Source of the DNA: a bacterium
Lineage (GTDB): Bacteria; UBA8248
NCBI GenBank assembly: GCA_963692865.2
Contig: OY843592.1
Coordinates: 3,200,001 to 3,264,000 of the forward strand
Direction of reading: 5' to 3'
Length of the DNA: 64,000 bases
A model generated the notes under the pieces. That model was not told the DNA's origin and did no database searches. It worked only from the letters and a program-made list of their open reading frames with translations. The first letter of the stretch is position 1. Each line of letters opens with the position of its first letter. A program made the position numbers and the translations under genes. Positions 1 to 64,000 of the stretch are shown here, in pieces.

Positions 1-34
1 AAACACACGCACAAGACGCGGTGAAGAAATAACT

Positions 35-787
35 ATGGACAACCGCCTGGCTTCGTTGCCCGAGCATGTGATCCGCGCTGGCAATCAGATGGCCGTAACG
101 CTCTCGCGCCTCATCCAAGACGGCGAAAAGGTGTTTCACGGTGTCAACTCCCCGCTCCCCATGGTCGCGATCTTCTTGGCCAAGAAACGACATGCCCCCA
201 ACTGCTCGCTCATAGAAGTCGCGGGCTCTGTAGATCCCAAACCACGCTTCATGCCGAACAGCACCGCCGACCCGGAGCTCTGCCACGGCGCGGCTTCTAT
301 GTTTTACAACCCGGACATGTACGATCTGTTTGCTCGCGGCGGGGTGGACTTCGCTTTTCTGGGAGCCGCCCAACTCGACAAGCAGGGGCGGGCCAACATG
401 AGCTATATCGGCAACCCGTTCCACCCGAAGGTGAGACTCCCCGGCGGCGGGGGAGGCGCCGTCATCATGCCGCAGGTGAAACGAACCGTAATCTGGCGAA
501 CGGTGCACGACAGACGATTTCTCGTGCGCAGTGTCGATTTCTCGACGCAATCTGGCAATCTGAGCCACGTGGTAACGCCCAAGGCCTTGTTCGAGAAAAA
601 AACCACCGGCCTCGAAGTCGTCAGCGTTCATCCCGGCCACTCGATGGATGAAGTGATCGAGAATACGGGCTTCGAACTGGAGCGCCCGAGCGCCGTGGCC
701 CAAACCCCCGAGCCGAGCGCCGAGGAACTGAGCGCCCTGAAAGAACTCGACCCCGACGGCGTGCGCTTTTCGGAATTTCGTGTATAA
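35..787 (+). CDS. Family I CoA-transferase beta subunit (glutaconate CoA-transferase B-like)
   Basis: Motifs FLGAAQLDKQGRANMS and RLPGGGG, and C-terminal SVHPGHSMDEVIENTGF, are typical of CoA-transferase B subunits. Confidence 0.85.
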   Translation: MDNRLASLPEHVIRAGNQMAVTLSRLIQDGEKVFHGVNSPLPMVAIFLAKKRHAPNCSLIEVAGSVDPKPRFMPNSTADPELCHGAASMFYNPDMYDLFARGGVDFAFLGAAQLDKQGRANMSYIGNPFHPKVRLPGGGGGAVIMPQVKRTVIWRTVHDRRFLVRSVDFSTQSGNLSHVVTPKALFEKKTTGLEVVSVHPGHSMDEVIENTGFELERPSAVAQTPEPSAEELSALKELDPDGVRFSEFRV

Positions 788-871
788 ACCGCAAACTTTC
801 GTTGAGACAACGAGAGCCCATTCGCCACATGACGCCAGTCTCTTTGTAGGCGACGGAATTCGGAGAATTTC

Positions 872-1513
872 ATGAACAACGAATTGATGAATCGTTTGGG
901 AAGCTATTCGACCTGCCAAGCGGCGGACGCGTTTGACAAATTGAATATCCGAGGCCACATGCCCGACATCATCCTGTTATCCCCGGATTCGGATTATCGA
1001 ATGGTGGGGGAAGCGCATACAGTTCGAATGGTTCCCGCGGGCGGCGGCCCTCTGCCAAAGCGCGAGGTGCACCACATCGACGCGGCGCCCGAGGGAAGCA
1101 TCGTCGTCATCAGCATCCCGCCCGGGGTGACAACGGCCAATTGGGGCGGGATGATGACCACCCGAGCGAAGGTAATGAACCTCGGCGGAGTCGTTCTCGA
1201 CGGCAGGGTCCGGGACATCGAGGAGCACCGACATATGGGATTCCCCGTGTTCGCCAGAGGAGTATCCGTTCACGGCAGCGGCGGATATACGGTTCCCATT
1301 ACCGTAGGGGAACCGATCAATTGCGGGGGCGTAACGGTAAGGCAGGGAGACGTCATTCTGGGCGACGTCAACGGCGTGGTCGTCATCCCTAAGGAAAGGC
1401 TCCAGGAAGTCATCGACAAGATGGATGAACTGGCGGAAATCGAAGAAAAAATCACCGAGGAGTTGGAAAAAGGAATGAGCATCGGTGAGGCATTCGCCAA
1501 GCACCGAAGCTAG
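872..1513 (+). CDS. RraA family / HMG-aldolase-like protein
   Basis: Motifs NWGGMM, GVVLDGRVRDI and VRQGDVILGDVNGVVVIP. Confidence 0.88.
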   Translation: MNNELMNRLGSYSTCQAADAFDKLNIRGHMPDIILLSPDSDYRMVGEAHTVRMVPAGGGPLPKREVHHIDAAPEGSIVVISIPPGVTTANWGGMMTTRAKVMNLGGVVLDGRVRDIEEHRHMGFPVFARGVSVHGSGGYTVPITVGEPINCGGVTVRQGDVILGDVNGVVVIPKERLQEVIDKMDELAEIEEKITEELEKGMSIGEAFAKHRS

Positions 1514-1656
1514 TACGAGGGCACGATAGCCGACTGAAACATGACCCTGATAAATCCAGCCGAAAGACGCATCCACCTAGCGGCGCCGGGTGAATCTGAT
1601 ATAATGACCTCAACAACTTCGGATATCCGCCCCAGATATATCCCGATAAACCCAAG

Positions 1657-2319
1657 ATGAACCTAACAAACACGTCCTCCCATATACTCCCCTTGCGGAC
1701 TCTTGTCATCAGTCTCGCTTTTTCCATTGTCCTGAGTGGATGCGGATTTTTGCCCACCCCAACGAGCCGTTATTTCAATGATGACGATTTATACGGTATC
1801 GCCTCCTGGTATGGAAACCCCTACCACGGGCGCAAAACGGCGAACGGCGAAACGTACGACATGCACGCTCTCACCGCAGCGCACCGCACCCTGCCTTTTG
1901 GCTCCATCGTACGGGTGCGCAGAAGTGACGACGGGCGGGAAGTGCAAGTGCGAATCAACGATCGCGGCCCTTTTTTCATAAGCCGGGTTATCGATCTCTC
2001 ACGAGAGGCGGCCCGCAGAATCGGTATGTTGCGCAAGGGCACCACCGAGGTTCACATCGAACCCCTCTACATTCCCCGGGAACCGAACCCGAAATGGATG
2101 ATCCTGGTGGGCGGGTTCATGGAAAAAATAGAAGCGCAGGAATTCGCAGATCATTTTCACCGCAACGGCGCGATCTCGGAGATCCGGCCAGGCTGGCATG
2201 GAAACTACGACCATTACCACGTACAGATCAAAGGACTTGTAGGCGAGAGCAAAGCGAAGCGGTTGGTGGAAAGACTGCAGCGCAACGGGTACGGGGCATT
2301 CATCGTGCGAGCGAAATAA
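1657..2319 (+). CDS. rlpA: Septal ring lytic transglycosylase RlpA lipoprotein with SPOR domain
   Basis: Lipobox LSGC; GIASWYG..TANGETYDMHALTAAHRTLP, RINDRGPF..RVIDLS; SPOR-like C-terminus. Confidence 0.92.
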   Translation: MNLTNTSSHILPLRTLVISLAFSIVLSGCGFLPTPTSRYFNDDDLYGIASWYGNPYHGRKTANGETYDMHALTAAHRTLPFGSIVRVRRSDDGREVQVRINDRGPFFISRVIDLSREAARRIGMLRKGTTEVHIEPLYIPREPNPKWMILVGGFMEKIEAQEFADHFHRNGAISEIRPGWHGNYDHYHVQIKGLVGESKAKRLVERLQRNGYGAFIVRAK

Positions 2320-2323
2320 AAAT

Positions 2324-4396
2324 TCAGGCCCTATCGAGCGCCGTTTTGATCGCCTCCAAATTCGTGAGCGGTTCCTTGCACGTGAAATTTTCGCATAGGT
2401 AAACGGTGGCCCGTCCATCCAACATGGATTTCCCATCGAGCACGGGCACTGTGGCGTCTGCTTCTTCGTCAGAAGCTTCCGATTTGAATGCCAAAACCTT
2501 GTTGGGAATAAAGCGGGAATCGACCGCCCTGAGAGCCGCGCGCGTATCTTTCGAATCCCTCTCGCCGACGATCGCCACCTCCACCGGAGAATCGAGATAA
2601 AAGTCCAGCGCCACCAGCATCATATGGAAAGCGGCCGGCACGCGGCCCAGGTAATCGCCAAACGAGCGCAATACGCCCTCCCCGCGTTCTGCGAATTCCG
2701 CCTCGCCCGAGAGTTTCGCCAGCTTCAACAAACCCAGCGCCGCTATCGAGTTCCCGCTCGGGACGGCGCCGTCTTGCGTCATCTTCTTCCTGACGATGAG
2801 CCGCTCGTGATCGTGGGCCGTAAAGAAGAAAGCGCCGCCCGCATCATCCCAATAGCGAGAAATCATCTCCCGCGCCAAACCCGAAGCCGCTCGAATCCAC
2901 CGGGGCTCGAAGCTCGCCTCGTATAAATCCACCAAACCGACAATCAGAAAAGCATAATCATCCAGATACGCGTTGAACTTGCTCACGCCTTCGCGGTGGC
3001 TTCTCAGCAGGCCCCGCTCATCGCGCATGTTGTTCAAGATAAAATCCGCCGCCTTGCCCGCTTCTTCCACGTAGGGGGGATGTTCCAAAATCCTGCCCGC
3101 CATGGCCATCGAGCCGATCATGAGTCCGTTCCAACTGGTGAGAATTTTATCGTCCAGACCCGGCTTCACGCGCCTCTCACGCACGGCAAAGAGCTTTGCG
3201 CGCCCTCTTTGTAAAACATCAAAGAGCTTCTCTTCCGTGATGCCCAGCTCTTCGGCGAAAACGCGGGGTGGTTTCTGGATGAACAAGGCGGAAGTATTGC
3301 CCTCAAAGTTGCCCTCCTCCGTCACGCTGTAGAACCGGCAGAATATGTCCGCTTCTTCCTTGCCGAGAATCCCTTCTATTTCCTCTGGACGCCACACGAA
3401 GAACTTGCCCTCCTCGCCCTCGCTGTCGGCGTCCTGCGCGGAGTAGAATCCTCCGCCCGGGCTGGTCATCTCGCGCAAAACGTAATCGAGCGTATCCGTC
3501 ACCACGGAGCGGTAAAATGCGCTTCCCGTCGCCTGGTAGGCCTCGAGGTAGACTCTGGAGAGAAGAGCGTTGTCGTAAAGCATTTTCTCAAAGTGCGGAA
3601 TGAGCCAGTAAACATCCACGCTGTAGCGGTGAAAACCTCCTCCGAGTTGATCGTACATCCCGCCCAGCGCCATTCTTTGAAGCGTTACCTCAACCATTTT
3701 CAACAGTTCCTGATCAGGAGAGCGCTTCCATTTCCTCAAAAGCAGCATCAGCGCCATGGAGGGCGGGAATTTCGGAGCGCTCCCGAAACCACCCCAGGCG
3801 GAGTCGAATCGCTCCTTCAGTTCCTGCGCGGCCTGCTCTATCCACTCCGCTTTCAAATCACCTTTTGTTGCCGTAACGACTCCCATTTGCTGCAAATTCG
3901 CTGTTAGGCTCTCCGCGTTATCCTGCAACTCCTCCTGTCTCGTTCGATACACCTCGGCCAGTCTCAAGAGTACGTTCTTGAAACCGGGTCTCCCCCATTT
4001 GTCATGCGGCGGGAAATAAGTACCTCCGAAAAAGGGCCTCAAATCCGGGAGCAAGAAAACGCTCATGGGCCAGCCGCCCTGGCCCGTCATCATCTGCACC
4101 GCCTCCATGTAGATGCCGTCGATATCGGGGCGTTCTTCCCGATCCACTTTGATGGAAACGAAATGCTCGTTCAGGATTTGGGCGATTTCTTCATCCTCGA
4201 AACTTTCATGCTCCATCACATGACACCAATGGCAGGCGGAATAGCCGACGGACAAAAAAATGGGCTTGTTTTCTTCTCTTGACTTGCGGAGCGCATCCTC
4301 TCCCCAGGGATACCAATCCACCGGATTGTATTGATGCTGCAAGAGATACGGGCTCGTCTCCTGCGCGAGACTGTTTTTCTGCCGGGGCTGATTCAT
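2324..4396 (-). CDS. YyaL/DUF255 thioredoxin-domain protein with six-hairpin glycosidase-like fold
   Basis: [49 protein letters not shown]. Confidence 0.93.
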
Positions 4397-4468
4397 GAAT
4401 TCCTCAGATGGGTGGGAGAAAGTCCATTTGCAGAGAAAAATACCCGCCGACAGGGTATGGGAGAATGC

Positions 4469-4972
4469 TCAACAAAACAATTCGGGCTGGGGAACGATTT
4501 GCGCATACGTCTCCACGCGCCCATCTCCGCGAATGTGCAATATATTTTCATTGCAATTCTCCGCCCAAGCGGCGGATATCAGATGCAGGCGATGGCAATT
4601 TCTCGGGTTTTCCTCCGCGCAAAGAACCGCCGTTGGCTCTCTTTTCACCTGCGCCCTCAGGCGCGTCATAGCGTGGATGAAATCTTCCCTGCATCTCACC
4701 TTCATCCAGCTGATGCGTCCTTCGGCGTCAAATAATTCGGGATTTCGTCTGAAGTCGCGTTTTCCGCCGAACGCTTCTCCCTCCCAGAAGTATGCGATGT
4801 CTCGCGACGAGAGGCTCTGGTCCATCCTCTCTCTGTTGAACTGCGGATTTCTCCTGCTGTATGGGATGCTTCGCACGTCCACCACGCATGCGATTCCGTG
4901 GCGGAGCAGCAAGTCCAGGAATTTCCCGGCGCAGTGGTTGCTGTGGCCTATCGTCCAGAGCGGGTGCTTCAA
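4469..4972 (-). CDS. DUF488 family protein
   Basis: WTIGHS, VDVRSIPYSRRNPQFN, LCAEENPRNCHR. Start placed at TTG 4972, which overlaps the upstream stop (TTGA). Confidence 0.85.
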   Translation of the reverse strand: MKHPLWTIGHSNHCAGKFLDLLLRHGIACVVDVRSIPYSRRNPQFNRERMDQSLSSRDIAYFWEGEAFGGKRDFRRNPELFDAEGRISWMKVRCREDFIHAMTRLRAQVKREPTAVLCAEENPRNCHRLHLISAAWAENCNENILHIRGDGRVETYAQIVPQPELFC

Positions 4973-6309
4973 GCGAAACCCCCCATGAACGTCGCCGCAA
5001 TCTCGCATCCACGATGAAAAATCTCCACGTCGATATTCTCATCCGGCGCATGAGAGTTCGAATCGGCATTGGCGAGGGGGAACCAGACGGACGGAATGCC
5101 TAAGTCTCTTGTGAACATGCTGTCGGGAACACTGCCGCCGAAGTTCGGGTAGATGACCGGCTCGACCCCGTCACAGCCGATGGCCTTGATTACGTTCTGC
5201 ACGTAAGGAGCGTCCGCCGGTGTTTTGCTGGCGTCGAATGTGGCCATCTTGCGCACCTCGATGTCTTCGAACCCTTCTGCCTTCAAAAACGAACACACAT
5301 CCTCAAAAAGTCTTTCCGGGTCCTGTTCCACCACGAGGCGGAAATCCAGCTTTGCGCGTGCGGAACCCGGGAGAATCGTTTTCATCCCATCGCTAGAATA
5401 CCCTCCCTGAAAACCACAGATGTTCAGATTCGGCCGGGTGAGAGATTTCGCATAAAAGGCGGAAAGTTCCGGAATCCGGTAAACCCCATCGCCGATGACG
5501 GCCCGAAGTTCCGCTTCCGGGTCGGGGATTCCCTCCAGTGCATCCTGGTCCGCATCGCCAATCGGCAGCACGGAATCGTAAAATCCGGGCACGCGTATCC
5601 AGCCCTCATCATCTCGCAGACATTGCACGGCCTCCATTAGCCGCCAGAATGGATTCGGGACAGGCCCGCCGTACGTCCCGGAATGAAGGTCCTTTCCGAC
5701 GCCGTGCGAGATCAGTTCGATGTAGAGCAATCCCCGGCAGCCCAGCGAAAGCGTCGGCCTGCCAGAGGGGTGCAAGGAGCCATCCGATGAACAGGCGATA
5801 TCCGCCTTCAACAACTCCTTGTTCTCCTGGATGAATTTCCTCAAGCTGGGAGAGCCCATTTCCTCCTCGCCCTCTATCAAAAACTTGAGATTGACGGGCA
5901 ATTCCGTGTTCGTCTCATGGTAGGCCTCAACCGCCTTGATATGGGCGAAATGCTGGCCCTTGTTGTCTCCCGACCCACGTGCGTAGAGGCGGCCATCGCG
6001 CACTTGGGGCTCGAAAGGCTCGGAACTCCAGCCCTCGGACATATCGGCCGGCTGAACGTCATAGTGGCCATAGATCAGCATGGTCGGAGCATCCGGTGGC
6101 CCTTTCACTTGCCCGTATACGAGCGAAATACCCTCGGTCGGCAGAATCCGCGCCTCGATGCCCGCGCCACTCATCAACCTCGCCAGATGCGACGCCGCCT
6201 CTTCCACTCCGACGCCCAAAGTGCTGATAGAGGGAATTTTGAGATATTCGATGAGTTCCGCCAGACTCTGCTCCCTTCTGGCCCGCAGAAAATCAATCAC
6301 CGCCGACAT
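4969..6309 (-). CDS. M20/M25/M40 metallopeptidase (dipeptidase-like)
   Basis: YGHYDVQP, ARGSGDNKG, EGEEEMGS, HAPDEN. ATG 6309 has a GGAGG RBS. Confidence 0.9.
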   Translation of the reverse strand: MSAVIDFLRARREQSLAELIEYLKIPSISTLGVGVEEAASHLARLMSGAGIEARILPTEGISLVYGQVKGPPDAPTMLIYGHYDVQPADMSEGWSSEPFEPQVRDGRLYARGSGDNKGQHFAHIKAVEAYHETNTELPVNLKFLIEGEEEMGSPSLRKFIQENKELLKADIACSSDGSLHPSGRPTLSLGCRGLLYIELISHGVGKDLHSGTYGGPVPNPFWRLMEAVQCLRDDEGWIRVPGFYDSVLPIGDADQDALEGIPDPEAELRAVIGDGVYRIPELSAFYAKSLTRPNLNICGFQGGYSSDGMKTILPGSARAKLDFRLVVEQDPERLFEDVCSFLKAEGFEDIEVRKMATFDASKTPADAPYVQNVIKAIGCDGVEPVIYPNFGGSVPDSMFTRDLGIPSVWFPLANADSNSHAPDENIDVEIFHRGCEIAATFMGGFA

Positions 6310-6432
6310 TCCACCCTCCTTCACAAAGAGCCGTTTCGACGAGGTGTTGCCGAAATCATCGACCCGGCTTATTCTGAGAGATAGCTTGAACCTGCCGAAT
6401 TCTTTTGCCGCCACGCAAAAATTGGATTTCGC

Positions 6433-7443
6433 ATGATTCGATCTGTAATTAGCATAATTCATCGCACCATCAAGGTCATCCGCTTAGGGCGTCTTCTGCT
6501 TTTCATGCTCGCTATACTGATGGTGACCAGTTGCGCCCGGCCCCGCACCTTGAACCTTGCTCCTGCTCCGGAGGGAAGCTACGACCATCAGGAAAATTAT
6601 ATCGAACTACCATCAAGCATCGAAAACGCCTCGATTACGGGGTATCTGGTGCGTCCCTCGGAAAAGGGGAGATTCCCTTGCGTCGTATTGCTGCACGGGA
6701 AAGGCGGTTGGTGGCGAGCATACATCCGCTACGCCCGAAAACTCGCGAGCCATGGGTTCTCATCCTTGGTCATCAATTATTACTCGGTGCACCAGGTGGA
6801 CCTGGAGGGTCTTAGAACACCTTTCGTCCAACGAAAATCGAATTTCGAACGCCAGAATGAAGACATTAACCGAGCCGTTTCCGCTTTTGCTAAAAGCGCG
6901 CATTGCATACACAACAAGGTCGGTCTCATCGGATTCTCACTCGGCGCGGACAAGGCGTTCCGTGCGGCCGCGTCGCTTCCGGTCATAAAGGCCGTGGTGG
7001 CGTATTACGGCCCTTATGATTATGAGGCTCTCATCAAGAAGCGAATCACCTCCGTCGTTCTCGCCCTGGCGACCGAAGATCTGCTGCGCTGGAAAAATTA
7101 TCTGGAATTTCACAGTCCCGCCAACAAGATCCAGAACTCAAAAGCTTCCGCCTTGATATTCCACGGCGTGACGGACGGAATCATTCCCGTCCAGCAATCT
7201 TTCACGATGATGAAAAGATTAAGAGCGAGAAAATCGGGCTACGCCCAATTGAAACTTTACGAGGGAACCGGCCACAATTTCGTACTCAGAAGAAGAACGC
7301 CCCGGGAAAGAGAAGACTCGATTCGCCTCGCATTGATTTTCCTCAAAAACCACCTGCCCCAATCAAGTGAATCACCCAAGGCGCAAAACGTGGTCGATAC
7401 ACGCGCCGATCTTGCTCCCCCAAACGACAAACAAGGCAGTTGA
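6433..7443 (+). CDS. Alpha/beta hydrolase (dienelactone hydrolase-like), probable lipoprotein
   Basis: VLLHG, GFSLG nucleophile elbow, HGVTDGIIP, GTGHNF; lipobox-like VTSC. Confidence 0.8.
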   Translation: MIRSVISIIHRTIKVIRLGRLLLFMLAILMVTSCARPRTLNLAPAPEGSYDHQENYIELPSSIENASITGYLVRPSEKGRFPCVVLLHGKGGWWRAYIRYARKLASHGFSSLVINYYSVHQVDLEGLRTPFVQRKSNFERQNEDINRAVSAFAKSAHCIHNKVGLIGFSLGADKAFRAAASLPVIKAVVAYYGPYDYEALIKKRITSVVLALATEDLLRWKNYLEFHSPANKIQNSKASALIFHGVTDGIIPVQQSFTMMKRLRARKSGYAQLKLYEGTGHNFVLRRRTPREREDSIRLALIFLKNHLPQSSESPKAQNVVDTRADLAPPNDKQGS

Positions 7444-7449
7444 CACATC

Positions 7450-9675
7450 ATGGATACGACACCGGACGGCAGACACGGCAAGAGGGAAACCTGGGTACGC
7501 GAATGGGTGGGTTGGAGTGAACTCACTCCCGCCGGGAACGTTGAAGCAGGGGCGTGGGGCACATGGAAGATCACTTACCACGTCGGCAGATACGGCGTGG
7601 ACGATGGCGGGACTATCGTCCTTTCTCGCCGTTTCGCCAGTGATTGGGCCAAGCCGCAAACTGACGCACCCGGTGAACCTCACTATGCGAGTGTGAAAAC
7701 GAGTGGAAGCGCCTCCCTGAGGGTAAGATGGGACCCGAAATCGAACATCAGGCCCTGGCAGCAAGGTCTGGCCATTGATGTATTCGATAGCTATCTGGCG
7801 GAAGGCGATACGGTGACCATCGTTCTAGGAGACAAGAGCGGAGGCAGCGTGGGAACACGCGCCCAGACTTTTTGCGAGAAAAACTTCCGCTTCCGGCTCT
7901 TCGTCGATTGCTTCGGCTCGAATCGGTTTATCGAAGCGGCTGATACGCCAGCCTTCTCAATCGTACCGGGAAAACCGGCCCGTCTCGTCATCCATGGCGC
8001 GACGGAACAAGCCCCAATCGAGACGTCCTGGATGCAGGTAAAACTAGAAGACATATGGGGAAATCCATGTCACGGCTTAGATGCGGAAGTCTCTCTCGCC
8101 GCCGAAGGAGCTATCTGCGAAGGATTGCCCGCCGTCGTACGGTTCAAAAATGACGAACCCGCCGTCCTTCGAATTGAGAACCTACAATGGGAGCCGGGCA
8201 AATGGGGACGCATACAGGGCGACGCCGGAGCCGGCATCCCTCCGGCATACAGCAATTACGTGTACGCCATGGAGAAAACCCATCAATGGCGTCCATTCTG
8301 GGGCGACCTCCATGGTCAAAGCGAAGAAACGGTAGGCACAAATACCGTGGATGATTATTTCGCATTCGCCTGCGACATGGCCGGGGCGCAATTCTCCTGC
8401 CATCAGGGAAACGATTTCCAGGTTACGAAAGATACCTGGAGCGCCATTCGAGCGGCCACGAAGAAATACAACCAGCCGGGCCGCTTCGTCACGTTCCTGG
8501 GCGTCGAATGGTCCGCCGTGACGGGCATGGGCGGGGACAGGAACGTCATGTATCTCGGCGACGATGGCCCTTTGCACCGAACGAGTCACTGGCAACTGGA
8601 TGACTGGACCGACCAGGAAACGGACAAATACCCTCTTGATGCCCTATACGATGCTATGGGAGGACGCAGAGATGTCATTCTGATTCCCCACATCGGCGGT
8701 AGGCGGGCGAGTTTGGAATATCACCACCCAAAACTCGAACGCGTCATGGAGATATATTCTTCTTGGGGACGATTCGAATGGTTCGTTGAGGAAGCCCTGG
8801 ATAAGGGCTGGCGCGTTGGCATCACGGCTGGAAGTGATGGGCACAAGGGGCGTCCCGGAGCCAGCTATCCGGGTGCCGCCATTTTCGGCGTTTATGGCGG
8901 CTATGCCTGCATCTATGCGGAAGAGCTCACGCGTGAGAGCCTTTGGGAAGCGATTCAGGCCAGGCGCGTCTATGCAACCACGGGGAAGAAAATTCACCTT
9001 TCCTTCTCGGCTGGAGACCATTTCATGGGCGAGGAATTTGAAGCCACCGAACCCCCGGTGTTCAATGTCCGAGCCATGGGTGAATGCGGTATCGAGTCGA
9101 TAGAATTGAAGCGCGCCTCGCAAACCATTTTCTCTTACCGCCCGAAAGATGCGACCGCCCAAAATTCAGACTGGTTCCGAGTCTCCTGGAGCGGCGCTCG
9201 CATACACCAGCGCAACCGTCAAACCCACTGGCGAGGCGGCTTAAAAGTGGATAAAGGAAAAATCGAGGAGCCCAGAAACTGGCAAGTGGATAACCTCGAA
9301 GAAGGCATACAGTCGGTCGATGAGCGGAGCATCCGGTGGTTGAGCCGCACGACCGGGGATGCAGACGGCGTCGAGTTCCGCCTTTCTAACGTAGAGGACG
9401 CAACGCTATCCTTTGAAACCGAAGTCGTTTCTTTTGAGGTGAAACTCGATGACATCGGAGCCCTTCCGTATGTGGTGGAAGCAGGCGGTGTGCGCCAACA
9501 GGTGGAAGTCCAGCGCATCAGCCCAAAGCAAGGGAATCCGTACGCAAGCGTCAGTTTCGATGTAGACGAAAGCGATTTTCATGACGGCTGGAACCCTTAT
9601 TTCGTCAGGTTGATGCAAGAAGACGGGGCATTTGCCTGGAGCAGCCCAATTTTTGTGAAAAAGGTGAAAAAATGA
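7450..9675 (+). CDS. DUF3604-like PHP-fold metallohydrolase
   Basis: FWGDLHGQSEETVG, GSDGHKGRPG, RRVYATTG, AWSSPIF. Confidence 0.8.
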   Translation: MDTTPDGRHGKRETWVREWVGWSELTPAGNVEAGAWGTWKITYHVGRYGVDDGGTIVLSRRFASDWAKPQTDAPGEPHYASVKTSGSASLRVRWDPKSNIRPWQQGLAIDVFDSYLAEGDTVTIVLGDKSGGSVGTRAQTFCEKNFRFRLFVDCFGSNRFIEAADTPAFSIVPGKPARLVIHGATEQAPIETSWMQVKLEDIWGNPCHGLDAEVSLAAEGAICEGLPAVVRFKNDEPAVLRIENLQWEPGKWGRIQGDAGAGIPPAYSNYVYAMEKTHQWRPFWGDLHGQSEETVGTNTVDDYFAFACDMAGAQFSCHQGNDFQVTKDTWSAIRAATKKYNQPGRFVTFLGVEWSAVTGMGGDRNVMYLGDDGPLHRTSHWQLDDWTDQETDKYPLDALYDAMGGRRDVILIPHIGGRRASLEYHHPKLERVMEIYSSWGRFEWFVEEALDKGWRVGITAGSDGHKGRPGASYPGAAIFGVYGGYACIYAEELTRESLWEAIQARRVYATTGKKIHLSFSAGDHFMGEEFEATEPPVFNVRAMGECGIESIELKRASQTIFSYRPKDATAQNSDWFRVSWSGARIHQRNRQTHWRGGLKVDKGKIEEPRNWQVDNLEEGIQSVDERSIRWLSRTTGDADGVEFRLSNVEDATLSFETEVVSFEVKLDDIGALPYVVEAGGVRQQVEVQRISPKQGNPYASVSFDVDESDFHDGWNPYFVRLMQEDGAFAWSSPIFVKKVKK

Positions 9676-10397
9676 CAGCTTACAAACTACCCGCTCTCGA
9701 TGAAAATTGGCAGCGGGCGCTGGCCATAGTGGCGCATCCTGACGACATGGAATTCGGCGCTTCGGGCGCAGTCGCAAGATGGACGGCACAGGGCAAGGAA
9801 ATCTCATACATCCTGATGACTAGCGGAGAGGCGGGCATCGACGGCATGTCGCCGGAAGAGGCGGGACCAGCGAGAGAAGAGGAAGAAATAAAAAGCGCCG
9901 CCATCGTCGGAGTGCAACAGGTGGAATTCCTGGGTTATACGGATGGGATCATCGAGTACAATCTGGATTTAAGACGCGACCTCGCGCGAAAAATCAGGGC
10001 ATACCGCCCTGAAATCGTAATCACCCTCTCTCACCATCTTACCTGGCCGGGTGGCCCCCTGAACATGGCGGATCATCGCTGGCTCGCTTATGGCGTGATG
10101 GATGCGAGCCGCGATGCCGGAAACCGCTGGATTTTCCCCGAACTGCTGAACGAGGGGCTGGAACCATGGATGGGCGTGCGCACGGTATTGCTCAGCGGCT
10201 CCCCGGAACCTACGCATGCCGTTGACGTCACGGAGCACCTCGAGCAAGGAATCGCATCCTTACAAGCCCATAAACTCTACATCGACAATCTCGCCCAAGG
10301 GTTCGACCCCGTTGGTTTCCTGACGCAAGGGGCCGTTGAAACGGGCAAACGCGCCGGATTTCAATATGCGGTATCGTTCGAAGCAATCTCGATATGA
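9672..10397 (+). CDS. PIG-L family deacetylase
   Basis: AHPDDME, TSGEAG, ADHR. ATGA overlap with the DUF3604 gene. Confidence 0.9.
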   Translation: MTAYKLPALDENWQRALAIVAHPDDMEFGASGAVARWTAQGKEISYILMTSGEAGIDGMSPEEAGPAREEEEIKSAAIVGVQQVEFLGYTDGIIEYNLDLRRDLARKIRAYRPEIVITLSHHLTWPGGPLNMADHRWLAYGVMDASRDAGNRWIFPELLNEGLEPWMGVRTVLLSGSPEPTHAVDVTEHLEQGIASLQAHKLYIDNLAQGFDPVGFLTQGAVETGKRAGFQYAVSFEAISI

Positions 10398-10516
10398 ATT
10401 TCTAAAAAAAAATCGCCGCTCAAGGCTATATCTTCTAAAGCGAATTGGGTAGTATTCGCCTGCGGTTGGGCTGTACGCCACTATCTTATTGATTCATTCA
10501 TCTAACGAGGAAATGA

Positions 10517-11461
10517 ATGCTTGACGACGCAACAAAACAGGAGTTAAGGGAAAAACACTACAACGCGACAGTCGTGGATATCGTCTGGCAGCATGAGATG
10601 CTCGCATGTTTTCGCGTAAAACCCGATTTCGATTTTCCCGAATACAAATCGGGGCAATATACGACGCTGGGCCTCGGCAACTGGGAGCCCCGCCACAAGG
10701 GCGCCGTCAAAGAGAAAGAACTCGACGAGAAGAGAATCAGGCGATTGGGCAGACGCGCCTATTCCGTTTCTCACCCGGTGGTCAACGGAGCGGGAGCACT
10801 ATATCCGCCGAAAGACCTGGATTTTCTGGAATTCTACATCGTTATGGTCATCGGCGAGGAAGGAGAACCCGCGCCTTTGCTCACCCCGAGGCTCTTTCTC
10901 TTGAAACCCGGGGACCGCATTCACATGGGCCAAAAATTTACCGGCGAATACACACTCGAGTGCATGAACGATATTCGGGATAGCGACAATTCTCTTGTCG
11001 TCTTCGCCGGCACCGGAACCGGAGAAGGACCACACAACCATATGATCTGGGAGCTTCTACGCTCGGGCTACAAAGGTCAGATCGCCAGCATCAACGTCGT
11101 GCGTTACAAGAACGACCTTGCATACGAACCCCTCTACAGAGAACTCGAGAAGAAATATCCCCAACTCTCGTATCACGCACTCACCACGCGCGAGGCGGAT
11201 ACCGTCAACAACAAAGTATACGTGCAGGATTATCTGGCTACGGGCATGTTCGAGGAAAACCTCGGCCGCAAGATGGACCCCGCGAACACGCACCTGTTCC
11301 TGTGCGGAAACCCCGCCATGATCGGCATCCCCAAGGTTCGCGAGGGCGAAAAGATATGGCCCGAAGGCGCTCCGGGCGTCATCCAGATTATGGAAGATCG
11401 CGGCTTCACTATGGACTACGGACGAACGAAAGGAAATATTCATTACGAGAAATACTGGTAA
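10517..11461 (+). CDS. Ferredoxin-NADP+ reductase family oxidoreductase
   Basis: RAYSVS FAD motif, GTGTGEGP, CGNPAMI, terminal EKYW. Confidence 0.88.
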   Translation: MLDDATKQELREKHYNATVVDIVWQHEMLACFRVKPDFDFPEYKSGQYTTLGLGNWEPRHKGAVKEKELDEKRIRRLGRRAYSVSHPVVNGAGALYPPKDLDFLEFYIVMVIGEEGEPAPLLTPRLFLLKPGDRIHMGQKFTGEYTLECMNDIRDSDNSLVVFAGTGTGEGPHNHMIWELLRSGYKGQIASINVVRYKNDLAYEPLYRELEKKYPQLSYHALTTREADTVNNKVYVQDYLATGMFEENLGRKMDPANTHLFLCGNPAMIGIPKVREGEKIWPEGAPGVIQIMEDRGFTMDYGRTKGNIHYEKYW

Positions 11462-11517
11462 GACTTGCGTTTCATATATCACCTCGGCTCTCGTAGACGA
11501 AAACCCCTGGAGGCACC

Positions 11518-12297
11518 ATGCCCGATCTTATCCATGAAGCCGAGGGCGCACTCTCCATCCTGAAGTTCAACAGAAAAAACGTTCGCAACGCCATCAACGA
11601 AGAGATCATGCAGGGACTCTCAGATGCTTTGGAAAACCTAGAGGCATCTCACGAATTGAGAGCCGTTATCCTCACAGGCACGGGCGAGGAAGCGTTCTGC
11701 TCCGGGGGCGACTTGAAGTGGCTTCAGTCTTTTGAGTCCCGCGAACAGGGGATAGGCATGAGCAGGAGAATGCAGAAAATCCTGGGGCGTCTGTCCGCTT
11801 TGCCGGTACCCGTCATAGCCGTCTTGAACGGATACGCCCTCGGCGGTGGTACCGAAATCACCATGGCCTGCGACATGCGAATAATCGAAGATCACGCCTA
11901 CATGAGCTTCAAGCAAGCCCGCGTGGGTCTTATGACGGGCTGGGGAGGCGGGGGACGCCTTCTGCGCGCCATCGGCTATGGCCGCGCGATGGAACTGTTG
12001 ACGACATGTAAAGAGTTGCGCCCCGAAGATGCACTGAAGATGGGACTCGCCAATGCCGTAGTCGCCACAGGAGAGGGCCTTCGCTTCGCCAAAGCGATGG
12101 TAAAAGAAATTTCCAAAAGCGCTCCTGGGGCGATTCGTTCGTTGAAGGAATTACTCTTGTTCGGATTAGAAAATAGACTGGATAAAACGACTGATTTAGA
12201 ATCGTCGCTATTCGCGGATCTCTGGGTGTCAGAAGATCATGATGAGGCGGTAAAAGCGTTTTTTGAAAAGCGAAACCCCGTTTTCAAGGGGAGATAA
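11518..12297 (+). CDS. Enoyl-CoA hydratase/isomerase family protein
   Basis: AFCSGGDL, NGYALGGGTEITMACD, terminal FFEKRNPVFKG. Confidence 0.92.
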   Translation: MPDLIHEAEGALSILKFNRKNVRNAINEEIMQGLSDALENLEASHELRAVILTGTGEEAFCSGGDLKWLQSFESREQGIGMSRRMQKILGRLSALPVPVIAVLNGYALGGGTEITMACDMRIIEDHAYMSFKQARVGLMTGWGGGGRLLRAIGYGRAMELLTTCKELRPEDALKMGLANAVVATGEGLRFAKAMVKEISKSAPGAIRSLKELLLFGLENRLDKTTDLESSLFADLWVSEDHDEAVKAFFEKRNPVFKGR

Positions 12298-12304
12298 CTG
12301 CAAG

Positions 12305-13891
12305 ATGACAAGAGAACATCCACTAGTAAATACTCGTTCTGGTCTCGCCGTCGATAGCGCCTATGGCCCGGCAGATATGCCCCAAGACTACCGGCCGGGC
12401 AAACCAGGGGCCTATCCTCTCACACGAGGCATTCACCCCGAAATGTACAGAAAGCGCCTGTGGACGATGCGCCAGTATTCGGGTTTCGGAACCGCCGAAG
12501 AAACGAACCAGCGGTACCGCTTTCTGCTCGACGAGGGAAACACGGGGCTTTCCGTCGCTCTCGACTTGCCAACCCAACTAGGACTGGACAGTGATAATGA
12601 AAAATCAGCCGGCGAAGTCGGCAAAGTCGGCGTAGCCATCGATTCGCTGGCGGATATGGAAACTATATTTCAAGGCATCCCGCTTGATAAGATCAGCACG
12701 TCCTTCACCATCAACTCAACCGCCGCAATCCTCTACGCCATGTACGTCGCGGTCGGTAAGAAGCAAGGCGTTTCACCCACGCAACTTACAGGCACCATCC
12801 AGAACGACATCCTGAAAGAATACGTTTCCCGCGGCACTTGGATATTTCCACCTGACCCATCCCTGAGGCTGATTGTCGACACCGTTGAATATGGCGTGAA
12901 GAACACCCCGAGGTTCAACACCATCAGCGCAGCGGGCGCTCATTTCAGGGATGCCGGCGCAACCGCCGTACAGGAAGGTGGCCTTACGCTGGCGGACGCA
13001 ATCGTCTATGTGGAAAGATGCCTTGAGCGAGGGCTTGATATCGACGATTTCGCCCCCCGGCTCAGTTTTTATTTTTACACTCACATGGATTTTTTTGAAG
13101 AAATTGCCAAATACAGGGCCATGCGGACGCTTTGGGCCAAAATCATGCGAGATCGATTTGGCGCAAAAAACGAGAGAAGCCGGCTTTTCCGTTTCGGCGT
13201 CGTTTGCGGCGGCAGCACCCTCACCGCGCAAGAACCCGAAAACAACATTGTCAGAGTCACCTACGAGGCGCTGTCTGCGGTGCTCGGCGGTGCCCAAACC
13301 ATCTTCACTTGCGCTTACGACGAAGCCCTTGCGTTGCCGACCGAAGAAAGCGCCCTGCTCGCCCTGCGCACCCAGCAGATTATCGCCCATGAGAGCGGCG
13401 TGCCCGACGTGGCGGACCCCTTTGGCGGCTCATTTTACCTGGAAAATCTAACTGCCCGCATGGAAGACGAGATGGCGCGGATTATCGAAGACGTGGAAGA
13501 GCGCGGCGGCATGGTCGAGTGCATCCAGCGGGGCGTAGTGCAAAAGTGGATAGCGGAGAGCGCTTTCCGCTGGCAAAAAGCGGTGGATGTACAGGATCAG
13601 ACCATCGTCGGCGTCAATAAATACGTGAGGGAGGAACCTCCCTCTCAAGAGATATTCATGATTGACCCTGAAATTGAAGAACGCCAGAAGATACAACTGA
13701 AAAAACTGAAGAAAGAGCGAGACGCCCTGCGGGCGGAGCAATGCCTCGAACGACTGGAAGACGCCGCCCGGGGCGATGAGAACCTGATGGAGGCGATTTC
13801 CGAGGCTACGGAAGCCTATGCCACTATCGGAGAGATTACGGACGTGCTGCGCGGGGTTTTTGGAGAATTTCAGGAACCCGTGGCTTTCTGA
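12305..13891 (+). CDS. B12-dependent acyl-CoA mutase large (substrate-binding) subunit, methylmalonyl-CoA mutase family, with no B12-binding domain
   Basis: WTMRQYSGFG, GLSVALDLPT, TIQNDILKEY, DEALALPTE, DPFGGSFYLE; no DxHxxG domain. Confidence 0.9.
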   Translation: MTREHPLVNTRSGLAVDSAYGPADMPQDYRPGKPGAYPLTRGIHPEMYRKRLWTMRQYSGFGTAEETNQRYRFLLDEGNTGLSVALDLPTQLGLDSDNEKSAGEVGKVGVAIDSLADMETIFQGIPLDKISTSFTINSTAAILYAMYVAVGKKQGVSPTQLTGTIQNDILKEYVSRGTWIFPPDPSLRLIVDTVEYGVKNTPRFNTISAAGAHFRDAGATAVQEGGLTLADAIVYVERCLERGLDIDDFAPRLSFYFYTHMDFFEEIAKYRAMRTLWAKIMRDRFGAKNERSRLFRFGVVCGGSTLTAQEPENNIVRVTYEALSAVLGGAQTIFTCAYDEALALPTEESALLALRTQQIIAHESGVPDVADPFGGSFYLENLTARMEDEMARIIEDVEERGGMVECIQRGVVQKWIAESAFRWQKAVDVQDQTIVGVNKYVREEPPSQEIFMIDPEIEERQKIQLKKLKKERDALRAEQCLERLEDAARGDENLMEAISEATEAYATIGEITDVLRGVFGEFQEPVAF

Positions 13892-14019
13892 TAAACCCCA
13901 CGCCGGAACGCCCTTGCTCATCCGGGTAAAACACGGAATAATCACTATCAAGAAAAAATATCCCAAAAATAAGAGTTCAGAATCCTACACGGCATATTCA
14001 TAGGAGGTGGCGACAAAAA

Positions 14020-15888
14020 ATGTGGACAGACGCAAAAAACGGGAACAACTCGGCAACGGATTACAAGTACAGAAGCGCTGCCGTTGCTCTGAATAGCGGA
14101 GACATATCAATCGAGGAAAAATCTTGCGAGGATTTAGAAGATTTTCTGGGCGGGATCGGCAGACTTTTCAAGATTCTCTCTCATTATGACGTATCTGACC
14201 CCTACGCCCCCTCCTCCCCTCTCGTCATGGAGCTCGGCTGCTTCTCGGGCACGAACCTGATGACGGGGCTGAGAACGTTCTTCGGCGGCTACAGTCCGCT
14301 CAAAAGCACGCTCGCCGGCGCGCCTTCCGCTATGTATTCGGCAGGCTCGGGCAAATTCGGAACCAAGGTCGCCTGCGCGGGCATTGATGAAATCATCTTT
14401 ACCGGCAGGAGTGAGAAGCCCATTACGCTGGTGATCAAGAGCGATACCCTCGGCGGCCCGGCAAGCCTGGAACTCGTGGACGCCTCATCCCTTCTGGGTA
14501 TGGATTCACACGAAAAAATGATGACGCTCGCCGACGAATACGACGATGCCCACTTCGCCGTCATCGGCCCGCCAGGGGAGAATTTTGAGACGAACCGCAT
14601 GGCGTCCATTGTCCTGAGCACGGAAAATCAACTCAAAACGAGGGAATGCAAACCGAGGTTCTGCGGGCGTGGCGGTTTCGGCGGCGTGATGGGTTCCAAG
14701 AACCTCATCGCCATCGTCGCGCAGGCGCCCGACGACAAGTCGGCCGTCACGAATGTCGTCAAAGAGGCGAACAAGGTCATCTCCCGGGGCGCCGGCTCCA
14801 AAAACTACCGAGACGCCCATAAGGCAGACGGTGGCGGCGGCACGTGGCGGAACATCGCGGGTCTCCACCCGATGGGCTGTCTGCCCGAGAGAAACTTCTG
14901 GGCGCCGGGGAACGATGACGCAGTTCAACTCTACCGCGGCAGCTTTGAAGAACCCTACGTCATCAAGGACGAATCCTGCTTCAAATGCGGTATCGCGTGT
15001 CACAAAAACATCTACGACAGGCCCGAGGGAGAAACGGCCGAGGGCAGAAAAGCGAAGAAAGGTAAATTCAGGGTCAAATTCGACTATGAGCCGCTCGACC
15101 TCATCACGGCGAACTGCGGTGTCTACGACGCGGAAGAATCGCTCGAACTCGTGGAGTTGGGCGATCGGATGGGTTATGACGCCATCAGCCTGGGCGCCAC
15201 CATCAGCTACGCCATGGAGTGGAACGAGCGGAACCCCGAAAAACCCGTTCTCGACGACATCCGCTTCGGCGACGCCAAAAAGATGGAAGAATTGATTCGA
15301 AAAGCAGCGGCGGGCGAGTGCGAGGAACTGGCCCAGGGCACCATGCGTCTGGCCCAGCAATGCGGCGACCTCTCCTTCGCCATGCAGGGCAAAGGTCTCG
15401 AATACCCGGCTTATCTGCCCGAAACCAACCCCGGCTATCCCTGGGCGCTGGCCGGCGGCCACATGAGCATGCGCACGTTCCTGCTCCTCATCCTGGATGG
15501 CCAGCAAACAGACATCGATTACTGGGAAAACGCCATCCTGAACGGCATCTACTATACGCGGGACGACCTCATCGGCACCTGTAAATTCGCGGGCGCGCCC
15601 AACGAGAACATCGTCGACAGCCTGAACGACATGTTCGACATGTCGTTGACCGAAGATGACGTGAACCAGGCGATTCGACGTTCTTACCTGAGAGGGCGTT
15701 TGCTGGAGAAAAAGGTGGGCTATACCGACGAGGAATACGACGTGCCCGCCCAAGTGTATGAGAGGGTGAACGAAAACGTCAAAATGCCCAGTTTCATCAC
15801 GCGCGAGTTCATGGATGAGCTCAAAAAACGAACCGAGGCGAATTGGGACAGGCTCACGGAAGAAGAAGGAATCGCCCTTCCCGCCTAA
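14020..15888 (+). CDS. Aldehyde:ferredoxin oxidoreductase (W/Mo) family
   Basis: GRGGFGGVMGSKNL, CxxCxxxC (CFKCGIAC), GYDAIS, KGLEYPAY. Confidence 0.85.
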   Translation: MWTDAKNGNNSATDYKYRSAAVALNSGDISIEEKSCEDLEDFLGGIGRLFKILSHYDVSDPYAPSSPLVMELGCFSGTNLMTGLRTFFGGYSPLKSTLAGAPSAMYSAGSGKFGTKVACAGIDEIIFTGRSEKPITLVIKSDTLGGPASLELVDASSLLGMDSHEKMMTLADEYDDAHFAVIGPPGENFETNRMASIVLSTENQLKTRECKPRFCGRGGFGGVMGSKNLIAIVAQAPDDKSAVTNVVKEANKVISRGAGSKNYRDAHKADGGGGTWRNIAGLHPMGCLPERNFWAPGNDDAVQLYRGSFEEPYVIKDESCFKCGIACHKNIYDRPEGETAEGRKAKKGKFRVKFDYEPLDLITANCGVYDAEESLELVELGDRMGYDAISLGATISYAMEWNERNPEKPVLDDIRFGDAKKMEELIRKAAAGECEELAQGTMRLAQQCGDLSFAMQGKGLEYPAYLPETNPGYPWALAGGHMSMRTFLLLILDGQQTDIDYWENAILNGIYYTRDDLIGTCKFAGAPNENIVDSLNDMFDMSLTEDDVNQAIRRSYLRGRLLEKKVGYTDEEYDVPAQVYERVNENVKMPSFITREFMDELKKRTEANWDRLTEEEGIALPA

Positions 15889-15905
15889 AGCATCTGCTCT
15901 AAATC

Positions 15906-15942
15906 AAAAACGCCCTCCAGCGGTGTTCCCTGGGGGGCGTTT
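15906..15942. terminator. Hairpin between the convergent AOR and queE genes
   Basis: AAACGCCCTCCAG...CTGGGGGGCGTTT stem. Confidence 0.6.
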
Positions 15943-15982
15943 CCTTGTCATCGGATACTATCGAATTCTCTGTTGCGTAAAG

Positions 15983-16687
15983 CTAGACCCCCCGCTTGTC
16001 ACCCCACAGCATGACGTGAAGCCGGGGGGTGAACCGAAAACCCCGCTCCATGGAAGCCTCCGCCAGGAAAAATAATCTGTGCTCCATCTGCTCGCGCGTA
16101 TTACCTCCAGGCGAGATGATGACGCGGCTCCGCGGGAAATTACAAAAGCCGTATTTTTCGAGAACAGCCTCGACTTCATCGAGTTCATCCGCCCGATGAA
16201 CCACGAATTTAAGATAGGGTTCTTTGGCTCGGCGCAGCCAGTCGAGAGTTTTGGGCTGTTTTTCCTCTGAAATCCGGGCCGATTTCAGCTTGGGCGAGAC
16301 GTTCCATTGATCCACCATTTCGAGGACTTCTTCAGACGGCTGAACATGGCCGGCCGTTTCCACCTCCACCCTCAGACCCGCATCATGGAGCGACTCGACA
16401 AGTGTCGGGAATTGCGGGGATTCGAGCGGCTCTCCCCCCGTCACCACCACCTGGGCGCCTTCGTGTTCCTCACAAAAATCAAGAATTTCAGGGATCGTTT
16501 TCTCCTCCGCCGGAGGCCCCGACCAGGAATACTTCGTATCGCACCAGGCGCAGCCCACCGAGCAGCCCATGAGGCGAACGAAGACGGACGGGCGGCCGAT
16601 GGTCGCGCCCTCACCTTGTAAAGAGAAAAAAAGCGGATCCGCAAGCGATACCCTGAAATCCGCTTTTTCCTTGATTTTTATCATCAC
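15983..16687 (-). CDS. queE: 7-carboxy-7-deazaguanine synthase (radical SAM)
   Basis: FFSLQGEG, CSVGCAWCDTKYSW, TGGEP, NVSPKL, PRLHVMLWG. Confidence 0.9.
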   Translation of the reverse strand: MMIKIKEKADFRVSLADPLFFSLQGEGATIGRPSVFVRLMGCSVGCAWCDTKYSWSGPPAEEKTIPEILDFCEEHEGAQVVVTGGEPLESPQFPTLVESLHDAGLRVEVETAGHVQPSEEVLEMVDQWNVSPKLKSARISEEKQPKTLDWLRRAKEPYLKFVVHRADELDEVEAVLEKYGFCNFPRSRVIISPGGNTREQMEHRLFFLAEASMERGFRFTPRLHVMLWGDKRGV

Positions 16688-16762
16688 GCCAGACCCGCTT
16701 CTTCACCCATGGTCTGAGGCTCTCGACGCAAGGATCGAAAGCGTAATAACACCGATCCCCGA

Positions 16763-17044
16763 CTAGCCCAACGCCGCCGCTACGATCAGCCCGACGGCCA
16801 GGAAAATCGCGCCCACGACGATACCGACCGCCCTGTTTTGGTCTTTCGACAGCGCATCGTTCACCGAGAATGGCGTGATCCACTCGAAAATCTTGTACCC
16901 GATCATCAACAACGCGATGCCGACCAAGCCATAGACAATCGAAAGGAAGAGACCCGTGCCAATCCCCATTTTAGGCATTCCCTGGGCGAGCGCCAGGGTT
17001 GGCGTCATCAGGCTCAAAGCGGTTGCAATCGCGAACTTTTTCAT
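16763..17044 (-). CDS. DUF350-like small membrane protein
   Basis: Hydrophobic helices with FEWITPF...NRAVGIV. Confidence 0.75.
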   Translation of the reverse strand: MKKFAIATALSLMTPTLALAQGMPKMGIGTGLFLSIVYGLVGIALLMIGYKIFEWITPFSVNDALSKDQNRAVGIVVGAIFLAVGLIVAAALG

Positions 17045-17075
17045 GTGGCAAACTCCTTGTCGAGTGAAAGAAAAT

Positions 17076-17504
17076 TCAACGTCGAGACATCATTCTCATA
17101 ATGAAAATCAGGATGATGGGGAAGAGAAGCATCCGCCCCAAGCCGAGAAGGCCGAACCCGCCGAATCCCCAACCCCCCAGCATTCCCAAACCCATCCCCA
17201 TGCCGAAACCGCCCAATCCGCGCCGGCCCGCGAACCCCCGGCTGTAGCCCCGGCCATAGCTTCGTCTGGAGAAAGAGCGCGCCCCGAAAGAACGCATGCG
17301 CCCGAAGCCGCCGAACGAACGGCCCCCGCCGAAGCGTCTGGCTTCCGCGATGGATGGATGAAGCACGGCGGCGGTGATGGCGGAGACTCCTATGGCGCCG
17401 CGTGCGATGGGCGTCAACGACACGGGGGCAAGCGCAATGAATGCGCCCGCAACAACGACCGAGAGACAGTAAACGGGGCGAAACAAACACGGCGCTGTTT
17501 TCAA
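17076..17504 (-). CDS. Gly/Arg-rich hypothetical membrane or exported protein
   Basis: AEARRFGGGRSFGG after a hydrophobic N-terminus; C-terminal TM helix; co-oriented with the DUF350 gene. Confidence 0.6.
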   Translation of the reverse strand: MKTAPCLFRPVYCLSVVVAGAFIALAPVSLTPIARGAIGVSAITAAVLHPSIAEARRFGGGRSFGGFGRMRSFGARSFSRRSYGRGYSRGFAGRRGLGGFGMGMGLGMLGGWGFGGFGLLGLGRMLLFPIILIFIMRMMSRR

Positions 17505-17581
17505 TGCGGCCTCGCGTAAGGGGCGATCAAATCAACGGCAGTAGCCTAGCAGGGCATGCCCGATTTCTCAATCATTCGTTC

Positions 17582-18361
17582 TTAATCCCATCTCCGGCCG
17601 GGCATATGGTTGTAGACGCTGTTCAGGATGCCGCCGTCGATGTCGAGACGCGAAGCCGTAATCCAGTCGGATTCCTCCGACAGCAGGAACAAGATGCCGT
17701 GCGCGATGTCCACCGGCTGGCCGACGCGCCCGAGCGGCGTCACGTCGCTCCTGCCTTTTTTGATCTCGGGGTCCTGCAGATAGGCGGTGAGCGGCGTTTC
17801 GGTGTGGCCGGGGCACACGGCGTTCACGCGGATTCCCTTGCGCGCCCATTCGATGCCCAACTGCTTCGAAAGCATGATGATGCCCGCCTTCACCGTGCTG
17901 TACGCGCCCGACATCCCGTAGGGCTGAACCCCTGCGTTCGACGACAGATTCACCATGACGCCCGGCCTTTCGTTCTCTATCAGCCAGCGGCCCGCCGCCT
18001 GACACATCAGGAACATGCCCGTAAGACCCACGTCCAGCACCATTTTCCAGCTCGCCAGGGGCAGATCGACCAGCGGGGCGGGGTCCATCTTGATGGCGCA
18101 GTTCACGAGGTGGTTCAGGCCGCCGAACTCGCCCACCGCGCGCTCCACCGCCGCCCGGCAGGACGCCTCGTCCGTCACGTCGAGCCGCTGGAACACCGCC
18201 TTGTCCCTGCCGAGCTCGGCCTCCAGTTCGACGCCCAACTCCTCGTTCACGTCGCCGATGAGAACGCGGCCGCCCTGCTCCACGTACATCTCGCAAGTCT
18301 TGGCGCCGATGCCCCGGGCGCCCCCGGCGACGATGCAGACATCTCCATCGAAACGGCCCAT
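17582..18361 (-). CDS. SDR family oxidoreductase
   Basis: AGGARGIG, YSTVK (YxxxK), NAVCPG. Confidence 0.92.
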   Translation of the reverse strand: MGRFDGDVCIVAGGARGIGAKTCEMYVEQGGRVLIGDVNEELGVELEAELGRDKAVFQRLDVTDEASCRAAVERAVGEFGGLNHLVNCAIKMDPAPLVDLPLASWKMVLDVGLTGMFLMCQAAGRWLIENERPGVMVNLSSNAGVQPYGMSGAYSTVKAGIIMLSKQLGIEWARKGIRVNAVCPGHTETPLTAYLQDPEIKKGRSDVTPLGRVGQPVDIAHGILFLLSEESDWITASRLDIDGGILNSVYNHMPGRRWD

Positions 18362-18376
18362 GCGGAACCTCCTCTC

Positions 18377-19183
18377 TCAAGTCGTCCTGTATGTGATTTC
18401 CCTGCCGCCCCAGTTCCTGCCGGGCGTATGGATCATCTTGCTCTCCACCTGTCCGCCGTCGATGGGCAGGTTCGCCGCCGTGATGTACCTCGCCCGCTCC
18501 GAGAGCAGGAACACGCACCCCTCCGCGATGTCCTCGGGCGTCGCCACGCGGCCCATCGGCACGACGGCGGCGCGGCCGGCGGCGGTCTCGGGGTCCTGGA
18601 ACATGGCCTCGGTCATCGGGGTGCGCACCTGGCCGGGCGAGACGGTGTTCGCGCGGACGCCGCGTCCGCCCCACTCCACGCCGAAGAGCTTGCTCAGCAT
18701 GATGGCCCCCGCCTTGCATATGCTGTATGCGCCCGCCAGGGGGTATGTCTGCATCCCGCCGATGGAGGAGACGAAGACGATTGCTCCGCTCCCCTTCTCC
18801 AGCATCACCCGTCCCGCCGCCTGGGCGCAGAGGAAATAGCCCTTGAGCCCGATGTCCATCACCATGTCCCAGTCGGCCTCTGGCAGGTCTTCGAGCTTTC
18901 CGGGCACGAGCTTGATGGCGCAGCAGACGAGGCCGTCTATCGTCCCGAAGGCGCCAGCGGCTTCGGCCGCCATGCGCTCGGCGTCGGCCTTTTTCGAAGT
19001 GTCCATCTCGATCAGGATCGCCTTAACGCCTTGTTTTTCAACCATGGAGACCGTCTCGGCGGCGGTCTCAACGTTGATGTCGGCCACGGCGACGTCCGCG
19101 CCCTCGCTTGCGGCGAGAACGCACGTGGCGCGGCCGATGCCGCTGCCGCCTCCCGTGACGATGACCTTCTTGCCTTCGAGCAT
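18377..19183 (-). CDS. SDR family oxidoreductase (paralog of the adjacent SDR)
   Basis: TGGGSGIG, YSICK, NTVSPG; shares CAIK and the C-terminal H.PGR.W with its neighbour. Confidence 0.92.
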   Translation of the reverse strand: MLEGKKVIVTGGGSGIGRATCVLAASEGADVAVADINVETAAETVSMVEKQGVKAILIEMDTSKKADAERMAAEAAGAFGTIDGLVCCAIKLVPGKLEDLPEADWDMVMDIGLKGYFLCAQAAGRVMLEKGSGAIVFVSSIGGMQTYPLAGAYSICKAGAIMLSKLFGVEWGGRGVRANTVSPGQVRTPMTEAMFQDPETAAGRAAVVPMGRVATPEDIAEGCVFLLSERARYITAANLPIDGGQVESKMIHTPGRNWGGREITYRTT

Positions 19184-19390
19184 GGCGCGCGATCCTCCAA
19201 AGGTTGATTATTCAATGTGTTACGGCTCCTGGCCGCCCCGTGAACCCTATTCTACGCGAGAGAGGCCCACCGGGCCAGCCCCTTCCCGACCGGGCGCTTA
19301 CGAAAATTTTATATTATTATAAAACAACAATTTACATTTGATACCTGATTCGATTTCGAGACCTTCGGGGCGGACGCAGGTTTTCAGAAA

Positions 19391-19432
19391 AACCACGTTA
19401 ATTTATCCAATAACCACGCTAATTTATCCAAT
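19391..19432 (+). repeat. Tandem 21-bp duplication at the island left junction
   Basis: AACCACGTTAATTTATCCAAT (19391-19411) / AACCACGCTAATTTATCCAAT (19412-19432). Confidence 0.9.
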
Positions 19433-19494
19433 TTTATCGAATTATCCAGCATGTGAAAACCAAGTCGTTGTTTTCAATCCGGTTGGGAGTCCAC

Positions 19495-19552
19495 GAGGAC
19501 AAATGTAATCAAGACGCAAGCGGGTTGGTTACGACCCCTGCGCACCCTGTCG
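19495..19552 (+). repeat. Copy A of the conserved non-coding att-arm-like element
   Basis: ATGTAATCAAGACGCAAGCGGGTTGGTTACGACCCCTGCGCA; 37/50 ungapped identity to copy D by hand count. Confidence 0.75.
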
Positions 19553-19643
19553 CGGCCGGGTCGCGGCGACGGACCGAAAAGTCCGGGCGGCCCGCGCCGC
19601 CGCCGCCATCCGGGTCGGCCGGATATCCCTACGCATCCGTGGC

Positions 19644-19678
19644 AAAAAAGGGCGCCGCGGGACCGCTCCCGCGGCGCC
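19644..19678 (-). terminator. Intrinsic terminator of the autotransporter gene
   Basis: 12-bp stem GGCGCCGCGGGA/TCCCGCGGCGCC followed by a T6 run on the minus strand. Confidence 0.8.
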
Positions 19679-19705
19679 TCCCGCCTCATTCGCCGCTGGC
19701 GCGGC

Positions 19706-22700
19706 TCACCACCGCTTCGAGCCGCTCAGGTACACGCCGCCTCCGGTCCCCGCGCCGCCGCCGGGTTCGGTGAGGCTGGCCTCGAGGCTCACCTCGGTAT
19801 CCGCGCCGGACTTCCAGCGCGCCCCGGTGCGCCAGGTTTCACCGCTCCCGGTGAGCGCCACCCCCGTGTAGGGCGTCAGCAGGCCGCGCCAGGCGTCGAG
19901 CCCCCAGGCCGCCTCGGCCTCGAAGCCCGTTCCGGGCTCGAAGCCTCCTCCCGGCGGGAAGCTCCGGAGGGCTCCCGACCACAGATGTTCCGCGCCGCCC
20001 GCGGCCGCCCCCCATGAGGAGCCGGCGCTCAGCGAGAGCCCGCGCCCGTCCTTGCCCGGCGCGTAGCGCACCGAGCCGCTCACGCCCCATTCCCCGTAGT
20101 CGCTCTCGGAGTGCGCCAGGAGCCCCCGCGCGCTCATCTCCACCGAGAGGCCGCCCGAGGCGTAGCGTAGCGAACCGCCCAGCTCCAGGCCGCCGCCCGT
20201 CTCCGCGTCGCCACCCTCGTGGCGGAGCCCGAGCTCCACCGAGGGCGTCAGCACCGCGCCGCCGGCCAGGCGGACGGAGCGCGAGCCCTCGAGCAGGAGC
20301 CGCACCCGGCTCGTCTCCGCCTCGGCCGCCGCCAGGTCCGGCGCGGCGTCCGAACGCGTCCGCGTCACGAGCAGGTCCGCGCGCAGGGCCAGCTCGAACC
20401 CGCCCGGTTCGCGGGCGGGCAGCAGGACGCCCCGCGCGCCCGCGGCCGCCATGCTCGCGTCGAGGCCGGTCTCGTGCGAGACCCCGTCCGCGGGTTTCAG
20501 CGTCAGGTCGCCCTGCCCGTGGCCGACGACGCCCCAGAGCGTGAACACATCGCTCACCCGGTAGCGCGCATAGGGGTAGAAGCCGGTGAGGGCGCTCTCC
20601 ACCTCGCCCGAACAGCCCGCGTCGCAGGCGCCCTGCGTCGCGTAGCTCCCCTCGCCGGAGCTTCGCGAGAGCGCCGCGCCCACGAGCCAGCGGCCGCGCT
20701 CGAAGTCCGCTCCCAGCGTCGCCGTCGTCACCTCGCCCTCGAGTGTGAGCGCATCTTCCGCGCCGTCGAAGCCCGAGTGCGCCCCCCGGCCCCAGACCGA
20801 CCAGCGCGGGCCCGCCTTCACGTCCCCCGCGGAGGCGAGGTGGAACGAACTGGCCAGAAGCAGGGCGCCCATGTCGAACTCGCGCCAGTGCTGCTCCTCA
20901 TCCTCCCCCGTCCGCGCGTTCAGGGCGCGGACGTACTTCCCCGCGCCCGAAAGGAACGAATCCCCCGCACCGGGAAGGGCATCCGGACCCCCCGCGGGAA
21001 AACCCTTCCCCTCCGCGGAGAGGCGATGGCCGCCCAGCCTCACGCCGGGCGCGGAAGCGCCCCGAAGGCGCTCGCCCACCGCGCCGACCACCTGGTCCGC
21101 CACCGTGCGCCCGAAGCGCGCCGTCCACGCCGCCGGGATCGGGTCGTCGTTGACGATGGTGCCGACCCCTTCCCCGTCGGCGATGGTCGCGCCCCGCGCG
21201 TCGGAGAGCACCAGGTAGAAGGTCTCCGGCCCCTCGTCGTGCCAGTCGCCGATCAGGTCGACCGTGACCGTCTTCCGCGTCTCCCCCGGAGCGAACGACA
21301 TCCGGCCGTACTCTGTCTCGTAGTCTCCGTAGAGGCCGTACAAATCGCCCCTCGCCGTTCCGTCGCGCGTCGTGTAGCTCACGCTCACCGGGTGCGCGGC
21401 CGGCGGCGACAGCGTCACCGTGAAGTGCATCTCGCCCGAGGCGTAGGGGTGGCCCTCGTCCGCCTGGGCGTCCGACACGCGGAGCGCCGGCTCGGCCGCA
21501 GGCGGCGAGGGCGTCGTCGTCTCAGTCTCCTCCTCCGGTTGCTGCGTCGCGGCGCCGCCCCCTCCGAAGACGGTCAGCGTGAAGTCTCCCGTCCCGGGGT
21601 CGAAGGTCGTCGCCTCGATGGTGTACGTCCCCGCGTCGAGCGTGCGCCTGATGCGAGAATCGTACCCCCGCCCGCCGTCGTCGTCGTACTCGAGCGCCCT
21701 GCCGCTGCGCTGCTGGGCGCCGGAGCGGAGGTAGAGGAACGCGTCGGTGCGGGAACCGAGATAGATGGTCATCTCCCGGCGCTCCGCCAGCGTGAGCTCG
21801 TACCAGCGCGCGTGGCGGCCTCTGCGGTCGATCGAGTCGCATCCGGCCGCCCAGCGGCCGGTCACGCTGCCGTCCCCGGCGAGGCGCTGCGTGCACCGGG
21901 ACTCCGACGGCGCCTGCCCCGGACCCGAGGCGGCATCGAGCGTCACCGACACCGGCGCCGAGGGCCGCCCCCGCCCGGCGTCGTTCACCGCGCGCACCCG
22001 GAAGCGGTAGGTCCTGCCGTTGGCGAGGCCCGTCACCGTGTGGCCGGTGGCCAGGCCGTCGCCGGCGTCGGTCCACACGCCGTCACGCTCGACCTGCCAC
22101 CCGGTCACGCCGTCCATCGCGTCCCAGCGAAGCGTCACCTGCCGGTCGCCCGCCTCGGCCCCGAAGCCGGTCGGCTGCGCCGGCGCCGGCGCGGTCCTGC
22201 CCAGGCCGCTCACCGTCAGGGTGAACCGACCCTCGTCCAGGCGGCGATAGGTCGTCGTCTCGACGGTGTAGGTCCCCGCCGCGAGCGTGCGGACGATCCG
22301 CGAGTTCCGGCTGCCCCCCGCGTCGTCGTTCCAGGCGAGCGGCGTGCCGTCCATCCGGTCGACGCCCGACCAGAGGTAGAGCCAGGGATCGGCGTCGCCG
22401 GACCGGAGGTCGATGGTCACCGTCGACCGCCCGGCCAGCGTGAAGCGCCAGTAGCGCGTGGCGTGGCCGGCGCGCTTGGCCGACGCGCAGTCCGGCGCCC
22501 AGCCCCGGGTCCCGAAGCCGTAGTCCCCGGTCCAGCGTCCGGTCACGCTGCCGTCCCCGGTCAGGCGCCCGCTGCACACGGCCGGCGGCGGCCCCACCGG
22601 CGCGGCGGAGATCGCGTTCGACCACGGACCGGGCACCCACTCGATGTACCTCGTGGCGGGGCCCCGCCGCATGGCCCGCACCTGGAATTGGTAGGCGGTG

Positions 22701-24327
22701 CCGTTGGTCAGGCCGGTCACGACGCCGCTGGTGTCGCCGCCGTAGCTGCCCGGGAACCAGTCCTGCCTGACGATGCGGCTGCCCTCCAGCGCACGGTACT
22801 GGTAGCCCCGCGCTCCGGTAACCGTGGTCCAGCGCAGGGTCATCTGCCCGTTGCCCGGCTCCGCGCGCAGGTTGACGGGCGTCGAGACGCTGGCCGTCTG
22901 AAAGGTCACGCTCGCGATCTCGTTCGCCGTGTTGCAGCCCGTCGCCGAATACGCCTTGTAGGTGTAGGACGTGCCCGCGGTCAGCGAGCTCAGGTCCGCA
23001 TGCGTCGTGCCCGCGGCGACCGAGGTGCAGGTCCCGGCGATCGGGGCGGTCCGCTTGTACCACCACGCGGACGTGTGATTCGTGATCGTCAGACGTGCAC
23101 TCGTCGCCCTGATAGGATTGGCGGTGAGGGCCGGGCCAGCCGTCAGCGTCACCCCGCCGCCCCGCATCAGGTTCACCGGGGTCGAGTAGGTCGTGCCCGA
23201 CTTGCAGTAGGCCAGCGCACGGTACTCGCCGGCAGAGGTCGGGGTGTAGCGAAGTTGGTAGACGCCGGAGCCTGTGCTCACGTAGCTTCCCACCCGAGTC
23301 GTCAGCGCGGTGCTCTTGTACCAGCCGATCTCGGCCGTGCCGGTCGTGCAGCTCACGACGCCCGGAGTCAGAACTCCTGTCAACCTGCCTCTCGCGAGAC
23401 CGAAACTCTCGTTCCAGGCGTTGCTGCCGGAGGGCTTGTTGCGCTGGGCGTAGGTGTAGACAACGTTAGTCAGCACGGAACGGGTCAGCGTCGGGGGGGT
23501 GGGGGTCGTCGACTGGGTCGTCGCGTTGACGGTGAACTTGATGGAGCCGGTCCACGATCCCCACGGACTTGCGGAATTGGGTTTGCGGCGAGCAGCATTC
23601 GCGATGGTCGCGGCGCTCCACCCGCCGGTGCCGGTCTCCGCATTGCTATTGGTAAAATTAACATCTCTGGACTCAGCAGTCGACGAGGTTTTGACCTGTA
23701 CAAAATAAGTGGTGTTGCCGTTCAGGGTGATGCCGCTCGCGGTGAGGGTCTTCTGTCCGGCGGTGTTGTCGATAGTGCCGGTCAGGTTGTTGCCGATCTG
23801 AGTCCCGGGATTGCTGGCGTTGGTCCCGGTGCCAGGGTTGTGGATCGATACAACCAACTGTACGGCATTACCGACGTTGGCTAGCACATCCAAGACGACG
23901 GAGTTCAGCGTGTACCTGTCGGTGGTGGTGCCGCCGGTGGTGAACGCATTGGCAAGCAAGGTATCAGCGTCTGCGGCAAAGTTGACGCTGGTGGTTTGCG
24001 AAATATTGCTGACGCTGACCGCCTGCGCCTGCGCCGGGGCGGGCGGCAGCAGGGCGAGGGACGCCAGCAGGGCGAGGGCGAGGAGGCCGGCGGCCCGGCG
24101 GGCGCTTCCCGCGAGGCGTCGGGCCGGGCTATCTAATCGGAGTTCGGAGTTCGGAGTTCGGAGTTCGGAGTTCGGAGTTCGGAGTTCGGAGTTCGGAGTT
24201 CGGAGTTCGGAGTTCGGAGTTCGGAGTTCGGAGTTCGGAGTTCGGAGTTCGGAGTTCGGAGTTCGGAGTTCGGAGTTCGGCTCTTACCCAATCTGGCAGA
24301 TACCGCCGGGGCTGTCCACCTGGTCAT
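19706..24327 (-). CDS. Large autotransporter/adhesin (FN3, two PPC-like, Calx-beta, beta-barrel); currently frameshifted in a 5' heptamer tract
   Basis: The long ORF 19706-23959 stays open upstream through a signal peptide (RRAAGLLALALLASLALLPPAPAQA) into the repeat. The RBS+ATG at 24327 is in another frame. Terminal aromatic residue (SKRW). Confidence 0.85.
24137..24280. repeat. Simple sequence repeat (GGAGTTC)x20
   Basis: 20 perfect heptamers at 24139-24278 plus partial flanks. Confidence 0.97.
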
Positions 24328-24593
24328 GTCATCGCCTCCCTTACGTTTTTCTTGTTCACCTTTCCTTTCCCGGAGTTCCGAGACGGCGTCGATCCGGGCG
24401 GACCGCGCCGCCTCATGCTTTTACCATTTGTTATAGTATACACCATCGCATGCGATCTTTTGTTAAGTATTCGTGTTATTATCTCGTATTATGATGTGAA
24501 TATGATAAAACTTGGCCCAAATCAGCAAAAAAATGCGGGCTTGCGGCGGGGCGACGTGCGGAACGGGGACATGAGGGAAACGGCCGCCCGGCG

Positions 24594-26936
24594 TCACTCC
24601 GGCGCGGCCATGCGGTAGCCGACGCCGCGCACGTTGAGGACGTAGGAGGGCGCGGCGGGGTCGTCGCCGAGCTTGCGGCGCAGCTTCTTGACGACGGTGC
24701 GCAGCCGCTCCGTACGGCCGGTGCGGCTCTCGCCCCAGACCCGGCGCAGCAGCGTATCGTAGGTCAGGACCCGCCCGGCGCCCGAGGAGAGCGCATGCAG
24801 CAGGTCGTACTCGGTGGCCGTGAGCCGGACCTCGCGGCCGGCCAGGGTCACGAGGCGCTGCTCGTGGCGGACGGCCAGCTCCCCGAGCACGAAGGGTTCG
24901 GGTCCGGCCCGCCTGCGGAGCGCGGCCCGGATCCGCGCCACGAGCTCCGTCGGCGAGAAGGGCTTGACGATGTAGTCGGCGGCGCCGCTCTCGAGCGCCC
25001 GGGCGACCGTCTCGTCGCGATCGTAGGCGGAGATGAAGATGACCGGCAGATCGGCCAGTCCGGGGACGGTTTCCATCAGTTCGATCCCGTCGGTCCCCGG
25101 GAGCATCAGGTCGAGCAGGACCAGGCGGGGCCTCTCGGCCGCGATGACGCGTGAGAGCTCCCGGTGGTCGGCGGTCACGACCGGGGCGTAGCCCGCCCCG
25201 GCGAGGGCGTCGCGGAGGTAGCGGAGCGTCTCGGGGTCGTCGTCCACCGCGAGTACGGTCATGGATTCGCTCTCCTCGCGGGGGGGACGGGAAAGGCCCG
25301 GGGCGGACGGATCGGCGGCCTCTTCGGCCGCGGGGAGCGTGAAGGTGAAAGTCGCGCCCCGGCCGATGCCCGCGCTCTCCGCCCGGATGCGCCCCCCGTG
25401 CGCCTCCACCAGCCCCTTGCAGATGAACAGGCCCAGGCCGTATCCCCCGCCGGCTCCGCGCTCCCCCTCATCGCCGCCGAAACCGGCATACTTCCGGAAA
25501 AGACGCGGCAGCTGCCCGGCCGCAAGCCCCCGGCCCTCGTCGGAGACCGAGAGCGCCACGTGCACGCCGTCGCGCTCCGCCGACACCCGGACGGGCGACG
25601 TCCCGGGAGAGTGCCGGGCGGCGTTGCGCAAAAGGTTGTTCAGCACCTGCTCGATGCGCTGGCGGTCGGCCATCACCCGGGGCAGGTCCGGCGGGAGGTC
25701 GATCAGCACGGCGTTGCGCCCGCCGCCCGAGACGAACGCGTTCCTCGCCCGCTCCACCAGGACGCCCGCGTCGGTGGGCTCGGGAGAGACCGACAGCCTG
25801 CCCGCGTCGATGAGCCCCGTGTCCAGCAGGTCGGCGACCAGGCCGATCATGTGATCGGCCTGCCCGTCGATGAGGCGGAAGAACTCGCGCATCTCGACCG
25901 GACCGAAGACCCGCCCGGCGCCGAGCACCGCGGCGGTCGAGCCCTTGATCGAGGTCAGCGGCGCGCGCAGCTCGTGGCTGACCATGCCCAGGAACTCCAC
26001 GCGCATCCGCTCGAGCTCCTGGAGCGGCGCCATGTCCTGCATGGTGACGACCGTCGACACCACCGCGCCGTCCTCGCCGTGGATCGGCGTCGCGTTGATC
26101 AGCGCCGTGACGCTGCGCCCGTCGGGCACCGAGAGCACGACCTCCTCGGCGCGCACCGTCTCGGCGCCGCTCAGCACGGCCGCGAAGGGCAGCTCGTCGA
26201 GCGCGACCTCGCGCCCGTCGGCGAAGCGGCACATCAGCACCTCGAGCAGCGCCTCCACGGGGCGGCCCGCGGTGCGCAGCTTCTCCCCGATCCGCCTCAT
26301 CTCCCGGTTGATCGACACCGGGGCGCCGGTTTGTGCGTCGAACAGCGCCACGCCGACCGGCGAGGTCTCGACCAGGGCCTCGAGGTCGGCCCGCGCGCGC
26401 CGCTCGGCGCGGTGCGCCCGCGCGTTGGCGAGCGCGGCCGCGGCCTGGCTCGCGAGAAACCCCAGCACCTCCCCGTCTTCGCCGGTGAACGCCCCGCCGC
26501 CTTCCTTCCCGGCCAGGAAAAGGCTGCCGACGTGCGTGCCGCGATGGCGCATCGGCGCGCACAGGAACGTCCGCCACGGCAAGCGGTCCGGGGAGAAGCC
26601 GAGCGCCCGCGCGTGGGCGCGCAGGTCCGTCAGGCGCAGCGGTTCGGCCAGATCGCGGAAGTGTTCGAGAAACCGCGGCCCCTCGGGCCAATCCACCAGC
26701 CCCCGGTGCTCCCGGGGGGCGATGCCCGAACTCCTGAAGCCGTCGGGCCCGCCCGACTCGTCGAGGGTCACGACGACGCCGTGGCGCGCGCCGCTCAGCC
26801 CGCGGGCGCTCTCGAGGACTTCGCGGAGCACGGTCCCCGGGTCGAGGCTCGAGGCGATGCGCCCCAGGGCCGCGCACAGCCGCGAGAAGCGCTCGTGCAG
26901 GGCCGCCTCGCGCCTGGCGTTATCGAATTCGGTCAC
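24594..26936 (-). CDS. Hybrid GAF-PAS-histidine kinase-REC-OmpR winged-helix regulator
   Basis: VSHELRAPLT (H box), NLLRNA, DEGRG, GLGLFI; REC AVDDD/LLDLMLP/KPF; LTATEYDLL..VRGVGY. GTG 26936 has a GGAGG RBS. Confidence 0.9.
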   Translation of the reverse strand: MTEFDNARREAALHERFSRLCAALGRIASSLDPGTVLREVLESARGLSGARHGVVVTLDESGGPDGFRSSGIAPREHRGLVDWPEGPRFLEHFRDLAEPLRLTDLRAHARALGFSPDRLPWRTFLCAPMRHRGTHVGSLFLAGKEGGGAFTGEDGEVLGFLASQAAAALANARAHRAERRARADLEALVETSPVGVALFDAQTGAPVSINREMRRIGEKLRTAGRPVEALLEVLMCRFADGREVALDELPFAAVLSGAETVRAEEVVLSVPDGRSVTALINATPIHGEDGAVVSTVVTMQDMAPLQELERMRVEFLGMVSHELRAPLTSIKGSTAAVLGAGRVFGPVEMREFFRLIDGQADHMIGLVADLLDTGLIDAGRLSVSPEPTDAGVLVERARNAFVSGGGRNAVLIDLPPDLPRVMADRQRIEQVLNNLLRNAARHSPGTSPVRVSAERDGVHVALSVSDEGRGLAAGQLPRLFRKYAGFGGDEGERGAGGGYGLGLFICKGLVEAHGGRIRAESAGIGRGATFTFTLPAAEEAADPSAPGLSRPPREESESMTVLAVDDDPETLRYLRDALAGAGYAPVVTADHRELSRVIAAERPRLVLLDLMLPGTDGIELMETVPGLADLPVIFISAYDRDETVARALESGAADYIVKPFSPTELVARIRAALRRRAGPEPFVLGELAVRHEQRLVTLAGREVRLTATEYDLLHALSSGAGRVLTYDTLLRRVWGESRTGRTERLRTVVKKLRRKLGDDPAAPSYVLNVRGVGYRMAAPE

Positions 26937-27264
26937 TGTCGCGTCCTCCCCCCCTCCGGGGGGATATGCGGGTGGCGTTGCGCGCCGGTTCCGGTACCGG
27001 CGCAGGGTATTCGGCAAGAATATCACAGAAGTCACGAAATAAACACCGTATCTGACCTGAAAATCACCCTGAAATCATAAAAGCCCGTTGTCCGGGCAGC
27101 TTCGGGTAAAATAAAATGCAGTCTCACCCGGAACGGACCGGGAAAGGCCCCGGGTCCGCGTGGCGGGACGCGACGACGGAGAGGACTCGAGCCCGTGAAG
27201 AAGCGCGCCGCAAAACCCCCTCCGGTTCCGTGATCCGACCGCCGAGGGGAAGGGAGGCATCCGC

Positions 27265-29067
27265 ATGAAGAGCACGAAGAGGCTGGCCCGGCGGGCGGCG
27301 CCCGCCCTCGCGCTGGCGGCGATGATGACCCTGGCCGCCTGCGGCGGCGGGGGCGGCGGATCAAGTCCGCCCGCGGTGATTCCACCGCCGACGCCGACAC
27401 CAACACCAGATCCGACTCCAACGCCAGACCCGACACCGGACCCGACACCGACTCCGGATCCGGATGAGCGGCGCGGAGAGTTGGCGCTCCCCGGGCTCGA
27501 GCTTATCCCGCTGGATAAGATCAAACTCACAAACAGGGAAATACAGAAACAGTTCGTGGTGCTTGACGGCAGTAACGAAAATCATGAGCGCCCAGTTCGC
27601 GAAACGGCGTGCAAAGCGTATGTAACCGGCTGTAAGGATTCAAACGACTATTCCGGCAAGCTTATCGGAAGAAACGGCACCGTTCTGGCGAATCGGACAA
27701 ATGGCTCAACGCCGTTTTCCTTTCTCGGGACGCGAGCTATTGCCGGTAGACCTGAAATAGATTGGTACTTACAGGAAATCCGAAGAATGGGTACGGTGAA
27801 AATTACTACCGAGTCAATACAGCCAGGATTGGGGGGTGTCATGGTTGAGCATTACGGCGCTTCATTGCCGTTTTTGTCGGTGATTGCTGCCGGTAATATA
27901 CCAACCGATTCATTTACTGGTTTTGATGAGCAGTACTCAGCAAGGGCTCAAAATACTCGAAACGCCATCGCAGCTAACAAGGCGATATATGTCGCCGGGC
28001 ATATGCGGGATGCGAACGGAAACTATATTCGCGATCCGTCTTCAAGCGGATGTAAGGGCGGCGACAGCGGATGTATTTGGGCGCCGTTCACTACTGAAGG
28101 TGTCGGAGTAGGTACCAGTCTCTCCGCTCCGAGGTTCGGCGCGGCACTTGCCTCAGTGCTTAGTGTGTTTCCTGACACGAAGGACACGGAACTTGCCCGT
28201 TTCGGCAAGGCGTGTGCCAAAAAGTCAGGAAACGGCATTGAGGCACTGCTTGCAAAATCAGGCGGCGTCGGCGTCGCCGACTTCACCTGCATGGGTAGTG
28301 TCGTCGGTTCGCTCACCAATCTGCCGACAGGCGCAACAACAACGGTGACTGTGAACGGACAGACCGTTACTGTCGGCGGAAGAAGTGTGTCACTTCCCTC
28401 AGAGGGGAGTGTCGCGTCATACATCACCAGAGAAGTGAGCAATGGTGCTGTCGGTCAGGCGATACCTGCTGGTGTGGCATACGCGCAGTTTGAGAAAGAT
28501 GACGAAACCGCGCCTACCCGCATCAAACTAACCGGCTTTACCGGCAGTGATAACGGCTTTTCTTTAAACGCCGTGCCGAACAATTCAGGATCGCTATCCT
28601 TGGTCGGTCTGCAGAAAGCGGGAGATTTTTTCGCGCTTGCCGCCGTTGGGGAAAGGTCTGACTTTTTCGGTTTCTCCAAAGGACACGGAGAAGTCCTCAA
28701 TGCAGAAATCTCCGCCGGACACAAAAACGCGTTCCTTCGTTTTGAAAAACAGATTTCAAACGGCGGGATAGATGTTCGGGATGCGGAAGGTGAATCATTC
28801 GGGTTCACGCTCCGTAAAGGATTTGACCTGACCGAGAGAGTGTTCCTGTCCGCCGCCGTCCGCGGCGACAGATTTCTCGGCGGGGAAGCAAGTATTCCGT
28901 TCGGCAGGGTTGATCTGTCAAAGAGCGGATGGGATCATCGCGTATCCCTGTCTTCCGACATTCTGGTTGACAAAAACGCCACCGTGAGTATCTCGGCGGG
29001 TACTCGCTTCCCGGCAACGGGAGACAGTGAAACAGACATATCCGCCAAATACTCCCTGCGCTTCTGA
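27265..29067 (+). CDS. Lipoprotein with Pro/Thr linker, subtilase (S8)-like domain and C-terminal beta-barrel
   Basis: Lipobox LAACGGGG; PTPTPD repeats; VVLDG, NH, AAGN, GTSLSAP; ends in YSLRF. Confidence 0.75.
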   Translation: MKSTKRLARRAAPALALAAMMTLAACGGGGGGSSPPAVIPPPTPTPTPDPTPTPDPTPDPTPTPDPDERRGELALPGLELIPLDKIKLTNREIQKQFVVLDGSNENHERPVRETACKAYVTGCKDSNDYSGKLIGRNGTVLANRTNGSTPFSFLGTRAIAGRPEIDWYLQEIRRMGTVKITTESIQPGLGGVMVEHYGASLPFLSVIAAGNIPTDSFTGFDEQYSARAQNTRNAIAANKAIYVAGHMRDANGNYIRDPSSSGCKGGDSGCIWAPFTTEGVGVGTSLSAPRFGAALASVLSVFPDTKDTELARFGKACAKKSGNGIEALLAKSGGVGVADFTCMGSVVGSLTNLPTGATTTVTVNGQTVTVGGRSVSLPSEGSVASYITREVSNGAVGQAIPAGVAYAQFEKDDETAPTRIKLTGFTGSDNGFSLNAVPNNSGSLSLVGLQKAGDFFALAAVGERSDFFGFSKGHGEVLNAEISAGHKNAFLRFEKQISNGGIDVRDAEGESFGFTLRKGFDLTERVFLSAAVRGDRFLGGEASIPFGRVDLSKSGWDHRVSLSSDILVDKNATVSISAGTRFPATGDSETDISAKYSLRF

Positions 29068-29086
29068 ACGCGATAGAACTTTCTGC

Positions 29087-29121
29087 ACGGCCCGGCAGGG
29101 GCGACCCTGCCGGGCCGTTTT
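29087..29121 (+). terminator. Hairpin/terminator after the subtilase-autotransporter
   Basis: ACGGCCCGGCAGGG/CCCTGCCGGGCCGT stem followed by T's. Confidence 0.75.
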
Positions 29122-29149
29122 GTACGTCATGGACTCCTGGAGGTGAAGT

Positions 29150-29524
29150 ATGAAGATGGGGAAAGGTTCGTTGTTTTCGTTGCTGGCGGTCGTGGTCTTT
29201 CTGTTTCTTGCCGGTTGTGGCAACACGCGCCTAATCGATAAATGGTCATTTCACCTGGAAATAGCAGAATCAGCAAAATCGAAAGACGACTATGAGGTCA
29301 CCTTCAAGGATGACAAGTGTCCAAACATAGGCCAGGAGCACAGTGGTTTTTCATTCTTGCTCTCCCGTTCAAGGAGGTCCGAAGACACGAAACGCGAGAA
29401 AAATTGCACAAACAAACCGTGCTGCACGGTTACGATTAAATATGATGGGGACTCTTTCGATATTTCCTCCACCAAAGGCAAAAAACATTTAATAGAAGTG
29501 AAAAAAATAAAGTTGCCTCGCTAG
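29150..29524 (+). CDS. Small Cys-rich lipoprotein 1
   Basis: GGAGG RBS; lipobox LAGC; KDDKC..REKNC..CC. Confidence 0.8.
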   Translation: MKMGKGSLFSLLAVVVFLFLAGCGNTRLIDKWSFHLEIAESAKSKDDYEVTFKDDKCPNIGQEHSGFSFLLSRSRRSEDTKREKNCTNKPCCTVTIKYDGDSFDISSTKGKKHLIEVKKIKLPR

Positions 29525-29705
29525 ACGGGTCCGACGACGCGACACTCGGCATCCCGGGTCCCCTGCTTCCCGGCGATGGGAGAGCGGGAATCGTCCTTGT
29601 TTGACAAATATCCTTTGCGCTTTTGAATGCGGAGAACTTTCACGGCCCGGAGCGTTCGTTCCGCTAGGCCAATTTTTATTCATCACGGACTTTGGAGGTG
29701 AAAGC

Positions 29706-30107
29706 ATGAGGACTCGGCACGGTTCGTTGTTTTCGTTATTTGCTGTTGTGGTTTTCTTGTTCCTTTCTGGTGGTTGTTCCAGCCCACGCATAGTCGACAC
29801 ATGGTCGTTTCAGTTAGAACTGGCAAAATCAGAGGCCCACCCGGGCTCCCATAAGATCACCGTCAAAGATGACAAATGTATGAACGCAAACAAGGGAAGC
29901 AGCGGTTTTTCAATCGACGGTTTTTTACTCGGCTCAACAGAGATTCAAGGAAGCAGGAAAGAGAAAAATTGCGAATTTGCTCCTGACCGCTGCTGCGAGG
30001 TTACAATTGGATATGATGGGGATTATTTCAACGCCTCCTCTAGAGATGGGAATATCAAAGGGAAAGAGCATCACGTAGAAGTGAGAGGAGTAAAGTTATC
30101 TCGCTAG
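29706..30107 (+). CDS. Small Cys-rich lipoprotein 2 (paralog of lipoprotein 1)
   Basis: GGAGG RBS; GSLFSL..VVVFLFL..C, WSF.LE.A, KDDKC, EKNC, CC.VTI.YDGD.F all shared with lipoprotein 1. Confidence 0.8.
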   Translation: MRTRHGSLFSLFAVVVFLFLSGGCSSPRIVDTWSFQLELAKSEAHPGSHKITVKDDKCMNANKGSSGFSIDGFLLGSTEIQGSRKEKNCEFAPDRCCEVTIGYDGDYFNASSRDGNIKGKEHHVEVRGVKLSR

Positions 30108-30377
30108 GCTGGATGACAAGGCTGATCGGTCCTTAAGCCGTAAGGGAATTGGCCGGACGTGAACGAACGCCCTCTCGCCTTCCGGCTCATCAGGAAGGCG
30201 AGGGGGACTTGCCTCGGCAAACCTCAACCGGCGGTGGGAGAGTTCCGGCACTCCGGGTTCGTCGGGTATTTTTGCGCTCCTAATACGAAATCCCCCTCCG
30301 CGTCTTCTGGTTCGTGAAGGGGGTTTTTGTTCATAAGGGATTGAGGTGGTAGTGGCATGAGGGCTTGCAGTTCGTCA

Positions 30378-30683
30378 TTCGCCCGTTTAGATACGGAGAA
30401 GTGTTCCCATCGGGCGTGAGATCCTGTTATCTTATTGATGTCATTGAAAAAGATTCATTGTTTCCAAGATCGTTTGGAATCCATAATCTGCGGTATGTAA
30501 TCAAAACGAAAGCGCGCCAATTCAAACTCCAGCGCAGTCCGGCGGGTTTCTGTCGGTATCCGATGGTAAGCGTTCGGGCGGGCCGTGACAGATTAGGTTT
30601 CAGTACCGCCCGGATTCAACTTGAAGCCGACTTCCAGAAGATGAAGGCTGATACCGAAATGCTGTGCATATACCGCTTTGCCT
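30378..30683 (+). repeat. Copy B of the conserved non-coding element
   Basis: TTCGCCCGTTTA ... TCTGCGGTATGTAATCAAAACGAAAGCG ... TACCGCCCGG ... TATACCGCTTTGC. Confidence 0.8.
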
Positions 30684-31192
30684 AAAGATACTACTAGGCA
30701 TAGATAGCGGACAAAGCCTTGGGCTGTACCAATTGCGTTTGGACAAATCATCGAACTCCCGCTACTCGAGTGCTTCCATCACGGCTTGGATGAACGCTTT
30801 CATCCGATGGGGTGAACGCCCTCTCCTGGCAGTATCACACTGTGCAGTATGCATCGGTTCTCGAACTCATAGGTTGAGCTGAAGTACGTGTCGTCAAACC
30901 ATTGAACGTTATTAGCGACGTTATGAAAGTATCTGAAGCCTTTGGACTTCGCGACCGCCTGCGCAGGACTCTGGCTGAGAGGAAGACCGTAAGGACGAAC
31001 ATCACCTACGGGACAGCCACTATGGAAGAAATAGCCTATCTCCACGCAGATTCTGACAGCAAGCCTAGGTCTGTTGTATGGCCGGTCCTATAGCTATTGC
31101 TACCACGGAACATCGGACTAACTACTATAATATGTTACGCTTGGTTCCAAGAATAGACTTACATGTGAGATTGATTCAAGGAGCGCGATTTT

Positions 31193-32284
31193 ATGTGGTT
31201 AACTATCTCCTCGGTTACCACTCCGCTGGCGTTAGCAGCTCTTTTCGTACTAATTGGGGCTGGTATTGTCCGATTGATTTTAAGGCAAAAGCCGACAGCC
31301 TTCGGCATGTTGGTAGTTCAATATGGTTTTTGGTTGGCGATTACATTAAGTGTGCTTGCAAACTTCGCATTTATTTATACAACAAGGCTATCAACTGAAA
31401 TTTTGATTACTGGAGTCGTCCGTAGCGACGAGGGTCAATATTTGCCGAAAGTAATAGTCGACATTCCGGGAAAGGCTCGATCAATCACTGACGACAACGG
31501 GACGTTCACTATGAGCATCCCACGATCTCGTATAGCCCAAACATACAGAATAGACGCTTTCTTGCAGGGTTATCAGAAGAAAACGATCAAGGTTGATTCT
31601 CAATATGAATCCGTAAATATTACCCTTTCTCGAAAGATTCTAAATGTAAAAGAGTTTTTAAATGTTGGTTCGAATATTCTCGTGGGTCACTATTTAGGTT
31701 TGCCGCAATTAGACATACGAATTGAAATGTTGAACCCAACAGACCGCACGATTCAGGTGAAAGAAATGGCATTGCGAATTTTGCATAAAGAGACGGGAAA
31801 GGAGAAATCTTTATTTGTTGTAGGGATGTATTTAGAACGTGGTTTACCGGTGATGCCTCCACTGCCGATAATTACATTAAAGTCAGATGCAAAGTATGAA
31901 GTCATTTTTATTTTTCTAGAGCCTAGTATTGAAATACAACAAGTCTCACAAGATATACGAGTAGTTTTTGAGAAGAAAGGAATACGCTCCCCATATGAAT
32001 TGCAGGTTGGAAAGCTTGTTATTTCGGATAGCTTGGTGTCAAAACTACGCAAGCATGTTAAACAAAAGTGGTATTGGGAGCCTGGAAAATATGAATTGAT
32101 TTTTTCATGCACAGTGAAAGGCAGAAATTATGAAGTAGTTCATTCCTTAAAACTCTCGGAGGATGAGGTGTCAAAAATGAGGCGCATATCCAAATATTAT
32201 GCATCTGGGTTTGGAATTTTTTATGGTTACCATTTAGCACCTATCATGGATGCGCAGCCAGCGTTCTATGCGAATAAAAAATGA
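31193..32284 (+). CDS. AT-rich hypothetical membrane protein with a carboxypeptidase-regulatory-like (prealbumin-fold) domain
   Basis: Two N-terminal TM helices, then ITGVVRSDEGQYL..ITDDNGTFT; 363-aa ORF. Confidence 0.7.
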   Translation: MWLTISSVTTPLALAALFVLIGAGIVRLILRQKPTAFGMLVVQYGFWLAITLSVLANFAFIYTTRLSTEILITGVVRSDEGQYLPKVIVDIPGKARSITDDNGTFTMSIPRSRIAQTYRIDAFLQGYQKKTIKVDSQYESVNITLSRKILNVKEFLNVGSNILVGHYLGLPQLDIRIEMLNPTDRTIQVKEMALRILHKETGKEKSLFVVGMYLERGLPVMPPLPIITLKSDAKYEVIFIFLEPSIEIQQVSQDIRVVFEKKGIRSPYELQVGKLVISDSLVSKLRKHVKQKWYWEPGKYELIFSCTVKGRNYEVVHSLKLSEDEVSKMRRISKYYASGFGIFYGYHLAPIMDAQPAFYANKK

Positions 32285-32380
32285 ATACTTTGTATTACCT
32301 CATATTCTAGGATAATAATTTCGTCGAATTTTATGAAAGTTGATTTGTATATAGAGAGTATTTTCGAGTTTCGGTCAAAT

Positions 32381-32973
32381 CTGGTGTATGGCTTGGAGCA
32401 GATAAACATTGACGGCCTGCATGCCCTTATACACCAGCTTCTATAACGGCTTACAATCTATCGATTACAACCCGAACGACCTAGGTCCCTGGACGAACCT
32501 ATCCTCTCACCTGTGCGGCGACATAGAAGAAGTTGTTTTTGGCGCATTCTAGCGCAACGGTCTGATTCAGCCTTAGGCGCACGGCTCAAGCCCGGAAACG
32601 AATCTGGCGGAAAATCAGGCTCTGTCGTGAAGTGCAAGCTGGTCAGGGCGTTTGTTGGGCTTCACTTCCAAATCGGATTCGCTCGCCGGAGCAGCCGATT
32701 TGACTATCAACCTCTCAACGCTCGCCAGCCGGATTGACTTTACTGGCCTTGAGCACTGGGGCGTGAATAACGTTCCCGGCCCTATCGGCTCGAAAACGAT
32801 GTGGAATGACGGTGACTTACGCTATGGCGTCATTATCCGGGGTAATACGTTCAATCAATCTGGGTGGCGACGCTGGGGAGGTTACGGGCGCGTTCTTTGG
32901 AGCACGGCACGAAGGAATGGGAGGTGTTGTCGAGAGAAGCGATATGTCTGCCGGATTTGGTGGAACGCGATAG
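32381..32973 (+). pseudogene. Degraded surface-lipoprotein C-terminal barrel (transferrin-binding-protein-like)
   Basis: Reads ..DLGPWT..FGAF*RNGLIQP*AHG..LS*SASWSGRLLGF..GDLRYGVIIRGNTF, then after a frameshift GDAGEVTGAFFGARHEGMGGVVERSDMSAGFGGTR*. Confidence 0.65.
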
Positions 32974-33107
32974 TATAAGCAAGAATGATGGAATGGGGAC
33001 GGTCAGATATCAAGCTGATTTGTATCTTTTTCTCATTCTAATCAATGAGTCTGGATTTTGTCGACTCTTCCTAGTTATTCCTGAAGAATCACTCCCCTCG
33101 GTACTGC

Positions 33108-33300
33108 CTTCCGCCCGTTTAAAGACAGTGGGTTGTTTCCAGCAGTTGCGAGATTCCGGTATCCCGCTGATATCATTGAGAAAAACCAATTCTTCTCACT
33201 CTCGTTCGGGGTTCGCTTTCTGCAAGATGTAATCAAAACAGAAGCGGATGAATTCAAAGGCCTGCACAATCCGGCGAGTCTTTGTCGGGGTGATCATTAC
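33108..33300 (+). repeat. Copy C of the conserved non-coding element
   Basis: TCCGCCCGTTTA ... TCTGCAAGATGTAATCAAAACAGAAGCGGATGAATTC; core is 44/58 identical to B and 44/58 to D (ungapped, hand count). Confidence 0.8.
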
Positions 33301-33879
33301 ATGTCGTCGTGATAGCGGGACCGTAACAACGACGGTTCGGTTTCCTGTCCGAACGCGATCTGTCCGGCTCAGTGTTTTCGCCGCCTTCGGATGCTCCAGA
33401 ATGGTTAAGCAGTTCCAGTGAATAGCCAACATTCTCAACTTGGCCTTCATGTCTTTTAACCCGCCCTCATTTCTTGCTTTGACGGTACTTCTGTTCAGAA
33501 CCATCATGGCCCGCCGGAATGTTTGCTTGCAAGTACACTCAGTTCCACTCAGAATGTTGGTTGTAGACAGTTACGATACGATGACGAACTAACGATCATG
33601 CGGCGGAATGACTATGATGAATAGTACATCCATGAGAGCCGAGACCGAAGTTCAGTATATCTACACGCGGTGCATCGTAGAGTTCGGCTTGTTGGCAGGG
33701 CTTCGACGAGGAGTACGAGATATGTGGCTTTGAAGCAACCGAATTCACTGAAATGGAAATGATCGAATTCGAAATGTCTTTCCGCCTCAGCGATGAATTG
33801 TGGCTAATTGTCCATCCTTGGTGACTTTTCAACAACCGGTTATGTTGCATTGTACTCGATTGGAAAAGGAAGCTTGGTT

Positions 33880-34209
33880 ATGCCGCTAACAAGCGTTTGG
33901 GAAGTTTTTCTCGTAGGTACTCTCGGCGGCGTCTTTCTCGAGTTGATCCATTGGTGGAACTTGAGGCGCCGAAACCCACGTTTTCCAAATTACGTCAAGT
34001 CGGCCTTTTATTGGGTCGTGACGATTCTTATGGCTATCGCCGGCGGCGCTCTTGCAACATTTTACTTTGGCGGACAAGCTGAAGCTATTGTCGCACTCCA
34101 TGTCGGGATATCAGCCCCGCTTATATTCCAGAAACTCGCTACGACAATGGCGCAACCTGGCGCACGCTCCATGGATGGTCAGGGCATGATAGATTTTTTT
34201 AGCTGGTAG
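33880..34209 (+). CDS. Small multi-TM membrane protein upstream of the caspase gene
   Basis: AAGGA RBS; about three hydrophobic segments; 7 bp from the next gene. Confidence 0.75.
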   Translation: MPLTSVWEVFLVGTLGGVFLELIHWWNLRRRNPRFPNYVKSAFYWVVTILMAIAGGALATFYFGGQAEAIVALHVGISAPLIFQKLATTMAQPGARSMDGQGMIDFFSW

Positions 34210-34216
34210 TCTCACC

Positions 34217-36814
34217 ATGCGCGTTGGAGCGGCGATCTTTGGCATATCAGAATATTCTGATATCAACCTAAATACAGGTGCAAATAAGTTACTTTATGCC
34301 AGCGAAGATGTCCTGTCCTTCGAAAGATACGTTCGAGCAGCTTGGTCAACTGCAACTCTTCTGACAATTGAATGCTGGACGGATCATTCAGCCACTTCGT
34401 CCGAATGGTCCTCTTCAATAGAGCGGCTGGCTGCCTTCAAACTCGACCTTTTTATTGTCTATCTCGCTGGACATGCCTTTCGTACTGAACAGGACAATGC
34501 TGTTTTCTGCTTGGCGGACGCTCATGGCAATGACGGTGTTCTCACTTCCGAGGAAATCGATCGAGCATTCGAATCCATAGGTGCGGGCACATCCGTGCTT
34601 TTTCTTGATTGCTGTCATGCAGAAGCTGTCGTCGCCGGAACGCGGTTCTTTCGTGTGTTGGACGGAAGCCGTGCGCGCCTCTTTTTATGCTCTGCGCGGT
34701 CGGAGCAAAGGGCTTGGGAGGACAGCACAATTCAGCACGGACTGTTTTCCAACGCCGTCATCCGCGGACTAGCCGACACCTCACCGCTCTCAAGCGTCGA
34801 CGGCTATGTCGACGTAGACGATCTTTTCATATTTGTTTGCGAGGATGTCTCGAAACGAGCCTTCGCTCAAAAAAACCAAGCGCGCCAAGAACCGGTCCGC
34901 GGAGGCATGAGCACCTCCCGGGTGCGAATGCCGACAGCGTCAGTCGCAGAGCTAGGAGATCAGATATCCACGTATCAAGCCCTCGCCACCACCTTTAGGC
35001 GCTGGTTGACTCGGGCTGCTGTGTTTTTGATCGCATTTATCGTAATTACCGACCTCTCCTACCAGCATCTTATGATCGACTCAGAGGGGGATATCGTCGC
35101 GCGTTCGGGCTTGCGAATCTTTGATCCGCTTCGGCGCATGCTTCCAGGTGGAATCATTGATACTGGTTTCGATCGTAGTGATCTCGACCAGAATCCAGAC
35201 GCAAACACAGGAGCCTTCAGTAAACTTGTGAATGGAAGTCTTTTGGCCAATCGTCTACGTTATTCAACCGCTTGGCCCACGAAGCTGGGCCCACTCTTGA
35301 AAACGGAGGCCCGGCAAAAGCTATCGATTTTCCTCCACGCTCGTTTGGACGACGGGGCTGACGGCTACAACTCGGCTGTTCATGGGCCACGAATTGAAGA
35401 GTTCCTTACTCTAAAAACACTTGATCAGACCATGGATGTCGATAGTGTCAAAAAGGCCTTCGCCTACGATCTGCCGAATATTGATCTGGGCTGCTGGGAG
35501 AATATCGTCAATAAAATCGATTTCACACTGTCAAACCCATCGACAACCCGATTTCTAAAAGAACTGGATTGGCACTTCTTGGTGACCGTTGATACTGATG
35601 ATCGCAATAAGAGCTTCGGCAAGTTGTTAAAGATTGTGGCATATCGTCATGTAGCCGATGCGCGGGAACGCGCTTCGGGCATCCGCAATTTGAAATATGA
35701 CGGTGTTCGCGAATTTGCTCGACTCGCTGATTGGGCACGCTCGCCCCGGTTCCGGTCAGTCATTTCTGAAATCAAGCACCCGAATTCTTGGTGTGCATTG
35801 TCAGAAGTCTTTGTCGTCGCTCTCACTGACGATGACAAAGCAGCGAGCAACGCCGAGGGAATTCTCCTGGCACAGCTCGAAACATACGATAAAGCCGAAA
35901 CAGGCGACGTGTTGAATAGCGGCGCTGCGATGGCTCTATCGTTGCTCGCCATCGTTGCCCGTCATCGTTATCTTGAAGAACGAACCGTAGACCGTGTTTC
36001 GCGCTTCTTGCGAACGGATGAACGCGGCCTTGATGGCCCACCAGAATTTGCAGAATGGCTCACAGCAATTGCTCCTCTCATGCCGTTCCCCAAAGACACG
36101 CGCGGGTTTCTGTTGGACACACTTTCGGCCCCCATGGAGGAACATGAATTCAAGCAGTTAACGGCCTTTGAAATTCTTGCTCGGAATGCTCAGCATTTGA
36201 GCGAGCAGGATCGCGCCGTCGTGGAGCGCTGGGCTCAGCAGAACCGTGAAAAGTTTGGCACCTTTGACTCCTATGTGAACGGCATTGCATATCTCGCCGC
36301 TTCCCTGCCAGACGGATTTGTACATGATTACCTGTCTTCGGTGATGGCTCGCACCAACTCGGCCCGTGCCATCGCGCCACCGCGGGAGTCGTGGCGTGGC
36401 GACATGCTGATTTCGCAGAGCGATGTTCCGGAATGGCTAGCAATTTCGCGGATCGCGCAGGGTATGCTGCTTCAGGACCATGTTGCAAACGAGCTTGTTG
36501 CCTTTGCCAGTGTCGCCTCCCCTGAAGAAACCCGAAGGGAAGCCCTTCTTGCCGTGGCTCATCAGTTAAAGGTCATCCGCACCAGTGATTGGCAAGGCTT
36601 GCGACGAACGCTCGCACGCTTCGCTGCCGATGGCCAGAAGCGCGATTTACTGGCCGAAGCGACGGGTTTGCACATTTGTGGTGAAACAACTGCCGAAAGG
36701 GAAGCCCATCTTAATGAGATCTTACGTATTTGGACTATGGAAAGGGTGCCGATTCTCCGGATCGGACTAGCCAAGACGCTAAAGCACGCGGCGCAATGCG
36801 CATTGACTAGATGA
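34217..36814 (+). CDS. Caspase-like (peptidase C14) protein with a TM helix and a large helical C-terminal region
   Basis: AIFGISEY, YLAGHA (His), FLDCCHA (Cys), HGLFSNAVIRGL, DGYVDVDDLF, QEP; TM segment AAVFLIAFIVI. Confidence 0.85.
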   Translation: MRVGAAIFGISEYSDINLNTGANKLLYASEDVLSFERYVRAAWSTATLLTIECWTDHSATSSEWSSSIERLAAFKLDLFIVYLAGHAFRTEQDNAVFCLADAHGNDGVLTSEEIDRAFESIGAGTSVLFLDCCHAEAVVAGTRFFRVLDGSRARLFLCSARSEQRAWEDSTIQHGLFSNAVIRGLADTSPLSSVDGYVDVDDLFIFVCEDVSKRAFAQKNQARQEPVRGGMSTSRVRMPTASVAELGDQISTYQALATTFRRWLTRAAVFLIAFIVITDLSYQHLMIDSEGDIVARSGLRIFDPLRRMLPGGIIDTGFDRSDLDQNPDANTGAFSKLVNGSLLANRLRYSTAWPTKLGPLLKTEARQKLSIFLHARLDDGADGYNSAVHGPRIEEFLTLKTLDQTMDVDSVKKAFAYDLPNIDLGCWENIVNKIDFTLSNPSTTRFLKELDWHFLVTVDTDDRNKSFGKLLKIVAYRHVADARERASGIRNLKYDGVREFARLADWARSPRFRSVISEIKHPNSWCALSEVFVVALTDDDKAASNAEGILLAQLETYDKAETGDVLNSGAAMALSLLAIVARHRYLEERTVDRVSRFLRTDERGLDGPPEFAEWLTAIAPLMPFPKDTRGFLLDTLSAPMEEHEFKQLTAFEILARNAQHLSEQDRAVVERWAQQNREKFGTFDSYVNGIAYLAASLPDGFVHDYLSSVMARTNSARAIAPPRESWRGDMLISQSDVPEWLAISRIAQGMLLQDHVANELVAFASVASPEETRREALLAVAHQLKVIRTSDWQGLRRTLARFAADGQKRDLLAEATGLHICGETTAEREAHLNEILRIWTMERVPILRIGLAKTLKHAAQCALTR

Positions 36815-37125
36815 ACAGATTCAGGCTCAGGCCAGTGGCATCGACCTCGGGACGACTACCCCAGAACTCGTTGACTGCCTATTCCGGTCACTCAAGGAAT
36901 CGTCGCCCCTTCGGCGAGCGGTGATTCCAAGACGAGTTCCGTCTCGATGATGAGCGCCGTGCGGTGCAGGGCCCCCGGCTCGAAACGACTGACAGATATA
37001 AGCAAACAAGTCTATTCTCGCTCATAATGTATATGTTGAGTTCATAGCCGGGATGAAGAAAGCTACTAAACAAATTTCTATCTGCCACCACGACTTACAC
37101 CAAATCTGCTATTCCACATCTAAAG

Positions 37126-37414
37126 CCTTCGCCCGTTTATGGAAATCAGGGGATATTCAAAGGAGGCGGAATCCTTGCAGATGGCTGAAATTGCTGTTTT
37201 TACGAATCCCGTCGGGGATTTGCCCGTCTGCAATAAGTAATCAAATCGAAAGCGGGTGAATTATAACCCCTGCGCATCCCTGCGAATCCGTGTCTCCAAA
37301 AGATGGGATGGACGCACTTCCCGAAAACATCTCACTGGGGCGAGGTGGGGTTGTTACCGCCCGGTACGCGAAATACCGAACCTGGTAAGATTTGCAAACT
37401 ATACGGCTTTGCTT
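37126..37414 (+). repeat. Copy D of the conserved non-coding element
   Basis: CCTTCGCCCGTTTA ... TCTGCAATAAGTAATCAAATCGAAAGCGGGTGAATT ... TACCGCCCGG ... TATACGGCTTTGC. Confidence 0.8.
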
Positions 37415-37442
37415 TATATTCATCCCTCAAAGGAGATGAATT

Positions 37443-38033
37443 ATGCCTGTCACAGCCGATTTGACAATCAGGGAAACTGCTGCCCTCTCGGGAGTGGCCC
37501 GGACAACGATCGAAAAAGCCCTGGAAGCCCGCGTCTTGCAGGCCCTCTCCGGCCCGGCCCGTCTTCGCGGTGGCTCGATGCGCTACCTCCCGGTCCGGGC
37601 CGTGGTCTATTTTCATACCCTGAAAGCAGCCAATCTTACGGACCTGCCTTTGCGCCATAAACGGGCGATCTGGACGAATATGGTCCGGCTTGAACCCATG
37701 CAGCTTGAGACCATCGAATTCACTCCCGGTGCGATGCTGGATCTCAAGCGTCTCGCGGCGGACTCTCTACGTAACGCCGAACGATACCGAAAAGCCCGCG
37801 ATCGATACATCACATCGGATGAGGACATCCTCGGTGGTACACCGATCATAGCCGGAACACGGTTGACGGTTTACGCGATTCTCGGGCGGCTGCAGGACGG
37901 AGACAATATCGATGAGCTCGCAGAGGACTACCCGGAGATTCCGCGCGAAGCGTTCGAGGCCGCCGAGATCTACGCCAAATCCCATCCGCTCCGAGGACGC
38001 CCGTCCGGCAGACCCTGGCGAAACGCGGCTTAG
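37443..38033 (+). CDS. DUF433 antitoxin with N-terminal HTH
   Basis: LTIRETAALSGV (HTH); DEDILGGTPIIAGTRLTVYAIL..DYP. Confidence 0.88.
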   Translation: MPVTADLTIRETAALSGVARTTIEKALEARVLQALSGPARLRGGSMRYLPVRAVVYFHTLKAANLTDLPLRHKRAIWTNMVRLEPMQLETIEFTPGAMLDLKRLAADSLRNAERYRKARDRYITSDEDILGGTPIIAGTRLTVYAILGRLQDGDNIDELAEDYPEIPREAFEAAEIYAKSHPLRGRPSGRPWRNAA

Positions 38034-38053
38034 GTGACGGTTCCAGTAAGACG

Positions 38054-38440
38054 ATGCGGTTGTTTCTCGATGAGTGCCTGTCGCCTAAAATTGCCCAGGC
38101 TCTGAATGCCGAGGGGGTTCATGTTGCCCTGCATCCGCGCGACTTCGGTGGGCTGGGCGCGTCGGATCACCACGTCCTGGCCCGGTGTGTCGAGCAGGAC
38201 CTTGTACTCGTAACGGCCAACGCGCGTGATTTCTGCGCCCTCGTCGCCACAAAGGAAGTGCATCCCGGCCTCGTCATCCTGCCGAGCGTGGGCCGGGAAC
38301 GCTCGGAGTCACTGCTGCGGGACGCGATTGCTTTCCTGTCTGGGCACGGCGACCCGATGAACATCATGGTCAACCATGTTCTCGAAGTGTCGATAGAGGC
38401 GGAAATGACGCTTTCTATGTTACCGGAACAAGAGCAGTGA
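38054..38440 (+). CDS. DUF5615 PIN-like toxin
   Basis: MRLFLDECLSP, GASDHHVL, LVTANARDF, HPGLVIL. Confidence 0.88.
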   Translation: MRLFLDECLSPKIAQALNAEGVHVALHPRDFGGLGASDHHVLARCVEQDLVLVTANARDFCALVATKEVHPGLVILPSVGRERSESLLRDAIAFLSGHGDPMNIMVNHVLEVSIEAEMTLSMLPEQEQ

Positions 38441-38485
38441 GCACTCGACAACGGCCCTGTCATTCACTTCAATCCATATCGAGGA

Positions 38486-41400
38486 ACAGATTTCCGCACT
38501 CTCGACGGCGCGTCCGGGTGGAATCGCTTTGAGGTATTGCTCAACGCCTTTCGGCATCACAGATTTCCGCACCTGACAAGACTTTCAAACAGGTCCACGG
38601 CAAGAACAAGTGCTCAACGCCTTTCGGCATCACAGATTTCCGCACCCGGTTCGGTACGAACTGCTTGGGCTTCGTGGGCGAGTGCTCAACGCCTTTCGGC
38701 ATCACAGATTTCCGCACCCGTTCCTTCTTCCTTTCCGTTCATGATGTTGTAATGTGCTCAACGCCTTTCGGCATCACAGATTTCCGCACTTGGCCGATCC
38801 TCTCCTGGGGTTTCTTCATTCGAAGTGCTCAACGCCTTTCGGCATCACAGATTTCCGCACTTTGATTACGTAAATCCTTCTGTCTTTGCCTCCAGGTGCT
38901 CAACGCCTTTCGGCATCACAGATTTCCGCACTTTGATTACGTAAATCCTTCTGTCTTTGCCTCCAGGTGCTCAACGCCTTTCGGCATCACAGATTTCCGC
39001 ACCCCCGCGCATCGAGCCGGTCTTGATGTCGATGATGTGCTCAACGCCTTTCGGCATCACAGATTTCCGCACAGTTTCCCCATGACGTCGATTTCCGGTT
39101 CTTCCCCCTGTGCTCAACGCCTTTCGGCATCACAGATTTCCGCACCAGCCGGGAGCCGGGAGAGGGGGAGAATCCCTCCAGTGCTCAACGCCTTTCGGCA
39201 TCACAGATTTCCGCACACCCAGACGGAACCGAACCGCACGACCTGGACATAATGTGCTCAACGCCTTTCGGCATCACAGATTTCCGCACGTGTCGCGCTT
39301 TTTGCTTCTAGCGCAAATAGCCTAGGTGCTCAACGCCTTTCGGCATCACAGATTTCCGCACGCAAGCCATCGACTCTAGCTGCGACTTGCTCAATGTGCT
39401 CAACGCCTTTCGGCATCACAGATTTCCGCACTAATTTTGAAGGATTATTCTTTCCAGCCCATTTTCTTGTGCTCAACGCCTTTCGGCATCACAGATTTCC
39501 GCACACCGCAGCTACACTCAGAACACGTCGTTCTCGTTCAGTGCTCAACGCCTTTCGGCATCACAGATTTCCGCACCCGTCCATCCGATAGAGACTTGCC
39601 AGATTTCTTCGGTGCTCAACGCCTTTCGGCATCACAGATTTCCGCACTTCTTTCCCCAGGTGGTCCGCCACGTGGTCTCTGAGTGCTCAACGCCTTTCGG
39701 CATCACAGATTTCCGCACCTTGCGCTCGAAGTAAGGCGTTGACAAGGCCCCCTTTGTGCTCAACGCCTTTCGGCATCACAGATTTCCGCACGCGCCTGAA
39801 TCTCCTGCTCCCGCAATACGACGGATGTGCTCAACGCCTTTCGGCATCACAGATTTCCGCACCAAATACCAGGCGGAAGCGTGGCAACGATTTTTCAAAG
39901 TGCTCAACGCCTTTCGGCATCACAGATTTCCGCACGCGAAACGTGCCGGTGGTGTCGGTGCGGACGTATGGGTGCTCAACGCCTTTCGGCATCACAGATT
40001 TCCGCACTTCCTGCCCTTCGCCTTGTGCTTGATATGGTGCAAGTGCTCAACGCCTTTCGGCATCACAGATTTCCGCACAGGCTCCAGTCCGCCAGACAAC
40101 GAAAAGGCCGGTGTGTGCTCAACGCCTTTCGGCATCACAGATTTCCGCACTACCTTCTAGATACTCGAATCTTTGGGACTGTGATGTGCTCAACGCCTTT
40201 CGGCATCACAGATTTCCGCACGATAACCCTTACGATTTTTAGATACAGGGGATATCCAAGTGCTCAACGCCTTTCGGCATCACAGATTTCCGCACTGGCC
40301 GGCCTCCTCCCAGGCTACAAACAGGAGCCGTGCTCAACGCCTTTCGGCATCACAGATTTCCGCACCGTATTCACCCTTTCTCCGGTTTGAATTTCAAATG
40401 TGTGCTCAACGCCTTTCGGCATCACAGATTTCCGCACAACGTCGCCATCGAAGATCATTTGAATCCGATCCGGTGCTCAACGCCTTTCGGCATCACAGAT
40501 TTCCGCACGAACGTCCCCGGCCCGGACCATTGAATTGTGGATATGTGCTCAACGCCTTTCGGCATCACAGATTTCCGCACGATTTCTCGGCCGCGATCTT
40601 CGGCAGGGACATCAGGTGCTCAACGCCTTTCGGCATCACAGATTTCCGCACGATCGTCTTCATGCTCAGCTATCCCCCACAAGTCAGGTGCTCAACGCCT
40701 TTCGGCATCACAGATTTCCGCACACTTCCGAGATAGGGGAATCCCCCACCGATGCCAAGTGCTCAACGCCTTTCGGCATCACAGATTTCCGCACGCATCA
40801 GCCGTACAACTGGAAAAAGCAAGGACCTTGTGCTCAACGCCTTTCGGCATCACAGATTTCCGCACGCTATTATACTCTTTTCCACTATCTATAATTTCTA
40901 TTGTGCTCAACGCCTTTCGGCATCACAGATTTCCGCACTTTTCCAATACCCTGAACAATGGGATATCGATTTTGTGCTCAACGCCTTTCGGCATCACAGA
41001 TTTCCGCACGCGCGCGAGTTCCATCCGCTCGGCGAGGGATACGAAGTGCTCAACGCCTTTCGGCATCACAGATTTCCGCACGCTTTATTCTTTCGACCAA
41101 TCGCAAGAATTCAATGTGCTCAACGCCTTTCGGCATCACAGATTTCCGCACGTCCTTGGAGCGCTTTCGGAACTCGGGTATGGTCTGGGTGCTCAACGCC
41201 TTTCGGCATCACAGATTTCCGCACCTTGAGCAGGCCAGCGACGCGGATCAGCTGAAGATATGTGCTCAACGCCTTTCGGCATCACAGATTTCCGCACGCA
41301 AGCGACACGGCGGAAGAGGTTTGCGTTGCGTTGTGCTCAACGCCTTTCGGCATCACAGATTTCCGCACTTCGAATGAAGCGACGGCGGCATCATATAAAA

Positions 41401-41654
41401 CCTGTGCTCAACGCCTTTCGGCATCACAGATTTCCGCACCGCCCGATACGATCGGCCAAATCGTTCAATTCCCTGTGCTCAACGCCTTTCGGCATCACAG
41501 ATTTCCGCACCCGCATAGGTGAGAACCTGCGACGATCCGTCCCCATGTGCTCAACGCCTTTCGGCATCACAGATTTCCGCACCTTGATGAGCATATCGCA
41601 AACTTGATAAGGGTATTTGTGCTCAACGCCTTTCGGCATCACAGATTTCCGCAC
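38486..41654 (-). CRISPR. CRISPR array: 44 full 36-bp repeats + 1 truncated, 44 spacers of 34-38 bp
   Basis: + strand repeat GTGCTCAACGCCTTTCGGCATCACAGATTTCCGCAC from 38537 to 41654, plus a 14-nt remnant at 38486-38499. The degenerate end on the left and the leader on the right imply minus-strand transcription. Confidence 0.98.
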
Positions 41655-41903
41655 ATTACATGTCTAACTGTTTGTTTCTGAAAAACAAGCGGTTCGGCAT
41701 GTCATGCATCTTCCTGAATTTGACATATACCATATCTCACCAGACTTCCCGGTATGAAAAATGCTGATATTTCCGGCACTTATGAGCGGCAAGCATCTCA
41801 CGGCATACAGCACCTGTCCAAGTCACTGAAATTACGTTTGATATCTGCATTCTTCGCTGTATCTCTTTCGTCCATCCGAAAGTGCTTGTTATCTGAAAAC
41901 ACA
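41655..41903 (-). promoter_or_regulatory. CRISPR leader
   Basis: AT-rich non-coding stretch between cas2 and the first repeat; IHF-like TAACTGTTTGTTT at 41665. Confidence 0.8.
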
Positions 41904-42188
41904 CTAAACGATATCGAAGCGCGGCGGCGGCTCCGCCCATGATCGCCTTTCAGTACGTTCTACGATCTGACAACGCGGGGAGAGCCGGATCACGAGCAGA
42001 TCGTCTTCCTCTTCCATCGCTTTCTCCAGTTCATGTCGCGCCTGTTCCATCTGCGCCTGCGTCAAGTGGCATCTGAACAGGGAATACTGCAACCGCTCCC
42101 CGTAGCCGGTCACGACTTTGTACACCTGCCGCCACCGCTTTGGGTCGCGGATATCATAACTGAAAAGATACCAGTGCCTCTCGCTCAT
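41904..42188 (-). CDS. cas2: CRISPR-associated Cas2
   Basis: YLFSYDIRDPKRW, GERLQYSLFRC; ATGA overlap with cas1. Confidence 0.95.
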   Translation of the reverse strand: MSERHWYLFSYDIRDPKRWRQVYKVVTGYGERLQYSLFRCHLTQAQMEQARHELEKAMEEEDDLLVIRLSPRCQIVERTERRSWAEPPPRFDIV

Positions 42189-43846
42189 CCGCGCAGGCGC
42201 ATACGGGCGAACAGCCCTTCCTCGCCGCTCCATTCTTTTTCCAGCAACCGCGCTTCCAGTTCTATGGCCCGCGCATAGCTCAAGGAATATTCCAGCACCG
42301 GATGTTTCCAGGTTTCTTGTTTGCGCTGTTCGAAGAGGCCTACGGCCAAGCGCTTTCCTTCATCGGAAAGCCATACCTGTTTTTTGCTCACCGCGAGATG
42401 TTCCTCGCTCCATTGCCGCCGGTTGACGGACGCGACCAAGGGCATGTCCCACAAGGTAGTGCGAAACAACTCCATCAAATCCAGCGCCAGCGGGTGGGCG
42501 GCGGTGCGCGGCGCGTGGAAAAACCCGACCGTAGAGTCCAGCCCCACAGCAATGATCGCGGCCATTACTTCCCGGTAGAGCAAGCCATAGCCGAAAGAAA
42601 GGGCGGCGTTGAAACCGTCGCGTGGCGGACGACGGCTACGCCCGGAAAACGCCATGGATTTCTCATCCGGGTCCAGCAGCAAGGCGAGCGCTGAGAAATA
42701 ATTACGGGCCGCAATGCCCTCGCAGCCGCGCAAGACGTCTGTGTCCGCGCAACACCGCGCCTCCCGGAGTTGATTGCGCATGGCTTTCAAAAACTTCTCC
42801 ACCTTATCGCGCGCGTTGCGGGTGCGCGACTGGCGGGTGATAAAGCGCAACTGGTTTTCGATCTTGGCCTCCGACAGGCGCTGCGAGAGGCGTAGTCGCA
42901 AATCGGCGTCCTGCAATGCCTGGTATTGCCGTAAACGGCGCTGTACGCCCGCGGGCGGTGCCACGCCTCCGACGTACCAGCCGCCTCCGCTCATCCAGTG
43001 TACGGCAATGTCGTTGGCGACGGCGAATTGAATGGCCTGAGATGTGATTTGCGCGCTACCGTGAAGAACGACAGCACCGACATCCATGCCGGGAAATTTC
43101 TTCTCCTCCCCTTTGGAATTGCGCACGACGAGTTGCAGGCCGGAGCGCTTTACCTGGGCATCGCGGTTCACGACGTGCAAAACGCGGCGCGCATCGTCCT
43201 TCGGAAAGAGGCGGCGCGGTTTCGAGGCGGTGGCCGTATCGTCAGCCATGTCAATCGCGGCGGCGAGGCGCGATTCCTCGGGCAGGCACACGGGCGAGAG
43301 CGAGCACTTGGCGCACAGGTTTTCGTTGTCCGTCACCGGCGGACGCTCCAGGAAAAGCGACAATTCCCGCGCGCGGGCAACGGCGCGCCGCAATCGATCG
43401 AGGGCCGCGTCGTCTACGGTCACGCGCACCGTCTTGTTGTTGGCGTGATAGCGAACACGCCCTTCGGGAATCGGCCTGCCGAAGTGCTCGGAAAGGAGCG
43501 CGGCGTATGCGGAGACTTGGAGCTTGTCGCTATCCCAGGCGTCTTCTCCCTTGGAGCGGCCCTTCTTGTGCTCGATGGCAACGAGTCGCCCGTCGCGGTA
43601 ACGGGCGAAATCCACCTTTCCGCGAATACCCCATTCTTCGCTGGAAAGCTCCAGACTTTGCCACTCGCGATTTTTGTCTACTTCGGAGTTGTGCAAGGTG
43701 CGTCCAGCGTGGACGCGGTGGTCGGGCGTACTGATGTTTTCCACATGTTGCAGATAGTACAGTCGTTCACAATATGTCAGCGCGTGAAGGGCTGAGACAC
43801 GGATAACGTATGGATTTTCACTGAAGTCTGAATGGTTATCTGTCAT
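42185..43846 (-). CDS. cas1: Cas4-Cas1 fusion
   Basis: Cas4 motifs YCER, GKVD, EHKKG, QVSAYA, CAKCSLSPVC; Cas1 motifs RGCEGIAARNYF, NAALSFGY, GFFH, LALDLMELFR. Confidence 0.95.
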   Translation of the reverse strand: MTDNHSDFSENPYVIRVSALHALTYCERLYYLQHVENISTPDHRVHAGRTLHNSEVDKNREWQSLELSSEEWGIRGKVDFARYRDGRLVAIEHKKGRSKGEDAWDSDKLQVSAYAALLSEHFGRPIPEGRVRYHANNKTVRVTVDDAALDRLRRAVARARELSLFLERPPVTDNENLCAKCSLSPVCLPEESRLAAAIDMADDTATASKPRRLFPKDDARRVLHVVNRDAQVKRSGLQLVVRNSKGEEKKFPGMDVGAVVLHGSAQITSQAIQFAVANDIAVHWMSGGGWYVGGVAPPAGVQRRLRQYQALQDADLRLRLSQRLSEAKIENQLRFITRQSRTRNARDKVEKFLKAMRNQLREARCCADTDVLRGCEGIAARNYFSALALLLDPDEKSMAFSGRSRRPPRDGFNAALSFGYGLLYREVMAAIIAVGLDSTVGFFHAPRTAAHPLALDLMELFRTTLWDMPLVASVNRRQWSEEHLAVSKKQVWLSDEGKRLAVGLFEQRKQETWKHPVLEYSLSYARAIELEARLLEKEWSGEEGLFARMRLRG

Positions 43847-43850
43847 AACT

Positions 43851-44609
43851 TCAAGAACGGGAGTAATTGATGGAAACCCAAGCGTTTTCTGGGACCACAT
43901 CTGTCATTTCAAGAACTGGACCGAAGAGCTTTGCGTATGTACGAGAAGAATTGGACCGGTCAATGGTTATAGTCAAACGGCCGACACTTGTGTGCGGTTT
44001 TTTGCTCTCGCCTGAGACGACTGGCACGAACCAATAGCACGGCGGCGGACCTTTCAACACCTCAATGCGATCCGGCAGAAAGTTGCTATCGCCGAGAAAC
44101 GGCAAACCGTACTCTCGCCGTGATTCACCTAGCAATCCGGCATGCGCCTGTTCGCCAATGTCATCTGGATTGCGACAATTGCGAAAACATGCAACTGCCC
44201 GAAGACCCGAAAGAAAAGACCGTTGGACGGGGGTGATATTATATTTGCTCCCCATCGTATGGGGCTTATGTTTACTTCCCTGCTGCCCAACAGGATAATT
44301 ATGTAACTGCTGATAAAGTTGCTGAGTGACAGGAAATATCGACGACTCACTTTTCGCAGGCGAACAACCCCATTTCCATGGCTTGTCGATGACAGGAGCA
44401 CCCAAAGCAATATCCATCTTTGGCAAACAACTTTTCTTAATTAACGTCATCGCCGATTTGCCGTCGTCCTCGCGCATTTCTATGCCAGCTAAATTCAGCA
44501 ACAGTCCGTAAGCTGCCGACGGCGTAATGAAAGGGGAGGTTGGTCGAAAACTGCCAGTGATGAATGGGCGGAAAGCCGCAAAACGCGATTCAATCAACAA
44601 GCAAAACAT
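43851..44609 (-). CDS. cas5: Cas5 (DevS-like)
   Basis: FAAFRP..FITPSAAYGLLLNLAG, QQLHNYPVG, KYNITPV, YGLPFLGD. Confidence 0.9.
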   Translation of the reverse strand: MFCLLIESRFAAFRPFITGSFRPTSPFITPSAAYGLLLNLAGIEMREDDGKSAMTLIKKSCLPKMDIALGAPVIDKPWKWGCSPAKSESSIFPVTQQLYQQLHNYPVGQQGSKHKPHTMGSKYNITPVQRSFLSGLRAVACFRNCRNPDDIGEQAHAGLLGESRREYGLPFLGDSNFLPDRIEVLKGPPPCYWFVPVVSGESKKPHTSVGRLTITIDRSNSSRTYAKLFGPVLEMTDVVPENAWVSINYSRS

Positions 44610-44611
44610 GC

Positions 44612-45577
44612 TTATTCCTCTTTCTTGAACATATTGTCGGCAATTGTTTTCAACAACCGTTGCGGGCTGCGATCCATGTTAATCCCGGTCTCTGCCAGAG
44701 CGTCCCTCTTGTCCTGAGGCAAGTCCTTGACCAATTTTCCGCCCAGAAAGAATTCGCTTCCGGGAAAGTCGGGCGGGTCCTGCGTGAGCCCATCCACGAG
44801 CTCTGGCAAACAGTGGACGCCTTTACCTATGCCACCCGCCCCGGTGTCATGAATTTCGAAGCCATAAGTATCGTAGCCTGCGACTAACTGTTTTGTAAGG
44901 CGCACGACGATAGACGCGGGCGCCATCTCGAAATAACTTCTCGCGTGGTTGCCGGCAACACCGTTCAATTCACCAATCGCCTGCAACAAGGACTTCGTCC
45001 ACTCTTTCTGTTTATCAGTTTTACAATCCTCTAAATTGATGGCGAATGGATACTGGAATGCCGTCACCGCTGTTTCCCGGTGTAGCAGTTGGCTATGCTC
45101 TGCATTTTTCCAAGGGCTGTCCACCTGTTGCGGCGACTGCGTGAATACGGTCGAATGTCGAAACGGTTCCAGGGCCACGGCGAGATTCATTCGCAGGACG
45201 GAATCTCTTTTGAAAGTGAATTTCTCTGGGTCACGTCCTTTTTTCTTTAGTTCATCACGTGTTTTTTTGCGGTCAGCGCTCCCTTGCGCGACGAGCCATC
45301 CCATCAGAAAGTCGTCAGCGTACTTTTCCGCGTCGGGAAAGTCGGAAAACTTTACAGCCAGTTGCTCCTCGTCAGCGAGGCGCTCCCGGTTGCACTGCAC
45401 GTTGGGATAGCCGCGCAGAATTTCACGGATAGCGTTCCGCATCGCTTCCGGGCTGATAACCGGATATTCAAAACGTCCTATCGTGATTTTCTGCATTGCG
45501 GCAACATTTTCAAGCGATTCGCCGCGGTAATTGGCGCTGGGAGCGATATGAGTCAGTACGGTCGCAAACAGATTCAT
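44612..45577 (-). CDS. cas7: Cas7 (DevR-like)
   Basis: PSANYRGES, SPEAMRNAIRE, TAFQYPF, VAGNHARSYFEMAP. Confidence 0.9.
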   Translation of the reverse strand: MNLFATVLTHIAPSANYRGESLENVAAMQKITIGRFEYPVISPEAMRNAIREILRGYPNVQCNRERLADEEQLAVKFSDFPDAEKYADDFLMGWLVAQGSADRKKTRDELKKKGRDPEKFTFKRDSVLRMNLAVALEPFRHSTVFTQSPQQVDSPWKNAEHSQLLHRETAVTAFQYPFAINLEDCKTDKQKEWTKSLLQAIGELNGVAGNHARSYFEMAPASIVVRLTKQLVAGYDTYGFEIHDTGAGGIGKGVHCLPELVDGLTQDPPDFPGSEFFLGGKLVKDLPQDKRDALAETGINMDRSPQRLLKTIADNMFKKEE

Positions 45578-45584
45578 TTTTGCC

Positions 45585-47327
45585 TCACTCTGGTTGGGGA
45601 GCGTTGTTCGATTCTTCCGTCTGGAAGCGTTGCCGCCAAGCGTGAGCACACAGAGCCAGCATCGCAAGGTTCTTCATCTCCGTCCGCTTGCTCTCGGATT
45701 CGTGAAGCGCATTAGAAAGGGCGATAAATCCTTGTTCAGGCGAAACACCTTTTGCTCCCAAGAACTGCGGCACGGCGCAGATGGACCCGACGAAATAATC
45801 GACGAACTCATCGGAATTCCGGCCTCGGATAGCGAGAAAAGCATCGGTTGCCACTTTTTCCCGCGCCTCAAGATAGCGATTCGTCTTTTCGTCGGGTTTG
45901 CTCCAATCCGTATTGCCGTCTTTTTGTGGCAGATCGTTTCGTTTGACGCCACTTCTCTTCTCGGCTCGCTGGGCGACGAATTCACCGACGATCTCGTATA
46001 TTTTACTCGCAATGTTGATTTGGTCGCTCATGTCGTTCCCCTCGTTTCTGAACTGTTCACTTGCAGACAGCCCGAAATTTTGTGCGAACCCCGGCGATTT
46101 ACCTGATTTGATGAATAGCTCGACCGGAAACCGGTTGAAAAGCGTATCCGCCGCTCGGGCGTACCACGGCAAACCGGCAAGTAGATTACGCAAGAGCAAC
46201 TGTTTGAAGTGGGCGTTTAATCGCGAACGGCTACGAATCCGGTCGAATTCTCTAAGTGCGCCAGCGGAGAGGCGAACGGATTCAGTGGTCAGCATTCGTA
46301 TGCTGTTACCTCTTTTAATTAGATGATATAATTCCACTTGTGAAACAACATCAAAAAATTCACCCTCTCCCATGTTTTCCAACCTGTCAATCGCAAGTGA
46401 ATGCAGAAAGATCATGCCGCCTTCAACAACTGCGTCGACCCGTGACTGCTGAGGGTATCGAGAACTGTTGTCGTCTGTGTGCTGTAACCGACGCCAGTGC
46501 ACATCAATGACGGATTCAAACTCGGTCAGATTGTTTACTTCCGGCACTGCCATAACAAAACCGTGAAATCTTCGCTTCCACTGTCCTTTTTCACGCTCGG
46601 AGACATTAGGAACGAAAACTGGTGACACAAACGGCCAGAAATGTAGGAGAAGATTCTGTGGTACCTCGCCCTTGAAATCCACTCGCTCGGCGTTCTTGCT
46701 TTCTGCGCCTATGAACATGGAAGTCGGCATGGGCCCGACTGCTCCACGACGTTTTGTAGCGGCAGTGACAAGCCCGCTCCACACTTTTTGGAGATCGCCG
46801 GATTTTTCCGTCGGGCTTTCTTGTTTTGGGGTAAATTCATATATCTTCTCTGTGTTGCCGCCCGCGCGTAGGACTCCACGCACGGCGTCGCGCCACAAGA
46901 CGACCCAAGAGTTTTCGCTATCGCCTCCCATCCAGTGAGCGATGAGTTCTGCTTTTGGGCGGACGGCTTCATACAGGAAAACCTTGATTTGTTTCTGCTG
47001 GTTGTTCTCCTCCACAGTTTTAGTCTTCTCCTTCGCTGGCATTCGCTGACGCCACTTCGTCCGGGATTCAACCAGATGTTTTTCTCCCGCGTAGACACTA
47101 TCCATGAGAGTTGTCAGAGATGCCTGGGTAAAGCGGACACTCAATCGCAAAGGGGATTTGGATTCGATAACCGGAAACGGCGCATTCTGAATAAAGCGGG
47201 GCATGAATTTCACATAGACGAAAAGCCCTGCCAGCCCCGCCTTGTGCTGAGCAGTCGGCAAGTCCGGAAGCGACCACGTCACCAGGACGCTATCGTCGTT
47301 TTCTCGGTATTCCAGAGTTTCATTCAT
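45585..47327 (-). CDS. cas8: Cas8 large subunit (Cmx8-like)
   Basis: LPTAQHKAGLAGL, NAERVDF, LLLHFWP, FVDYFVGSICAVPQ; position between cas3 and cas7. Confidence 0.85.
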   Translation of the reverse strand: MNETLEYRENDDSVLVTWSLPDLPTAQHKAGLAGLFVYVKFMPRFIQNAPFPVIESKSPLRLSVRFTQASLTTLMDSVYAGEKHLVESRTKWRQRMPAKEKTKTVEENNQQKQIKVFLYEAVRPKAELIAHWMGGDSENSWVVLWRDAVRGVLRAGGNTEKIYEFTPKQESPTEKSGDLQKVWSGLVTAATKRRGAVGPMPTSMFIGAESKNAERVDFKGEVPQNLLLHFWPFVSPVFVPNVSEREKGQWKRRFHGFVMAVPEVNNLTEFESVIDVHWRRLQHTDDNSSRYPQQSRVDAVVEGGMIFLHSLAIDRLENMGEGEFFDVVSQVELYHLIKRGNSIRMLTTESVRLSAGALREFDRIRSRSRLNAHFKQLLLRNLLAGLPWYARAADTLFNRFPVELFIKSGKSPGFAQNFGLSASEQFRNEGNDMSDQINIASKIYEIVGEFVAQRAEKRSGVKRNDLPQKDGNTDWSKPDEKTNRYLEAREKVATDAFLAIRGRNSDEFVDYFVGSICAVPQFLGAKGVSPEQGFIALSNALHESESKRTEMKNLAMLALCAHAWRQRFQTEESNNAPQPE

Positions 47328-47332
47328 GTCAC

Positions 47333-49771
47333 TTATATAATTTCCACTTCCCGTCCTACAGGCTTGTCTAGCAGACCCCAGCAGGGAGAATAATGCGCCG
47401 ACTCTGCGAGGCGCACATAGTGGGGCAGGTGAAAAGCCCGCGCAACGTCCTTGTCAGCCGGTTGTGACAGAAACTTCGGACAAGACAAGATCAATCCGTC
47501 GACAGGTTCGCATGCCTCACGCAATGCTTTGTAGTCAGATAAGTCTCCTTTCAAAACTGCGGACACGTTCCAGCCGTCTTCGTCCATGAAGGAACCGCCG
47601 CCCTCCGACCAGAAGTAATTCTCAATGAACGCCTCCCACCCGGCCCCATCTAACGGAATGTGGAGAGAAAATTCTTCTAACAGGCACTCTAGGTGAGCTT
47701 GGGATGCTTCATTCATATCAGTCAGCTTCTCAACGAATTCCCACGCGATTTTCAATTCGTTCTCGCAATAAGGTTTTGCGCCAGTCGGCTTGTAGATAAC
47801 GACCTGCCCTTTATGACTACCACTTCTCTCATCTTGAGCACGTCGGTTGCACCGTCCCATTCGCTGGATTATCGACTGTATAGGAGCCAACTCGCTAATC
47901 AAAACGTCTGCATCCAAATCCAGAGACATTTCGCACACCTGCGTAGTGATCGCTAGGGCAGGTACAGACAATGCACTTTTACTTCGTTTGAACGCCGCAA
48001 CTACTCTTTTGTGCTGTACCGCACGATCCTTGTATCTGAAGCGACTATGATAACAGAGCGCCTCTGGAAATTCCCCGGAGAATCTTTGAGCGAGGTCTTG
48101 ACATCTCCCAACCTGATTGACCACCCATAATACGCGCTTGCCATTTTCGAGAGATTCTGCGGCGACGCGATACGCCTCATCCTCGACTACCATAATGGTA
48201 GTTTCATCAGATGATTCCGAGGCAACTTGCGGCGTAATGAGCTCTGTATGGTAGCGTAGTATTTCCGCTGATTGCGTGAACGCGGCGAATTTTTGTTCCT
48301 CTTGGGGGTAAATTTTCAAGCCCACTTCTTGCAATTCTTTACGGCGGTGGCACGTCAAACTCGCCGTCATACACAGGACAGGAAGCTCGAACTCATGCAA
48401 AAAGCTGACGAGAGCAGAGAACATTTTGGAATCGAAACTATGGACTTCGTCCACCACTACAACGCTATCCGCAAGCAATGGCAAGAGACAAATGCTACCG
48501 TAGTCCTGCTGCATAAAAGCGAGAAACTGATGCACGGTCGCGCTGAAAACACGCTTGTTCCAGTAACCGAGTTTGGCCATGCGGTCGTCCACTTCATAAT
48601 TTTTGAGTGAATCGTTCGGGTTGTAGCGAATGCCGTGCAACTCATGACGCAAGTCGTATTTCGCGGTACCGTGCAGCAAGGATGCATCTGATTCCGGCGC
48701 GTGTGACACATAGTCCCGGAAGCCCTCAACCGCTGTACCGCGAGTAGGATATAGAAACAAGACTCGCGACGCTTTCGCGTGTTTCAAAACCCCCTTAATC
48801 CACATCCAAGCCGCCAACGTTTTCCCTATTCCGCAAGGTGCTAGCATCAATACTCGACTCGTTTGTACTCCCAAGTCCTCTGCCGCCTGCTGGAATTCAT
48901 CGGGAACCGTTGCATCCGTTTTGCTTTGCTTAATTTCTTTGATGCGCGGGGTGATAACTTTTGATTCTATTTCTACAGGAGTGAGAATTTTCTCGTCTTT
49001 ATCATCTCTCGGGAATCGCTCGGTGACCCAGTCAGCGATTTTTCCATCTTTACGCGTCAGGGTCGCAGAACCAACCGAATCGGAGACGATCAGGGCTGTT
49101 TTGACGGCTCTCGTCATCTGCCACAAATCGGCTGAATCTTCGCGCTTTTTCATATTTTTCGCGCGGTTTAGCAGAGACTTTGCGCAAGCGTAGACCTGCT
49201 CCTCGTCGCATTGCCAAACACCCGTTACACCGTACGGTAACGAGTCGGACAATCCTGCTTTACGAACAGCGAGTTTCAGGACCGCAGAGTAATCGGCGTG
49301 GTCGGCGAGAATTCGCATGGCTTGGCCTTCAATGACAGGATTGTGAAGTCCTCGATAAGAGCCGTTTGCAGGATGCCCCCATGCGGCTTTGAGGTGGTGC
49401 CCCAGCACAGCGGAGACGATGACATCAGTATCAGCATCGCCGCTTTTCAACCATTGAGACAAATCTTCGTTGTTTAACAGAAAGGCACTCAAATGCTCGT
49501 GACGAATGAACTGTCTGCTATTGCGCTTCAATGCGTTCTGAAAAGAGTCATTTGCTTTCCCAAGGTCATGCAAAGCGCAAGCGATCACGCCATTAGTATA
49601 AAAACGCGGGAAAACTGCCTTATCTAGTTTGAAGAATCGCATCCACTGTTTGCCTAGGTAGGATGGTTCATCAACGCTTCCAAATAAGGCATCAAAAACT
49701 GCTACTACATTCTCGGAGTGTTGAAGTAGAGAGGGAGGGTTTTGTCCCGATTTAGCTAGTAAGTTCCTCAA
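47333..49771 (-). CDS. cas3: Cas3 HD nuclease-helicase
   Basis: LHDLGKA, GHH, APCGIGKT, DEVH, TAS, HSRF, QRMGRCNR. Confidence 0.95.
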   Translation of the reverse strand: MRNLLAKSGQNPPSLLQHSENVVAVFDALFGSVDEPSYLGKQWMRFFKLDKAVFPRFYTNGVIACALHDLGKANDSFQNALKRNSRQFIRHEHLSAFLLNNEDLSQWLKSGDADTDVIVSAVLGHHLKAAWGHPANGSYRGLHNPVIEGQAMRILADHADYSAVLKLAVRKAGLSDSLPYGVTGVWQCDEEQVYACAKSLLNRAKNMKKREDSADLWQMTRAVKTALIVSDSVGSATLTRKDGKIADWVTERFPRDDKDEKILTPVEIESKVITPRIKEIKQSKTDATVPDEFQQAAEDLGVQTSRVLMLAPCGIGKTLAAWMWIKGVLKHAKASRVLFLYPTRGTAVEGFRDYVSHAPESDASLLHGTAKYDLRHELHGIRYNPNDSLKNYEVDDRMAKLGYWNKRVFSATVHQFLAFMQQDYGSICLLPLLADSVVVVDEVHSFDSKMFSALVSFLHEFELPVLCMTASLTCHRRKELQEVGLKIYPQEEQKFAAFTQSAEILRYHTELITPQVASESSDETTIMVVEDEAYRVAAESLENGKRVLWVVNQVGRCQDLAQRFSGEFPEALCYHSRFRYKDRAVQHKRVVAAFKRSKSALSVPALAITTQVCEMSLDLDADVLISELAPIQSIIQRMGRCNRRAQDERSGSHKGQVVIYKPTGAKPYCENELKIAWEFVEKLTDMNEASQAHLECLLEEFSLHIPLDGAGWEAFIENYFWSEGGGSFMDEDGWNVSAVLKGDLSDYKALREACEPVDGLILSCPKFLSQPADKDVARAFHLPHYVRLAESAHYSPCWGLLDKPVGREVEII

Positions 49772-49787
49772 GTTCTAATCCCGCTTT

Positions 49788-50411
49788 TTAAGTTCGGAAT
49801 GGCACAAAAACTCCGCAGCCCATCCTTCGCCGTCCGCCAAGGCCGCGTTCCTGCAATAAGATGGATTCCTCAGCAGTCAGTTCCGTCGCCAATACTGTGT
49901 AGCCGACGACCCGCTTGTTCTTTACACGGACGATGCGGCGGCTTGTATCTCGGCCATCATTTCGCCCGGAAAGATTCGGGACACGAAACAACTTGCCACG
50001 AATCCCGAGGGCGGCCGATTGACGAGCGATTTCAGCGTCAAAGCGGGTAGGGTCGTCACCGTTTTTGGTTGTTGCGATCCGACAGCGCAATGTCGCCGAC
50101 GGAGTCAGAGTGTGCGTCTCACCGACTCCGACGCGCAGCTTGCACCCGTCCAAATCGAGGCTTTTTCCCGCAAGTTTTAGGCAGCGCGGTAGCAGGTCAG
50201 ACGGCAAGCGCAGGCCAAGGCGGGCGTTCGAGCCGACGAGCAACTTGCCGTTGCCAGTGCGCACGCCACGAACTGTATGCAAACCGATATGCGGATTGCC
50301 GTGCATCCATTGATCCTCTCCGGTCTCGAGAATGCGGGAAAGCGCACCGTATAACGCGTAGCCGTGGTCGGCGGGTATCTCATTGCCGATGACACGAAAA
50401 AGAATGTCCAA
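49788..50411 (-). CDS. cas6: Cas6 (Cmx6-like); start codon uncertain
   Basis: PADHGYALYGALS; C-terminal G-loop GLGGRRRMGCGVF. Confidence 0.92.
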   Translation of the reverse strand: MDILFRVIGNEIPADHGYALYGALSRILETGEDQWMHGNPHIGLHTVRGVRTGNGKLLVGSNARLGLRLPSDLLPRCLKLAGKSLDLDGCKLRVGVGETHTLTPSATLRCRIATTKNGDDPTRFDAEIARQSAALGIRGKLFRVPNLSGRNDGRDTSRRIVRVKNKRVVGYTVLATELTAEESILLQERGLGGRRRMGCGVFVPFRT

Positions 50412-50749
50412 GGTGGGGTTGAAGACTCGAACCTCCTATTCATTAGTTTATGGTACAAAGACTCAGATATGAAGGCCATTATTCCAGTTGTGTGATTTAT
50501 TTTTCAAGCCTTTGTATGCACTTGATACGGGCCAATTCACAGGTTTCTATCTTACATTGTGTCCGGATATCAGCTCAGATATTGGTCTACCTTGAAATTT
50601 GTGTAGCGCTCATCTCGCCAATATTGATAGTTATACATAGCTAAATCCCGGGACTGGAGAGGTCGACTCACAGATCTTCACTCCCCGAATCCATCTAACC
50701 CCGGGGTTACTTCGCCGATTTATTCGGCAATTCCGGCGCGGCTTCGGAG

Positions 50750-51007
50750 ATATTTCTGCTGATTTCTCCGCTCTCCTCATCGTGTCCGCCTTTTCCATGT
50801 ACTTCACGATGACTTGAGTGACGAGTTTCGCCGACCGCAAAAGGTGGATTTATGCTTCCGCTCGTGGCCATTCCCTGCCTTCAATTGACTCAAGCGCTAC
50901 CCAGATCATCAACCTGCTCGGGGAAATCCCCCTTTTATGAGCCTCTTTTTTGCTCCGTTTCAGTGATTTTCATCGACGCGGATGTGCTTGTTTATCGTGT
51001 TTCCCAT
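50750..51007 (-). pseudogene. Probable ribbon-helix-helix/mobilisation accessory gene remnant
   Basis: Frame reads MGNTINKHIRVDENH*NGAKKEAHKRGISPSRLMIWVALESIEGREWPRAEA*IHLLRSAKLVTQVI, with two in-frame stops. Confidence 0.5.
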
Positions 51008-51655
51008 GCCGTTTTCCTCGTTTTGTCCTTTGAAATGTCGTTCATTTGAGATTTTTCCGGCTCCCGCCAGCGCCTTTCGAGAGCCGAAACACCAGCCGCG
51101 CTCCAGATTCCCTGGTAGAATTACACGGGCCGATCACGGCTCTGCGCATCCGTGTCTTGCGTCGTTTTTTGCGACGCACTCGAAGAGAGTTCATATTCAC
51201 GCGCATTCTCGTCAGAGACCAATTTGGCATCAGCAGGAAAACCCTGATACCAGCCGTATTACAAATAGAATACGCCATTTTTTAAGTGCAGTGATTTCAA
51301 AAGGATACGAATGCCACCAAATTGCGACGCACTTTTCTCGGCATGACGAGGACGCGCGGGAGGGTGAACGATAAAAGCGAGGCGCAACGAATCGCGGTCA
51401 TTCGCAGCCTCCGCGACACCCGCATCGGCGATGCGTCAGGTGTGAAATCCGAAGCGCCGAAGGGCGGCCAGATACTGAATCCATGGGACAAGCGACAGGG
51501 GAATCGACGCCGGTGAGAGAGGCGAGCGGGAGCCGTAGCGGCGACTGAGCGGGAAGAGTCGGGAAGAGCAATACGGGGAGGCGAGTGCTGCGGCAAACGA
51601 AGGAGAGAAAAACGGGCCGCGCCGCCTAGCGACGCGACCCGTCAGGTGCTTCACA

Positions 51656-52609
51656 TCAGGCAGCGACTTTCTGGACGGGGATGCCGAGGGTTTTCGCCTT
51701 GTCGACGAGGTTGTCGGTGATGCCCGAACCGGGGAAGGCGATCACGCCCTTGGGGAGGAGATTCAAGAGCTCGTCGTTGCGGCGGAAGGGAGCCGCCCTG
51801 CCATGGGCGTCCCAGTCGGGTTTGCAGACGATCTGGTGGACGCCGTTCCGCTCGGCCCATCCCGACGCGATCTTCTCCGCACCCGGGCCGCCGCCGTGGA
51901 CGAGAACGACGTCGGCGTACTTGGCCTTGACCTTGTCGAGATGCGCGATGATTTTGCCCGCGTCGGTCGACTCCTTTCCTCCCGCGACGGCGACGAGGGT
52001 TCCCTGGGGAAGATGGGCCGTGTTCGCGCGGTCCTTTTTCGCCCTCTGGAAGTCGCGCGCCTCGATGACGGCGGAGGTCAGCTTGCCGGTCTGCGAGACG
52101 TGTGATCCTCGCCTCGGCCGCCATACCTCGCCGGTCTCGACGCGGTAGGCCTCTGCGGCGGCGTCACGGAGCTGCTCGAAGGCGTCGCGGCGTTCCGTGA
52201 GGTTGTTTGCCCGGTCGGTCGCGAGTTCGAGTTCGCGGGATCGGATCTCCGATCCGTCCTGTTCGCGCTGCAGTTCGCGGATGCCGGGGATGAGCCTGTC
52301 GGCGGCGCGGTCGAGGCGCTGTGTCTGCGCGTCGAGGGTGTTGACGAAGCCCCACAGGAGGTTTCTTCGCTCATCCGCGAGTTGCGTTCCGTCGGGCGCG
52401 GCTTGGGCCAGGATACCGAAGGCCTTGAGGACGGCGTCGGTGGCCTCGCCTTCGTCCCACACGGGGCGGTTGTCGAACTCGTCCGGCCCGGGGGTCGCGC
52501 CGAAGAGTTCGGCCTGCTCGCATACCATGGCGGTGAAGGATTCGTTCTGCGCTTCGTGCTCCGCGTGCTCGTGCATGCTCATCTCCTTGTGTGTCGCGGT
52601 GGCGTTCAT
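51656..52609 (-). CDS. DUF2493 (SLOG/YspA-like) domain protein of conjugative elements
   Basis: VAVAGG, VLVHGGGPGAEKIA, PDWDAHGRAAPFRRND, AFPGSGIT. Confidence 0.85.
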   Translation of the reverse strand: MNATATHKEMSMHEHAEHEAQNESFTAMVCEQAELFGATPGPDEFDNRPVWDEGEATDAVLKAFGILAQAAPDGTQLADERRNLLWGFVNTLDAQTQRLDRAADRLIPGIRELQREQDGSEIRSRELELATDRANNLTERRDAFEQLRDAAAEAYRVETGEVWRPRRGSHVSQTGKLTSAVIEARDFQRAKKDRANTAHLPQGTLVAVAGGKESTDAGKIIAHLDKVKAKYADVVLVHGGGPGAEKIASGWAERNGVHQIVCKPDWDAHGRAAPFRRNDELLNLLPKGVIAFPGSGITDNLVDKAKTLGIPVQKVAA

Positions 52610-52659
52610 CGTTCACTCCTTTCAGTGATTGGGTTTTCCAGTCGGTGGTTCGGTTGCCC

Positions 52660-53034
52660 TCAAGCGAGGGGATGGTTGAATTCAGGAAGAGCGTAGCCGC
52701 GCTCGTTGCGCCCCACTTCCCTGGGCATCCCGTCGAGATACCCGGCCGCCCATTCGGCGGCGCGGGCGAGGACGTCGCCGTGACACGGGAGGGGATGGCA
52801 GTGGCAGCCGAGATCGCAGCCCTGAAGGTCGGCGAGTTGGTAGAGGTCCACCTCCTCATTCCGGATTTTTTCCCACAGCCATCGCCGGTATTTCTCGATG
52901 ACGGCGTCGCGGTCGCCGTCTGTGCCGATCCGGAAGGGGTTTCCCCACTTCGTCATGCGGTCGATCCTCACCAGCAAGCCGCCTCCGAACTGGGGTGCAA
53001 CGTAGTCGTTCAAATTCACCACGGTGGTATCCAT
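52660..53034 (-). CDS. DUF4326 family protein
   Basis: IDRMTKWGNPF, LGCHCHPLPCHGDVL. Confidence 0.88.
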   Translation of the reverse strand: MDTTVVNLNDYVAPQFGGGLLVRIDRMTKWGNPFRIGTDGDRDAVIEKYRRWLWEKIRNEEVDLYQLADLQGCDLGCHCHPLPCHGDVLARAAEWAAGYLDGMPREVGRNERGYALPEFNHPLA

Positions 53035-53070
53035 GCCTTTCTCCTTCGCAGAGGGTTAACGGATGCGCTT

Positions 53071-53269
53071 CTTGGCGTCCCATTTTCAGCACGTAAGGGC
53101 ATCGGGCGACGTTTCCGATGCCCGTAGGCGGGCGAATCAAGGGCCTGTCATTTTCCGGGGGGTTCCCGAAAAACACGCCTCATCGTTTTTTGGGGGGTAC
53201 CGGCAAATGATGGCCGCCTGCGGCCACCCTTTTTTCGCCTGCCGTTCGTGCTAAAATGGGGACGCTAAG
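53071..53269. promoter_or_regulatory. Long branched inverted-repeat structure (Frpo/ssi-like)
   Basis: Outer arms CTTGGCGTCCCATTTTCAGCACG / CGTGCTAAAATGGGGACGCTAAG, with several nested stems. Confidence 0.6.
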
Positions 53270-53563
53270 AGAGAGAAGGTAGTGTCGCCACCGGGATACA
53301 GGAGCCTTTGGGTTTCACGATGAAGGCGAAGCTCATCGGGAAACAGTCTCTCATGCTGCGGAAAGGGTCATTCCGGGCCGTCCTTTCCGGCCCGGAATTC
53401 CCGCAGCGGGGGGTAGACTGAGCCACCCTTCTGGGTATGGAGTGGTTGCAGGCGCAGGCCGATCTTCCGGGAACACGGTTCATCGTTCGCGGAACAGGAG
53501 ATTTACCGGGTGTTCCCGGTAGACGGGAGGGGCCAGCCGGACGACTTCCTCTGGATAACGAGC

Positions 53564-53600
53564 AAAGAAAAAGGGCCGACGCGCGAGGGCGCCGGCCCTT
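53564..53600 (-). terminator. Intrinsic terminator after ssb
   Basis: AAGGGCCG..CGGCCCTT stem with a T-rich tail on the minus strand. Confidence 0.7.
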
Positions 53601-53607
53601 GAAGCAC

Positions 53608-54054
53608 TCAAAACGGGATGTCTTCGCCTACTACGCCTGCGGGAACAGCCACGTCAGCCGTCTCGGCGTGCGCGCCGTTACCGTTGACATTGCCGTTCCC
53701 GTTCACCTTGTCGAGGAACTGCACGCGTCCGCCCGGCGCGATGAGGATCTCGGTCGAGAACCGATCCGAGTCTTCCTCGTCCTTCTTCCAGCGGCGGGTC
53801 TGGAGCTTGCCCGCCACGTAGACCAGGCGGCCCTTCTTCGCGTGCTTTTCGAACATATCCACCAGGCCCGGCTGGAAGGTGACGACCCGGTGCCACTCGG
53901 TCTTCTCCACCCGGTCACCCGACTGCTTGTCGACGTAGCCCTCGTCCGTGGCGATGGACAGGTTCGCGACGCGTCCGCCGCTCGCGAGATGGTTGATGGT
54001 GACGTCGGCGCCGAGACGCCCGATCAGTTCCGCCCTGTTGAGTCCGAATGCCAT
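53608..54054 (-). CDS. ssb: Single-stranded DNA-binding protein
   Basis: NRAELIGRLGAD, TEWHRVV, GKLQTRRW, acidic tail EDIPF. Confidence 0.95.
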   Translation of the reverse strand: MAFGLNRAELIGRLGADVTINHLASGGRVANLSIATDEGYVDKQSGDRVEKTEWHRVVTFQPGLVDMFEKHAKKGRLVYVAGKLQTRRWKKDEEDSDRFSTEILIAPGGRVQFLDKVNGNGNVNGNGAHAETADVAVPAGVVGEDIPF

Positions 54055-54131
54055 TGTAGTACTCCTTCGTGGTGAGAGTGTGAAAAACTGAAGGGAGGGA
54101 GAGAGCCTTTCTCTACGCCCCCCGGTTCGCC

Positions 54132-54266
54132 CTAAACGCTGCAGAACTCCTCCGCCTCGCCTTGCGCCTCGTCACGCAGCTTGCGGATCGTGTACGCGTC
54201 GAGTCCGAGTTCTGCGAGCAGTTCGTCCGCGGTGGGAACGTCGACGTCGTAGTCGTTCTCGTACAT
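54132..54266 (-). CDS. 44-aa acidic hypothetical protein
   Basis: GAGGAGG RBS before the ATG; MYENDYDVDVPTADELLAELGLD...; co-oriented upstream of ssb. Confidence 0.6.
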   Translation of the reverse strand: MYENDYDVDVPTADELLAELGLDAYTIRKLRDEAQGEAEEFCSV

Positions 54267-54942
54267 GGCCAGCCTCCTCTCGGGGTTGTCGCCGGCGTCG
54301 GGGCCGGGAGACCGTCTCCCTCTCCCCTGCCGGGCCTTTGCCCGGCTCCCCGCTTCGCTCCACCTCTCCCCGGGGAAGTACTCATCCCGTGAGGGACTGC
54401 CCACGGAGCGCGAACGGCCTCGGCCCCCGCCGGGGCGAACCGTAGGCGGGCGCGTCTCGATGCCCGCCCGTGCGCGCGGCCGATTCAGGATTCGGATGGA
54501 GGAGGCACGGGAGAAAGGAGACGCATCGGGTGCTGTGGAGTTCGGGAGGGGCGCTCATGTTGCCGCAGGCAGGATTCTTCGCAGGCCCGGTTCGCGTCGT
54601 CCGGGCCGCACCGTGCCGTATTCAGTCGCGGGAGGGGCGGCCTGTTGCCGGCTCACCGGGGCCGCCTGCGGCCGTGGCGGCGCCTCAAGCGGGACGGCCT
54701 GAATGGACTGCGACAGTACCCCCCCGGCGCGGATCCCCCCGCGTCCGGACGGCGGTCGTCAAACCCTCCCTCCCGGTCGGGTCCGGGCCCCGTTCCTGGC
54801 GAGACAGGGACGGACGTCCCAGGGCCGGCAATACGTATCCGGCGGTCGGCAGGCCGGCGGCGCAGGTCCCCCCGCTTCGCTCGGGCTGTCCCCCCGCCGG
54901 CGGGTTGCCGGCGGCACGTGCCCGGCGAACCGGCGCAAGTGT

Positions 54943-55752
54943 CTACCAACTGGCATACCTGGCCATCACCGGAGTATCTTCGACGATTTCCACATCCTTG
55001 CGGGAGAGTTTCGTGAAGGCGAGGCACATCGCGACCTCCTCCCAGGAGTCGAGGGGGCCGTGCTCCTCGCCCGTGGCGAGCTCGACCACCGTGTAGCGCG
55101 GCGGATGGACGGGCATTCCCTTGTGCTCGCCCGAGGAGTGATACGACCGGCGCGCGCAGCTCGCGCATCTCACCCCTGCGTCCGCATCGGCGCCGCAGTC
55201 AACACATGCTCCGCGGGCGCGCCTGCCGTGATAGCGCGCCCGGCTCGCTGCGTTCTTGCGCGGACGGCGTTTCACGTCCCTTGCGGCGCACGAGGCGCAC
55301 GTCGAAGCCTTGTCGATGACTTCCGCACTGCACCGGCCGCATCGCCCGGCGGCCCGCCGCCTGGCGTAGAGTTCCCTCTCTTCAGCGCGCCTTGCCTCCC
55401 GGCAGGCCTCGCAGACGGCGCCTCCTTCGACAGGTGGAACTTTTCCGCAACCGGTGCAGAGGCCCGCCTCGCGTCGTTCGCGCCTGCGTTTTTTGTTTCT
55501 CTCCCGCGCCATGCGCCGGCGGCTTTCGGGGCAACGGCCTCCGTATGCTGCACCCTCCCGCCTGGCCCTGTCGTAGCGGGCGCGTTGGGCTTCCCGGTTC
55601 CTCTCCAGGCATGTAGCGCAAAGACTTCGCTCGGGAGCGGGCCGGTGTTTGCCGCACTTGGGGCACATGCCCCGCGCGCGGCGTTCCGCCACCCGCTTCC
55701 TGTGGCGTTCGCGCTCGAACCTGCGCCTGGCTTCCGGGTCTTTATATGGCAT
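54943..55752 (-). CDS. Cys/Arg-rich protein with repeated CxxC..CxxC zinc-ribbon units
   Basis: GGAGG RBS; MPYKDPE; four GxCxxC-x8-11-CxxC units. Confidence 0.7.
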   Translation of the reverse strand: MPYKDPEARRRFERERHRKRVAERRARGMCPKCGKHRPAPERSLCATCLERNREAQRARYDRARREGAAYGGRCPESRRRMARERNKKRRRERREAGLCTGCGKVPPVEGGAVCEACREARRAEERELYARRRAAGRCGRCSAEVIDKASTCASCAARDVKRRPRKNAASRARYHGRRARGACVDCGADADAGVRCASCARRSYHSSGEHKGMPVHPPRYTVVELATGEEHGPLDSWEEVAMCLAFTKLSRKDVEIVEDTPVMARYASW

Positions 55753-55823
55753 CGTGCGGTCTCCTCCCCCGCGTGTCTGGAATCCGTCCGGCGCCGGGCC
55801 GGCAAGACGTCTTGCGGCATACC

Positions 55824-56123
55824 TCACCGGCACAGCATCTTGCCCCACACGAGGTGTTCTCCCCACAGTTGCAGGCCGCTGCCGGGAACCTTGAGCCCCG
55901 TGCAGACGATGAGTTCATCGCGCGCGGGCCGCATCTCGCGGACCGCACGCCGCGATGCCGTCACGCGCTTCCTCCTGCGCCCGCCCTTCTCGCCTGCGGG
56001 CAGGGGCTTGAGCTCACCCCCGCCCGAGGATTTGTAGCGCCGTACCTCGTATCGCTCGTCCGCCAGGCCACGGCTGAGGAGATGGGTGAGGAAGGTTCGT
56101 GCTTCGGGTCCGGGTTTCCGCAT
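55824..56123 (-). CDS. Hypothetical protein
   Basis: AAGGAGG RBS, 99-aa ORF, co-oriented with its neighbours. Confidence 0.45.
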   Translation of the reverse strand: MRKPGPEARTFLTHLLSRGLADERYEVRRYKSSGGGELKPLPAGEKGGRRRKRVTASRRAVREMRPARDELIVCTGLKVPGSGLQLWGEHLVWGKMLCR

Positions 56124-56240
56124 CGCGCGCCTCCTTGGGTGGGTGGATGATGGCGGCGGAGAACGCCCTCTCCCGGACGCCCGGCCGCGCCTCCTCCCGG
56201 CCAGGCTCCGCCTCTCGGTGGCGCAGGGCGCTGCGGTCTT

Positions 56241-56582
56241 CTACGCGAACCAGGACCCCGGGTCGTGACCGTGGAGTTCCTGCTCCTCGATCTCCCTGCG
56301 CCAGGCGTAACGGCCCGTGCGCGTCGCCCAGTCGAAACGCTCGCCGCGCCCGCCGGGGAGCCGGTAGCGGGTGAAGGCCGTCCAGTCCCCGCCCCGGAAC
56401 CCCCGCCACAGGACGCACGAGAGCGCTGTGAGAAGGCACCAGAGAACCGCACAGAACCAGACGGCCCCCAGGAGGCGGAGACCGCTCCCGGCCGCGAGAG
56501 AGCAGATTGTGGCGAGGAGTGCGAGGCCAGGTCCCGCCAGGACGAGGGACCGGGTGTACGGGGATGGATTCTTGTCGCTCAT
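56241..56582 (-). CDS. Hypothetical two-TM membrane protein
   Basis: GGAGG RBS; two hydrophobic segments. Confidence 0.55.
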   Translation of the reverse strand: MSDKNPSPYTRSLVLAGPGLALLATICSLAAGSGLRLLGAVWFCAVLWCLLTALSCVLWRGFRGGDWTAFTRYRLPGGRGERFDWATRTGRYAWRREIEEQELHGHDPGSWFA

Positions 56583-57357
56583 GGGTCGCGCCTCCGGGAT
56601 TGCGGGTGAGGGGAATGCGGGCGCCGCCCGGCCTCTCCGGCCCGGACCCGCGCCCCCTCCCGGCCCGGCTCGTCCTCTTCGGGGCGCAATGCGCACCCGG
56701 GGAGCACGGTGGAGACCGCCGACGCCGAAAAAAACGCATCCGGATGCCTGTCATTACGAAAACAAAATGAATTGAACCCGAAACAATGCGTTAAATTCAC
56801 ACTGCTTCGTTTATTCCTGGATGCGATCCTGAGAGAATAGCGGGAAATTCCGCCGCTTCGGGTCGTTCCTTTCGTGGCGCGTTGATGGACTGCCCCGGGG
56901 AGAGCGGCGGGCCGCCCCTTGCGGTACCCTGCTCCGTGGCGGACGTGCCGCGCGTCAGGCTTGAGGCTCTCGCCGGCGCCTTGGCCGACCGGAAGGGGTG
57001 GCGGCTTTTGCCGAAAAGGCCGTTCAGGGGAAAACGGGTTGCGGTGACCCTGGGTCGTGCCCCCTTGAACCGGCCAGCCGCCCCTCCCATACGGATATTT
57101 CCCGTATCCGGGGAGGGGTGGCGCTTTCGGGCGGCGGTGCTGTTCCTCTTCGGCAATTCCCGGGAGTTGCTCGCGCGCGGAGGATGAGCGGCGCGTGCAT
57201 CCCGTCGATTGCCGCGAAGCGATGCCGATCGCGCGACTGCCATGACGTATTGTCGATAGCCATATGTTTTGCAACCCCGCCGGAAACGCCATAGAATGGC
57301 CCCTGGTTCGGCACCGCCCGGTTGCGATGCAATTACGGAACGTACGAGGTGGGCTCC

Positions 57358-57570
57358 ATGAACCGGGAGGGCAAGCACGGACACGCCAGGCGGACCGTCG
57401 ACGCGCTGCCGCCCGCCTCGGGCGGCGCCGTCTTCCGGGACCGCGGCCTGCCCGGGTTCGGGGCCCACGCCTCGGGCCGCCAGGTATGCGTCGTCCGGAC
57501 GAGGGGGCCGGACGGCGGTCCGGGGCGCGTCTCCATCGGCCGTCACGGCGAGACGTCCGCGGTGATATGA
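57358..57570 (+). pseudogene. Truncated integrase N-terminal Arm-DNA-binding domain
   Basis: RRTVDALP..AVFRDRGLPGFG..SGRQVCVVRTRGP..RVSIGRHGE aligns with KRTVDAL..AVFWDRELAGFG..GRKTYVVQSRGP..RVTLGRHGE of the 59987-61165 integrase. Confidence 0.8.
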
Positions 57571-58739
57571 TGCGTTACTTGTACATGATCGGCCCTCTCG
57601 CGGGCCTCCTGCTGCTCTTCGCGTGGGCCGGCCCCGCCGCCGCGGACGGCAACTTCTCGCAGCGCCCCGGGTTCGCCGCGTATTTCGCGGCCAACCCTCC
57701 GGCCGGCGCCGCCGGTCCGGCCGATCGGGCCCTGGCCCGCCGCCACGCGCCGCGCTTCCACCTGCCCGCCGGCCACGAAGGTCCCATCGACTTCTACCGC
57801 GACTACATCGCCCACGGCTACCTGATAACGGGCGAGGGCGTTCGCATCGACGGCCCCACCGCCGGTGACCTGAACCGCTACCGCGACGACGCCCGCGCCG
57901 AGTTCACGCACGCGCCGGGAGGCGCCGCGCCCCGGCCCGTCGTCTACGCCGCGGTGGAGCGTACCGGCCTGTGGGGGCCGGAGGAGCCGGACCGGCCGGC
58001 CGGGGAATTCACCGTCCTCACCTACCACCTGGCGTTCCGGGTGAGCGGCCTTCCGGCGGGGTTGTCCCCGGTCGCGGCCATCCCGCTCCGGCTGGTGGCG
58101 GACCTCGACGACTGGCACCAGCTCGACCACTACACCGCCGCGTTCGTGGTCCTGGCCGCGGACGGGCGTCCCGTCGCCCTGACCCTGCAGCAGCACAACT
58201 ACCTGCGCACCTACCTGGTCGGCGAGTCGGTGGAGCCCGGGCCCGACGGGCGCTTCGAGGTCGACGTGGCCATCCGCTCGAACGAGCTTTACCCCCACGC
58301 TGCGGGACGGACGGTGCGCCGGGCGGTGCGGTTCATGGACCATGACGCCCAGGCCTTCATGATGGGTTTCGGCGAGCGCCCGATGATGTCGGCGGACGAC
58401 GTCACCGAGCCTGTGCGCACCGTCGACTACGAGCTCGCCTTCCTCCCCGGTTCCGACGCCTTCTACTCGTTCCAGGGCTTCCTGGGCGAGCGCCGCAGTT
58501 TGCCCGGCCGCGACGGCCCGCCCGGGGCCCGCTACAACACCCTGCCCGAGCTCAAGCCCCTGCCCGCGCAGATTTTAGATGGCTACTGGCGCGCGGGGAA
58601 CGAGGGCGACTGGGCGCGGTACCGGGACAGCCGGGAGGACGGCTCCGGCCCGGCCGGCTTCGCGCGGGCGCAGGCGGGGGTGTTCCACCAAAACCTCGGC
58701 TGCCTGCGCCGGGAGCGCAAAGGCTGCGAGCTGCAGTAG
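57567..58739 (+). CDS. Secreted hypothetical protein
   Basis: Signal peptide ending AGPAAA-D; GC3-rich coding pattern; His/Asp-rich motifs DWHQLDHY and QQHNY. Confidence 0.75.
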   Translation: MMRYLYMIGPLAGLLLLFAWAGPAAADGNFSQRPGFAAYFAANPPAGAAGPADRALARRHAPRFHLPAGHEGPIDFYRDYIAHGYLITGEGVRIDGPTAGDLNRYRDDARAEFTHAPGGAAPRPVVYAAVERTGLWGPEEPDRPAGEFTVLTYHLAFRVSGLPAGLSPVAAIPLRLVADLDDWHQLDHYTAAFVVLAADGRPVALTLQQHNYLRTYLVGESVEPGPDGRFEVDVAIRSNELYPHAAGRTVRRAVRFMDHDAQAFMMGFGERPMMSADDVTEPVRTVDYELAFLPGSDAFYSFQGFLGERRSLPGRDGPPGARYNTLPELKPLPAQILDGYWRAGNEGDWARYRDSREDGSGPAGFARAQAGVFHQNLGCLRRERKGCELQ

Positions 58740-58799
58740 CGGCGCGGGCGACCCTCCCCCGAGCCTTCCTGCGCCCCTGTCGCCGTCCCCGCCGCCCGG

Positions 58800-59990
58800 C
58801 TAGAGGGCGGCGCCCTGCAGCAAGTCTCCGGCGATGCTCTCCGCGACGCGCCCGGCCGCCTCCTGGGCCGAATCGCGAGCGAGGTGCGCGTAGCGCGCCG
58901 TCGTTTCCAGGCGGCTGTGGCCCAGGAGCTTCCCGATGACGGGGAGCGGCTCGCCGAGCGCAAGCGCCCGCGAGGCGTACGAGTGCCTGAGATCGTGCAG
59001 CCTTACGCCCTCGAGGCCCGCGCGCTCCCTGATCGCCCGCCAGGCCTCGTCGACGTTCGCAAGGCGCGTCCCGGGCTTCCTGCCCGGGATGACCCAGGGG
59101 CCGTCGTGGGCGCTGAGGAGACCCGTAAGGAGTTCGACGGCCTCCGGCGGGAGCGGGACGGCCCGCGCGCCCGTCTTGGAGTCGGGCAGCCTCACTTCGG
59201 CCTCCTCAATGTCCACGTCCTCGCGGCGCAGCTTCAGTATCTCGCTCCTCCTGCACCCGGTCAGCGCCAGGAGCCGGATAGCCGCCACAGCGGACGCGGA
59301 GGCGCCGCCCCGGGCCTCCGCCTCGTCGAGCGCCTCTCCCAGGCGGGTGAACTCCGAATCCGTCAGGAACCGCTCGCGCCTGCGCTCGGGGTATTTCACC
59401 AGGGCGCGGCAGGGGTTCGATGCTCCCTCGGGAACCATGCCCCAGCCCGCGGCCTGCTCGTACATCGCGGACAGGACGCGGAGCGCCGTGTTCGCCACCG
59501 CGGGCGTCTCGTAGAGGTTTTCATGGAATTCCGCCACCCGCGCGCGGGAAAGCGCGGCCAGCGGCGCCCTGCCCAGGACGGGCAGGACGTGGCGGTCGAT
59601 CACCGAGCGGTAGAGCGCGGCTGTGCCCGGCTTGCACCGCACCGAGACGTATTCGGTGAGGTAGCGCGCGCACAGTTCTGCCACCGTGGGGCCGGCCTTG
59701 GGGCTAAGCGGCTCAGGCACCGCCTCCTCGCCCGCCTTGATACGCGCGATGATGCGGGCGGCGCGCTTCCTCGCCTCATCGGCGTTGATCACCCCGTGGC
59801 GGCCCACCGCCACCCTCCTGGGACCTTCGGGCCCCCGCGCCTGGGCGACGTAGACTTTCGAGCCGGTGGGATACACCCTCACCCCGAAGCCCGTGAGTTC
59901 CCGATCCCAGAAGACCGTGTCCTTTTTCACCGCGAGTTTCCCGACCGCTCGGTTCGACAGCGTCCCGTGTTCAGTTTTCGCCATCTTCAC
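58800..59990 (-). CDS. Tyrosine recombinase/integrase with Arm-DNA-binding domain (copy 2)
   Basis: TGCRRSE, DSKTG, HDLRHS, LLGH, ARYAH; GTGA overlap with copy 1 (alternative ATG at 59984). Confidence 0.93.
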   Translation of the reverse strand: MKMAKTEHGTLSNRAVGKLAVKKDTVFWDRELTGFGVRVYPTGSKVYVAQARGPEGPRRVAVGRHGVINADEARKRAARIIARIKAGEEAVPEPLSPKAGPTVAELCARYLTEYVSVRCKPGTAALYRSVIDRHVLPVLGRAPLAALSRARVAEFHENLYETPAVANTALRVLSAMYEQAAGWGMVPEGASNPCRALVKYPERRRERFLTDSEFTRLGEALDEAEARGGASASAVAAIRLLALTGCRRSEILKLRREDVDIEEAEVRLPDSKTGARAVPLPPEAVELLTGLLSAHDGPWVIPGRKPGTRLANVDEAWRAIRERAGLEGVRLHDLRHSYASRALALGEPLPVIGKLLGHSRLETTARYAHLARDSAQEAAGRVAESIAGDLLQGAAL

Positions 59991-61165
59991 CCGGCCCTCC
60001 CGTTCGCGATGTGGGCGCCGATGCTCCCGCCCACCCGAACCGCCGCCTCCCTCTCGGCCTCTCGCATCAGGTGCGCGTAACGCGCGCTCGTCGCGACGCT
60101 TGCGTGGCCGAGCAGTTTCCCGATGGTGTAGAGGCTCTCGCCGAGCGCCAGCGCACGCGACGCGTAGGAATGCCTCAAGTCGTGAAGTCTCACGTCTGCG
60201 AGCCCCGCCCGCTCCCTTATCGGCCGCCAGTAGTGGTGCAGGCCCGTCAGGCGTTTTCCCGGTCTCTGGCCCGCGATCACCCAGGGGTTGTCGCCGGAGC
60301 GGGGGATGGCGTCCAGTATCCCGAGCACGGGCTTCGTCAGGGGAACCATGCGGGGACCCGCCTTGGCGTCCCTGAGTCTCAGATCCCCCGCCGTGCGGTC
60401 CACGTCGTCCCACCTGAGATTCAGTATCTCGCCCCTGCGGCACCCGGTCAGGACGAGCAGCCGGATGGCCGCGGTCGCGGGCGGCCATATCCCGTCTTCG
60501 GCCTCGGCCTGCCTGAGCGCACGGCCCAGCCTCCGGTATTCCGCAGGCGTCAGGAACCGCTCGCGCAGCTGAGTCCTGTAGCGGCGAAGCGCCTTGCAGG
60601 GGTTCCGCCCGGGCGGTACCAGCTCCCACGCTTCCGCCAGGGTGTACATCCGCGAGAGGAGGTGGACCGCCCGGTTCGCCAGGACCGGCGTATCGCGCAG
60701 GCCGTGATGGAGTTCCGCGGCTTGCGCCCCGCCGACTTCTCCCAGTCCCATACCGCCCAGGGCGGGCAGGACGTGCTTGTCGAGCACCGTGCGGTACGCG
60801 GCGACGCTTGCGGGTTTGAGGTGTCTCTCCACGTGGGTGCGCATGAAGCGCTCGGCGAGTACCGCCACGGTGGGTTCCACCTCGGGCGGTTCGGCTGCCG
60901 GCTCCTCACCGCGCTTGATGCGGTCGATAACGAGGGCGGCCTTCTTCCTGGCCTCGTCGACGGCCATCTCCCCGTGGCGGCCGAGCGTCACGCGCTTGGG
61001 CCCCGATGGTCCCCGGGACTGCACAACGTAGGTTTTTCTGCCCGTGGCGTGGACGCGCACCCCGAAACCCGCCAGCTCCCGGTCCCAGAAAACCGCGTCA
61101 TTCCCGTCGACCTCGAGCGCGTCGACGGTGCGCTTGGTTAGTTTCAGATCGCTTCGCTTGGGCAT
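59987..61165 (-). CDS. Tyrosine recombinase/integrase with Arm-DNA-binding domain (copy 1)
   Basis: TGCRRGE, DAKAG, HDLRHS, LLGH, ARYAH. Confidence 0.95.
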   Translation of the reverse strand: MPKRSDLKLTKRTVDALEVDGNDAVFWDRELAGFGVRVHATGRKTYVVQSRGPSGPKRVTLGRHGEMAVDEARKKAALVIDRIKRGEEPAAEPPEVEPTVAVLAERFMRTHVERHLKPASVAAYRTVLDKHVLPALGGMGLGEVGGAQAAELHHGLRDTPVLANRAVHLLSRMYTLAEAWELVPPGRNPCKALRRYRTQLRERFLTPAEYRRLGRALRQAEAEDGIWPPATAAIRLLVLTGCRRGEILNLRWDDVDRTAGDLRLRDAKAGPRMVPLTKPVLGILDAIPRSGDNPWVIAGQRPGKRLTGLHHYWRPIRERAGLADVRLHDLRHSYASRALALGESLYTIGKLLGHASVATSARYAHLMREAEREAAVRVGGSIGAHIANGRAG

Positions 61166-61180
61166 CCCGTTTCCTCAAAT

Positions 61181-61376
61181 ATGTAATCAAAACGCATACA
61201 TTCGGCATCAAGCTGGAGGGTATTCAAGCATATGTGTGGCGAAAACGCAAGGGGAAACGGGGTGGGGAGTAACGGAAATATGGTATTATAAACAATCGTT
61301 TATCGTATATATACGAGGTCAATCGCACTATTGCGCGGCCAAGAGGTTCATGACAATGATTTATCGAATTGTTCAG
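61181..61376 (+). promoter_or_regulatory. Integrase-proximal att arm and putative attR core
   Basis: ATGTAATCAAAACGCA 16 bp upstream of the int start; IHF-like AAACAATCGTTTA; core repeat at 61360-61376. Confidence 0.6.
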
Positions 61377-61770
61377 GAATTCTTCGGGACTCCGAAGAGG
61401 TCGATTCCGGACGGGGAGCCGCCGGCCGCGCCCTGGCCGGAGGCGCGGACGCGCGGCCCCTGCGAACCGGGCCCGGCCGGTACGGAAGACCGCCCGCCGT
61501 GGACGAGCGAGCGGTTGCGCTTTCCCTCCCGAACCGTCCTTCCCATTCCCTCCTCCTCGCCTCGACGGAAACGGCGATCCCTCTCCACCCGGTCGGGACC
61601 GGTTCCCCGCGCGGGAGTATCGCCTACGCCGGCGAAAACCCCATGACGGCAAATGCGGGGAAATGCGCGGTTTGAAATTCACTCCACTTTTGAGAGTCAA
61701 TCCCGGCCTTAACGCGAAATATCGGTGGCGTATCGTGGAATAGGCGGGGCAAATCCAACCGATAAGGGCG

Positions 61771-61962
61771 TGTTGAAAAAGTCCGGGTTTCGTGATTCGG
61801 CGTATGGAGCCGACCGGGGAGGGGGCCTGTAGGGACAACCCCCTGTGGTTGTCCCTTGCAGAACAGGGCATCGGACAGGCACGGGGCCTGTCCCTACAAC
61901 CCTTGCGGCTTTGTTCGTCATCCCGGCGGTGGTCAATTCCGGCCGAAGAGGTCTTCTTCAAC
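61771..61962. mobile_element. MITE-like element containing a GTAG-type REP doublet
   Basis: Ends TGTTGAAAAAGTCC...GTCTTCTTCAAC; internal TGTAGGGACAACC..GGTTGTCCC and GGACAGGC..GCCTGTCCCTACA (61828-61898). Confidence 0.65.
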
Positions 61963-62191
61963 TACCCCCCACACGCGGCCCATGACCGGGAGGCGAAAAC
62001 AGGCGGGGCCGCAGGGAGCGATTGCCCGCGCGCGCGGCTTCGCCCGTCGCGCCGGAATCCGTTTCCGTCTTTTCGCTCTGCCGTACGGACGGCCTCCCCC
62101 GCCGGGGCGGATTTGACGAAACGCCCGTTCTCTTTCTATATTCATGATCGTCCAATGCGGGGAGAGGACCCTTTCCCAGGGGAGAGCGCGC

Positions 62192-62653
62192 ATGACGACG
62201 TATGAACACCTGAGCCTCGCCATCGGTTTCCTCAACCTCCTCGCCTCCTACGGCGGTCTGGCCCTCATCTACTACGGCATCCGCGTCATGGATCGCAACG
62301 CGGGGCAGCGCGCGGCGGATTCGGAGCGCAAGCACACGGAAACGATGACCGAATCGGGGCGCAGGTACGACGAAGCGATAACCGAATCCGAGCGCAGGCA
62401 TGACGAAGTGATGGCGGAGTCCAAACGCAGGCACGACGAAGTGATGGCGAAGTCCGAACGCAGGCATGAGGAGGCGATGGCCGAATCCCGGCGCAGGGAG
62501 GAAGACTCGGTCCGCAGGCACGAGGAGTCGATGGCCTCCCTGCGCGCACTCATCGACGGGCAGGCGGAAAGCCGGGCCTCGCTGCGCGAGTTGATCGCCG
62601 GGCAGGAAGAGAGCCGCATGGCCCTGCGCGAACTCATCGAACGAACCAGGTAA
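62192..62653 (+). CDS. Membrane-anchored coiled-coil protein with 11-aa repeats
   Basis: GGAG RBS; N-terminal TM; about six (E)SERRHDEVMA-type 33-bp repeats. Confidence 0.75.
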   Translation: MTTYEHLSLAIGFLNLLASYGGLALIYYGIRVMDRNAGQRAADSERKHTETMTESGRRYDEAITESERRHDEVMAESKRRHDEVMAKSERRHEEAMAESRRREEDSVRRHEESMASLRALIDGQAESRASLRELIAGQEESRMALRELIERTR

Positions 62654-62865
62654 TCCATTCCGGCCGATGCGGGAAGGGTTGCGCCTTCCCTTCTCTCTTG
62701 ATACGGCCCTCGCCGCGCTCGCGTCTGCTCGGGATGAGGCGAGTCGTTGCGCGCCGCCGGACTGATTCGGAACGAAGGGGGCTGTTCTCCTCACCCTGAG
62801 CAGCCGCCGCGCTCTCCTCTTCACCCTGAATAGCGGCGGAAGATCAAACGCGACCGAGAAGGGAT

Positions 62866-63046
62866 TGTTGAAAAAGTCCACCTCGCTCGGAATCGACCAC
62901 CGCCGTTATTCCGGCGAAAGCCGGAATCCATTCTCAAGCAGAATGGCAATACCCTGGCTTTTCATCTCTTCACCATTGGCGGGGATCAATCAGAAAATAA
63001 AAAAACAAAGGCAAAACAAATGGATTCCGGCTTTCGCCGGAATGAC
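62866..63046. repeat. Second MITE-like end with a palindromic REP-like doublet
   Basis: TGTTGAAAAAGTCC; GTTATTCCGGCGAAAGCCGGAATCCA (62905-62930) inverted against TGGATTCCGGCTTTCGCCGGAATGAC (63021-63046). Confidence 0.7.
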
Positions 63047-63126
63047 GATCAAAACCGAACCGCCTCGAAAGGAGAGATCGCGACTTCGGAAAGGCTAAAG
63101 GGCCTGTCCGCTACGCACCCCCTCCC

Positions 63127-64000
63127 CTAAAGCAGACCGGCCGCCCGCTCCAGTTCTTCTTCGGTGTTGTAGAAATGCGGCGCGAAGCGGAGGGCGTTGC
63201 CCCGCGCGCTGGCGATGACCCTCCTCTCGCGCAGGCGCGCCGCCGCCTTCTGCGGGTCGGGCGACGCGACGCTCACGATGGCGGCGCGCTCCTCCCAGGG
63301 CCGCGGCGTCAGAATCCTCTCGCCCCGCCCCTCCAGCAGTTCCATCAGATACGTCGTCAACTCCCGCACGCGCGCCTCGACGCGCGCAAGCCCCACCCTG
63401 CCGAGGAACTCGACCGAGCGGCCGAGCACCCACAATCCCAGGTAGTTGTGATTCCCGATCTCGAAGCGGCGGGCGTCCGGGGCGAGATCGACCTCCATCC
63501 GGGGGCGCGCGTCAGGAACCATGCCCGCGCGGGCGTAGAAAGGGGGCTTCATCCCGGGGATCAGGTCTTCGCGGCAATAGAGAAAGCCCGTGCCGGGCAG
63601 GCCGAGCAGGCCCTTGTGCCCGCCGCAGACCACGATGTCCGCCCCGAGGCTCGGCAAAGATGCCGAGAGGATTCCGACGCCCTGAATCGCATCCGTCATC
63701 AATATGATCCCCCGCTCGCGGCAGACCGCGCCCAGGGCGGGCAGGTCCACCCGGCAGCCCGTCCCGAAAGTCACGTAGGAGACCGCCGCGACGCGCGTCC
63801 GCCCGTCCATCGCCTCAATGAACGCCTCGGTCGGGAAGCGGCCGTCCCGGCTCCGCGCCCACCGCAGTTCGACGCCCCTCTCCTCCAGGCGTTTCAGGGC
63901 GTAGACCTGGTTCGGGTGGTCGGTTTCCGCCTGGACGACGTTGTCTCCCGCCCGGAGGTCCAGGGCGTGGACGGCGATGTTCAGACCCTCGGAAGTATTC
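63127..64000 (-). CDS. PLP-dependent aminotransferase class V / cysteine desulfurase-like protein (5' end outside the window)
   Basis: NTSEGLN at the window edge, DAIQ, GGHKGLLG (PLP Lys), RFAPHFYN. Confidence 0.88.
   Translation of the reverse strand, partial: NTSEGLNIAVHALDLRAGDNVVQAETDHPNQVYALKRLEERGVELRWARSRDGRFPTEAFIEAMDGRTRVAAVSYVTFGTGCRVDLPALGAVCRERGIILMTDAIQGVGILSASLPSLGADIVVCGGHKGLLGLPGTGFLYCREDLIPGMKPPFYARAGMVPDARPRMEVDLAPDARRFEIGNHNYLGLWVLGRSVEFLGRVGLARVEARVRELTTYLMELLEGRGERILTPRPWEERAAIVSVASPDPQKAAARLRERRVIASARGNALRFAPHFYNTEEELERAAGLL

Follow-up and report, generated by a model that had tools for sequence, protein, structure and literature searches.

A repeated att-like DNA unit in an island family with tandem tyrosine integrases: a candidate recombination site between cargo modules

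The 64,000-nucleotide stretch of bacterial DNA analysed here (the window) contains four similar intergenic copies of a non-coding element, A, B, C and D, each heading a different gene module, and a pair of integrase genes. The initial annotation read the copies as arm or att sites of these integrases, either left by serial integration of related elements or used as an integron-like array. Are they recombination sites, and do they delimit the cargo of this locus?

The repeated unit

All four copies are present where the initial annotation placed them, on the + strand, and a repeat search of the window groups them in one family (D7). The hand counts of ungapped identity given there are exact (B/C 44/58, C/D 44/58, A/D 37/50); B/D likewise reaches 44/58, and random 58-mers drawn from w27-51k average 14.5/58. 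The 14-mer ATGTAATCAAAACG has 14 matches at ≤3 mismatches versus 3.2 expected, a number reached in none of 100 shuffles. With unit C as the sole query, B was recovered (E = 1e-10) together with copies in other genomes.

Copies B (30380..30557; CGCCCGTTTA at 30380, motif at 30497, TGTCGG at the right end), C (33112..33290; motif at 33229) and D (37130..37295; motif at 37237, left part 10 nt shorter) are complete units, each built from a left part of 50 nt, a core-like block and the arm also seen in copy A. Copy A (19444..19560) is a truncated unit in which the left 50 nt are missing. D does have the 10-nt offset described earlier, but the distances first reported from CGCCCGTTTA to the 58-nt core (114/114/104 nt for B/C/D) are corrected to 107/107/97 nt; CGCCCGTTTA begins 115/115/105 nt ahead of ATGTAATC. 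The further motifs common to B and D, TACCGCCCGG and TATAC.GCTTTGC, from which a unit of ∼300 nt had been proposed, do exist. However, they lie outside the unit, in an apparent IS66-family remnant end (30567..30700, + strand, beginning GTAAGCG) that was called by comparison with the end of an intact IS66-family element beside another unit (i3far), and the conserved unit is therefore ∼175 nt long rather than ∼300.

The 3.94-Mb contig carries the unit family (∼170-175 nt) at 15 loci, and 12 genomes together yielded 116 non-redundant units. Copies are ∼60-75% alike, identity is similar within and between genomes (∼65-75%), and internal blocks are strongly conserved, which argues for constraint and not for a recent burst. 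The motif is the best conserved part, and 62 of the 116 units keep a left edge that is both sharp and conserved, at 50 nt from the core-like block. Loci that partial BLAST matches had presented as half units joined at the motif contain full, diverged units. A second target repeat as the source of the left 50 nt of complete units was also discarded, this part being never found apart from the unit. A pattern scan of the genome contigs returned 108 stretches, mostly chance matches to 16 fixed bases, and only a few metagenome-assembled records (labelled 'bacterium', 'uncultured Nitrospinaceae' and 'Nitrospinota') had 2-4 matches. The literature searched yielded no published description of the unit or of the island family, although one may exist.

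The unit was examined for signs of an RNA or a protein. Rfam gave no match at gathering score, RNAalifold found no consensus fold among 48 copies on either strand (0.0 kcal), and no reading frame in the unit stays open across 44 copies. A reverse-strand small peptide gene, similar in B and C, was rejected because of an in-frame stop in A, D and many other copies. Single-strand DNA folds of the units have z-scores from −0.51 to +0.67 and, together with the lack of a consensus fold, bear out the earlier view that these are not attC-like hairpins. The idea of a tRNA or tmRNA fragment as a repeated att was dropped, as the window has neither. An att-like recombination site delimiting cargo modules, and not a gene or an RNA, is the most likely identity of the unit.

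Island ends, target repeat and integrase pair

Tyrosine integrases were located genome-wide by a PF00589 search. The window has two of them in tandem on the − strand: the first (59987..61165) carries Arm-DNA-bind_3 and catalytic domains, and the second (58800..59980, start codon uncertain) carries Arm-DNA-bind_3, SAM-like and catalytic domains according to Pfam. PF13356, the N-terminal arm domain, matches both (E = 1.4e-11 and 4.2e-08). The motif recurs beside the pair, as first described: ATGTAATCAAAACGCA (w61181-61196) and the integrase start codon (w61163-61165) are 15 nt apart. It is found upstream of the first integrase in 9/9 islands examined, and the integrase-side arm as a whole (61166..61370, + strand; GTAATCAAAACG from 61183, then CATAC..., 'class II') is conserved in 9/9 islands.

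Both ends of the island could be placed. On the chromosomal side of the left junction, 19380..19443 (+ strand) is the left part of R61, a dispersed repeat of 75 nt, and the right part of the split repeat, GTTCAGGAATTC, lies at 61371..61382 (+ strand), where homology with a paralogous island, I1, ends. The two island ends have TTTATCGAATT in common (19433-19443 and 61360-61370). R61 has at least 61 copies in the contig and is intact at the homologous locus in a relative, G002, while the relative G007 is without the whole of w19201-68200. This comparison shows an island of about w19433-61370 that, by a crossover within TTTATCGAATT, entered the dispersed 75-nt repeat.

The intact repeat in G002 puts copy A inside one island end, its motif GTAATCAAGACG beginning at 19505, 62 nt from the crossover, and the integrase-side motif inside the other, 177 nt from the shared TTTATCGAATT. 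Arm-type sites have this geometry. At the left junction, copy A is the arm carried by the island, and from position −74 on it matches the far end of island I1 at 97% identity. Thus, the reading of the repeats as integrase arm or att sites survives in part: copy A and the integrase-side motif do lie in the arms of real island ends, but the crossover is in TTTATCGAATT and not in the motif. A crossover at the motif was rejected for this island because homology with I1 continues past the motif on both sides.

The same target recurs in the family. Seven to eight of nine islands end in the right half of R61, and 10 of the 116 units adjoin its left half, compared with 1 in control windows. An array without a nearby integrase, present in relatives G008 and G006, ends with a unit, and a degenerate R61 right half lies ∼155 nt away from it.

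The proposed link between units and tandem integrases was upheld among 41 related genomes. The unit family occurs in 19, of which 18 also have the same tandem integrase pair (both, 18; unit only, 1; integrase only, 3; neither, 19), a co-occurrence that is overstated because related genomes are not independent. Ten of the 15 unit loci in the contig are ≤60 kb from one of its four integrase pairs. However, the other five are far from any pair, among ordinary genes, and the family is not an island-only feature. No unit was found within 60 kb in island G011a. The units are on the strand opposite to the integrases in 20/20 cases from seven related islands, and orientation is mixed in G008a (3/8 on the − strand).

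Cargo breakpoints and competing explanations

The DNA between the units is of foreign composition (GC 41-55%, versus ∼70% in the island backbone and ∼62% in the genome). Downstream of copy A, the distal conserved module (19706..29099, − strand), 94% identical to I1, encodes a large surface protein (fn3, Calx-beta and PPC domains by Pfam), a hybrid histidine kinase/response regulator and part of an unknown 600-aa gene; a tandem repeat is present at 24137. Between C and D lies a gene for an 865-aa caspase-domain protein (34217..36814, + strand; PF00656, NCBIfam NF047832), with no relative in 40 related genomes or metagenome contigs. The cargo after D (37443..50411) comprises a DUF433/PIN-like pair, a CRISPR array of 43 repeats (38610-41654) and, after it on the − strand, cas2, cas4-cas1, cas5, cas7, cas8b, cas3 and cas6. 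Comparison of the spacers with the genome and all fetched loci gave two 22-nt partial matches, none to islands; one motif-like spacer was dismissed as a chance partial match. PADLOC returned no match for 12 cargo and backbone proteins. The backbone (51217..58799) consists of unknown genes, a single-stranded DNA-binding protein gene, SSB (53608-54054, − strand), and a SLOG/YspA-like gene (51656-52609, − strand), and is conserved across the island family. No CGCCCGTTTA-like site was found at the backbone/cargo border.

Gene-content breaks were mapped relative to the motif. Of 12 pairs of loci sharing the left flank only, seven lose identity at −111 to −92, inside CGCCCG|TTTA, and in left-sharing pairs a flank-specific variant of the left half remains with the flank; in the other five, divergence begins before the unit. 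Pairs with only the right flank in common start at −93, −1 (one cluster of three), +51 and +54. There are thus three break zones (∼−107, −1 and +41 to +54) and not one crossover. Two unrelated contexts share one unit body (−84 to +41) at 98% identity. In the syntenic G006/G008 arrays, a replacement of 7 kb versus 10 kb has two units as bounds, and contigs from a second study match w30635-37282 at ∼98%, then diverge from the window at 37282, the edge of copy D. Contigs of that study also part from the window at w33305.

The claim that units are module boundaries therefore holds for some breaks and not for others. The variable region between this island and I1 begins 1.3 kb ahead of B and stops at the backbone, neither end being at a unit. 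In an unselected tally of blocks (≥1 kb, ≥88% identity), 4/68 block ends fall ≤60 nt from a unit versus ∼1.4 expected, and most ends are in the backbone. The predicted excision circles or unit-unit junctions were not seen among the listed contig joints, which leave out copy A and come from contigs that drop rare forms.

We propose, with moderate confidence, that the unit acts in cis as a double-stranded DNA site of integrative islands carrying two adjacent arm-domain tyrosine integrases, and that modules may be joined or exchanged at units. Copy A belongs to one junction as its island-borne arm, the integrase-side motif lies in the arm of the other, and the shared GTAATCAAAACG would be a putative arm-type binding site for the integrase N-terminal domains. 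The complete units B, C and D lie where cargo modules of foreign composition meet, and putative recombination at the two edges of the unit would have joined or exchanged these modules. Such exchange would make the island a platform collecting CRISPR-Cas, a caspase gene and a toxin-antitoxin pair. A bolder version, a non-integron cassette system, is one we entertain only tentatively and consider unlikely. It would have the two integrases divide their labour: one would move the island into the dispersed 75-nt repeat, and the other would insert, excise or swap modules at the edges of the ∼175-nt unit. Each island would then act as a library of defence and surface genes that moves by itself and keeps growing, and integrase-less arrays would ride on it in trans.

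The alternative that survives best, although unlikely in our estimation, is that the unit is a promoter and/or operator bound by an island regulator that also controls the integrase, and that modules shuffle only through the short identity of dispersed units, by homologous or illegitimate recombination or gene conversion. The consensus has an extended −10-like element (TG-n-TATTAT inside TTGATATTATTG), and conservation is as expected for the TG and for hexamer positions 2 (A) and 6 (T); yet the hexamer is absent from A, B and D, and a promoter scan found no sigma-70-like site in B, C or D, while the cargo of D has its own at 37391-37420. The presence of the same motif in the integrase 5′ region would suit a shared regulator, but the first downstream ORF has the orientation of the unit in only 39 of 112 cases and runs the other way in 71. 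As for shuffling, the conserved blocks coincide with break zones, and a patch confined to the unit body resembles gene conversion. However, homologous exchange should prefer the longest identical block, which is the motif, and only one cluster of pairs breaks there.

We regard it as quite unlikely that the internal copies are inert scars, left by related islands that integrated serially at one site and then lost integrases and backbone, with no mobility at the level of modules. Tandem accretion at one att site is a well-known process (PMC5812530, PMC3146451, PMC11470126), copy A shows that a unit can be an island end, relatives have up to ∼13-16 integrase pairs per genome, and two backbone copies lie within 60 kb in G011a. 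Serial integration of whole islands, as initially suggested, nevertheless predicts hybrid junctions broken at ∼−65 beside target-repeat halves or integrase remnants. None of these is found at B, C or D, and breaks near −65 occur in 0/7 left-sharing pairs. Neither would random deletion yield the sharp left edge conserved in 62/116 units.

It seems very unlikely that the unit is a MITE-like element, small, mobile and non-autonomous, which inserts by preference into these islands and intergenic DNA and lies between modules only incidentally. The unit does have discrete edges with a weak 7-8-nt inverted repeat (GAC(A/G)GTGGGG near −100, CCCTGTC near +50), its body is 98% identical in two unrelated contexts, and the genome is rich in other short repeats. 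By contrast, copies that are 60-75% alike, with conserved blocks internal and not terminal, do not fit such a repeat. Both flanks are common in only 1/26 flank-sharing pairs, no filled/empty polymorphism was seen, no transposase is consistently close by, and the opposite-strand rule relative to the integrases (20/20 units) also speaks against it.

It is highly improbable that an RNA from the unit pairs through its conserved stretch, GUAAUCAAAACG(CA), with the integrase mRNA leader and tunes integrase synthesis: the complement does lie 15 nt before the integrase start codon beside a GAGGA ribosome-binding site, with 16-nt complementarity and one mismatch between A and the leader in the unit's best conserved part, but there is no conserved structure, conserved terminator or predicted promoter, and a DNA site that is read in either orientation accounts for these observations as well.

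Significance and comparison with known systems

If the proposed recombination site is active, this uncultured lineage would have a second, independent route to gene-cassette libraries, one that uses double-stranded sites and lambda-type integrases and takes in multi-gene modules including CRISPR-Cas, and its high-copy repeat target would explain >10 island copies per genome. The unit and the integrase-side arm provide sequence tags for island ends and module borders in metagenome-assembled genomes, and an integrase pair with defined sites would be a candidate for large-DNA insertion tools. Should the unit prove to be only a scar or an operator, what remains is an island family that is well mapped and has an unusual repeat as its target. 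On the sequence evidence, we judge the locus to represent the known types of island accretion or cassette arrays in a new form, with recombination activity putative.

Like attP sites of the lambda/P4 type, the system has an N-terminal arm DNA-binding domain on both integrases, one short motif that recurs with unchanged orientation in each arm (at 62 and 177 nt from the crossover) and an integrase gene adjoining one arm. Unlike them, it has two paralogous integrases in tandem, a dispersed repeat of at least 61 copies as its target instead of a unique gene or tRNA, and complete extra arm-bearing units inside the element, to which binding at the motif is putative.

Integron arrays (IntI, attI, attC) likewise have a single recombinase locus at one array end, a diverged site for each block, and diverse, often unique, same-orientation cargo that includes defence genes. 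However, the integrases of the island are not IntI, scoring 47.8 and 42.1 bits with the integron-integrase model TIGR02249 (cut-off 265). Its sites do not fold as single strands, its boundaries fall in three zones and not at one fixed site point, and its modules are multi-gene (2.7 kb to at least 13 kb). Moreover, the array is distant from the integrase promoter, and the whole element is itself integrative.

In tandem accretion (ICE/IME/CIME arrays, Dehalococcoides ssrA islands and SCCmec composites), same-orientation att-related repeats split cargo that includes defence genes as well, and some arrays lack a nearby integrase of their own. The repeats in those systems are short att core copies with hybrid junctions at the crossover, whereas the internal units of this island are ∼175 nt long and 65-75% alike, have no target halves and show breaks at unit edges, not at the island crossover. 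The pdif modules of Acinetobacter plasmids (XerC/D) resemble the island in that short recombination sites flank exchangeable accessory modules and a paralogous pair of tyrosine recombinases may act jointly. The pdif sites, in contrast, are 28 bp long, alternate in orientation and depend on host Xer proteins, while the units described here are ∼175 nt long, lie in one orientation and are accompanied by element-borne arm-domain integrases.

A dispersed unit of about 175 nt

Four copies of one repeat family lie on the + strand of the island: A from ~w19444 (w, window position), B at w30380-30557, C at w33112-33290 and D at w37130-37295. Their positions, their grouping and the hand counts of the initial annotation (B/C 44/58, C/D 44/58, A/D 37/50) proved correct, B/D identity also being 44/58, against an average of 14.5/58 for random 58-mers of the same region. 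A 14-mer is enriched (14 matches versus 3.2 expected), and ATGTAATCAAAACGCA is present as claimed near the first integrase, 15 nt from its start codon. The 10-nt offset of D was right, but CGCCCGTTTA starts 107, 107 and 97 nt ahead of the 58-nt core in B, C and D, which corrects the spacing first given. The additional motifs said to extend the unit are indeed common to B and D, but they lie outside it, in what is apparently a leftover IS66-family end, starting with GTAAGCG right after the unit (w30567-30700 after B); the unit is therefore ~175 nt long. Its conserved blocks are, from left to right, CGCCCGTTTA, TTGATAT(T/C)ATTG, GTAATCAAAACG followed by AAGCGG (the best conserved), CTGCGCA and TGTCGG, and a weak inverted repeat pairs GAC(A/G)GTGGGG near -100 with CCCTGTC near +50 (nt counted from the shared motif).

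The family extends beyond the island: a profile built from A-D detected 15 loci in the 3.94-Mb main contig, five of them among housekeeping genes, contrary to a simple site-specific picture. One additional match falls on a small contig, itself a strain variant of the main one. All seven small contigs (C2-C8, 17-50 kb) are 96-99% identical to main-contig regions, so the assembly mixes strains, which agrees with its contamination figure of 6.7%. Searching 41 related genomes with unit C gave matches in 19, among them 15 of the 22 from the genus and 3 of 7 from a different family of the class; a genome can hold as many as 17, often clustered on the same strand. The comparative set comprised 116 non-redundant units from 12 genomes. 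IS66-family ends (GTAAGCG/GTAAACG) directly follow the TGTCGG end in at least 8 of these 116, and an intact 3375-bp IS (Pfam DDE_Tnp_IS66) is repeated at 100% identity beside another island's integrase-side arm (G000:C1:3484017-3487391 in locus L009 and 3809358-3812732 in L011), which suggests that such elements prefer the spot after the unit as a target.

Island ends and tandem integrases

In all 18 genus members searched, the gene of the left flank occurs once. The related genome G007 joins w19201 to w68200 after 590 nt, so the window genome carries 49 kb extra. At the homologous spot of G002 a 75-nt repeat, which the contig under study carries at least 61 times, is intact; here it is split, the left part reaching w19443 and the last 12 nt lying at w61371-61382, and the 11-mer TTTATCGAATT is found at both split points. 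The island thus spans ~w19433-61370, with the crossover within the 11-mer. The same right half terminates 7 or 8 of nine islands and the left half adjoins 10 of 116 units, versus 1 in control windows; this family of islands integrates into the 75-nt repeat. It is AT-rich, with iterated AATTTATC-like sequence and a terminal TTTCAGGAATTC (w19380-19443, w61355-61382 and genome-wide), and frequently has a GCAAATGCGGGGAAATGCG motif ~100-250 nt away, as though it belonged to a larger MITE-like element. Between the right end of the island and the DNA shared with G007 are a further 6.8 kb (G000:C1:3261383-3268190, from w61383 to 4 kb past the window end) with repeats, an aminotransferase, an amidase, a 587-aa ORF and a final diverged unit (motif w68103); this stretch is possibly another element in tandem.

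The genome encodes four tandem pairs of arm-domain tyrosine integrases, in this island at w58800-59980 and w59987-61165 on the - strand, and 10 of the 15 unit loci are within 60 kb of a pair. The expected co-occurrence was recovered across 41 genomes (both 18, unit only 1, integrase only 3, neither 19), two of the three integrase-only genomes having weak integrase matches; it is suggestive only, because related genomes are not independent. Islands share a common order: integrase pair, ~8 kb backbone (here w51217-58799) with SSB and a SLOG-like gene, variable cargo, far end. All 20 units in seven islands are on the strand opposite the integrases, while strands are mixed in G008a (3/8) and no unit was found within 60 kb in G011a; a G006 stretch, in which no integrase is seen, has all five of its units on one strand. 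Upstream of the first integrase the motif takes another form, with CATAC after it, in 9 of 9 islands; the arm around it is conserved over ~205 nt. In island I4 this motif is present twice in tandem, 78 nt apart, as the variant ATGTCATCAAAACGCATA (L011, G000:C1:3809200-3809320), followed by an IS66 element. Copy A is 62 nt inward from one island end and the integrase-side motif 177 nt inward from the other, an arm-type site geometry; the motif is a putative target of the integrases' arm domains.

GC content is 65-75% in the backbone and distal module (w51000-61000, w20000-27000) and 41-56% in the cargo (w27000-51000), against ~62% for the genome, which makes the island a mosaic drawn from at least three sources. 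Its CRISPR array has 43 exact 36-nt repeats; two neighbouring 35-nt spacers (w38820-38961) are identical, so one repeat-spacer unit was duplicated. Searches of the spacers against the genome and fetched islands returned nothing beyond 22-nt partial matches. Between a large surface-protein gene and a hybrid kinase gene, ~22 tandem TCGGAGT heptamers (w24137-24290) could form a slippage-prone tract.

Internal units and proposed module exchange

We give about an even chance to the reading that the unit serves this family of islands as an att-type DNA site: the working arms at the junctions would be copy A together with the integrase-side arm, and the internal complete units the joints at which cargo modules were joined or exchanged. 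Among flanks of all 116 units, 12 pairs share only the left, 13 only the right and one both. Seven of the 12 left-sharing pairs, about six independent events, lose identity at -111, -111, -111, -107, -106, -105 and -92, within CGCCCG|TTTA, the left-half variant travelling with its flank; the other five split sooner, at -141 to -192. Right-sharing pairs start at -93, -1/-2 (a single cluster, three genomes), +51 and +54, the rest being IS66 insertions or the pair of A with its counterpart in island I1. These zones adjoin the weak inverted repeat. The body of one unit (-84 to +41) occurs with 98% identity at two otherwise unrelated loci, and G006 and G008, whose arrays are syntenic, differ by a 7-kb/10-kb replacement that starts in the left zone of a unit and stops in the right zone of the unit after it. 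Contigs of another study match w30635-37282 at ~98% (115 differences in 5.3 kb) and diverge at w37282, the right edge of D, running on for 407 and 2257 nt; another joins foreign sequence to w33305, ~30 nt beyond C. This comparison drew on assembled contigs only, in which rare excision products are invisible.

Several observations count against simple site specificity: the breaks are spread over three zones, unselected block ends coincide with units in 4 of 68 cases (~1.4 expected) and mostly lie in the backbone, the region variable between this island and I1 neither starts nor ends at a unit, and no unit-like site was found at the backbone/cargo border. We regard the alternative of a regulatory module exchanged by homology as unlikely: a promoter scan placed no sigma-70-like site inside units, most units lie between convergent gene ends, and the first downstream ORF has the unit's orientation in 39 of 112 cases and the opposite in 71. 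The boldest reading, likewise unlikely, is a cassette system whose two integrases divide island integration and module exchange. Inert scars of serial whole-island integration are a still less probable origin of the internal copies; B, C and D are complete, with 50 nt more on the left, and have neither target-repeat halves nor integrase remnants. The unit is very improbable as a MITE-like repeat, and it is hardly credible as an antisense RNA against the integrase leader. The analysis gave no Rfam match at gathering score, no tRNA, no RNAalifold consensus structure on either strand (13 and 48 copies) and no open reading frame maintained across copies.

Relation to known systems

As single-stranded DNA, B, C and D fold no more stably than shuffled sequences; the units are thus not attC-like, as the initial annotation held. 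No description of the unit emerged from the literature searched. It departs from integrons, simple tandem accretion and MITEs at their defining tests, whereas lambda/P4-type arm sites together with tandem accretion or cassette arrays form the combination most like its working.
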